Shown in pieces: positions 1 to 32,000 of a stretch of 32,000 nucleotides of DNA (the first letter of the stretch is position 1; each line of letters begins with the position of its first letter). The position numbers and the translations under genes were made by a program. This DNA comes from Candidatus Saccharimonadota bacterium (lineage in GTDB: Bacteria > Patescibacteriota > Patescibacteriia > 2-12-FULL-60-25). The notes under the pieces were generated by a model, which made no database searches, was not told the origin of the DNA, and worked only from the letters and a program-made list of their open reading frames with translations. The DNA lies in the NCBI GenBank assembly GCA_016699205.1, contig CP064964.1, positions 1,020,001-1,052,000 on the forward strand, given 5' to 3'.

Positions 1-80
1 TGTTTGATGACGGCCTCTACGTTGAGGATGTGTTCATTCATGCTTGTCAATTCCTCCACGCAGGGTGATCATGTGCACCT

Positions 81-1223
81 ATGGCTCAAGACGTCAAGCG
101 ATTGGCATTGGAATTGCATGAGAAACTGCGGGGAAAGATTCGTATTGAACCAACCTGCACGATCGAGACAAAAGAAGATCTTACGTTGGTTTACTCGCCG
201 GGTGTCGGAGCCGTGTCTCAGGCGATTGCGGCTGATCCAGCTTCTGTTGATCGATATACATGGCGTCGGAATACTGTCGCGATTGTTTCTGATGGTTCTG
301 CCGTACTTGGCTTTGGCGACATCGGACACTTGTCAGTACTACCGGTGCTTGAAGGCAAGTCGGCGATCTTTAAGCGTTTTTCCGGCATTGATGCGATTCC
401 GATTTTGATCGATACAAAAGATGTGGATGCGTTTGTCGAGACGGTGGCGCACATCGCCTCATCGTTTGGAGCGATTCAAATGGAAGATGTTTCTGCGCCG
501 CGTTGTTTTGAGATCGAACGTAAATTGATGGAGCGATTGGACATGCCGGTGATGCATGATGATCAGCATGGAACAGCGATTGTTGCGCTGGCTGGTTTGA
601 TGAATTCGCTGAAGGTTGTCGGTAAGTCGATGGAGTCGATTCGTGTTGTTTTGAATGGGGCTGGTGCGGCAGGAATCGCGATTGCGCGTTTATTGGTTGA
701 TGCCGGAGTGAAGGATATTGTGATGTGTGATCGACAAGGTGCTATTTATGATGGACGTGAGGGATTGAATGATGAGAAGAAAGAAGTGGCGGCATTTACG
801 AATTTGAATAAGCGAACGGGTAGCTTGTCGGAGGTTGCCGTTGGCGCGGATGTGTTGATCGGCGTATCAGCGGCCGGGGCGTTTACCGTAGAGATCGTGA
901 AGTCGATGGCAACGAGCCCGATTGTGTTTGCACTTGCGAACCCGGTGCCGGAAATCGATCCGGAGACGGCGGCCTTGGCCGGTGTGGCTGTATTAGCGAC
1001 CGGGAGAAGCGATTTTGCCAATCAAGTAAACAATGCTTTGTGCTACCCGGGTTTGTTTCGCGGAATGCTGGATAGCGGAGTGAAAAAAGTGACATCGGAG
1101 ATCAAGCTACGTGCAGCCCAGGCGATCGCCGACTCACTGCCAAATCCGACTCCTGATGCGATTATTCCATCGATTTTTCAGCCTGGTTTGCATGAGCTCG
1201 TGGCAAAGAGCATCAAGGGTTAA
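81..1223 (+). CDS. NAD(P)-dependent malic enzyme (short single-module form)
   Basis: 380-aa ORF with malic-enzyme signatures VYSPGVG, HDDQHGTAIV, Rossmann NGAGAAGIAIA and ANPVPEI. Complete within the window. Confidence 0.92.
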   Translation: MAQDVKRLALELHEKLRGKIRIEPTCTIETKEDLTLVYSPGVGAVSQAIAADPASVDRYTWRRNTVAIVSDGSAVLGFGDIGHLSVLPVLEGKSAIFKRFSGIDAIPILIDTKDVDAFVETVAHIASSFGAIQMEDVSAPRCFEIERKLMERLDMPVMHDDQHGTAIVALAGLMNSLKVVGKSMESIRVVLNGAGAAGIAIARLLVDAGVKDIVMCDRQGAIYDGREGLNDEKKEVAAFTNLNKRTGSLSEVAVGADVLIGVSAAGAFTVEIVKSMATSPIVFALANPVPEIDPETAALAGVAVLATGRSDFANQVNNALCYPGLFRGMLDSGVKKVTSEIKLRAAQAIADSLPNPTPDAIIPSIFQPGLHELVAKSIKG

Positions 1224-1228
1224 ATTTC

Positions 1229-1237
1229 TGCTATACT
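1229..1237 (+). promoter_or_regulatory. Extended -10 box TGCTATACT placed 7 nt before the ftsE ATG (leaderless-type promoter)
   Basis: TGn+TATACT at 1229-1237, ATG at 1245, no SD in between. The same architecture recurs at other backbone genes. Confidence 0.4.
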
Positions 1238-1244
1238 GTGCCGT

Positions 1245-1931
1245 ATGATCGTTCTTGAAGGTGTTTCAAAAGCGTATGGTTCGGATTCTATCGGTTTGGA
1301 CGATGTTTCTTTGCATATTCCGGCTGGTGAATTCGTCTCTATTGTGGGTCAGAGCGGTGCCGGAAAAACGACGCTCGCCAAACTATTGATGGCGGAGGAG
1401 CAGCCGACGAAGGGTCGTATCGAGATCGGTGGTTGGGATATTACCCGTATCAAAGCACGGGAGATTCCGGAGCTGCGTCGGCAGATCGGCGTGATTTTTC
1501 AGGATTATAAATTATTACCAAAAAAGACGGTGTACGAAAATGTTTCATTTGCACTGGAGGTTGCGGGAGTTAAGAGCAGAGTGATTCACGATATTGTTCC
1601 GCAGGTTTTGAATATTGTGGGTTTGGATGAAAAGTTTAATCGATTTCCGCGGCAATTATCGGGAGGCGAGCAGCAGCGCGTGGTTATCGCGAGAGCATTG
1701 GTGCATCGACCCAAAGTATTGCTAGCCGATGAGCCCACGGGAAACCTTGATACATTGAATACGCAGGACATTATGGACTTGCTCGTGAAGATTAATGCTT
1801 TTGGAACCACGGTGGTGCTCGTGACGCATAATCGCGAAGTGGTGAATGCGCTGCGTCGGCGAGTGATAACATTGAAGGACGGGAAGGTTGTATCGGATCA
1901 GAAGCACGGTAAATACATGTTGACCGTATGA
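1245..1931 (+). CDS. ftsE: Cell-division ABC ATPase FtsE
   Basis: 228 aa with Walker A GQSGAGKTT, signature LSGGEQQR and Walker B VLLADEPT. ATGA overlap with the downstream ftsX. Confidence 0.93.
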   Translation: MIVLEGVSKAYGSDSIGLDDVSLHIPAGEFVSIVGQSGAGKTTLAKLLMAEEQPTKGRIEIGGWDITRIKAREIPELRRQIGVIFQDYKLLPKKTVYENVSFALEVAGVKSRVIHDIVPQVLNIVGLDEKFNRFPRQLSGGEQQRVVIARALVHRPKVLLADEPTGNLDTLNTQDIMDLLVKINAFGTTVVLVTHNREVVNALRRRVITLKDGKVVSDQKHGKYMLTV

Positions 1932-2839
1932 CGATGGCTTGGAGAATCTTTGTCGCGAGTTGGAAGCACTTTGCACGCAATCTCTGGATTGGTATTGCAA
2001 CGGTGTTTGTTTTCACGATCGCTCTGCTCTCGGTGAATGTTCTTCTTGGCGTGAACGCGGTTATTGAGGAAGTGGTGACTTTGTTGGAACAGAAGGTCGA
2101 CGTTACCGTTACGTTTAATTCTGATGCGCCGGAAGCTTTGTTGTCGCAGGCTCGTTTTTATGTGGTTTCCTTGCCGCAAACAGCTGAAGCGAGGCTGATC
2201 ACTCCGGCGGAGGCGTTGGAAGCATTCAAGGATCGTAATAAAAATAATCCGAAAATTCTTGAAGCGTTGAATGAATTGGCGGCGAATCCGCTGGGGGCGC
2301 AGCTGGTGATCAAAGCAAAGCATCCGGAGGATTATCCTTTTTTGCTCGAGGCAATCCGTAATCCGCAGTACGCTCCATTTATTAGAAGCTCGTCATTTGA
2401 CGATCATCGAGAAGCGATTGCCAAGATTCAGGACGCGGGAGCACAGATTCGTTTGTTTGCCTCAGCGCTCGTAGCGATCTTTGCTTTCTTTGGCTTACTC
2501 GCTGCTTTCAACGCCATTCGTGTGGCGATTTATACGCAGCGTGAAGAGATCGCAATTATGCGTTTGGTTGGAGCGAGCGCATCTTATATCAAGCTGCCAT
2601 TTGTACTCGAGGGAATTTGGATGGCGTTACTCTCGGCATTTTTAACGGCGGTTGGCGTATGGTCGGTTGTTAAGCTGCTTGAGCCGCGATTGCTGACGGT
2701 ATTTGATGGCCGCGATCCTGGGCTTTCTGCTTTCTTCATTCACAATGGATTCCAGCTCGTTGCATTCCAGTTGGGTGGTTTGCTTGTTTTGTCGGCGCTC
2801 GTGTCATGGATGGCGGTAGGGCGGTATATTCGCCGTTAA
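1928..2839 (+). CDS. ftsX: Cell-division permease-like protein FtsX
   Basis: 303 aa: N-terminal TM, about 130-aa extracytoplasmic domain, three C-terminal TMs. Start overlaps the ftsE stop (ATGA). Confidence 0.88.
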   Translation: MTMAWRIFVASWKHFARNLWIGIATVFVFTIALLSVNVLLGVNAVIEEVVTLLEQKVDVTVTFNSDAPEALLSQARFYVVSLPQTAEARLITPAEALEAFKDRNKNNPKILEALNELAANPLGAQLVIKAKHPEDYPFLLEAIRNPQYAPFIRSSSFDDHREAIAKIQDAGAQIRLFASALVAIFAFFGLLAAFNAIRVAIYTQREEIAIMRLVGASASYIKLPFVLEGIWMALLSAFLTAVGVWSVVKLLEPRLLTVFDGRDPGLSAFFIHNGFQLVAFQLGGLLVLSALVSWMAVGRYIRR

Positions 2840-2840
2840 T

Positions 2841-3191
2841 ATGGTGACACTGCTCTTTGATCGACAAGCGGCATATCTTGGAGAATTGGTGACCAAGGAA
2901 GGTGCTTTGCGTCATTTTGTTTTAACGCAGGCTGGCGAGAAGGCTGTTGGCGGTCATGTTTTACAGTGGCAGACGCGCGGAGTCCCTTTTTACAAAGGAA
3001 TCGCCAAACACGGCGATGATGGTTCATGTGAATTTATTACGTATCGGGAATATGTCGCTTCACGCGATGCGGCTTTCTTGAAGGCTGTGCATCGTTGGAT
3101 TGCGACGCATGGTTTTCATGCGTACGACATCGACGACTCGATTTTACCAATGTGGGAACGTTTGCTCAGACTTCCGCTTGAGCCGGCTTAG
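2841..3191 (+). CDS. Hypothetical protein (116 aa), third gene of the ftsEX operon
   Basis: ATG 1 nt after the ftsX stop, backbone-like codon usage, no family recognised. Confidence 0.65.
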   Translation: MVTLLFDRQAAYLGELVTKEGALRHFVLTQAGEKAVGGHVLQWQTRGVPFYKGIAKHGDDGSCEFITYREYVASRDAAFLKAVHRWIATHGFHAYDIDDSILPMWERLLRLPLEPA

Positions 3192-3212
3192 CGTTTTCGT
3201 TTTTTGCTCGCG

Positions 3213-3383
3213 ATGCTGAGAACGCCGGTTTCACGTCTGACCGCTTGGCAGGAATTGCTTGAGACCGCGGAACGCGCTTCACATGTTGAGCGTGCTAAAA
3301 CGCAAGAGACGTTGGCTAAATTGAAAACGGCTGTTTCAAAGCATTTGCTGCATGCGTTTGAACAGGAAAAAACCAAGGTATGA
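3213..3383 (+). CDS. Possible small helical protein (56 aa; below the ORF-track cutoff)
   Basis: My translation is MLRTPVSRLTAWQELLETAERASHVERAKTQETLAKLKTAVSKHLLHAFEQEKTKV. Its TGA overlaps the next gene's ATG (ATGA at 3380-3383), and it fills an otherwise 188-nt gap. Confidence 0.35.
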   Translation: MLRTPVSRLTAWQELLETAERASHVERAKTQETLAKLKTAVSKHLLHAFEQEKTKV

Positions 3384-5095
3384 AGGAGAGATTTTTAGAA
3401 GCGCCAAAACAGGCGCCCATGTTCTTGGATGAGAGTCTCTATTCTTTGCACGTGGAGGAGGCGCGACATGAAGGCGCCAAACGTGAACGTAAAGGGGTTT
3501 TGATGGCGATGAAGCGGTTTTTGGATACGCCAAAAGGCAAGCAGTTAGGAATGGTGATTTTGGGAGCAGGAATGTCCGCGAATGGCGTTTTAGGATACGA
3601 GTATTTCACGAGAAGCCGTGCAGCCGTTGATTCTTTTGAAGAAGCGCCGCTTTCTCCGGATTCATTTGCGGGCGATAGACCGTTGGAGGAAGTTCGTGGG
3701 GATTTGAATACGTGGATCGGAGCCGAGCGCGTGGCTGAGATGATTCCAATGGAGCGTAGCGATCGTGAGCGTGCGGCTCGCGAACGACGTCGAGAGGAGA
3801 TTCGGCATGAACCGGTGGCTACTGTTGAGGGATTTGCCGAGCTTGGCGTTTCTCATGAATCGATCACGAATTATTTGGAAGAGGGCTTTCCTCGTTTCAT
3901 GACGGCAGAGGGAAATGTCGACTCGATTCGATTTACTCCAGAGCATCGCGCGGTTCGTGAGGATTATCATTTGAGTGCAGGCCGGGAGACAGCTGGTTCT
4001 TGCTCGATCGCGGCTGGTGCTGATGAATCTCAGATCACGATATTTGGCGCCATGCTTGATGATCGGGGGCATTTGCGCGTTCAAGAGACTTTCCGTCAGG
4101 TGCTGACACATGAGCTTGCGCATTCCATTGATTGGACGAATTTGGAGGCGCTTGATCCTGCAACCCGTCTGCGCATGCTTCATCAGATGGCATCGCATGT
4201 ACGTAATCCGGAGACGCGTTTGTTTTTCTCGTATGTAGAAGAAATCCAGAATGATGATGCGCGTACGCAGCTGGTTAATCGGATTATCGAGTATTACGCC
4301 GAGTTTACGCAGGCGGTGTTTGAGAATGCCCCAACCAGCGATATGGATAGCGCGGAGTGGGAAGTGACGACGGTATCTAAGCTTGTCGAAGAATATGCGC
4401 GCCGGCCTGAGATGTCGGAAAAGGAAACGGCTCGACTCAATCGCGCCGTGCTTGATGATGTGCGGCTTGTGCGTGAAGTTATCCAGGTGTATGAGCCGGA
4501 TTTTGATTGGCGTGCGGCTTCAGCAGCGAGACGCGATATCGTGATGGAGATGTCGCGTGAAATGCAGAATGAGCAGATTCGTATGCGGATTACTGGAGTG
4601 CCGCTGGAAAGCGCAAGACATCTTTTGGAGGATGCGATGGAGCGCTCAATGGAAGCGTCGTCCGCATCGTCTCTTGAAGATGTGGCTTGGAGAGCGGGAA
4701 CCGGTGATACGTATTTTACGAGCGCCTATGATCGCGGCTTGATGAGCACGGCGGCCTATGAGCGCGGACGGGAATTGGAACGCGAGATCGATATGGCGCA
4801 ACGAGCTGCTATTCGGGAAATTGAATCCGGATTATCGGTTGTCGATGCGCCAGCGTATCGGTATCTCATTGCTATTTTGGAAACGCTCGAGAGCTTTGAT
4901 CCGACGGCGGATTACTCGGATGATCGCCATATTTTGGATGCGCAGATTCAGGATTACGTTTCCTCATTGAAAATGGCGAGTCCTGAACATGTCGATGCAG
5001 CGAGGCGCTATCATGAAACGATGACAGGCTCGCGCGGAATTGATGCCGATGTTGCCCGCCGTGTATCGGTTCTTTTGGCAGAGGAGGCCGATTGA
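3380..5095 (+). CDS. Membrane-anchored hypothetical protein with HExxH zincin motif (571 aa)
   Basis: Basic N-terminus, then one TM (LGMVILGAGMSANGVLGY), then a large E/R-rich region predicted outside the cell. Contains THELAHSIDW with a possible third ligand in IEYYAEF. Last gene of the ftsEX string. Confidence 0.75.
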   Translation: MKERFLEAPKQAPMFLDESLYSLHVEEARHEGAKRERKGVLMAMKRFLDTPKGKQLGMVILGAGMSANGVLGYEYFTRSRAAVDSFEEAPLSPDSFAGDRPLEEVRGDLNTWIGAERVAEMIPMERSDRERAARERRREEIRHEPVATVEGFAELGVSHESITNYLEEGFPRFMTAEGNVDSIRFTPEHRAVREDYHLSAGRETAGSCSIAAGADESQITIFGAMLDDRGHLRVQETFRQVLTHELAHSIDWTNLEALDPATRLRMLHQMASHVRNPETRLFFSYVEEIQNDDARTQLVNRIIEYYAEFTQAVFENAPTSDMDSAEWEVTTVSKLVEEYARRPEMSEKETARLNRAVLDDVRLVREVIQVYEPDFDWRAASAARRDIVMEMSREMQNEQIRMRITGVPLESARHLLEDAMERSMEASSASSLEDVAWRAGTGDTYFTSAYDRGLMSTAAYERGRELEREIDMAQRAAIREIESGLSVVDAPAYRYLIAILETLESFDPTADYSDDRHILDAQIQDYVSSLKMASPEHVDAARRYHETMTGSRGIDADVARRVSVLLAEEAD

Positions 5096-5120
5096 CGAAT
5101 CGGCGGTTTTCACGTACCCT
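5092..5120 (+). promoter_or_regulatory. Candidate sigma70-type promoter for tRNA-Gln
   Basis: TTGACG (5092-5097), 17 nt, TACCCT (5115-5120), 10 nt before the tRNA 5' end. The -35 overlaps the stop of the upstream CDS. Confidence 0.4.
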
Positions 5121-5130
5121 TGGGCCACAT

Positions 5131-5204
5131 TCGGGGATCGTCTAATGGTAGGACAGCAGCCTTTGAAGCTGTGAATCTTGGTTCGATCCCAAGTCCCCGA
5201 GCCA
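5131..5204 (+). tRNA. tRNA-Gln (anticodon UUG), CCA encoded
   Basis: Hand-folded cloverleaf: acceptor TCGGGGA/TCCCCGA with the U1-A72 pair typical of bacterial tRNA-Gln, D arm GTCT/GGAC, anticodon arm GCAGC-CTTTGAA-GCTGT, T arm CTTGG-TTCGATC-CCAAG, then G-CCA. Confidence 0.9.
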
Positions 5205-5206
5205 TC

Positions 5207-5240
5207 AAAACCCGCGTCGAAAGGCGCGGGTTTTGTGTTT
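5207..5240 (+). terminator. Rho-independent terminator after tRNA-Gln
   Basis: CCCGCG-tcgaaagg-CGCGGG followed by TTTTGTGTTT. Confidence 0.8.
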
Positions 5241-5272
5241 GGTGGAAGTGGGTTAGGATTGATTTTGTGACG

Positions 5273-5473
5273 ATGATTCTAATCAAGACCTTGTACAAAA
5301 TCGGCGATGTTGTTCCGGAAGACGGAATGTATTTATGCGTGCCTTGTAGCTTTGTTCAAGAATTTAAAGCGGGTGAGTTGTTTACGACATGCATCGCGTG
5401 TTACGCGGGGACATCTATGGGGCCGGAAGATTATACGGAAGAACACGTTGATTTTTGGGAGAAGTTTGCCTAA
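5273..5473 (+). CDS. Small CxxC...CxxC zinc-ribbon/rubredoxin-like protein (66 aa)
   Basis: MILIKTLYKIGDVV... with CVPC and CIAC pairs. The track ORF 5120-5473 is trimmed because its N-terminal part overlaps the tRNA and terminator. Confidence 0.55.
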   Translation: MILIKTLYKIGDVVPEDGMYLCVPCSFVQEFKAGELFTTCIACYAGTSMGPEDYTEEHVDFWEKFA

Positions 5474-5476
5474 GGT

Positions 5477-6118
5477 TTAATTTGATTTTTGCAGAGATAC
5501 CGCATCCAATCGTTTTGGCCATTCGCCACGCTCGCAAAGAGATTCTAATCGATCGCCAAGCGTGAGTTTATCGCCATCGTGTTTTACGAGATTGAATTCC
5601 GATGGGCAGTCATTGATGCTTGGCGTGAGTCCGGTGCAGCCGGTTTTATTGATGACGGTTGTGACGTCGGGTTCCCAGGTTGTGTTGCCGCATCGATATT
5701 GTTCAAATACTTGGGCTGTCTCCATCGAGAATGCTGTTAGGTGGAGTTCTTTGCGGATGAATTCTGCGTGTGAGGCGCCTTCAACTTCCTCGGATGGATC
5801 ACCGATTTCATAAACACCAACTGTTTGTAAGCTATAGGCTTTCTTTTCACATATCGCATCAGAAAAGAATGTCTGTTCCAGGACCCAGTTGTTTGGCGTG
5901 AGTTGGAGACGGCGTTTGGTTGAGGCTTGGTCGCCAGTAGATGAAACGAGCTGTTCACATCCACCGCTGACCCAGTCACCTCGAATGTCGGGGCGATTTT
6001 GAGCATTTTGCCAAAGCATACCGATGACGATCAGGATGAGAATTCCTGTGATGCCGGCAAAGGCGGCTGGAGGCAGCGATGCGGGTTTGCGTTCCATAGA
6101 ATTGCCCCGAGTATACAT
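5477..6118 (-). CDS. Membrane-anchored Cys-rich extracytoplasmic hypothetical protein (213 aa; alternative start 6097)
   Basis: N-terminal TM AFAGITGILILIVIGMLW followed by a domain with 7 Cys. No family recognised with confidence. Confidence 0.7.
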   Translation of the reverse strand: MYTRGNSMERKPASLPPAAFAGITGILILIVIGMLWQNAQNRPDIRGDWVSGGCEQLVSSTGDQASTKRRLQLTPNNWVLEQTFFSDAICEKKAYSLQTVGVYEIGDPSEEVEGASHAEFIRKELHLTAFSMETAQVFEQYRCGNTTWEPDVTTVINKTGCTGLTPSINDCPSEFNLVKHDGDKLTLGDRLESLCERGEWPKRLDAVSLQKSN

Positions 6119-6139
6119 CGGATGTAGGCTCTTGGAACT

Positions 6140-7042
6140 ATGGTTCCAGCCTTATCTGTCAATCACATCGGAAAAACCTTTAAACTACAGACAGGTGCCG
6201 ATTTTCAAGCCTTGAATGATGTTTCTCTGGAGATCAAGGCCGGAACGATTCATGGATTGCTTGGTCCAAATGGAGCAGGTAAGTCGACGTTGATCAACTT
6301 GATTAGCGGCGTGATGGCTCCTGATTCCGGATCGATTTTGATCGAGGGTGTGGATGTCATGAAAGAGTCCGAGCGATCCAAACAGCTGATCGGTATTGTT
6401 CCGCAGGAAGTCGTCATCGAGATGGCTTTTACGGTACGAGAAGTGCTTTGGTTTTTTGCGGGTATGTATGGCGTGCCAGCAGCCGAGCGCGGACCACGTA
6501 TCGAGAATGCGCTTAAAGATCTCGATTTGATTGATAAGGCTGATGAACGCGCTCGTAGCTTGTCGGGCGGTATGAAGCGCCGGTTGATGATTGCAAAAGC
6601 GATCATGCATAAGCCAAAGCTTTTGATTCTTGATGAGCCTACGGCCGGTGTTGATGTCGCGCTAAGACAAAAAATTTGGGAATTGGTGCGTCGATTAAAT
6701 AAAGAGGGGACAACGATTTTGTTTACGACGCATTACTTGGAAGAGGCCGAGCAGCTTTGCGAGAATGTGACCTTGATTAATCATGGGCGGATTATTAAAG
6801 GGGGCTCGGTGAAGGAGTTATTGCGCGAGTCATCGCGTAATATGATTTCTTTTGAGTTGTTCAAACGTGATGTCGAACATTTACCGGGTGTGATCGTTGA
6901 AGGGACGGAGTATCGATATCCGATGAAAGACTTGGAGGCAGATGTGCATGCGCTGACAAACTTTTACGGTGGAAATTTGAAATCGATTCGTACAGAAGCT
7001 GTTTCGCTTGAGCAGGTCTTTTTGGAAGTAACCAAAGGTTAA
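6140..7042 (+). CDS. ABC transporter ATP-binding protein (ABC-2/DrrA-NatA type)
   Basis: Walker A GPNGAGKST, signature LSGGMKRR, Walker B LLILDEPT. Followed by an ABC-2 permease. Confidence 0.92.
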   Translation: MVPALSVNHIGKTFKLQTGADFQALNDVSLEIKAGTIHGLLGPNGAGKSTLINLISGVMAPDSGSILIEGVDVMKESERSKQLIGIVPQEVVIEMAFTVREVLWFFAGMYGVPAAERGPRIENALKDLDLIDKADERARSLSGGMKRRLMIAKAIMHKPKLLILDEPTAGVDVALRQKIWELVRRLNKEGTTILFTTHYLEEAEQLCENVTLINHGRIIKGGSVKELLRESSRNMISFELFKRDVEHLPGVIVEGTEYRYPMKDLEADVHALTNFYGGNLKSIRTEAVSLEQVFLEVTKG

Positions 7043-7043
7043 T

Positions 7044-7796
7044 ATGAATCTGACTTACATGTGGGCTGTGTATGCGCGGGAACTCATGCGTTTCCGTAAG
7101 CTTTGGATGGATACATTGTTTACACCGATTGTTTCCATGGGTTTGTATTTGGCTGTGTTTGGTGTGGTCTCTTCCGGGCAGCAGGTTGGAGGTATTGAAT
7201 ATCTCGCATTTGTTTATACGGGATTGCTGACGATGACGATGGTGAACTCGAGTTTCTCGAATCCGGCCTTTGCCTTGGTTATCGCGAGAAATATGGGGAC
7301 ACTGATTGATTTGCAAATGGCGCCGATCGCTCCTTGGCGTATCGGATTGGCTTACTCGATGGCGGCACTTACGCGCGGTTTGATTACGCTCGCTGTTGGT
7401 ATTACGGCGACCATATGGTTTGTGCCGCTGCGTTCCATCGCCCATCCGCTTTTGCTGCTTCTTGCCTTGGTTTCCACGGGTCTCTTGTTTGGGTTTCTCG
7501 GCGTTATTTTTGGAATGCGCGCCAAGAATTTTGAAGCGCTTACCTTTGTGACGAGCTTCGTGTTACAGCCGATGATCTTTTTGGCCGGCGTGTTTTATCC
7601 GATCGCGCAGCTACCGGGTATTTGGGCGACGATTTCCCAATTTAATCCGATGCATCATGTTGTGAATTTGGTGCGATTTTCTGCAACGGGTTACTCCGAT
7701 GCATCGCCGATGCTTTCTTTTGGTATCGTCATCGGAGCAACATTGATTGCGGGAGTTGCGATGCATTTTGTCACGCAGAAAAGCTTGAAAGCATGA
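7044..7796 (+). CDS. ABC-2 type transporter permease
   Basis: 250 aa with about 6 TM segments. Start is 1 nt after the ATPase stop. Confidence 0.88.
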   Translation: MNLTYMWAVYARELMRFRKLWMDTLFTPIVSMGLYLAVFGVVSSGQQVGGIEYLAFVYTGLLTMTMVNSSFSNPAFALVIARNMGTLIDLQMAPIAPWRIGLAYSMAALTRGLITLAVGITATIWFVPLRSIAHPLLLLLALVSTGLLFGFLGVIFGMRAKNFEALTFVTSFVLQPMIFLAGVFYPIAQLPGIWATISQFNPMHHVVNLVRFSATGYSDASPMLSFGIVIGATLIAGVAMHFVTQKSLKA

Positions 7797-8341
7797 CGCC
7801 GATTCCATACGAATTGAAACGTCGGAGAGGTCAGCGTTCTATCCGGGTGAGCGTTCATCCTGGCGGACGTATTTTGGTTTCTACGGGGTTGATGATGCCA
7901 GTGGGGGAGATTGAGAGATATTTGATGCGTAAACAGGAGTGGATCGTGCAGGCTGTGGCCAAGATGAGTGCTTGGCAGCCTGGCTTGTTAGCCAAGCGCG
8001 ATCCTGAGGATTATCGAGTCTATAAAAAGGAAGCGTTGCGGATGATAGAAGATCGTATTAGTCACTTCAATAAAATATATCAGCATCGCTTCACGGGAGT
8101 GTCCGTGAAGAATCATCGGCATTTGTGGGGGAGTTGCTCCCGGCAAGGTCGATTAAATTTTAATTATAAGCTGATTCATTTGCCGCAAGAGCTTGCTGAT
8201 TACGTCATCGTGCATGAGTTGTGTCATTTGGCGGTCTTCAATCACTCAAAAGCGTTCTGGATGGAGGTGGAGCGTGCGATTCCCGATTGGAAGAAGCGGC
8301 GTCTCGCATTGCGCAAGGCGGGAAATGGAACACTTGGATAA
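7793..8341 (+). CDS. YgjP-like metal-dependent hydrolase (DUF45 / M48-related)
   Basis: WGSCS...NYKLIHLP...YVIVHELCHL...NHSKAFW motifs. ATGA overlap with the permease gene. Confidence 0.88.
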   Translation: MTPIPYELKRRRGQRSIRVSVHPGGRILVSTGLMMPVGEIERYLMRKQEWIVQAVAKMSAWQPGLLAKRDPEDYRVYKKEALRMIEDRISHFNKIYQHRFTGVSVKNHRHLWGSCSRQGRLNFNYKLIHLPQELADYVIVHELCHLAVFNHSKAFWMEVERAIPDWKKRRLALRKAGNGTLG

Positions 8342-8344
8342 CAC

Positions 8345-8368
8345 AAAACCCGTCTTGCGACGGGTTTT
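8345..8368. terminator. Bidirectional terminator between convergent genes
   Basis: AAAACCCGTC-ttgc-GACGGGTTTT: A-tract, stem, T-tract. Confidence 0.8.
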
Positions 8369-8379
8369 GATTTGATCGA

Positions 8380-9759
8380 TTAGGTGTGGATGCGCGGCTG
8401 GCGTTTGCCGGACGGAGCTTGGATGTCAAAGCCGCGTGCTGGCTTGGCCGAGGAGTGGTTTGAGACTCCGCGCTTGATGAAGCGGTCGTCGCGGCGGGCA
8501 TTGGAGTAGCCGCTGGAGCGTTCCGAGCGGGCACCGTAGCCGGAGTTGGAGCCAAAGGAGCGCTTTTGGCCATAGGCTGGGCGCTGCGGCTCGTACTCGC
8601 GTGAAGCGGCTGGCATGGCGCGGGCCGGAGGAAGTTCCGGAAGGCGACCGACGGGCAGGGCTTTGCGGAGAATGCGTTCAATCGCTTTTACATCGCTGCG
8701 CTGGTCAAACATGGCAAAGGAAATCGCTTTACCCGATGCGCCAGCGCGTCCGGTACGGCCGATGCGGTGAACATAGTCTTCTGCAACATCTGGAAGATCG
8801 TAGTTGATAACGAGCTCGATGTTTTTGACGTCGATACCGCGGGCGGCGATGTCGGTAGCAATGAGTACGCGATATTCACCGGACTTGAATCCATCGAGAG
8901 CGCGGCGTCGCTGGGCCAACGAGCGGTCGGAGTGGATTTCTGCGGAAGCGTGACCCATCGAGCGGACAAGGCGGGCGATTTTGCTGGCGCCATGCTTGGT
9001 GCGCGAGAAGACGAGGACGGTGCCGCGATATTCTCCGAGTAATTTTTCAAGCAAGCGGGCTTTTTCATCGCGCGAGACAAAGAAGATTTCTTGATCAACT
9101 TTTTCTGCGGCGGTGCCGGCGGCGGCGACTTCTACACGGACCGGAGTCTTCATGTAGCTGTTGGCCATGCCGATGATTTCACTTGGCATGGTGGCCGAGA
9201 ACAACATCGTCTGGCGATCTTTAGGGACGGCCTGGATGATGCGGCGGATCTGCGGTTCAAATCCCATGTCGAGCATGCGGTCGGCTTCATCGAGAACAAG
9301 CGTGCGGACATCATCGAGCTTCAGGGTGCGCTGTTCGATGTGATCGTTCAAACGTCCTGGGGTACCGATAATGATATGCGGCTTGCGATAGAGCATGTTG
9401 AGCTGCATCTTCATCGAGGCACCTCCGATCAAGACCGCGGTGCGGAGATTGAGGTGGCGGCCGAGTTTGGCAAAAGACTCTTCAACCTGAAGAGCGAGTT
9501 CGCGCGTCGGCAAAATGACGAGACCGCGTCCCTTGGTGATGGCGAGGCGCTGGATCATCGGGATACCAAAAGCAAGCGTTTTGCCGGTACCTGTCTGCGC
9601 GATGCCGATAACATCTTTTCCTTCGATGGCGATCGGAATGGACTTGGCCTGGAGTGGCGTCGGCTGGTCGTAGCCATTTTTTTCCAGAGATTCAAGCAGT
9701 TTTGGTGCGATGCCGAGACCGTGAAAACCGGTCCCAGTCGCTTGGGTTTGTGGTGACAT
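8380..9759 (-). CDS. DEAD-box ATP-dependent RNA helicase (RhlE/CsdA-like) with an R/G/S-rich tail
   Basis: Q motif GYDQPTPLQ, AQTGTGKT, PTRELA, DEAD, SAT, HRIGRTGRAG. Confidence 0.93.
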   Translation of the reverse strand: MSPQTQATGTGFHGLGIAPKLLESLEKNGYDQPTPLQAKSIPIAIEGKDVIGIAQTGTGKTLAFGIPMIQRLAITKGRGLVILPTRELALQVEESFAKLGRHLNLRTAVLIGGASMKMQLNMLYRKPHIIIGTPGRLNDHIEQRTLKLDDVRTLVLDEADRMLDMGFEPQIRRIIQAVPKDRQTMLFSATMPSEIIGMANSYMKTPVRVEVAAAGTAAEKVDQEIFFVSRDEKARLLEKLLGEYRGTVLVFSRTKHGASKIARLVRSMGHASAEIHSDRSLAQRRRALDGFKSGEYRVLIATDIAARGIDVKNIELVINYDLPDVAEDYVHRIGRTGRAGASGKAISFAMFDQRSDVKAIERILRKALPVGRLPELPPARAMPAASREYEPQRPAYGQKRSFGSNSGYGARSERSSGYSNARRDDRFIKRGVSNHSSAKPARGFDIQAPSGKRQPRIHT

Positions 9760-9866
9760 TACAATGTGTCAATCGGGACCCGCTTCCTGACGGTCACTTC
9801 ATGTGACGCTTGCCTGGCACGAATCATGGGGTCCCGAGCATGTTCGGAACATCCTTTTCGATTGAG
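9760..9866 (-). promoter_or_regulatory. Long structured 5' leader of the helicase gene (about 107 nt)
   Basis: 9-bp long-range helix 9773-9781/9829-9837 enclosing hairpin GTCAC-ttcat-GTGAC (9793-9807). A second hairpin lies at 9840-9852. Confidence 0.4.
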
Positions 9867-9872
9867 GTCGCA

Positions 9873-9901
9873 AGAATACCTTATTTTGGCTAAGTTGTCA
9901 A
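9873..9901 (-). promoter_or_regulatory. Sigma70-type promoter of the helicase gene
   Basis: Minus strand reads TTGACA (9901-9896), 17 nt, TATTCT (9878-9873). Confidence 0.55.
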
Positions 9902-9920
9902 ACCTGCTATCCTACTATTC

Positions 9921-10949
9921 ATGCAAGCTACTCGTTTACAACAGATCTTTTTTTATGCGATGTTAGCGGGGATTTTGATCCTGGCTTTCATGGTCTTCCA
10001 GCCGTACTTGGTTGTATTGGCTGTTTCTGCCATGGCGGCTGTCGCTTTACGCCCTTTTTATTTACGTTTAACGGGTTTGTTACGCGGCCGCTCCGGACTT
10101 GCTGCGGTTACGACTATTCTTGTTTTCGTGGTCCTTTTGCTTATTCCTGTCGGATTGATGGGGACGCAGATCGTCCGTGAAGCCGGGGAGCTCTATCAGG
10201 AGATCCGCATGAATCGCGATGTTTATCTTCATACGATTGAGGACGTCGTGCTTGCGCCTGTTCGTATTTGGTTTCCGACGCTTGATCTCTCGCTTGATTC
10301 AGGTGTTGAGCGTGCATTGGGCTGGCTGACGCAGAATCTCGGACCAATATTTTCTGGGACGGCTAATATTCTGCTTGACTTGTTTTTGGGTATCGTTGCC
10401 TTGTTCTATTTTTTACGCGATGGAAAACGCTTTACAGAATCGTTCATGAGGCTCTCTCCTCTGCAGGATCGCCATGATCTTGTTATTATGGCTCGTCTCA
10501 CCGCTGCCGTTAATTCTGTCATTAAAGGGCAGCTGCTTATCGCCGTCATTCAAGGAGCGCTCACGGGAATTGGTTTTTGGATTTTTGGGGTGCCGAACCC
10601 AGCGCTCTGGGGAAGTATTGCTGCTGTTTGTGCTTTGGTGCCGGGCGTTGGTACGAGTTTGGTGCTTATTCCGGGAATTATTACGCTATTGGTTACAGGT
10701 CAAACTTGGCCGGCTCTTGGACTGGCGATTTGGGGCGGTTTAGCTGTCGGCTTAATTGATAACATGCTTGGTCCTTATCTTGTTGGACGCGGTGCAAATA
10801 TTCATCCGATGTGGGTTTTGTTTGGCGTGTTGGGCGGTATTTCCCTTTTTGGACCGATGGGATTCTTGCTCGGTCCGATGATTGTGAGTTTGCTTTTTGC
10901 CGTCTTTGATATTTATCGCATGGTGATTTTGCGCAGCGATCAGGAATAA
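9921..10949 (+). CDS. AI-2E family transporter (PerM/UPF0118)
   Basis: 342 aa, multi-TM, with the family-typical FYFLRDG...IKGQLLIAVIQG...ALVPGVG...GPYLVG blocks. Confidence 0.9.
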   Translation: MQATRLQQIFFYAMLAGILILAFMVFQPYLVVLAVSAMAAVALRPFYLRLTGLLRGRSGLAAVTTILVFVVLLLIPVGLMGTQIVREAGELYQEIRMNRDVYLHTIEDVVLAPVRIWFPTLDLSLDSGVERALGWLTQNLGPIFSGTANILLDLFLGIVALFYFLRDGKRFTESFMRLSPLQDRHDLVIMARLTAAVNSVIKGQLLIAVIQGALTGIGFWIFGVPNPALWGSIAAVCALVPGVGTSLVLIPGIITLLVTGQTWPALGLAIWGGLAVGLIDNMLGPYLVGRGANIHPMWVLFGVLGGISLFGPMGFLLGPMIVSLLFAVFDIYRMVILRSDQE

Positions 10950-10977
10950 AAAACATCCGCTTCGGCGGATGTTTTTT
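10948..10977. terminator. Bidirectional terminator
   Basis: A6-ACATCCGC-ttcg-GCGGATGT-T6 between convergent genes. Confidence 0.85.
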
Positions 10978-10982
10978 ATTGA

Positions 10983-11882
10983 TTATGGCTGCTTGATCAG
11001 TAGCTTTCCTTCCAACTCGGACCAAGGTAGGAAAGCCATTGGCTGGCCGGCAACATACGGAGTGATTTCATATGCATTCCAGAAGAACATGATGCCTTCG
11101 CCGGCGAGAAAGAAATTGGTAGCTGTTCCGAATTTCTCGCGCTGCTCTGCTTCCGGCATGGCTGTTGTGTTATTTACGATGCCGTTGATTTCCGTGCGGG
11201 CTTCTTCGAACAAGGCTTCTTCGTAATCCTTGAGAATATCGACGTACGCTGCTTTCATGACGGCTTGCAGTTGATCGTTCTTGATCACGTCTCCAAGCGT
11301 GAGACGTTGGCCGGTTGCAAGATCGAGTGTTACGGCTTGAATGCCTGGGTTGCCGTGCGCGCCTCCCGTGTATTGGTACGTTTCGATGGTGAGGCTCGCG
11401 TAATCGGCGTTGAGCATGTGGACGGTGAAGGTCGAGTCATCGACGTACATCATGTGTTCCACCGATTCCGGTCCAAGCTCTTGCGTCATGCTCTCGATGT
11501 CCGATCGGCACATCTCCATGAATTCTGCGCTGACTTCTTCCGGATTCAAGGCAATGGTTCCGGTGGCGGAGATGAGTCCGTAGGCGCGCATGATTTCTTT
11601 GTTGGCACGATCGAGTACCGGATTACTCGGTTGTTCTTCTGGCGTCCATGTGTGCGGCTTGGTTAATTCCGGATAGGTGAAGACAAATTGGCAGCGGTCG
11701 ACGGAGTTGTCGGACCATTTGTCGGAGAAGGTGTAGGCGGCGATACTTGGAGCGCCGGGCCAATCGCTCTTATTAATGGTTGTGGAAGGTGTGTCAGTTT
11801 TCATTCCCGGTAACTGTGGAATTTGGCAGCCAGCAGCCAAAAGGAGGGGGAGGGCTAGTAAGCCGAGGCGTGCGTGTTTCAT
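10983..11882 (-). CDS. Lipoprotein with DUF3298/DUF4163 (RsiV/PdaC-like) domain
   Basis: Signal and lipobox MKHARLGLLALPLLLAAGC. Hallmark DUF3298 motif YQYTGGAHGN. Confidence 0.85.
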   Translation of the reverse strand: MKHARLGLLALPLLLAAGCQIPQLPGMKTDTPSTTINKSDWPGAPSIAAYTFSDKWSDNSVDRCQFVFTYPELTKPHTWTPEEQPSNPVLDRANKEIMRAYGLISATGTIALNPEEVSAEFMEMCRSDIESMTQELGPESVEHMMYVDDSTFTVHMLNADYASLTIETYQYTGGAHGNPGIQAVTLDLATGQRLTLGDVIKNDQLQAVMKAAYVDILKDYEEALFEEARTEINGIVNNTTAMPEAEQREKFGTATNFFLAGEGIMFFWNAYEITPYVAGQPMAFLPWSELEGKLLIKQP

Positions 11883-11913
11883 ATGTGGCGCATCTTAATA
11901 TATGATAGGCCGG

Positions 11914-12498
11914 ATGTCTCGCAAGAAGTGGCTCAAGTTTCTGACGACCTTTATTTTGGGTCTGGTGGCCTTGGCGTGGCTCCGGGTCGACTCTGCAGAA
12001 CTCCCTGCCGATATTGCTCCGGATATTCAGGAAGAGGTGGTGGTCGAGGAGCCTGAGCTTGCGGTTACATCGACGAATGCTTTGGCGATACGTGCGGTTG
12101 ATGGAGATACGATTGAGGTACAGCTTGATGGATCTGCGGATAAGGTAAAAGTGCGATTGCTTGGCGTAGATACTCCGGAATCGGTTGATCCGAGACGTCC
12201 GGTTGAGTGTTTTGGAAAAGAAGCATCCAAATTCACGGCGTCGCTTGTTGATGGGAAACGTATTCGACTTGTCGCCGATCCAAAAGCCGATGAAGTTGAT
12301 AAGTATGGAAGATTGCTACGGAATGTTATTCTGGCTGATGGAAAAGATTTGAACGCGACATTGATTAGCGAAGGTTACGCGAATGCTTATCTATCTTTTC
12401 CTTTGGATAAAACGCGAAAAGCACAGCTGACTGTGTTAGAACGTGAAGCAAAAGAAGCGCAGCGCGGTTTATGGAATCCTGAAACATGTTCCAAATAA
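11914..12498 (+). CDS. Membrane-anchored/secreted thermonuclease (SNase family)
   Basis: N-terminal TM, then VDGDTIEV...RLLGVDTPE...GKEA...DKYGRLL. Start moved from 11902 to 11914 because 11902 lies inside the -10 box TATGAT. Confidence 0.88.
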   Translation: MSRKKWLKFLTTFILGLVALAWLRVDSAELPADIAPDIQEEVVVEEPELAVTSTNALAIRAVDGDTIEVQLDGSADKVKVRLLGVDTPESVDPRRPVECFGKEASKFTASLVDGKRIRLVADPKADEVDKYGRLLRNVILADGKDLNATLISEGYANAYLSFPLDKTRKAQLTVLEREAKEAQRGLWNPETCSK

Positions 12499-12499
12499 T

Positions 12500-13045
12500 A
12501 TGAGAATGCCTTCACCACCAATTGCAAGAATCGGAATGGGAGCTACCGCGCTGGTTGGCGCATTTGCGTCGGCTTACTTACTTGATGTTTATCTGACGGG
12601 CGGACCGATTGTATGTGGTGCGGCTCAATCCGGATGCGACGCGGTGCGAGCATCCGGTTATGCGTATGTGTTTGGTTTGATTCCTCGTCCTGCGCTTGGT
12701 TTACTTTTTTACGGAATGATTTTTTGTTTGCTGGTGACTCGATCTGCGACGCAGGCGCATGCACTTAGGCTGCGCCAGCTTTCCTATTTTTTGGCTGCGT
12801 TTGGTGTTTTTGAATCCGTATATCTCATTCTTGTTCAGGCGCTCGTTATCGAAGCGTTTTGTCTGTGGTGTTTGATGTCTGGGGCGGCAGCCTTTTTCAT
12901 TGGCGGATTGGCGATTTTAGATCGGCCTGAACGGCATCATGAAATGTCATCGTTCAGAGAAATGCGAGCGTATTTGGTGATGTTTCTGGTTTATGCACCT
13001 TTGGCCGCTGGTTTGTTTTGGTGGTTGACGCGGATCGCGCATTAG
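12500..13045 (+). CDS. Vitamin K epoxide reductase (VKOR) family protein
   Basis: Loop cysteines VCGAAQSGCDAV and active-site CLWC, with 4-5 TM. Start is 1 nt after the nuclease stop (track ORF 12443 trimmed). Confidence 0.85.
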   Translation: MRMPSPPIARIGMGATALVGAFASAYLLDVYLTGGPIVCGAAQSGCDAVRASGYAYVFGLIPRPALGLLFYGMIFCLLVTRSATQAHALRLRQLSYFLAAFGVFESVYLILVQALVIEAFCLWCLMSGAAAFFIGGLAILDRPERHHEMSSFREMRAYLVMFLVYAPLAAGLFWWLTRIAH

Positions 13046-13082
13046 GGCAAGTTTCGGCTCGGTCCTTTTGATTGGAGGAAAA

Positions 13083-13919
13083 ATGACGACGACGGATGTC
13101 GCTTTGTGTGATTTGGATGGAACGCATTTCCGCAAAACGCTCGAGGTCTCGCTCGCGGATCATCTGATCTCGAGCGGTCTGGTCGAGGCTTCAGCCTTTG
13201 CCAAGAGCCGCGTGTTCTACGATGCTTGGAAGCGCCGTGATCTCGACTACCCGCAGCTGACCGACGCGCATTGGCGCGAGGTCTCGGAGGCCTTCAAAGG
13301 GCTTCCGGTGGATGCGGTTCGCGATGTCGCACGCCAGATGATCGAGGAGATCGGTGCGAATGTCTACGTCTTCATGCGCGAGCTCATGAAGTCGCTGCAC
13401 GCGTGCAAGTACAAGGTGATCGGTGTCAGCGGTTCCAACCAGGAGACGGTCGAGATCTTCGGCCAAGCTCATGGCTACGACCGCGTGATCGGTACCGAGT
13501 ATGCGCGCGAGAACGGTATCTACACCGGCGGCGTGGCCTATTGGCCGGGCGAGAACAACAAGCACGACATCGCCAAGAAGCTGCTCGCCGAGTACGGCGC
13601 GTCTCCGGAGCGCTCGATCGCCATCGGCGACACGGTCAATGACTTCGGTATGCTGCAGAGCGTCCGTTATCCGATCGCTTTCAACGCGACGCGCGAGCTC
13701 GAGAAGCTCGTACGCGAGTCGTCGAGCGAGTGGAGCCGCAACATCGGTATGGTGACGGAACGCAAGAACCGTCTCCGTATCGAGAAGTTCTATCCCGATC
13801 AGCGTTCTCGGCCGCGCGCCTGCGAGTGCACGCTCGAGGACATGCTGCCCAAGGACGTCGCCGAGGAGCTCAAGAGCCGACTCGGCCCCATGTGCGCCTA
13901 CGATACCAAATGGCCCTAA
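13083..13919 (+). CDS. HAD-superfamily hydrolase (subfamily IB/SerB-like), GC-rich cassette A
   Basis: Motifs CDLDGT, GVSGS, GDTVND. GGAGGA SD lies 4 nt upstream. C/G-ending codons differ from neighbouring genes. Confidence 0.85.
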   Translation: MTTTDVALCDLDGTHFRKTLEVSLADHLISSGLVEASAFAKSRVFYDAWKRRDLDYPQLTDAHWREVSEAFKGLPVDAVRDVARQMIEEIGANVYVFMRELMKSLHACKYKVIGVSGSNQETVEIFGQAHGYDRVIGTEYARENGIYTGGVAYWPGENNKHDIAKKLLAEYGASPERSIAIGDTVNDFGMLQSVRYPIAFNATRELEKLVRESSSEWSRNIGMVTERKNRLRIEKFYPDQRSRPRACECTLEDMLPKDVAEELKSRLGPMCAYDTKWP

Positions 13920-13922
13920 TCC

Positions 13923-13956
13923 AAGGCCCCCGAAACTCGGGGGCCTTGTTCGTTTC
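13923..13956 (+). terminator. G/C-rich terminator of cassette A
   Basis: AAGGCCCCCG-aaact-CGGGGGCCTT followed by GTTCGTTTCT. Confidence 0.8.
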
Positions 13957-13982
13957 TGTACGGGAGCCTAGGCTCGTTTTAT

Positions 13983-15470
13983 ATGCAGATTTTTATCGAG
14001 AAAGGACTTGCGCCAGCCAAAGGCTTTGATCTTTTGGTGTATCCGGTTTTACGCAAGCAATCCTTGGCTAAGCTGGTGGATCGATCTATTGCTGCTTTTG
14101 CCGAGCAGGAAGGTTTTGAGGGCGGAGCTGGCGAGTGGCTTTGCGTCCCAATGCTCAATGGTGAGAAATCGACAAAGATCGCTTTTCTGGGAATGGGGGA
14201 TAAGCGTGGGATTGAGGAAGATTCTTATCGACGATTAGGCGGACAATTGGCTAAGCGCATCAAAGAGGCAAAGGCCAAGAATGTTGCCGTGTCTTGGGAA
14301 TCGGTTGCGTCTCTTGGAGTTTCTGGCCGCGATGCGATGCGCGCGTTTATGGAGGGATTGAGGCTCGGCGGTTATGTTTTTCATGCGTATCATCCGGAAC
14401 ATAAAGAAAAGCATCGCAAGAATGCAGCTAAATCGGTGGGTGTTTTTGTCGATAACACGCTTATCGCGACCGCGATGCAGCGCGGATTGGAGGAGGCCGA
14501 GTCGCTTGCAGCCGGCGTGCATCTGACGCGCGATCTCGTGAATACGCCTTCCATGGATATGGCGCCGCAGCATATGGCGGATGCGGCTGATGAGGTCGCG
14601 CGTTTGTCCAAACGAATTAAAATAAAACATCTCGACAAGTCGAGAATGGAGCGCATGGGAATGGGGGCGGTTCTTTCTGTTGCACAAGGCTCGCTGCATG
14701 AACCGAAAGGCGTGCACTTGATTTATACGCCGTCGGGAAAAGCGAAGCGTAAGATTGTGATTGTTGGAAAGGCTGTGACGTTTGATTCTGGTGGACTTTC
14801 GATTAAGCCGGCAGATGGAATGATGACGATGAAGATGGATATGGCTGGCGGTGCAACGGTTATCGGATTATTTCGTGCGCTCGCTAACATCGAAGTTGAT
14901 GCGGAGGTTCATGGAATTTTTTTCGCGGTCGAGAATATGCCGTCGGGAAGCGCGTATCGACCTGGCGATGTGGTGACGGCGATGGATGGAACGACGATCG
15001 AGATTTTAAATACGGATGCAGAAGGACGTGTGACGCTTGCTGATGCGCTGGCTTATGCGAAGACGCTTGAACCGGACGCTATTATCGATTTAGCGACGCT
15101 GACAGGTGCTTGTATCGTTGCGCTGGGAGAAGAGATTGCTGGTGCGATGGGAAATGATCGAAAGCTTGTGGATAAACTTATTGGTTACGGAAAACAGACC
15201 GGCGAGCCTTTGTGGGAATTGCCGATGCATCCTTCTTATGAAGAGCATGTGAAGTCGAGAATCGCCCATCTCAAGAATATTGGCTCACGAGGTCAAGCGG
15301 GGGCTATTGCTGGTGCAATGTTCTTGAAGCGTTTTGTCGGCGATACGCCTTGGGTACATCTCGATATTGCCGGACCAGCTTACGCGGAACGTGAGTTGCG
15401 TCCGGATTCGCCCCCCGGTGGAACCGGTTTCGGTGTTCGATTATTGATGAGATATCTACAGGGTCTGTAA
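13983..15470 (+). CDS. pepA: Leucyl aminopeptidase (M17)
   Basis: VGKAVTFDSGGLSIKP, NTDAEGRVTLADAL; 495 aa. Confidence 0.93.
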   Translation: MQIFIEKGLAPAKGFDLLVYPVLRKQSLAKLVDRSIAAFAEQEGFEGGAGEWLCVPMLNGEKSTKIAFLGMGDKRGIEEDSYRRLGGQLAKRIKEAKAKNVAVSWESVASLGVSGRDAMRAFMEGLRLGGYVFHAYHPEHKEKHRKNAAKSVGVFVDNTLIATAMQRGLEEAESLAAGVHLTRDLVNTPSMDMAPQHMADAADEVARLSKRIKIKHLDKSRMERMGMGAVLSVAQGSLHEPKGVHLIYTPSGKAKRKIVIVGKAVTFDSGGLSIKPADGMMTMKMDMAGGATVIGLFRALANIEVDAEVHGIFFAVENMPSGSAYRPGDVVTAMDGTTIEILNTDAEGRVTLADALAYAKTLEPDAIIDLATLTGACIVALGEEIAGAMGNDRKLVDKLIGYGKQTGEPLWELPMHPSYEEHVKSRIAHLKNIGSRGQAGAIAGAMFLKRFVGDTPWVHLDIAGPAYAERELRPDSPPGGTGFGVRLLMRYLQGL

Positions 15471-15502
15471 GAGCGTGGTATACTGGGATCGAAAATAAAT
15501 AT

Positions 15503-15757
15503 ATGACTGTCAAAGTGTATTCGACCCCGACTTGCCCTTACTGCAAATTGGCAAAAGATTATCTGAAGGAAAAAAATATCGCTTTTGAGGATATTGATGT
15601 TGCTGCTAATTCTGACTCCGCTCAGGAGATGGTGAAGAAGTCCGGACAAATGGGCGTGCCGGTGCTCGAGATCAATGGACAAATTATTGTTGGATGGAAT
15701 AAGTCGGCGATCGAAGAGGCGCTCGCGACCAAGTCAAAAGCAAAAGTCGCGGCTTAA
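15503..15757 (+). CDS. Glutaredoxin-like protein (NrdH/YruB type)
   Basis: 84 aa with a CPYC active site in a thioredoxin fold and a GVPV cis-Pro region. Confidence 0.88.
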   Translation: MTVKVYSTPTCPYCKLAKDYLKEKNIAFEDIDVAANSDSAQEMVKKSGQMGVPVLEINGQIIVGWNKSAIEEALATKSKAKVAA

Positions 15758-15788
15758 AAAAAACATCCCCGTTCGGGGATGTTTTTTT
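15756..15788. terminator. Bidirectional terminator
   Basis: A8-ACATCCCC-gttc-GGGGATGT-T7. The T-tract overlaps the bcp stop. Confidence 0.85.
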
Positions 15789-16239
15789 AAGCTTCTTTGA
15801 ATGCTTTAAGGATCTCGTTTGTTCGCGGAAGTCCTTGGCGATAGTAGATGATGCGGCCTTCTTGATTGATACCGACAACGGTACGTCTGACAATTTTGGC
15901 GATGAGCAAGTCTTGTTCGGCGTCGTATGCTTTTGCGATTTTGCGGCCTTCATCGACCAAGAGCGGGAAGGGGAATTCGTGTTTATTGCTGAAGGCGGCG
16001 TGAGAGCTCATGTCTGCGGGATTGATTCCAAAGACCTGGATGCCAGCTTTTTCAAAATCGTTCCAGTCATCGCGGATGGCACAGAGCTGAATGGTGCAGC
16101 CCGGAGTTTGGTCGCCAGGGTAAAAAATGAGGACAACCGGGCCTGTGGACAAAGCTGATTCCAATGCAACGATGTTACCGTTTTGGTCCTTCAATGAGAA
16201 GGCTGGAGCCTTGCTGCCGATGCTCGGAGTTTTTCCCAT
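15787..16239 (-). CDS. bcp: Thiol peroxidase Bcp/PrxQ (peroxiredoxin)
   Basis: FYPGDQTPGCTIQLC active-site block; 150 aa. Confidence 0.9.
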   Translation of the reverse strand: MGKTPSIGSKAPAFSLKDQNGNIVALESALSTGPVVLIFYPGDQTPGCTIQLCAIRDDWNDFEKAGIQVFGINPADMSSHAAFSNKHEFPFPLLVDEGRKIAKAYDAEQDLLIAKIVRRTVVGINQEGRIIYYRQGLPRTNEILKAFKEA

Positions 16240-16324
16240 AGGTAGGAGATAGTATGCCGGAAAAACGGAGAACTGTCATGGAGTTTGACGATCGGCTGTT
16301 TTCAAGAAAAGATACCCGTCATCT

Positions 16325-17296
16325 ATGCGCTTTTCCCGATTGTTAGCCGGTTTTGCCTTGGTCGCCCTTATGGGTGCTGGCTGCGATTGGCGCACCTTGC
16401 CGTTAGTGGAGCGTTTTGCGCCTGCATCGACTTCTACCGTTGCACTTAGCGGAACGCCGCTTGAGGCGGCGAAGGCTATTCAGTTCTTGCCTGGCGATAC
16501 ATTTGAAGTGCGACAAACGGTTTTTGGATTCGGTGCCTTTCTTCCTGATTTGCTCGGAAGCAAGGATGGCGTACGTATGGTGACGATTACGCGTTTTGCG
16601 CCAGCGAACTTTGCAAATTTTTCTTGGAGCGTGACGACGGAAAAAGAAACCAAGGCTTCGCTTGATGCACGAGCTGCCTATGAGCGCGACTTGGAACAGA
16701 ATCCTCGTGGAATCGGAGAGAAGGTTGCGGTGCCTCCTGTTCCCCAGATGGAGCGCGTAACGGCGAGTGGAACGGTCATGGATGTTTCTTTGAAGACGCC
16801 GCATAGCGCTTATCTTCCTGCATACTGGAGCCCTGGTTTGAATAGTTTGATGAATGAGAAGAGCGGCATCTGGCTTTCAGAAGATGCGTTTATGGAATTG
16901 GTGCGCACGCGCCACACGATTTTGAATCTTGGTGTTTTTGATGCGGAAGCAAATCAGGCTGCTAAAAATGTTGCTGATTTGAAAACGACGCTGGATCGCC
17001 TACGTAAGCAAGCAAATGAGGATGGCCAGTTTCAGGATCTGACATTGCTTGAGGCAGAGCCGGATTTTATCGAGTATCCGCTAGAAGTGAATGGACGAAC
17101 GGTCATGGTCTCGGCGATCAAAGCGAAGAATTGGTTTGGTGAAGTGATCATCTTGAACAGCGCGCAGAACCCGATGATTCTCAAAGTGACGATGAATCCG
17201 CTTGCAGCGAGTGCGAGCGATGCGATTGGCGGAAATGTTGCCTTGCTCGACAAGATGTACGGATACGAGATCTCCAATATCCAGCTCAAGCGCTAA
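16325..17296 (+). CDS. Hypothetical secreted protein or lipoprotein (323 aa)
   Basis: Signal peptide MRFSRLLAGFALVALMGAGC (lipobox-like). No family recognised. Confidence 0.75.
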   Translation: MRFSRLLAGFALVALMGAGCDWRTLPLVERFAPASTSTVALSGTPLEAAKAIQFLPGDTFEVRQTVFGFGAFLPDLLGSKDGVRMVTITRFAPANFANFSWSVTTEKETKASLDARAAYERDLEQNPRGIGEKVAVPPVPQMERVTASGTVMDVSLKTPHSAYLPAYWSPGLNSLMNEKSGIWLSEDAFMELVRTRHTILNLGVFDAEANQAAKNVADLKTTLDRLRKQANEDGQFQDLTLLEAEPDFIEYPLEVNGRTVMVSAIKAKNWFGEVIILNSAQNPMILKVTMNPLAASASDAIGGNVALLDKMYGYEISNIQLKR

Positions 17297-17327
17297 AAAA
17301 ACTTCCCCGATCGGGGAAGTTTTTTTA
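17295..17327. terminator. Bidirectional terminator
   Basis: A7-CTTCCCC-gatc-GGGGAAG-T7 between convergent genes. Confidence 0.85.
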
Positions 17328-18140
17328 TTCGGCGGCCTCTGCGTGCAGTCTGCCGATCTTGCTCAGGTTTTCATTGTAACGCTGATAGTAGAGCTGATCT
17401 CGGATCATGCGCCAGGCTTTGATGCGCTCGGCTAGGTCGGCGACTTTGCCCTCCAGCTTTACTCCCGGATTTTCGGGCCAAGGGGCTTTTTCTTCTTTGA
17501 GAGCTTTTAGGAATTCATCCCAGTCATGTTCGAGTGCTGCTTCTACGTAGCGGATGGATGGTTCGGCGTCTTTGCCGATGGCGGCGAATCCGTCGAGGCT
17601 TTCAATGACTTGTTTGATGCCGATTAAATCGGGGTCCATTTTTTCCGCCTCTTTGTTAAACCCTTCTTCGCTTAACATGGTGTGGCGGATTTCATGGTCC
17701 ATGAGAAACATCTCGGCTTTTTCTTTGGCGACCTGCACGGCGATCTTTTCATTGGTGCGGTCATGCTTCATCCAGCTGGCGGCGCGAATGATTTTACGGA
17801 TTTCATCGATGCGGGCTTGGTCGCGCGCTTGGCGTGCAGCAGCGAGCTCATCGAGGAGAACGGGTTCTACGTCCCAGATGTTGTATCGAAAGAAATCTTT
17901 ACACAGTTCTACGCGATTTTTTGGCGACGGAACATTTTTTTCAAAGTATGGCTCAACATCTTGCGAGCGCGGCTTGGAAAGATGCTCCAGTACCGACTGC
18001 AGGCCGAGCATGCGTTCTGCATGAGCGGCAAGATTTTTTTCATATTCCCCGCGTCGACGGACATTTTCCGCCAATGCACTCGCATCGCGCATGCTTTGCT
18101 GGCGATGATAGTTTTTTTCAAAGGGGTTACGGGAGTTCAT
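17325..18140 (-). CDS. Hypothetical helical protein (271 aa; track start 18161 also possible)
   Basis: ATG at 18140 overlaps the era stop (ATGA at 18140-18137). E/K/R-rich, no family recognised. Confidence 0.7.
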   Translation of the reverse strand: MNSRNPFEKNYHRQQSMRDASALAENVRRRGEYEKNLAAHAERMLGLQSVLEHLSKPRSQDVEPYFEKNVPSPKNRVELCKDFFRYNIWDVEPVLLDELAAARQARDQARIDEIRKIIRAASWMKHDRTNEKIAVQVAKEKAEMFLMDHEIRHTMLSEEGFNKEAEKMDPDLIGIKQVIESLDGFAAIGKDAEPSIRYVEAALEHDWDEFLKALKEEKAPWPENPGVKLEGKVADLAERIKAWRMIRDQLYYQRYNENLSKIGRLHAEAAE

Positions 18141-18994
18141 ACGGTGAAGCGTTGCGGCCATTTTGGATCGACGTTGACGGTGAATTCAAGATAGACACGC
18201 ATGCCGGTGACATCTTCCAACTCACGGCGTACATCGATTCCGATTTGTTTGAGCATCGAGGCCTTGGCTCCAATAATCATACCCTTGTATCGATCTTCTG
18301 TTGTCCACACCGTGGCGGCCACGTACTTGCTGCCATTGTCGCGATCGCCGATGTCCGTTACTTCAATGTGAACGGAGTAGGGGAGTTCTTGCTCGAGACG
18401 CATGAAAACTTTTTCACGGATCAATTCTTCAAGCCATTCCTTGTGCGCCATGTCGGTGATTTGGAGATCCGGGTAGAACGGTTCGCCTTCCGGAAGCATT
18501 TCAAAAATAGAGTCGACGAGGCGGTTCAAATCGGAACGGCGCTTGGCGGAAACTTCGATGACTTCTTTTTGACCAACGTCGATGCGGCGCATGGCATTTG
18601 TGTGCGGTCGCTTTTCCTCGGACAAGTCCATCTTGTTGATCGCAAGGATGATCGGCGTCGGAAGTTTGCGGAGGATACGCTGGATGTTGTCTTCTTCGGC
18701 ACCTGGCTCGCGTGTTGGGTCGGTGACGTAGACGACGACGTCGATTCCTTCCAGCTGTTCTTTTACGGATGCGTTTAGCTTTTGCGAAAGCTCGTCTTTT
18801 TTGCCGAGGAAAACGCCTGGAGTATCCACAAAGACGATTTGACCGCGAGCGTCATGCAAAATACCGCGCACCGGACGGCGCGTGGTTTGGGGTTTGGGTG
18901 TGACAATGGCGACCTTGGAGCCGACGAGGGAGTTCAAAAGCGAGGATTTGCCTACATTTGAGCGGCCAGCCAGCACGACGAAACCGGATTTCAT
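18137..18994 (-). CDS. era: GTPase Era
   Basis: G1 GRSNVGKSS, G3 DTPG, G4 NKMD, C-terminal KH domain; 285 aa. Confidence 0.93.
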   Translation of the reverse strand: MKSGFVVLAGRSNVGKSSLLNSLVGSKVAIVTPKPQTTRRPVRGILHDARGQIVFVDTPGVFLGKKDELSQKLNASVKEQLEGIDVVVYVTDPTREPGAEEDNIQRILRKLPTPIILAINKMDLSEEKRPHTNAMRRIDVGQKEVIEVSAKRRSDLNRLVDSIFEMLPEGEPFYPDLQITDMAHKEWLEELIREKVFMRLEQELPYSVHIEVTDIGDRDNGSKYVAATVWTTEDRYKGMIIGAKASMLKQIGIDVRRELEDVTGMRVYLEFTVNVDPKWPQRFTV

Positions 18995-19000
18995 GTGATT

Positions 19001-19029
19001 ATATTAGTCTGTAAACTGTAAGCTGTAAA
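19001..19029 (-). promoter_or_regulatory. Candidate era promoter built from the heptamer repeat
   Basis: Minus strand reads TTTACA (19029-19024), 17 nt, TAATAT (19006-19001). The -10 lies 6 nt before the era ATG, with no SD. Confidence 0.45.
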
Positions 19030-19036
19030 CTGTAAA
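19009..19036. repeat. 4x tandem heptamer CTGTAAA/CTGTAAG
   Basis: ctgtaaa ctgtaag ctgtaaa ctgtaaa read directly. The minus strand gives phased TTTACAG units. Confidence 0.9.
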
Positions 19037-19055
19037 ACTAGATAAAAATGCAGAT

Positions 19056-19089
19056 GCCCCGCGCGCCGACAGCTGTCGACGGGCGGGGC
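19056..19089 (-). terminator. G/C-rich hairpin terminator of cassette B
   Basis: GCCCCGC...CGACAGCTGTCG...GCGGGGC. On the minus strand it is followed by ATCTGCATTTTTATC. Confidence 0.6.
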
Positions 19090-19114
19090 AGGTGGTCAGT
19101 CGAGCTGAGCTCGA

Positions 19115-19519
19115 TCAGGGCATGGAGAGGAAGCGGCGAGCGCCTTCTGTTGCTCCGATGATTTCGTTCACGGCGATTTCGCTGTCAGCATCGCACTCCT
19201 GCGTCAGATGTGGCGACGGAACATACATGTTGGCGTAGATGTTCCGCTTTCCGACGTGTACGATCACAGGTCCTGGATGGATCTCTGGCGGTAGAAGATC
19301 GATGATGTAGGCTGGATGTCCGTTGACGTTGAGCCATGCGTGAGGATCACCGCCTGGACGATGGAAGCCGTCTACGGCTACGACACCTGGTACGAGATAC
19401 GCGATGACGCGTATCAAGACGGCGACGGTGGTTTCCTTGCGGAAGCGCTCCGGGATCGACTCGTAGGCCTTGCGGACCTGATCGAGAAGGGTGACGAGGG
19501 AAGGATCGATGTTGCGCAT
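19115..19519 (-). CDS. Hypothetical protein (134 aa), GC-rich cassette B
   Basis: GGAGG SD 8 nt upstream. A TTGACA-like -35 lies at 19568-19563 in an AT-rich spacer. No family recognised. Confidence 0.7.
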   Translation of the reverse strand: MRNIDPSLVTLLDQVRKAYESIPERFRKETTVAVLIRVIAYLVPGVVAVDGFHRPGGDPHAWLNVNGHPAYIIDLLPPEIHPGPVIVHVGKRNIYANMYVPSPHLTQECDADSEIAVNEIIGATEGARRFLSMP

Positions 19520-19571
19520 TCGGCTAACCTCCGAGCGTTAGCTAATCATATTTTATTCTTTATGTCAACGC

Positions 19572-20900
19572 TCAAGATTGCTTCGTTCCTCGCAATGACA
19601 ATCGAACTACGACCTCGACATGCGGGGTATGTGGAAAGAGGTCGAGAGCTTGGAGGGACTCGACTTTGTACTTGGTTTTGAGTTGCTTTAATTCATCGAC
19701 GAGACGATGGAAGTTGCAGGAAACATAAACGATCATCGGCGGTTCATTTTCGATGAGGGCTTGAAGGGCTTTTGGATGGAGGCCGGCGCGTGGCGGATCG
19801 ATGATGACGGCGTCGGGTTTTTCCGTGGACCAATCAAGAGCTTCGGTTGGACCAGCGCCCCAGCGGGTTTTATCGGCGACGCCGTTTGCGTCTGCATTTT
19901 TATGAGCGAGTTCGATAGCAAAAGCATCGAGCTCATGACCATAGACGGTATTCCCACGTTTGGCTGCGGCAATGCCAAAGAAGCCGAGACCGCAATACAG
20001 ATCGAGGAGTTTGCCTTTGGATGGAATCAAATCGAGAACGGTTGATTGGAGTTTGGCTGCCATCGCGGTATTTGTTTGGAAAAAAGAGTTTGGGTGGATG
20101 GCGTAGCGGATGCCATTTGTTTCTTCGTTCAGATATTCATTGCCGTGGAGCAAGATGAAAGATTTGGCGTAGGAGACGTCGGTGATTTCCGGATTTTCGC
20201 CAAGGTAAATTGTGGTGCAGAGCGGGGAGAGTCGTTTTACGATCTCGGCGCGCATTTCATCGTTTACGCGATTAAAATCGTGCACCAAGAAAATGAGCAT
20301 TCGTTCATTGGTATTTTTGCCGAGACGAATGACGGTGTAGCGGACATCGCCCGTGTATTTTTTGGAATCCCAAGGTTCGAGTTTGAATTCTGTGACGAGA
20401 TCGCGGACGATTTGCAGGATGGTTGGCGTTTCTTTATCGAGCAGCATGCAAGTCGACAGATCGATATAGCGATTCCATTGACCATATTCTTTTAAACCCA
20501 GCTCGCCTTTCCAGCCAAAAACGTAGTCCATTCGATTGCGATAATAAAAGGTGTCCGGAGCTGATTCAATTTTTTCGATGCGCTCTTCATGTCCCGCATG
20601 CTCAAAAGCGCGATTGATCATCATGAGCTTCATTTTGATTTGCGCGTCGTATGCCATGTGTTGCCAAAGACAGCCGCCGCAGGTTCCGGCGTGAGGGCAA
20701 GGCGTTTCTACGCGGTCGACTGAAGGTTTTTCGACTTTGGAAAGACGGGCGATTTTATGACCTTTGTCGCGCTTGATGAAGGTTGCTTCTACTTCATCGC
20801 CCGGAGTGGTGAAGGGGATGAGGATGTTGGGATCGATAAGACCGCGGCCTTTGTCGTCGAGGCCGGTTACGGTTCCGCGGATGATATCGCCAAATTTCAT
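19572..20900 (-). CDS. RlmD/RumA-family rRNA (uracil-C5)-methyltransferase with TRAM domain
   Basis: N-terminal TRAM domain, Fe-S cysteines CPHAGTCGGCLWQH, SAM-binding LDLYCGLGFFG, catalytic VYVSCN. Confidence 0.9.
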   Translation of the reverse strand: MKFGDIIRGTVTGLDDKGRGLIDPNILIPFTTPGDEVEATFIKRDKGHKIARLSKVEKPSVDRVETPCPHAGTCGGCLWQHMAYDAQIKMKLMMINRAFEHAGHEERIEKIESAPDTFYYRNRMDYVFGWKGELGLKEYGQWNRYIDLSTCMLLDKETPTILQIVRDLVTEFKLEPWDSKKYTGDVRYTVIRLGKNTNERMLIFLVHDFNRVNDEMRAEIVKRLSPLCTTIYLGENPEITDVSYAKSFILLHGNEYLNEETNGIRYAIHPNSFFQTNTAMAAKLQSTVLDLIPSKGKLLDLYCGLGFFGIAAAKRGNTVYGHELDAFAIELAHKNADANGVADKTRWGAGPTEALDWSTEKPDAVIIDPPRAGLHPKALQALIENEPPMIVYVSCNFHRLVDELKQLKTKYKVESLQALDLFPHTPHVEVVVRLSLRGTKQS

Positions 20901-20908
20901 GGTCGCAT

Positions 20909-20945
20909 GAAAACACGAAACGGCCGTCTCGAGAAGAGATGGCCG
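20909..20945 (-). terminator. Terminator of the 102-aa cassette gene, abutting the rlmD-like start
   Basis: 10-bp stem CGGCCGTCTC/GAGATGGCCG (one G-U pair), loop GAGAA. Minus-strand U-tract TTTCGTGTTTTC ends 8 nt before the ATG at 20900. Confidence 0.75.
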
Positions 20946-20975
20946 TTCGAAGTAGATAAGAGAAGAGGAGAGGAC

Positions 20976-21284
20976 TCAGGTGTCGGCGCGGAGCGAGCTG
21001 ATGGCCGCCAGGCGAGGCTCGCTCTTGGCGGGCGCGCGGATGACGCGCTTGCGGCGCTTGGGCATACGGCCGGAAACCTCGAGCTCGTAGACCTTGCGGC
21101 CGAGCATGTAGTGCTCGCTGCGCTTGTCCTCGGCGTTGGCATCCACACTGGCTGCGGCGGCGTTGTAGCCGCGCGTCCACTCCGCGTTGGCGGAGAGCTG
21201 CTCGACCTCGTCCTTGATGATGGTCGGGCAGTTGCTATCGTGCCCATAGGGCACCGAACATTTTTCGCACGGGTCTTTGATCAT
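20976..21284 (-). CDS. Hypothetical small protein (102 aa), cassette C gene 2
   Basis: AAGGAG SD 4 nt upstream. N-terminal CEKC...HDSNC, basic KRRKR near the C-terminus. Chosen over overlapping shadow ORFs because of its SD, terminator and balanced composition. Confidence 0.65.
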   Translation of the reverse strand: MIKDPCEKCSVPYGHDSNCPTIIKDEVEQLSANAEWTRGYNAAAASVDANAEDKRSEHYMLGRKVYELEVSGRMPKRRKRVIRAPAKSEPRLAAISSLRADT

Positions 21285-21380
21285 CGCACTCCTTCTTCCC
21301 TTGAAAGATCGGCGGCATGACAGTATGTCGCCGGGGTTACAACGTAATTCTCGAGATATGATCTGTCAATCCAATCTGCC

Positions 21381-21419
21381 ATGAGCAAAGCAAAAGCCGA
21401 TGGTGAGTACCATCGGCTT
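21381..21419 (-). terminator. Terminator of the 77-aa cassette gene
   Basis: 12-bp stem AAAGCCGATGGT-gagt-ACCATCGGCTTT, then TTGCTTTGCTC on the minus strand. Confidence 0.75.
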
Positions 21420-21437
21420 TGGCAGAGGGTCGAGGCT

Positions 21438-21671
21438 TCAGGCCTCGGCGGTGAAGGTGGTGGTGAACGCCGAGGCGTCGGGGAGGTCGATGATGGGTCG
21501 GCCCTCGCGCGCGGCGCGGCCGCGCATGAATGCGAGGTTGGTGCCGCGCGTCCAGATTCCAAGGAAAGTGAGGTTCTTGAGGCCGCAGTGGAACGCGGCC
21601 GTGATGTCGCTCATGTCCGAGTGCTCGAACACGATGTCGTCTTCGAAGGTCTGCCGTTCCATGGGTCGCAT
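21438..21671 (-). CDS. Hypothetical small protein (77 aa), cassette C gene 1
   Basis: GAGGAG SD 5 nt upstream, consensus promoter upstream and own terminator downstream. No family recognised. Confidence 0.65.
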   Translation of the reverse strand: MRPMERQTFEDDIVFEHSDMSDITAAFHCGLKNLTFLGIWTRGTNLAFMRGRAAREGRPIIDLPDASAFTTTFTAEA

Positions 21672-21718
21672 GGGTTCTCCTCGTCCAAGCCGGCGGATTG
21701 TCGGCTAAGGGACTTGAA

Positions 21719-21747
21719 TTTATACTCCATTTAGGCCATTTTGTCAA
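21719..21747 (-). promoter_or_regulatory. Sigma70-type promoter of cassette C
   Basis: Minus strand reads TTGACA (21747-21742), 17 nt, TATAAA (21724-21719). A + strand TATACT (21721-26) overlaps it back-to-back. Confidence 0.6.
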
Positions 21748-21749
21748 CC

Positions 21750-22211
21750 ATGAGACGGGAGCTACATCTCATTGCCCATGATATCAGGTCCCTCGAGAAC
21801 GTGGGGGCCTTGTTTCGCGCCTGCGATTCTCTAGGGGTAGCCAAGCTTTGGTTGGCGGGTTTTACAGCTGCGCCGCCCGATGCCCGTATTTCCAAGGTTG
21901 CTTTGGGGGCGGAGCTGGCTGTCCCTTTTGAAGCCGTGACGGATATTTCCGAGGTATTTCGTAAACTGCGTGAACAGGAGATTCCCGTGTACGCTCTTGA
22001 GCTAACAGAAACAGCTATTGATTTAGCCAAGTTTGCGCCACCGGATCGCTTGGCGATATTGCTCGGTACGGAGACAACGGGGGTTCCGCCATCACTTATC
22101 GAGAGATGTGAAGGGACGATCAAGATTGGCCAACATGGGATTAAGGAATCGTTGAATGTGGCGGTTGCGGCTGGTATTGCGGCTTGGGCGGTTTTGAATG
22201 CTCGAGGCTAG
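21750..22211 (+). CDS. SpoU/TrmH-family RNA 2'-O-methyltransferase
   Basis: 153 aa with SPOUT motifs LLGTETTGV and ESLNVAVAAGIA. ATG at 21750 preferred over the track's TTG at 21741. Confidence 0.88.
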   Translation: MRRELHLIAHDIRSLENVGALFRACDSLGVAKLWLAGFTAAPPDARISKVALGAELAVPFEAVTDISEVFRKLREQEIPVYALELTETAIDLAKFAPPDRLAILLGTETTGVPPSLIERCEGTIKIGQHGIKESLNVAVAAGIAAWAVLNARG

Positions 22212-22212
22212 T

Positions 22213-23337
22213 ATGCGTGTTTTACTTTTAATATCGGATACGGGAGGCGGACATCGGAGTGCCGCTGTTGCGATAGAAGCGGCGTTGAAACGACTGGATC
22301 CTTCCATCGAGATCATTATCCGCGATGCCCTGATCGAGACATCGACGTGGCCATTGTCCCACTCCCCGCAAATCTATACGTTTGCGATGCGGCATTTACG
22401 TTGGGTTTGGGCATTTAGCTGGTATCTAACCAATGGCAAGCGCCGTGCGCGTTTAATGGCCGATGTGTTTTGGCCGGTTATGAAGCGGCGCATGATTGAA
22501 CTTGTTACCAAAGATCAGTCAGATTTAATCGTGAGCATTCATCCGTTCATGACGCGGGCGGTATCGCGAGCTATCCGGGCTTCCGGGAAACCGATTCCGT
22601 TTAGTATCGTTGTAACGGATTTAGTGACGGGTCATGCAACTTGGTATGACGAGGATGCGGATTGGATTTCTGTGCCGACGGAAGCCGCCAGGGATCGTGC
22701 GATGGCGTTAGGCGTAAAAGCGGAGCGTGTTTCTGTGATGGGGCAGCCGCTGCATCCGCGCGCGATGGAATTGCATCATGATCGTGAAGCGCTGCGAACG
22801 TCTTTTGGTTGGAAAGAGCCGGTTGTGTTGTGTGTTGGCGGGGGAGACGGGATGGGCGGACTTGGAACATATGTGCGCGCGATGGCGGAGGCCAAGATCG
22901 CCGCACGGCTCGTGGTGATTTGCGGAAGAAATATCAAATTACAGAAGGAGCTTGAAGCGGGGTCGTTTTCTATTCCAGTTGAAGTACATGGTTTTGTTTC
23001 AAATTTACCTGAGATGATGTCGGCAGCGGATGTGTTGGTGACCAAAGGAGGCCCGGGATCGATTATTGAAGGATGTCTCGCCGGGCTACCCATGGTGATT
23101 TACGACTATATCCCCGGACAGGAATATGGAAATATGCGATTGGTTTGCGATTCCGGATTTGGAAGTTATGTTCCTGATGCAAAAGCGATGCCGTCGGCGG
23201 TGATGTATTGGTTGGAACATCGCGAGGCGCGACAGGAAGTTGGCAAGCGTGCCAAGCGTTCTGTAACAGCAGATTCCTCGATGAGGATTGCAGCAAAATT
23301 GCTTGATCTCGCGACATCTGTAAGACTCGACAGATAA
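22213..23337 (+). CDS. MGDG-synthase-like glycosyltransferase (GT28 family)
   Basis: MRVLLLISDTGGGHRSAAVAIEAAL N-terminal hallmark, GT-B C-terminal half. Start is 1 nt after the trmH-like stop. Confidence 0.88.
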   Translation: MRVLLLISDTGGGHRSAAVAIEAALKRLDPSIEIIIRDALIETSTWPLSHSPQIYTFAMRHLRWVWAFSWYLTNGKRRARLMADVFWPVMKRRMIELVTKDQSDLIVSIHPFMTRAVSRAIRASGKPIPFSIVVTDLVTGHATWYDEDADWISVPTEAARDRAMALGVKAERVSVMGQPLHPRAMELHHDREALRTSFGWKEPVVLCVGGGDGMGGLGTYVRAMAEAKIAARLVVICGRNIKLQKELEAGSFSIPVEVHGFVSNLPEMMSAADVLVTKGGPGSIIEGCLAGLPMVIYDYIPGQEYGNMRLVCDSGFGSYVPDAKAMPSAVMYWLEHREARQEVGKRAKRSVTADSSMRIAAKLLDLATSVRLDR

Positions 23338-23365
23338 GCGGTTTTTTGTTAGATTGGCTGTTGTT

Positions 23366-24081
23366 ATGAAGGTTTCTATCGTTATTCCGACCAAGAACGA
23401 AGAATTGCTTTTACCCAGACTTCTTGGGGCTCTTGCGGCCCAGACATATCAGGGTTTCGAGATTATTGTCGCTGATGCTTTTTCTACCGATAAAACGCGC
23501 GAGATTGCTGCGTCCATGGGCGCGTTTGTGATTGATGGCGGTATGCCGGGACCAGGCCGCAATCTTGGTGCAAAGGTTGCTAAGGGTGATTTGTTGTTTT
23601 TTATGGATGCGGATGTTCTGCCGTCCAGTAACCGATTTTTAGACGATGTTGTGGCGGAGTTTGATCGCCGAGGTGCTGATGTTGCGACTTGCGAGCTTGA
23701 GCCATTGTCTGATCGTTCCGATGACCATTTTGGTCACGATGTCTACAACTATTTTGTTCGTGCAACGGAAACGGTGCGGCCGCATGCGCCTGGCGCGTGC
23801 ATTCTTGCGAAACGTCATGTACATGAAGCGATCGGGGATTTGATGAACAGGTTGTTTTTATCGAGGATTGTGAATATGTCCAGCGTGCACACAAAAATGG
23901 TTTCCGTTTCCGTCAGATGAGAACGCAGCCGCTGCTTGTTTCCGTGCGACGCTTTGAGAAAGATGGTCGATGGAGAATTGCGGCAAAATATATTTACGGA
24001 GAAATTTACATGATGACGAAAGGTCCATTCCGTGAATTGCCGTATCAGTACGAGATGGGCGGTGAAGAACCCAAGCGTTAG
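23366..24081 (+). pseudogene. GT2-family glycosyltransferase interrupted by a 1-nt frameshift in a G4 run (or a sequencing error)
   Basis: Frame 2 gives MKVSIVIPTKNE...FMDADV...HEAIG, then a stop at 23918-23920. Frame 1 from 23836 reads GFDEQVVFIEDCEYVQRAHKNGFRF...FEKDGRW... to TAG 24079-24081. One extra G at 23834-23837 restores a ~238-aa GT2. Confidence 0.85.
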
Positions 24082-24082
24082 C

Positions 24083-24424
24083 ATGGCTATTGTTTGTCGA
24101 ATGCCGATTTGTGCGATCGGCGAGCTGGCTCCCGGATCGACGCGGGCGTTTTCTTTTGGTCCGGCTACGAAAGGTATCGCTTATAATCGCGATGGCGTGA
24201 TCAAAGCGTATGTGAACCGCTGTACGCATATGGGCGGACCGGTTGAGCTGCATGGCGGCGGGACATTCCGCTGCCGATGGCATGGAGCGGATTTTGATCC
24301 GTGTACCGGAGCCGCGGTTGACGGACAGGCGCCGGAAGGGACATTTTTGAAGGCGATTGAAATAATCGAGGAGAATGGACAGTTGTTTGGCGTGCTAGAA
24401 TTGCCTGAAGATCCCTTTGCATGA
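24083..24424 (+). CDS. Rieske [2Fe-2S] domain protein (113 aa)
   Basis: CTHMGGP...CRWHGADF (CxH...CxxH). ATGA overlap with the murJ start. Confidence 0.88.
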   Translation: MAIVCRMPICAIGELAPGSTRAFSFGPATKGIAYNRDGVIKAYVNRCTHMGGPVELHGGGTFRCRWHGADFDPCTGAAVDGQAPEGTFLKAIEIIEENGQLFGVLELPEDPFA

Positions 24425-26058
24425 TCACCTGGTTTAAACGCGTCTGGAATGGGGAGACCGACGGCCTTACGGCTGCGGCATTTATTGTCGGTGCTTCCTC
24501 GCTTGCTTCCCGTTTGCTCGGATTGGTACGCGATCGTGTTTTAGCCGGGACATTTGGCGCTGGAGCATCGCTTGATGCGTATTATGCGGCGTTTCGTTTG
24601 CCAGATACGGTTTATAACTTGCTGATTCTTGGTGCCATTTCTGCCGGATTTATTCCGGTTTTTACCGAGTATTTGGAAACCAAGGGAAAGGATGCGGCGG
24701 CTAAGCTCGCGGGACAAGTTTTAACGACGGTCGGAGCCTGTCTTGCTGTTGCGAGTGCTTTTGTGGCGTTATTTGCGCCTGCGATTTTACCGATGATTGT
24801 TCCGGGATTTGATGCGGATACGCTTGCAAAAACGATTGAGCTGACGCGCGTCATGTCGATCTCACCGTTTTTGCTAGGACTTTCAGCAGTGATCGGCGGA
24901 GTGATGCAGTCGATGAAGCGTTATGTCGGTTTTGCGCTTGCGCCGGTGTTTTATAACTTGGGAATTGTTGTCGGAACGATGGTTCTGGCGCCTCACATGG
25001 GTATTTTGGGAGCTGCTTATGGCGTTGTGTTTGGAGCCGTAATGCATTTTTTGGTCCAGGCATCGACTCTAGGTTCTTTCCCACTTGGGAAATTGCCGTG
25101 GCCGTCTTTTTCTTCCAGAGGCGTCAGACGAATTATCGCGTTGATGGGTCCGCGTACCGCGGCTCTCGGTATTTCACAGGTTAATTTGGTTTTTTTGCTG
25201 TCCATCGCTACCACGATTGAGCCAGGTGCCGTTTCTGTTTTTAATCTTGCGAATAATTTGCAGATGTTTCCGGTTGGCTTGATCGGTATCTCGTTTGCGA
25301 TTGCGGCATTTCCGGCCTTATCAAAAGCGCATGCCGTTGAAGATGATGATGGCTATCGCAACGCGCTGTCTGCTGCTGCGCGTAAAGTAATTTTTTTAAT
25401 TATTCCCGCGACGGCTATATTTATTCTGCTTCGTGCGCAGATTGTGCGTTTGGCACTTGGAGACGGCCAATTTAATTGGAATGACACGATTCGTACCGCG
25501 GATGCGCTCGCTTGGTTTGCTGTTTCATTGCTTGCGCAGTCGCTTGTGCCGCTTCTCGCGCGAGCGTTTTATGCGCTGCAGGATACGTGGACGCCATTTT
25601 GGATCAGTGTCGCAGCTGAAGCCGTGCTTATCGGTTTGGCATTTTTTTTACGCGAGCCGTTTGGCGTGATGGGGTTGGCGATGGCATTTTCCGCTGCCGC
25701 TCTTGTGCAGTGTTTGCTGCTTGGATTGTTTTTACGTCGATTATTTGGCCAACTTGGAAAAGGGGAGTCGCTTATTTCCACATACAAAACCGCGATTGCG
25801 ACCGTCGCGCTTTGCACGGCGGCGTTTCCGGTACGCCAATGGTTGGGAACGATTTATAACCTGGAAACGACTTGGCAAGTTGTTTTACAGACAAGCGGAA
25901 CATTGCTGGCAGGCGGATGCGCTTTTTTGCTGACGGCTTGGCTGGTCCGATCGCCGGAATTGGTTGAATTTCGCATGGCAGCAGAGAGACGCTTGTTTAA
26001 AAAGGCTAAAGTTGCCGAGGGGGCTGAGGAAGCGAGCGGCATGGCTAAGACCCATTGA
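24421..26058 (+). CDS. murJ: Lipid II flippase MurJ (MviN)
   Basis: 545 aa, about 14 TM, with the MurJ-typical N-terminal block SRLLGLVRDRVLAGTFGAGASLDAYYAAFRLPD. Confidence 0.92.
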   Translation: MITWFKRVWNGETDGLTAAAFIVGASSLASRLLGLVRDRVLAGTFGAGASLDAYYAAFRLPDTVYNLLILGAISAGFIPVFTEYLETKGKDAAAKLAGQVLTTVGACLAVASAFVALFAPAILPMIVPGFDADTLAKTIELTRVMSISPFLLGLSAVIGGVMQSMKRYVGFALAPVFYNLGIVVGTMVLAPHMGILGAAYGVVFGAVMHFLVQASTLGSFPLGKLPWPSFSSRGVRRIIALMGPRTAALGISQVNLVFLLSIATTIEPGAVSVFNLANNLQMFPVGLIGISFAIAAFPALSKAHAVEDDDGYRNALSAAARKVIFLIIPATAIFILLRAQIVRLALGDGQFNWNDTIRTADALAWFAVSLLAQSLVPLLARAFYALQDTWTPFWISVAAEAVLIGLAFFLREPFGVMGLAMAFSAAALVQCLLLGLFLRRLFGQLGKGESLISTYKTAIATVALCTAAFPVRQWLGTIYNLETTWQVVLQTSGTLLAGGCAFLLTAWLVRSPELVEFRMAAERRLFKKAKVAEGAEEASGMAKTH

Positions 26059-26109
26059 CAGCGAGGTAATAATTTGATTCTATCATCTCTGGCTTGAAAC
26101 GGAGGTTTT

Positions 26110-26589
26110 ATGCCCGAGCATGTTTGGGAATCAAAGCCCGAATACGAGGGTTCGCCTTACGAGAGGCGGAGATGCGCCGTCTGTCATCTCGATGATGGAC
26201 GAAATAAAAACGATGGTACTTGGCTACCGCATGCTGAGAACTTGAAGTGGCGCGTCACGACGCCGTGCATCGAGCCTGTACCCGAGAAGATCAGCTATCA
26301 TCTGCTGGTCGAGGAGATCTTCTCCGCCTTCTCCGACAAGCGAAAGGCCCAGGATCTCCTGAACCGTATCCGCTGTATCGGCGTGCCGGGCAATTGGGCG
26401 GTGGGAATCGTGATCAGCGGCCGAGTGACCTACCCTGAGGTCAAGGAGCCGTTCAAGGACTACGACTACGGTTTTGCCGAGGTGCTGCGCTGGCTGCGGG
26501 CCCGGCAATTCGATCCCTACAGGTATTCGGATCTTCACTATCGAGAACGGCTCGCAGATCGGAGCGATTGCTGCATCGACAGCGACTGA
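26110..26589 (+). CDS. Hypothetical protein (159 aa), GC-rich cassette D
   Basis: GGAGG SD 4 nt upstream and own G/C-rich terminator. Contains a CAVCH motif. No family recognised. Confidence 0.7.
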   Translation: MPEHVWESKPEYEGSPYERRRCAVCHLDDGRNKNDGTWLPHAENLKWRVTTPCIEPVPEKISYHLLVEEIFSAFSDKRKAQDLLNRIRCIGVPGNWAVGIVISGRVTYPEVKEPFKDYDYGFAEVLRWLRARQFDPYRYSDLHYRERLADRSDCCIDSD

Positions 26590-26596
26590 ACAGTGC

Positions 26597-26630
26597 GCCC
26601 GTCCAGAACTCTGGACGGGCGTTCGATTTT
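26597..26630 (+). terminator. G/C-rich terminator of cassette D
   Basis: GCCCGTCCAG-aact-CTGGACGGGC followed by GTTCGATTTT. Confidence 0.8.
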
Positions 26631-26648
26631 CCGCTAGATTGAGGCCCA

Positions 26649-28454
26649 ATGGAACAGTCTCGCATCCGCAATTTTTGCATTATCGCCCATATTGATCACG
26701 GCAAGTCTACGCTTGCCGATCGTTTGCTTGAGATCACGGGAACGATCGAGAAGCGCAAGATGAAGGAGCAATTGCTCGATACCATGGATTTGGAGCGCGA
26801 GCGCGGTATTACGATCAAGCTTCAGCCGGCGCGCATGGCTTACAAGGCCAAGGATGGTACGGAATATGAGCTTAATTTGATCGACACGCCTGGACACGTC
26901 GACTTTAATTATGAAGTCTCGCGTTCACTCGCTGCCGTTGAAGGTGCGGTTTTGCTAGTTGACTCGACACAGGGCGTTCAGGCGCAGACGATCGCTAACT
27001 TGTATTTGGCGATTGAGCAGAATCTGACGATTATCCCGGTGCTGAATAAAATCGATTTGCCAAACTCGGATGTGGAGCGTCGTGCTGCTGAGTTGATGCA
27101 GTTGATTGGCTGCAAGCGTGAAGAGATTTTGTCAGCTTCGGGAAAGTCGGGTGCGGGTGTTCCGGAGATTTTGGAACGTATCGTAAAAGATGTTCCGCCG
27201 CCGCAGGGTTCACGCGAGAAGCCATTCCGCGCGATGATTTTTGATTCCAAGTACGACGACTATCAGGGTGTTGTGGCTTATGTACGTTGTATTGACGGAC
27301 ATCTTGAGAAAAATAGCGGCGTCGCATTCAAAGCTTCCAAGGCGATTGGATCGGCATTAGAGATCGGCTACATGAATCCGCAGCATTTTTCTAGCGGGCA
27401 TATGGAGGCGGGGGATATTGGTTATCTTGTGACGGGTTTGAAAGATATTGGGGCTGTGCGTGTCGGTGATACGGTTGTGAGCGCGTCGCAGGCAAGTGAG
27501 ACGGAGGCGTTGGCCGGTTATAAGGATGCGCGTCCGATGGTATACGCCGGCGTGTTTCCGCAAGAAGGAAATGAATACGAGAAATTGCGCGATGCGATTT
27601 TGAAATTGAAATTGAATGATGCAGCACTGACATTTGAGCCGGAACACTCGATGGCTCTTGGATTTGGTTTCCGCGTTGGTTTGCTTGGCATGCTGCACTT
27701 GGAAATCGTGCAGGAGCGTTTGAGCCGTGAATTCAATATGGACGTCGTTATTACGACGCCGTCTGTAGGATATGAAGTTTTGTTGACGGATGGAACGGAG
27801 ATGTCAGTGAAATCGCCGAGCGGATTTCCTGATCCGTCCCGTATCGAGCTGACGCGCGAGCCTTGGTCGCGAGTCGATATTTTGTGTCCAAAGGAATATT
27901 TGGGAAATGTTATGGCTCTTGTTCAGGATCGACGCGGTATTTACAAGAATACGGAATATCTGGATGTGACTCGTGCGCTTTTGCATTATGAAATGCCGCT
28001 GGCCTCGGTTATCGTCGATTTTTATGACAAACTGAAAGGTGTGACGGCTGGATACGCATCGCTCAACTATGAGTTCATGGATTATCGTGAATCGGATGTG
28101 GTGAAGCTCACGATTATGGTTGCTGATGAGCCCGTAGAAGCTTTGGCGACGCTGCTTCATTCAAGCGAGGCTCAGCGACGCGGCAAGGAAATTGTCGAGA
28201 CCTTGAAGGAAGAGCTGCCGCGGCAGCAGTTCGTGATCAAGCTCCAGGCTTCTGTTGGAGCCAAGATTATTGCGTCGGAAAGAATCTCTGCCTTCCGCAA
28301 AGATGTGACGGGTTACTTGTATGGCGGAGATGTCACGCGTAAAATGAAATTGCTGGAGAAGCAGAAGAAGGGTAAGAAACGTATGTTGGCGCATGGAAAA
28401 GGCTCGGTTGAGATTCCGCCGGATGCGTTTATCAAAGTATTGCGCCGCGGATAG
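26649..28454 (+). CDS. lepA: Elongation factor 4 (LepA)
   Basis: IRNFCIIAHIDHGKSTLADRLL, DTPGHVDF, NKIDL; 601 aa with the LepA C-terminal domain. Confidence 0.95.
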   Translation: MEQSRIRNFCIIAHIDHGKSTLADRLLEITGTIEKRKMKEQLLDTMDLERERGITIKLQPARMAYKAKDGTEYELNLIDTPGHVDFNYEVSRSLAAVEGAVLLVDSTQGVQAQTIANLYLAIEQNLTIIPVLNKIDLPNSDVERRAAELMQLIGCKREEILSASGKSGAGVPEILERIVKDVPPPQGSREKPFRAMIFDSKYDDYQGVVAYVRCIDGHLEKNSGVAFKASKAIGSALEIGYMNPQHFSSGHMEAGDIGYLVTGLKDIGAVRVGDTVVSASQASETEALAGYKDARPMVYAGVFPQEGNEYEKLRDAILKLKLNDAALTFEPEHSMALGFGFRVGLLGMLHLEIVQERLSREFNMDVVITTPSVGYEVLLTDGTEMSVKSPSGFPDPSRIELTREPWSRVDILCPKEYLGNVMALVQDRRGIYKNTEYLDVTRALLHYEMPLASVIVDFYDKLKGVTAGYASLNYEFMDYRESDVVKLTIMVADEPVEALATLLHSSEAQRRGKEIVETLKEELPRQQFVIKLQASVGAKIIASERISAFRKDVTGYLYGGDVTRKMKLLEKQKKGKKRMLAHGKGSVEIPPDAFIKVLRRG

Positions 28455-28478
28455 TACCCTTGATTTCTATCGATATCT

Positions 28479-28577
28479 ATGTTATCTAAACAAGGCCACC
28501 CGCTGATCGTTAAAGTGTTTGCAGGATTCATGATCTTTGCAACCATTTTATTCTTAGTGGGACCGTTCCTGAACTAA
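28479..28577 (+). CDS. Possible 32-aa hydrophobic micro-ORF
   Basis: My translation is MLSKQGHPLIVKVFAGFMIFATILFLVGPFLN. One TM-like stretch; no SD or obvious promoter. Confidence 0.2.
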   Translation: MLSKQGHPLIVKVFAGFMIFATILFLVGPFLN

Positions 28578-28593
28578 TTACACGGAGGATTTC

Positions 28594-28776
28594 GTGTCGC
28601 CAAAAAAAGACGTGGATACGTCCTTGTCCAGTGCATGCGAAGAGGTCGAGGATCGTGAACCGCAACGCCCAGTGTGGTGGCGCGGTCCGACCAAGACCAC
28701 CGGCCTTCTGTCGCCTCGCGAGCTGCGCGAGATGGCGAATGCCGACTGCCGTTTCCTCGACGAGGAAGCGTCGTGA
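28594..28776 (+). CDS. Hypothetical acidic protein (60 aa), cassette E gene 1 (GTG start)
   Basis: GGAGGA SD (28584-28589) 4 nt before the GTG. Its stop overlaps the next start (GTGA at 28773-28776). Confidence 0.55.
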   Translation: MSPKKDVDTSLSSACEEVEDREPQRPVWWRGPTKTTGLLSPRELREMANADCRFLDEEAS

Positions 28777-29045
28777 GCGGCGCCTCGATCACGCCAGAGC
28801 TGCGCGCAGAAATGCGTGAACGCGTCATCCGCTACGAACAGGAGCTGCGTTCGGATCAATCGTTTTGTCAGCCTTCGCAGATCATCGATCGGGATGCCGT
28901 CCCTGTGAAGCTCGGCGACTACACGGAAGAGCAGATCGATCTCATCATCAGGATCGAGCGCTCGCTCGACCATGGCAAGCCTGGCGAGACTGAGGACGAG
29001 AGGCTCGCACGCGCTCTTCAGCGCTACATTCTTGGTGGAATCTGA
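28773..29045 (+). CDS. Hypothetical acidic protein (90 aa), cassette E gene 2 (GTG start)
   Basis: GAGGA lies 6 nt upstream and GTG overlaps the upstream TGA. The track ORF 28674-29045 is trimmed to this coupled start. A terminator follows. Confidence 0.6.
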   Translation: MSGASITPELRAEMRERVIRYEQELRSDQSFCQPSQIIDRDAVPVKLGDYTEEQIDLIIRIERSLDHGKPGETEDERLARALQRYILGGI

Positions 29046-29053
29046 AGCTCTAT

Positions 29054-29093
29054 GACCCCGCTCGACGACTGTCGGTCGGGGTCTTGCTTTTTA
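29054..29093 (+). terminator. G/C-rich terminator of cassette E
   Basis: GACCCCG...CGAC-gact-GTCG...CGGGGTC followed by TTGCTTTTTATC. Confidence 0.75.
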
Positions 29094-29132
29094 TCTTCCA
29101 CGAGGCATGCCGGATTGCGACAATGCTGACTC

Positions 29133-30853
29133 ATGGAAAAGCGTTGGCAGGTGGCGGAATCTTGTCCGCCGGAATTTGTTCAAACTATCGGCCAACCGAT
29201 CGTGGCGCAGTTGTTATGGAATCGCGGAATTCGGGAGCGGGCTGAGGCGGATGCATTTCTCTCGCCGTCCTGGGAGCACCATGTTCATGATGCCCTACAG
29301 TTCCGACAAATGGAGGCGGCGGTGGTACGCGTTTTTGATGCGATGGAAAAAGGGGAGAGGATTACCGTTCATGGTGATTATGATGCGGACGGTGTGACGG
29401 GATCGACCTTGATTATCAATGTTTTGAAAGAGATCGCCAAAAAAATGGGAAGCGAGGCTGTGGTGGATTATTATATTCCGCATCGCGACAAGGAGGGGTA
29501 TGGATTGCATCGCGACACGGTTCCTAAATTGAAAGAAAGGGGAACGGCTTTAATCATTACGGTTGACTGCGGGATTGCCTGTGTTGAGGAGATTGCCTTA
29601 GCAAAAATAGACGGGATCGATACGATTGTCGTTGATCATCATACGTTTGGTGAAACGGTTCCGGACGGACATCTGATTCATCCAGGTTTGCCGGAAGAGA
29701 CGTATCCGTTCAAGCATCTCGCGGCGGTTGGCGTTGCGTATAAATTTGCCTGTGCTTTGCTGACTCGGGCGCGTGAGCGCGGGTTGGATTTTGTGGAGGG
29801 GTGGGAAAAGTGGCTGCTGGATCTTGTGGCGATTGCGACGGTGACGGATATGGTGCCGTTGGTCGGGGAGAATCGCGTGCTTGAGACATTTGGGCTTACG
29901 GTTTTGAATAAAACCAAGAGACCGGGATTTTTGGCGCTATTTGAAATGGCGGGTGTTGAGCCTGGGCAGATTACTTCCGAGACCGTCGGTTTTGCGATCG
30001 GGCCGCGTATTAATGCCGCGGGACGCATGGACCATGCGACGGTTGCGCTTCGACTTTTACTTTCAGAATCGATGGATGAAGCGCGGCTTATCGCGAGAGA
30101 ACTAGAGGATTTAAACAAAGCGAGACAAGACGCGACGAAGAAAATGATGGTGGAGGCGGAAAAAATCGTTGGTGATGATGTGAAGGATAATGTGATTGTG
30201 GTTTGGAAAGAGAATTGGTCGCCGGCTCTTGTCGGACTCGTTGCTGGACGATTTATGGAGAAGTTTTCTCGACCGGTGGTCGCTGTCGGAAAGCATGGGG
30301 ATCATTGGATTGGGTCGGGGAGATCGATATCGACTTATAATATTACGGATGCCGTGAAAGCTTCTGGTGAAGGAATTCTGACAAGAAGCGGTGGTCATGT
30401 GCAGGCTTGCGGATTTGCATTGACAGACGGTGATCAGTTGTCAGTTTTCAGTGATCGGTTAAAGAGCATGCGCGATCGATTTCTGCCGAAGAGCTGACGC
30501 CGTTGCTTTCTATCGATGCAGAAATGACGCTGGCTGCGGTTGCGATGGATGTGGCGGAAGCGGTGAAGCGATTGGAACCATATGGAATGGGAAATGCGCT
30601 TCCGATTTTTTTATCCAAGCGCTGCAAGATTCTTTCTTCCGACACGATGGGTTCGACGGGAAATCATTTACGGATGCAGCTTGCGGATGGTTCGGGGAGA
30701 GCGGTGAAGGCGGTTGGTTTTAAGATGGGTGGTCGAATTCTTGAAGCTTTGATGGGGAAAGAGATTGATGTTGTTTATAATCTTTCGATTAATGAGTGGA
30801 ATGGGCGGAGGACGGCGGAATGTCGATTGATTGATTTTCGGGCGAGCGCATAA
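29133..30853 (+). pseudogene. recJ: Single-stranded-DNA exonuclease RecJ split by a 1-nt frameshift (or a sequencing error)
   Basis: DHH motifs HGDYDADGVTG, VDCG, VVDHH in 29133-30497. The C-terminal part (SAEELTPLLSIDAEMTL...EPYGMGN) continues in frame 2, open from 30455. One extra T in TTT at 30480-30482 would give one ~573-aa ORF. Confidence 0.88.
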
Positions 30854-30882
30854 ATAGAAAATGCTTTGCGTTAGCCAAGAAT

Positions 30883-30911
30883 TTGACAAAATAGCTGTTT
30901 TTTAGTATAGT
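30883..30911 (+). promoter_or_regulatory. Near-consensus sigma70 promoter of cassette F
   Basis: TTGACA (30883-30888), 17 nt, TATAGT (30906-30911). Confidence 0.65.
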
Positions 30912-30917
30912 TGATCG

Positions 30918-30946
30918 TTAGTCAAAATTTTCACTATTTTGGCTAA
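30918..30946 (+). promoter_or_regulatory. Palindromic operator or 5' stem-loop at about +1 of the cassette F promoter
   Basis: TTAGTCAAAAT-N7-ATTTTGGCTAA (10/11 complementary). A third half-site, TTAGCCAAGAAT, lies at 30871-30882 next to the -35. Confidence 0.5.
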
Positions 30947-31061
30947 TTTTAGTTCGGAAGTGGTCCTTGGAGGTCGACTTGTGGGCGCGGATGGTCTGTG
31001 TCCATGATTGAGTGCCTTTCAAAGGACGCGGTTCACGGCAATACCGTGACGGGAGGCTGAT

Positions 31062-31925
31062 ATGAGCTGGAGCACACGTAGTCCTCTGGAAGCGGCGGCG
31101 CTATCGAGGGCGGAGACCGCAGAAAAGACTTACGAAGCAGATCAGCGCTATCGTCTGAGCCAGCAGGTTCCGATGGCGAGTGAATCTGGCCTGAGAAGCG
31201 AGTTCGACCAGGGGAGAAAAGATTTTCTCAAAATGAACTTCGATGACTATCTTCACAGGATCGTTGTCGATATCGATGCGGATCTCCCTACCTTGCGCCG
31301 TATCGTCCGATGTCCATTTCACCCCCCGACCAAGAATGGGTTCGGCTGCGATCAGCCATGGTTTGAGAATGACGAATTCTTTTCTTTGAGAGGATATCGT
31401 TACAATTGGACTCGGCACAGATCCTGCAAGGATGAGGTTCTGTACAAGTCAAACCCTGATCGCGACTGCGCGCCTCATCTTGATTGCGATCAGAATCGCG
31501 ATGTGTTCATTGCGCCGGTTCCCCACCACTTTTTGGCTTCTGGGATTTGCGATGTCTTGGAGCCTCTTGCTGCCTATGCAGACCGGCGAGGATTCCGGTT
31601 TGCAATGGAGTTGGAGATGGCCGCATTTGCGGCACAGCACCCTTGGTCTGTGAACAACGGGAATTCGATCATCGCGCTCGGCGCATCCAGGCTGCACTCA
31701 TCGCCGTACTCATTTCGTCATGAAGATGTGGATGTCTATCTTGAGATCCACAATGAGGGTGCTATTCGCCACCTTCACCGGATGAGCGGCCCATCGCTTG
31801 ATCGGCATTGTGATGCTGTCCGTCGTTTTGCAAACGACAGCTTGAACTGTGGTCTCGTGTACCGTAATCATGTCCTGCAAGAAAACGACCGAATTCTCTT
31901 GGTCAAGAAGACGGGTCCGTTGTAG
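31062..31925 (+). CDS. Hypothetical Cys/His-rich protein (287 aa), cassette F
   Basis: GGGAGG SD 5 nt upstream, about 140-nt leader, own terminator. No family recognised. Confidence 0.7.
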   Translation: MSWSTRSPLEAAALSRAETAEKTYEADQRYRLSQQVPMASESGLRSEFDQGRKDFLKMNFDDYLHRIVVDIDADLPTLRRIVRCPFHPPTKNGFGCDQPWFENDEFFSLRGYRYNWTRHRSCKDEVLYKSNPDRDCAPHLDCDQNRDVFIAPVPHHFLASGICDVLEPLAAYADRRGFRFAMELEMAAFAAQHPWSVNNGNSIIALGASRLHSSPYSFRHEDVDVYLEIHNEGAIRHLHRMSGPSLDRHCDAVRRFANDSLNCGLVYRNHVLQENDRILLVKKTGPL

Positions 31926-31944
31926 GTTGAGCGTTTCTACTTGG

Positions 31945-31983
31945 CAGTCCGTACCGACTTACTGGTACGGGCTGTTTTCGTTT
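31945..31983 (+). terminator. Terminator of cassette F
   Basis: 11-bp stem CAGTCCGTACC/GGTACGGGCTG, 8-nt loop, then TTTTCGTTT. Confidence 0.8.
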
Positions 31984-32000
31984 GTGATATCGATGCCAGA

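Follow-up and report, generated by a model that had tools for sequence, protein, structure and literature searches.

A clade-restricted set of Shine-Dalgarno-led gene units interspersed among the housekeeping genes of a Candidatus Uhrbacteria genome

The DNA analyzed here (the window, 32,000 nucleotides) is part of a Candidatus Uhrbacteria (CPR/Patescibacteria) genome of ~1.08 Mb, a contig of 1,082,254 bp whose proteins include QQR60786.1 (locus tags IPH19_053xx). Analysis of the window revealed eight genes at six spots (A-F), wedged amid housekeeping genes (Table 1). They sit exactly in the gaps between conserved genes, as an earlier note on this DNA had described, and the multi-frame shadow ORFs mentioned there are visible in the ORF listing at these spots. 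The three signals reported in the note (composition, SDs and hairpins) proved real at its coordinates, and a fourth was found in third-position strand bias. A seventh such unit begins at the left edge. In L174 (8504-8797, minus strand) this unit is represented by a 97-aa orphan with a GC3 of 0.67 and the Shine-Dalgarno (SD) sequence GGAGGA (-9.3 kcal/mol). The product of A was identified as a HAD-IB hydrolase with a C-terminal extension of ~70 aa (Pfam PF12710, 68 bits), in agreement with its earlier recognition as a HAD enzyme. A start of this gene at TTG 13068 was considered and rejected, the corrected start being ATG 13083. E1 and E2 overlap by 4 nt and E2 is translationally coupled.

Every unit was said to end in a G/C-rich hairpin, and perfect or near-perfect GC stems of 12-18 bp were indeed located 3′ of all of them. 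The best three terminator-like matches across 12.5-32 kb are the hairpins of A, D and F. The unit hairpins are mutually unrelated and are followed by T-rich tails, which marks them as terminators rather than attC sites. The 3′ arm of the D hairpin doubles as the apparent -35 of the leaderless lepA promoter.

Table 1. Positions of the units and their elements in the window, with GC3 of each gene
Unit	Extent	Strand	Promoter, 5′UTR and SD	CDS	3′ hairpin	GC3
A	13046..13982	+	GGAGG 13074-13078	13083-13919 (278 aa)	13922-13948 (terminator)	0.80
B	18995..19571	-	-35 TTGACA 19563-19568; GGAGG 19528-19532	19115-19519 (134 aa, orphan)	19055-19090 (palindromic)	0.66
C (C2 + C1)	20901..21749	-				
C2		-	TTGACA-17-TATAAA (21742-21747 / 21719-21724); GAGGAG 21677-21682	21438-21671 (77 aa)	21390-21423	0.88
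C1		-	TTGACA-17-TACGTT inside spacer; AAGGAG 21289-21294	20976-21284 (102 aa, CxxC...H...CP motif)	20919-20947	0.87
D	26054..26648	+	TTGACA 26054-26059, overlaps murJ stop; GGAGG 26101-26105	26110-26589 (159 aa, four conserved Cys)	26596-26621	0.70
E (E1 + E2)	28455..29132	+	TTGATT-17-TATCTA near 28460-28488; 5′UTR ~105 nt			
E1		+	GGAGGA 28584-28589	28594-28776 (60 aa, GTG start)		0.69
E2		+	GAGGA 28762-28766	28773-29045 (90 aa, GTG start)	29054-29083	0.69
F	30854..31983	+	TTGACA-17-TATAGT 30883-30911; 5′UTR ~150 nt, structured; GGGAGG 31051-31056	31062-31925 (287 aa, Cys/His-rich)	31943-31976	0.57
Seventh unit	1..41	-		start only, most of gene left of window		

Expressed as duplex energy with ACCUCCUUA, which may not be the host's own 16S 3′ end, SD strength was -8.3 to -10.3 kcal/mol at seven cassette starts (A -9.3, B and D -10.2) and -5.9 kcal/mol at E2. 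The SDs that the note describes are thus strong at seven of the eight cassette genes. The backbone proved SD-poor as described, all 28 starts being at -5.9 kcal/mol or weaker. Of the 28 backbone genes, 10 have a -10-like TANNNT ending 6-10 nt 5′ of the ATG, where chance would give ~2; none of the eight cassette genes has one. The backbone is largely leaderless, and this explains why it has no SDs. Only 48% of Parcubacteria were found to have an anti-SD motif, so SD-independent initiation is already known for the group (PMC9297842). Strong SDs were observed in a few backbone genes of relatives (e.g. L167 2503, -12.3 kcal/mol); in the relatives' loci ~3 of ~160 backbone starts reach -8. With a leaderless backbone, and relatives that use strong SDs in some backbone genes, SD use is not the foreign trait it was taken for.

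Backbone GC3 was 0.506 +/- 0.034 for 21 plus-strand genes and 0.575 +/- 0.055 for seven minus-strand genes. Seven cassette genes are clearly GC3-rich (0.66-0.88). The departure from the backbone exceeds 5 sd for A, C1, C2, D, E1 and E2, as expected for GC-rich cassettes; in the window the excess is weak for B (+1.5 sd) and F (+1.9 sd, a marginal outlier). B orthologues have GC3 up to 0.68-0.78. Backbone third positions show a very strong strand skew (G3 0.34, T3 0.33 and C3 0.16 in plus-strand genes), and C3 of the plus-strand cassettes is 0.28-0.44, 5-12 sd over the backbone. Even F has C3 of 0.28 vs 0.16, despite its low GC3. The shift to G/C involves purines and pyrimidines alike, on both strands, and is limited to third codon positions. 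Cassette GC1 and GC2 are backbone-like, and three-base periodicity is strong, with GC3 far above GC2. There is no GC enrichment in the 5′UTRs (39-50% GC, similar to backbone intergenic regions), the internal spacers or the adjacent ends of flanking genes. The signature of a higher-GC donor, which the note had proposed, is unlikely given backbone-like GC1 and GC2 and a shift that ends at ORF boundaries.

The SD and GC3 traits are separable, as F and the 159-aa gene lying downstream of it have an SD but are hardly GC3-enriched. The glycosyltransferase gene at 22213-23337, a younger accessory gene missing in most relatives, is backbone-like in composition and lacks a strong SD; accessory status alone thus does not yield the cassette signature. 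Codon usage is also of the backbone type in peroxiredoxin and pilin-like genes, though good expression might be expected of them.

The B family consists of just 10 clusters among 5.8 billion proteins and the D family of 43 representative clusters among 1.84 billion. AF2 models built from 10-12 sequences were confident (pLDDT 88.5 for B and 81.5 for D), and no PDB fold match was found for either. C1 and C2 have a WTRGxNxA motif in common. Cassette dN/dS is 0.16-0.65; the proteins evolve 2- to 20-fold faster than their neighbours (dN of 0.45 for B vs 0.02 for era) and have diverged to 28-48% identity across the lineage. Overall, the cassette proteins are real, folded, clade-restricted and fast-evolving.

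Ten related genomes (LepA identity 76-100%) were fetched, and homologues or same-type genes with the same signature were found at the same junctions, except that L176 is without B and F was found only within this species. A, B and C are present in L170, L165 and L167, and C, D and E in L176, L177 and L180; L179 carries B, a C-slot gene, D and an E-slot gene. Orthologues of A lie at VKOR/pepA or SNase/pepA in L170, L165 and L167 (86, 73 and 69% identical; GC3 0.79-0.81). Those of C lie at rlmD/trmH in L170, L167, L176 and L177, and the corresponding slot in L179 and L180 holds a small SD-led gene of the same type. Orthologous E pairs were found at lepA/recJ in L176 and L180, and a remote E2 homologue in L177 (28% identity, E 0.03). 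GC3 of the slot occupants in relatives is 0.62-0.92, C1 holding 0.80-0.90 at 26-47% aa identity. Their SDs are nearly all at -8 to -12.3 kcal/mol, the exceptions being two C1 orthologues (-5.8) and the L179 C-slot gene (-1.5). The F slot varies by strain: L001 and L175 hold a divergent 159-aa gene whose terminator is identical and whose 5′UTR is homologous but diverged, again arranged as hairpin plus SD; in L176, L177 and L179 RNase H comes directly after recJ.

The outgroups L087, L086, L088 and L091 (LepA identity 63-71%) are without the units, and their era/rlmD, rlmD/trmH or lepA/recJ junctions are short and empty. In L087 GC3 is uniformly 0.27-0.35 and SDs are entirely absent. Seen against these deeper relatives, the units are insertions. 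The joint occurrence of B, C, D and E throughout the clade fits one dispersed accessory gene set, an option the note had also offered.

For A, dS against L170, L165 and L167 was 0.47, 1.01 and 1.01, with dN/dS of 0.16-0.24; backbone dS was 1.0-2.3. The identity order of A (86 > 73 > 69%) parallels the backbone order and, together with these dN/dS values, points to vertical descent under purifying selection. Third-position identity between the window and L167 was 0.56 for A (~0.36 expected from base composition) and 0.44-0.58 for the backbone (~0.28 expected). A and the backbone are similarly saturated, and GC3 of A is still 0.79-0.81 in four lineages. Since GC3 is steady despite saturated synonymous sites, the composition is actively maintained. 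The comparison of genomes shows that the cassettes have occupied their spots ever since the family arose and are an old, fast-evolving gene set instead of recent imports.

Based on these observations we regard the cassettes, with a probability of about 0.55, as "moron-like" genes, each self-contained, leadered and SD-dependent, that are specific to the clade, are inherited together and have their codon usage held by selection. In this reading the backbone is translated without SDs, operon-first genes being leaderless (-10 box 6-10 nt 5′ of the ATG) and later genes coupled. Each unit places one or two short ORFs behind a sigma-70-type promoter, a 25-150 nt 5′UTR and a strong SD, and closes with a strong intrinsic terminator. 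A single entry or origin of the units, in the common ancestor of a clade at family level (LepA identity of at least 76%), would have been followed by vertical inheritance at fixed junctions, with turnover between strains only at the F slot and with B and D alleles swapped by homologous recombination via conserved flanks. G/C-ending codons would then represent an equilibrium and no donor relic, the force acting on synonymous sites of cassette ORFs only. Codon selection tied to SD-driven, high-flux translation is the force we infer. Highly expressed proteins mostly evolve slowly, so the fast evolution of the cassettes counts against high expression. The backbone-type codon usage of the peroxiredoxin and pilin-like genes and the separability of SD and GC3 in F also speak against this reading. 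The proteins may have some interaction or conflict role.

It is possible, though doubtful, that the clade ancestor received the set or its founders in one import, the donor being a GC-rich organism or element that uses SDs, and that the foreign-looking codon usage was retained because the recipient happened to favour it. B, C, D and E all appear at one node, and the enzyme superfamily of A is ubiquitous. In another CPR genome a gene of the D family (L178) stands in different surroundings and still has its SD, indicating that ancient mobility of at least the D family is real. However, no donor for the set was found among the homologues. Those with visible context are all in CPR-type small-genome loci, the remaining family members carrying no taxonomy, and GC1 and GC2 are not donor-like. 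A maintaining force would still be required, and this explanation departs from a co-inherited set under selection in origin only.

We consider it improbable that the cassettes are recombination hot spots in which GC-biased gene conversion, not selection, raises GC3 and protein change. B has two ancient alleles within the species (71% aa identical) and is mosaic, with dS of 1.10 in the centre vs 0.17-0.26 in the flanks. D is mosaic relative to L175 (5′ half 70-77% identical, 3′ part 95-97%), and similarity to L003 is higher for D and E than for their flanks. The W-to-S shift in both purines and pyrimidines would also fit. However, enrichment halts at start and stop codons and is missing from the UTRs, spacers and flanking ends, where crossovers must occur. 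Mosaicism spans the whole region, beyond the cassettes, and A is not hypervariable, yet its GC3 is among the highest.

The earlier note had proposed recent, independent horizontal acquisition of each cassette, un-ameliorated, from a higher-GC SD-using donor, a reading now very hard to uphold. The atypical composition and SDs, the orphan products, the empty junctions of distant relatives and the unlike F slots of strains that are 96% identical speak for it. The note itself named unchanged placement and composition of these genes across the lineage as evidence to the contrary, and this is what was found in L170, L165, L167, L176, L177, L179 and L180, genomes with backbone dS of 1-2.3 vs the window. 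As this holds despite saturated synonymous sites, recent import fails: it is contradicted for A-E, and homology argues against independent insertion of unrelated genes in relatives. Moreover, GC1, GC2 and UTRs are native-like, the A tree tracks the backbone, and the clearly younger glycosyltransferase gene has backbone composition. Searches found no integrase, transposase or flanking direct repeat, as the note had stated, nor intI, a repeat common to the units, or phage or viral homologues of the cassettes. An artefact or non-coding origin (chimeric assembly, GC-rich structured RNAs, spurious ORFs), to which the shadow ORFs and the D and F UTRs, folding better than shuffles (z about -3.2 to -3.3), might point, is already contradicted by the same arrangement in at least five independent assemblies (sources JGI, NCBI, ENA, Logan), which excludes misassembly, by the strong periodicity, dN/dS values and confident folds, and by the absence of Rfam matches even at E 0.5.

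Most starts without SD and a leadered minority with canonical SDs are also seen in Actinobacteria, Deinococcus and SD-poor or anti-SD-lacking Parcubacteria (PMC9297842). Unlike in those mixed genomes, the SD-led minority here consists almost exclusively of clade-specific orphans with their own codon usage. A literature search found no earlier description of such a minority in CPR, and to our knowledge this gene class is undescribed for the group. Like orphan genes and genomic "islets", the cassettes are short, fast-evolving, placed between core genes and have homologues only in a narrow clade, but usual orphans are AT-rich and poorly expressed-looking, whereas the cassettes are GC3-rich with strong SDs and terminators and confident predicted folds. 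The Karlin-type classes "predicted highly expressed" and "alien" are defined by codon usage plus SD strength; the cassettes are likewise a minority pairing strong SDs with a distinct, maintained codon bias, although, unlike highly expressed genes of that type, their proteins evolve fast. Integron gene cassettes are similarly compact and single-ORF with an imperfect inverted repeat at the end, but the units here are dispersed and not arrayed, have their own promoters and unrelated hairpins, and intI is absent. Phage morons, described by Hendrix and colleagues, are autonomous promoter-ORF-terminator units between conserved genes of related phages, often of deviant composition. The units resemble them in that each compact ORF is served by a sigma-70-type promoter and a factor-independent terminator of its own, in sitting exactly between genes adjacent in relatives and in a composition unlike that of their neighbours. 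They differ from morons in lying in a cellular CPR chromosome without phage homologues and, where phage morons are sporadic, in being position-conserved across a family-level clade.

The six units A to F, each with a Shine-Dalgarno (SD) sequence and a terminator, carry eight genes and are embedded among the 28 housekeeping genes of the window, referred to here as the backbone. Backbone GC3 was 0.506 +/- 0.034 for the 21 genes of the top strand and 0.575 +/- 0.055 for the seven genes of the bottom strand; the values for individual cassette genes are given in the table. As GC1 and GC2 of the cassettes are backbone-like, the shift is a third-position effect. An earlier note on this DNA had described the cassettes as atypical in composition and the per-gene statistics agree with this, except that B and F are weak GC3 outliers in the window. 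Third positions of the top-strand backbone genes have G3 0.34, T3 0.33, C3 0.16 and A3 0.17, the bottom-strand genes being the complement. C3 of the top-strand cassettes is 0.28-0.44, 2- to 3-fold above the backbone; an atypical composition of this kind is one of the marks by which horizontally transferred genes are recognized.

The strand asymmetry at third positions is unusually strong among all genes of window 1-32000; the cumulative GC skew climbs monotonically along the window. Of the 28 backbone genes, 21 lie on the G+T-rich strand. One GC peak (60-65%) was missing from the list of the earlier note. It is explained by the Ser/Arg/Gly-rich and probably disordered tail of a DEAD-box helicase, the backbone gene with the highest GC3. 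We considered this helicase as a native gene with a cassette-like C-ending bias and rejected it, the bias being mostly the strand skew of bottom-strand genes.

Coordinates of the cassette genes and of other features mentioned in the text (L-numbers are loci of related genomes; GC3 where determined per gene).
Feature	Source	Position	Strand	GC3
A	window	13083-13919	+	0.80
B	window	19115-19519	-	0.66
C1	window	20976-21284	-	0.87
C2	window	21438-21671	-	0.88
D	window	26110-26589	+	0.70
E1	window	28594-28776	+	0.69
E2	window	28773-29045	+	0.69
F	window	31062-31925	+	0.57
F leader	window	30918-31061	+	
D terminator/lepA promoter segment	window	26596-26648		
TTTACAG repeats	window	19009-19036		
Pre-SD motif of C2, CCGCCGGCTTGGACGAGGAG	window	21683-21691	-	
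Pre-SD motif of D, TCTCTGGCTTGAAACGGAGG	window	26091-26099	+	
Pre-SD motif of D, CCTCCGGCTTGGACCGGAGG	L175	9981		
GC peak	window	8250-8850		
DEAD-box helicase	window	8380-9759	-	0.65
MGDG-synthase-like glycosyltransferase	window	22213-23337		0.51
recJ, split region	window	30440-30503		
recJ, two parts	window	29133-30497 and 30503-30853		
tRNA	window	5131-5204		
Stretch downstream of tRNA-Gln(UUG)	window	5131-5476		
Same stretch	L172/L173	14075-16099		
Same stretch	L170	397-2186		
Extra 126-aa gene	L003	5183-5563		
bAvd/23S-rRNA-IVP gene at RNase H/pilM	L002	16472-16813	-	
bAvd/23S-rRNA-IVP gene at YgjP/DEAD	L165	4908-5273	+	

The analysis of translation starts separated the two groups of genes cleanly, as the earlier note had claimed from their SD sequences. 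The energy of the anti-SD duplex was -8.3 to -10.3 kcal/mol at seven cassette starts and -5.9 kcal/mol at that of E2, which overlaps E1 by 4 nt, whereas all 28 backbone starts were at -5.9 kcal/mol or weaker. A GGAGG-type motif is located 4-9 nt before the cassette starts and is kept in almost all orthologues despite divergence of both UTR and protein. The G/C-rich hairpin reported at the end of each cassette was also found: 12-18 bp of GC-rich stem with an interrupted T-tail follow each unit, and the best three terminator-like sites in 12.5-32 kb are those of A, D and F.

Promoters differ in the same manner. A TANNNT hexamer ending 6-10 nt before the ATG was present in 10 of 28 backbone genes (about two expected by chance; e.g. 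TATACT for ftsE, TAGATT for lepA, TAGGCT for pepA and TAATAT for era) and in none of the eight cassette genes; other backbone genes abut or overlap their upstream neighbour. Judged from sequence, this placement of the putative -10 box is the signature of leaderless transcripts. Cassettes are laid out with TTGACA-type -35 boxes, 17-nt spacers, TAnnnT -10 boxes and leaders of 25-150 nt. These promoter-like sites were recognized by consensus matches for B, C1, C2, D, E and F, and no promoter was found for A; terminators are present for all units. With leadered cassettes and a leaderless backbone, the SD sequence would mark leadered genes and not foreign ones. Strong SD sequences sometimes occur on backbone genes of relatives (e.g. 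L167 2503 at -12.3). In a published survey no more than 48% of Parcubacteria had a recognizable anti-SD motif, and initiation independent of SD sequences is thus familiar from the group (PMC9297842). Neither the window nor the loci analysed in relatives contain an rRNA gene.

The intergenic sequences contain several further elements. The 3′ arm of the D terminator (TGGACG) lies 17 nt upstream of TAGATT, the -10 box of the leaderless lepA start, and at this distance the terminator seems to serve also as the lepA -35 box; the segment is better conserved in the clade than the D coding sequence. Four tandem TTTACAG heptamers (CTGTAAA on the top strand) are found between the B terminator and the leaderless era promoter (TAATAT, 6 nt, ATG). 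They are conserved in the same-species strains L001, L002 and L175 and degenerate in L170, L165 and L167. The 5′UTRs of C2 and D have a pre-SD motif in common, which in D folds into an anti-SD/SD hairpin (z -3.2); possibly the two genes have a translational control element in common, or their UTRs are of common ancestry. The leader of F, about 150 nt long, follows the best promoter match of the region (TTGACA-17-TATAGT) and folds at -51.7 kcal/mol, more stably than shuffled sequence (z -3.3), with no Rfam match. A reading of the cassettes as RNA genes was rejected, since Rfam searches at gathering thresholds and at E 0.5 gave only tRNA-Gln.

Proteins of the window correspond by exact sequence match to QQR60786.1 to QQR60809.1 (locus tags IPH19_053xx), encoded on a 1,082,254-bp contig of a Candidatus Uhrbacteria MAG (CPR/Patescibacteria). 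Near-identical regions were found in independent JGI, NCBI, ENA and Logan assemblies, which rules out the chimeric assembly that the earlier note had allowed for. Identity to the window is 98.0% in L002, 96.0% in L001 and 92% in L003 and L004. In the window recJ is split by a frameshift at AAA, where L001 has AAAA (ggttaaagagc versus ggttaaaagagc), and an intact recJ of 573 aa is present in L001, L002 and L175. Most likely this is a homopolymer error of long-read assembly and not a pseudogene.

A LepA scan of GTDB representatives gave none closer than 62% identity, and useful relatives were obtained via a metagenome scan and homologues of A, D and B. Backbone proteins of L170, L165 and L167 are about 95%, 85% and 80% identical to those of the window, and LepA of L176, L180, L177 and L179 is 93%, 90%, 83% and 76% identical; the backbone GC of these closer relatives spans 48 to 56%. 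The order prx, era, rlmD, trmH, GT2, murJ, lepA, recJ is kept in distant relatives as well. In one of these, L087 (LepA 69% identical, 38% GC, GC3 uniformly 0.27-0.35, no SD anywhere), the era/rlmD, rlmD/trmH and lepA/recJ gaps are short and empty. D and/or E are likewise missing in L086, L088 and L091, where the junctions are contiguous. Compared with these genomes, the units thus represent insertions.

The same junctions are filled in all seven closer relatives, mostly by recognizable homologues. The occupants have GC3 of 0.62-0.92 and SD energies nearly always of -8 to -12.3, the exceptions being two C1 orthologues (-5.8) and the gene in the C slot of L179 (-1.5); only about 3 of about 160 backbone starts in these genomes reach -8. 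With the sole exception of B, which L176 lacks, units A to E were found at these junctions in every clade genome analysed, the most distant having 76% LepA identity. Patchiness is limited to F, the slot of which is empty in L176, L177 and L179. The proposal of the earlier note that the cassettes are un-ameliorated imports has to be abandoned, because the observation that the note itself had named as a refutation was made: the same genes are found at the same junctions and with the same composition throughout the clade.

Synonymous divergence gives the same picture. For A, dS against L170, L165 and L167 was 0.47, 1.01 and 1.01 (dN/dS 0.16-0.24), and for backbone genes 0.3-0.9, 0.6-2.3 and 1.1-2.3. 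Third-position identity to L167 was 0.56 for A (its base composition predicts about 0.36) and 0.44-0.58 for backbone genes (about 0.28 expected), meaning that synonymous sites of A have turned over about as fully as those of the backbone. GC3 of A is nevertheless 0.79-0.81 in four of four lineages, and that of C1 is 0.80-0.90 at 26-47% amino-acid identity. The glycosyltransferase gene of the window served as a control. Its occurrence is limited to this species and L170, with no copy in L167, L176, L177, L179, L180 or L087, and it is hence younger than the cassettes; it has backbone composition and only a GAGG. That a younger accessory gene looks like the backbone supports the view that the cassettes are not un-ameliorated. 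Atypical composition combined with "foreign" translation signals is the standard fingerprint of recent horizontal transfer. Here it is carried by genes inherited vertically for longer than synonymous sites retain memory, and the usual inference of transfer is wrong.

The backbone mutational regime is near an equilibrium of about 0.5 with strong skew, under which a deviation of this size would have decayed, so some force maintains the GC3 of the cassettes. The enrichment ends at their start and stop codons: their 5′UTRs have 39-50% GC, as in backbone spacers, and the ends of neighbouring genes are not enriched. Confinement to open reading frames is evidence against a donor signature and favours selection at synonymous sites. 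We infer that codon usage is selected in connection with SD-driven translation. Fast evolution of the cassette proteins sits uneasily with this. No ribosomal-protein or EF-Tu gene, whose codon usage could have been compared, was encountered upstream (10 kb) or downstream of the window. An ancient single import is a possible origin of the cassettes. GC-biased gene conversion (gBGC) is possibly behind part of the codon bias, although the sharp limits of the enrichment speak against gBGC acting regionally. Parsimony-polarised third-position substitutions gave an S-to-W excess in the cassettes; this result was discarded, as saturated outgroups in GC-rich sequence create such a bias by themselves.

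Searches of Pfam, PHROGs, PADLOC and NCBIfam with the eight orphans and two neighbours matched A alone, as the earlier note had anticipated. This HAD-IB hydrolase is extended at its C-terminus; it scored 68.2 bits against PF12710 (cut-off 27), 55.2 bits against TIGR01488 (cut-off 45) and 88.7 bits against TIGR01490, under the cut-off of 98.3, and its N-terminal CDLDGTHF contains the DxDxT motif I. The other cassette proteins had no match in PDB sequences or profiles, IMG/VR or GenBank phages (IMG/VR pattern scans with A, D and F; tblastn searches of 50,697 phage records with B, D and F). All-against-all comparison revealed no common family, apart from a match of F to the 159-aa protein that can take its place in the slot (E 0.004-0.008) and the brief motif WTRGxNxA of C1 and C2. 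D has four conserved cysteines and C1 a CxxC...H...CP motif. The B family comprises 10 clusters among 5.8 billion proteins and the D family 13, with 43 representatives of D among 1.84 billion by profile search. AlphaFold2 models are confident for B (pLDDT 88.5, pTM 0.84) and D (pLDDT 81.5, pTM 0.76). Foldseek against PDB gave nothing at E 0.001 or better for either, D having only local matches of zinc-ribbon size. In L178, another CPR genome, a D homologue lies in a different context. Of the 21 genes at that locus, this homologue and an uncharacterized gene next to it alone have a strong SD.

The divergence of cassette proteins by far outpaces that of neighbouring proteins: in L170 B is 47% and era 97% identical to the window, and D is 35-48% identical in L177 and L179 while LepA is 76-83% identical. 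Two alleles of B exist within the species (window and L002 versus L001 and L175) with 71% aa identity; between them dS is 1.10 in the central region (dN/dS 0.30) and 0.17-0.26 in the flanks. The pattern is that of old alleles which recombination has moved, rather than of a burst of positive selection. D of L175 is a mosaic at the DNA level (5′ half 70-77%, 3′ part 95-97% identity); its protein identity of 59.6% was not accepted at face value, since indel errors in that assembly account for part of the difference. When the window is compared with L003, similarity is higher for D, E and F than for the flanking murJ, lepA and recJ. The F slot holds either F or the divergent 159-aa relative; their 5′UTRs are homologous, though diverged, and alike in the arrangement of hairpin and SD, and their terminators are identical. 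Strain L003 has an extra low-GC (0.41) gene between recJ and F, whose protein contains repeated (D/E)(V/L)GSLK(S/T) units and looks coiled-coil. The old balanced alleles of B together with the turnover at F suggest a role of the cassettes in interaction or conflict.

Overall, the anatomy, age, vertical inheritance and maintained composition of the cassettes and their lack of a mobilising element are firmly supported. A broader reading, to which we assign a probability of only about 15%, is that translation in this clade runs through two channels. The core would depend on a leaderless channel free of SD sequences, and an SD channel would be used almost solely by a clade-specific regulon of dispersed, co-inherited small proteins of novel fold, with separate codon usage kept by selection. 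Global gating of the output of such a regulon upon host or phage contact could come, for instance, from 30S versus 70S initiation or from SD-masking UTR hairpins. For CPR biology the cassettes would represent a small, defined set of SD-dependent orphans, apparently strongly expressed, in a genome that otherwise initiates without SD sequences, and for at least two of the orphan proteins a confidently predicted fold is unmatched in PDB. Among genes with lineage-specific functions (episymbiosis, conflict, regulation) they are obvious candidates to begin with, and they are suited to studying the coexistence of SD-dependent with leaderless initiation in reduced genomes.

Integrase and transposase genes were not found, nor were flanking direct repeats or repeats shared among units, which bears out the earlier note; the sole tRNA of the window is distant from the cassettes. 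The stretch downstream of tRNA-Gln(UUG) is strain-variable: L172 and L173 have a 674-aa low-GC (0.42) gene there, L170 a 421-aa and a DUF1801 gene, and the window and L174 neither. It may be a tRNA-linked insertion hot spot. L002 and L165 also carry low-GC (0.42) genes of the bAvd/23S-rRNA-IVP family, accessory proteins of diversity-generating retroelements, which are absent from the window.

E1 and E2 overlap by 4 nt in the manner of a type II toxin-antitoxin pair, but had no match in Pfam, PADLOC, NCBIfam or PHROGs. Integron cassettes are promoterless ORFs with attC core sites, arrayed by intI; the units described here are dispersed, with TTGACA-17-TAnnnT promoters, hairpins of no common sequence with T-rich tails, and no integrase. 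A recent genomic island is matched in atypical composition, but not in patchy distribution or mobility signatures. The units resemble phage morons in architecture, having a putative promoter, an ORF and an intrinsic terminator of their own, set between genes that are adjacent in relatives. Unlike morons, they lie in a CPR chromosome between housekeeping flanks, have no phage homologues and form a stable, clade-defining and dispersed gene set.
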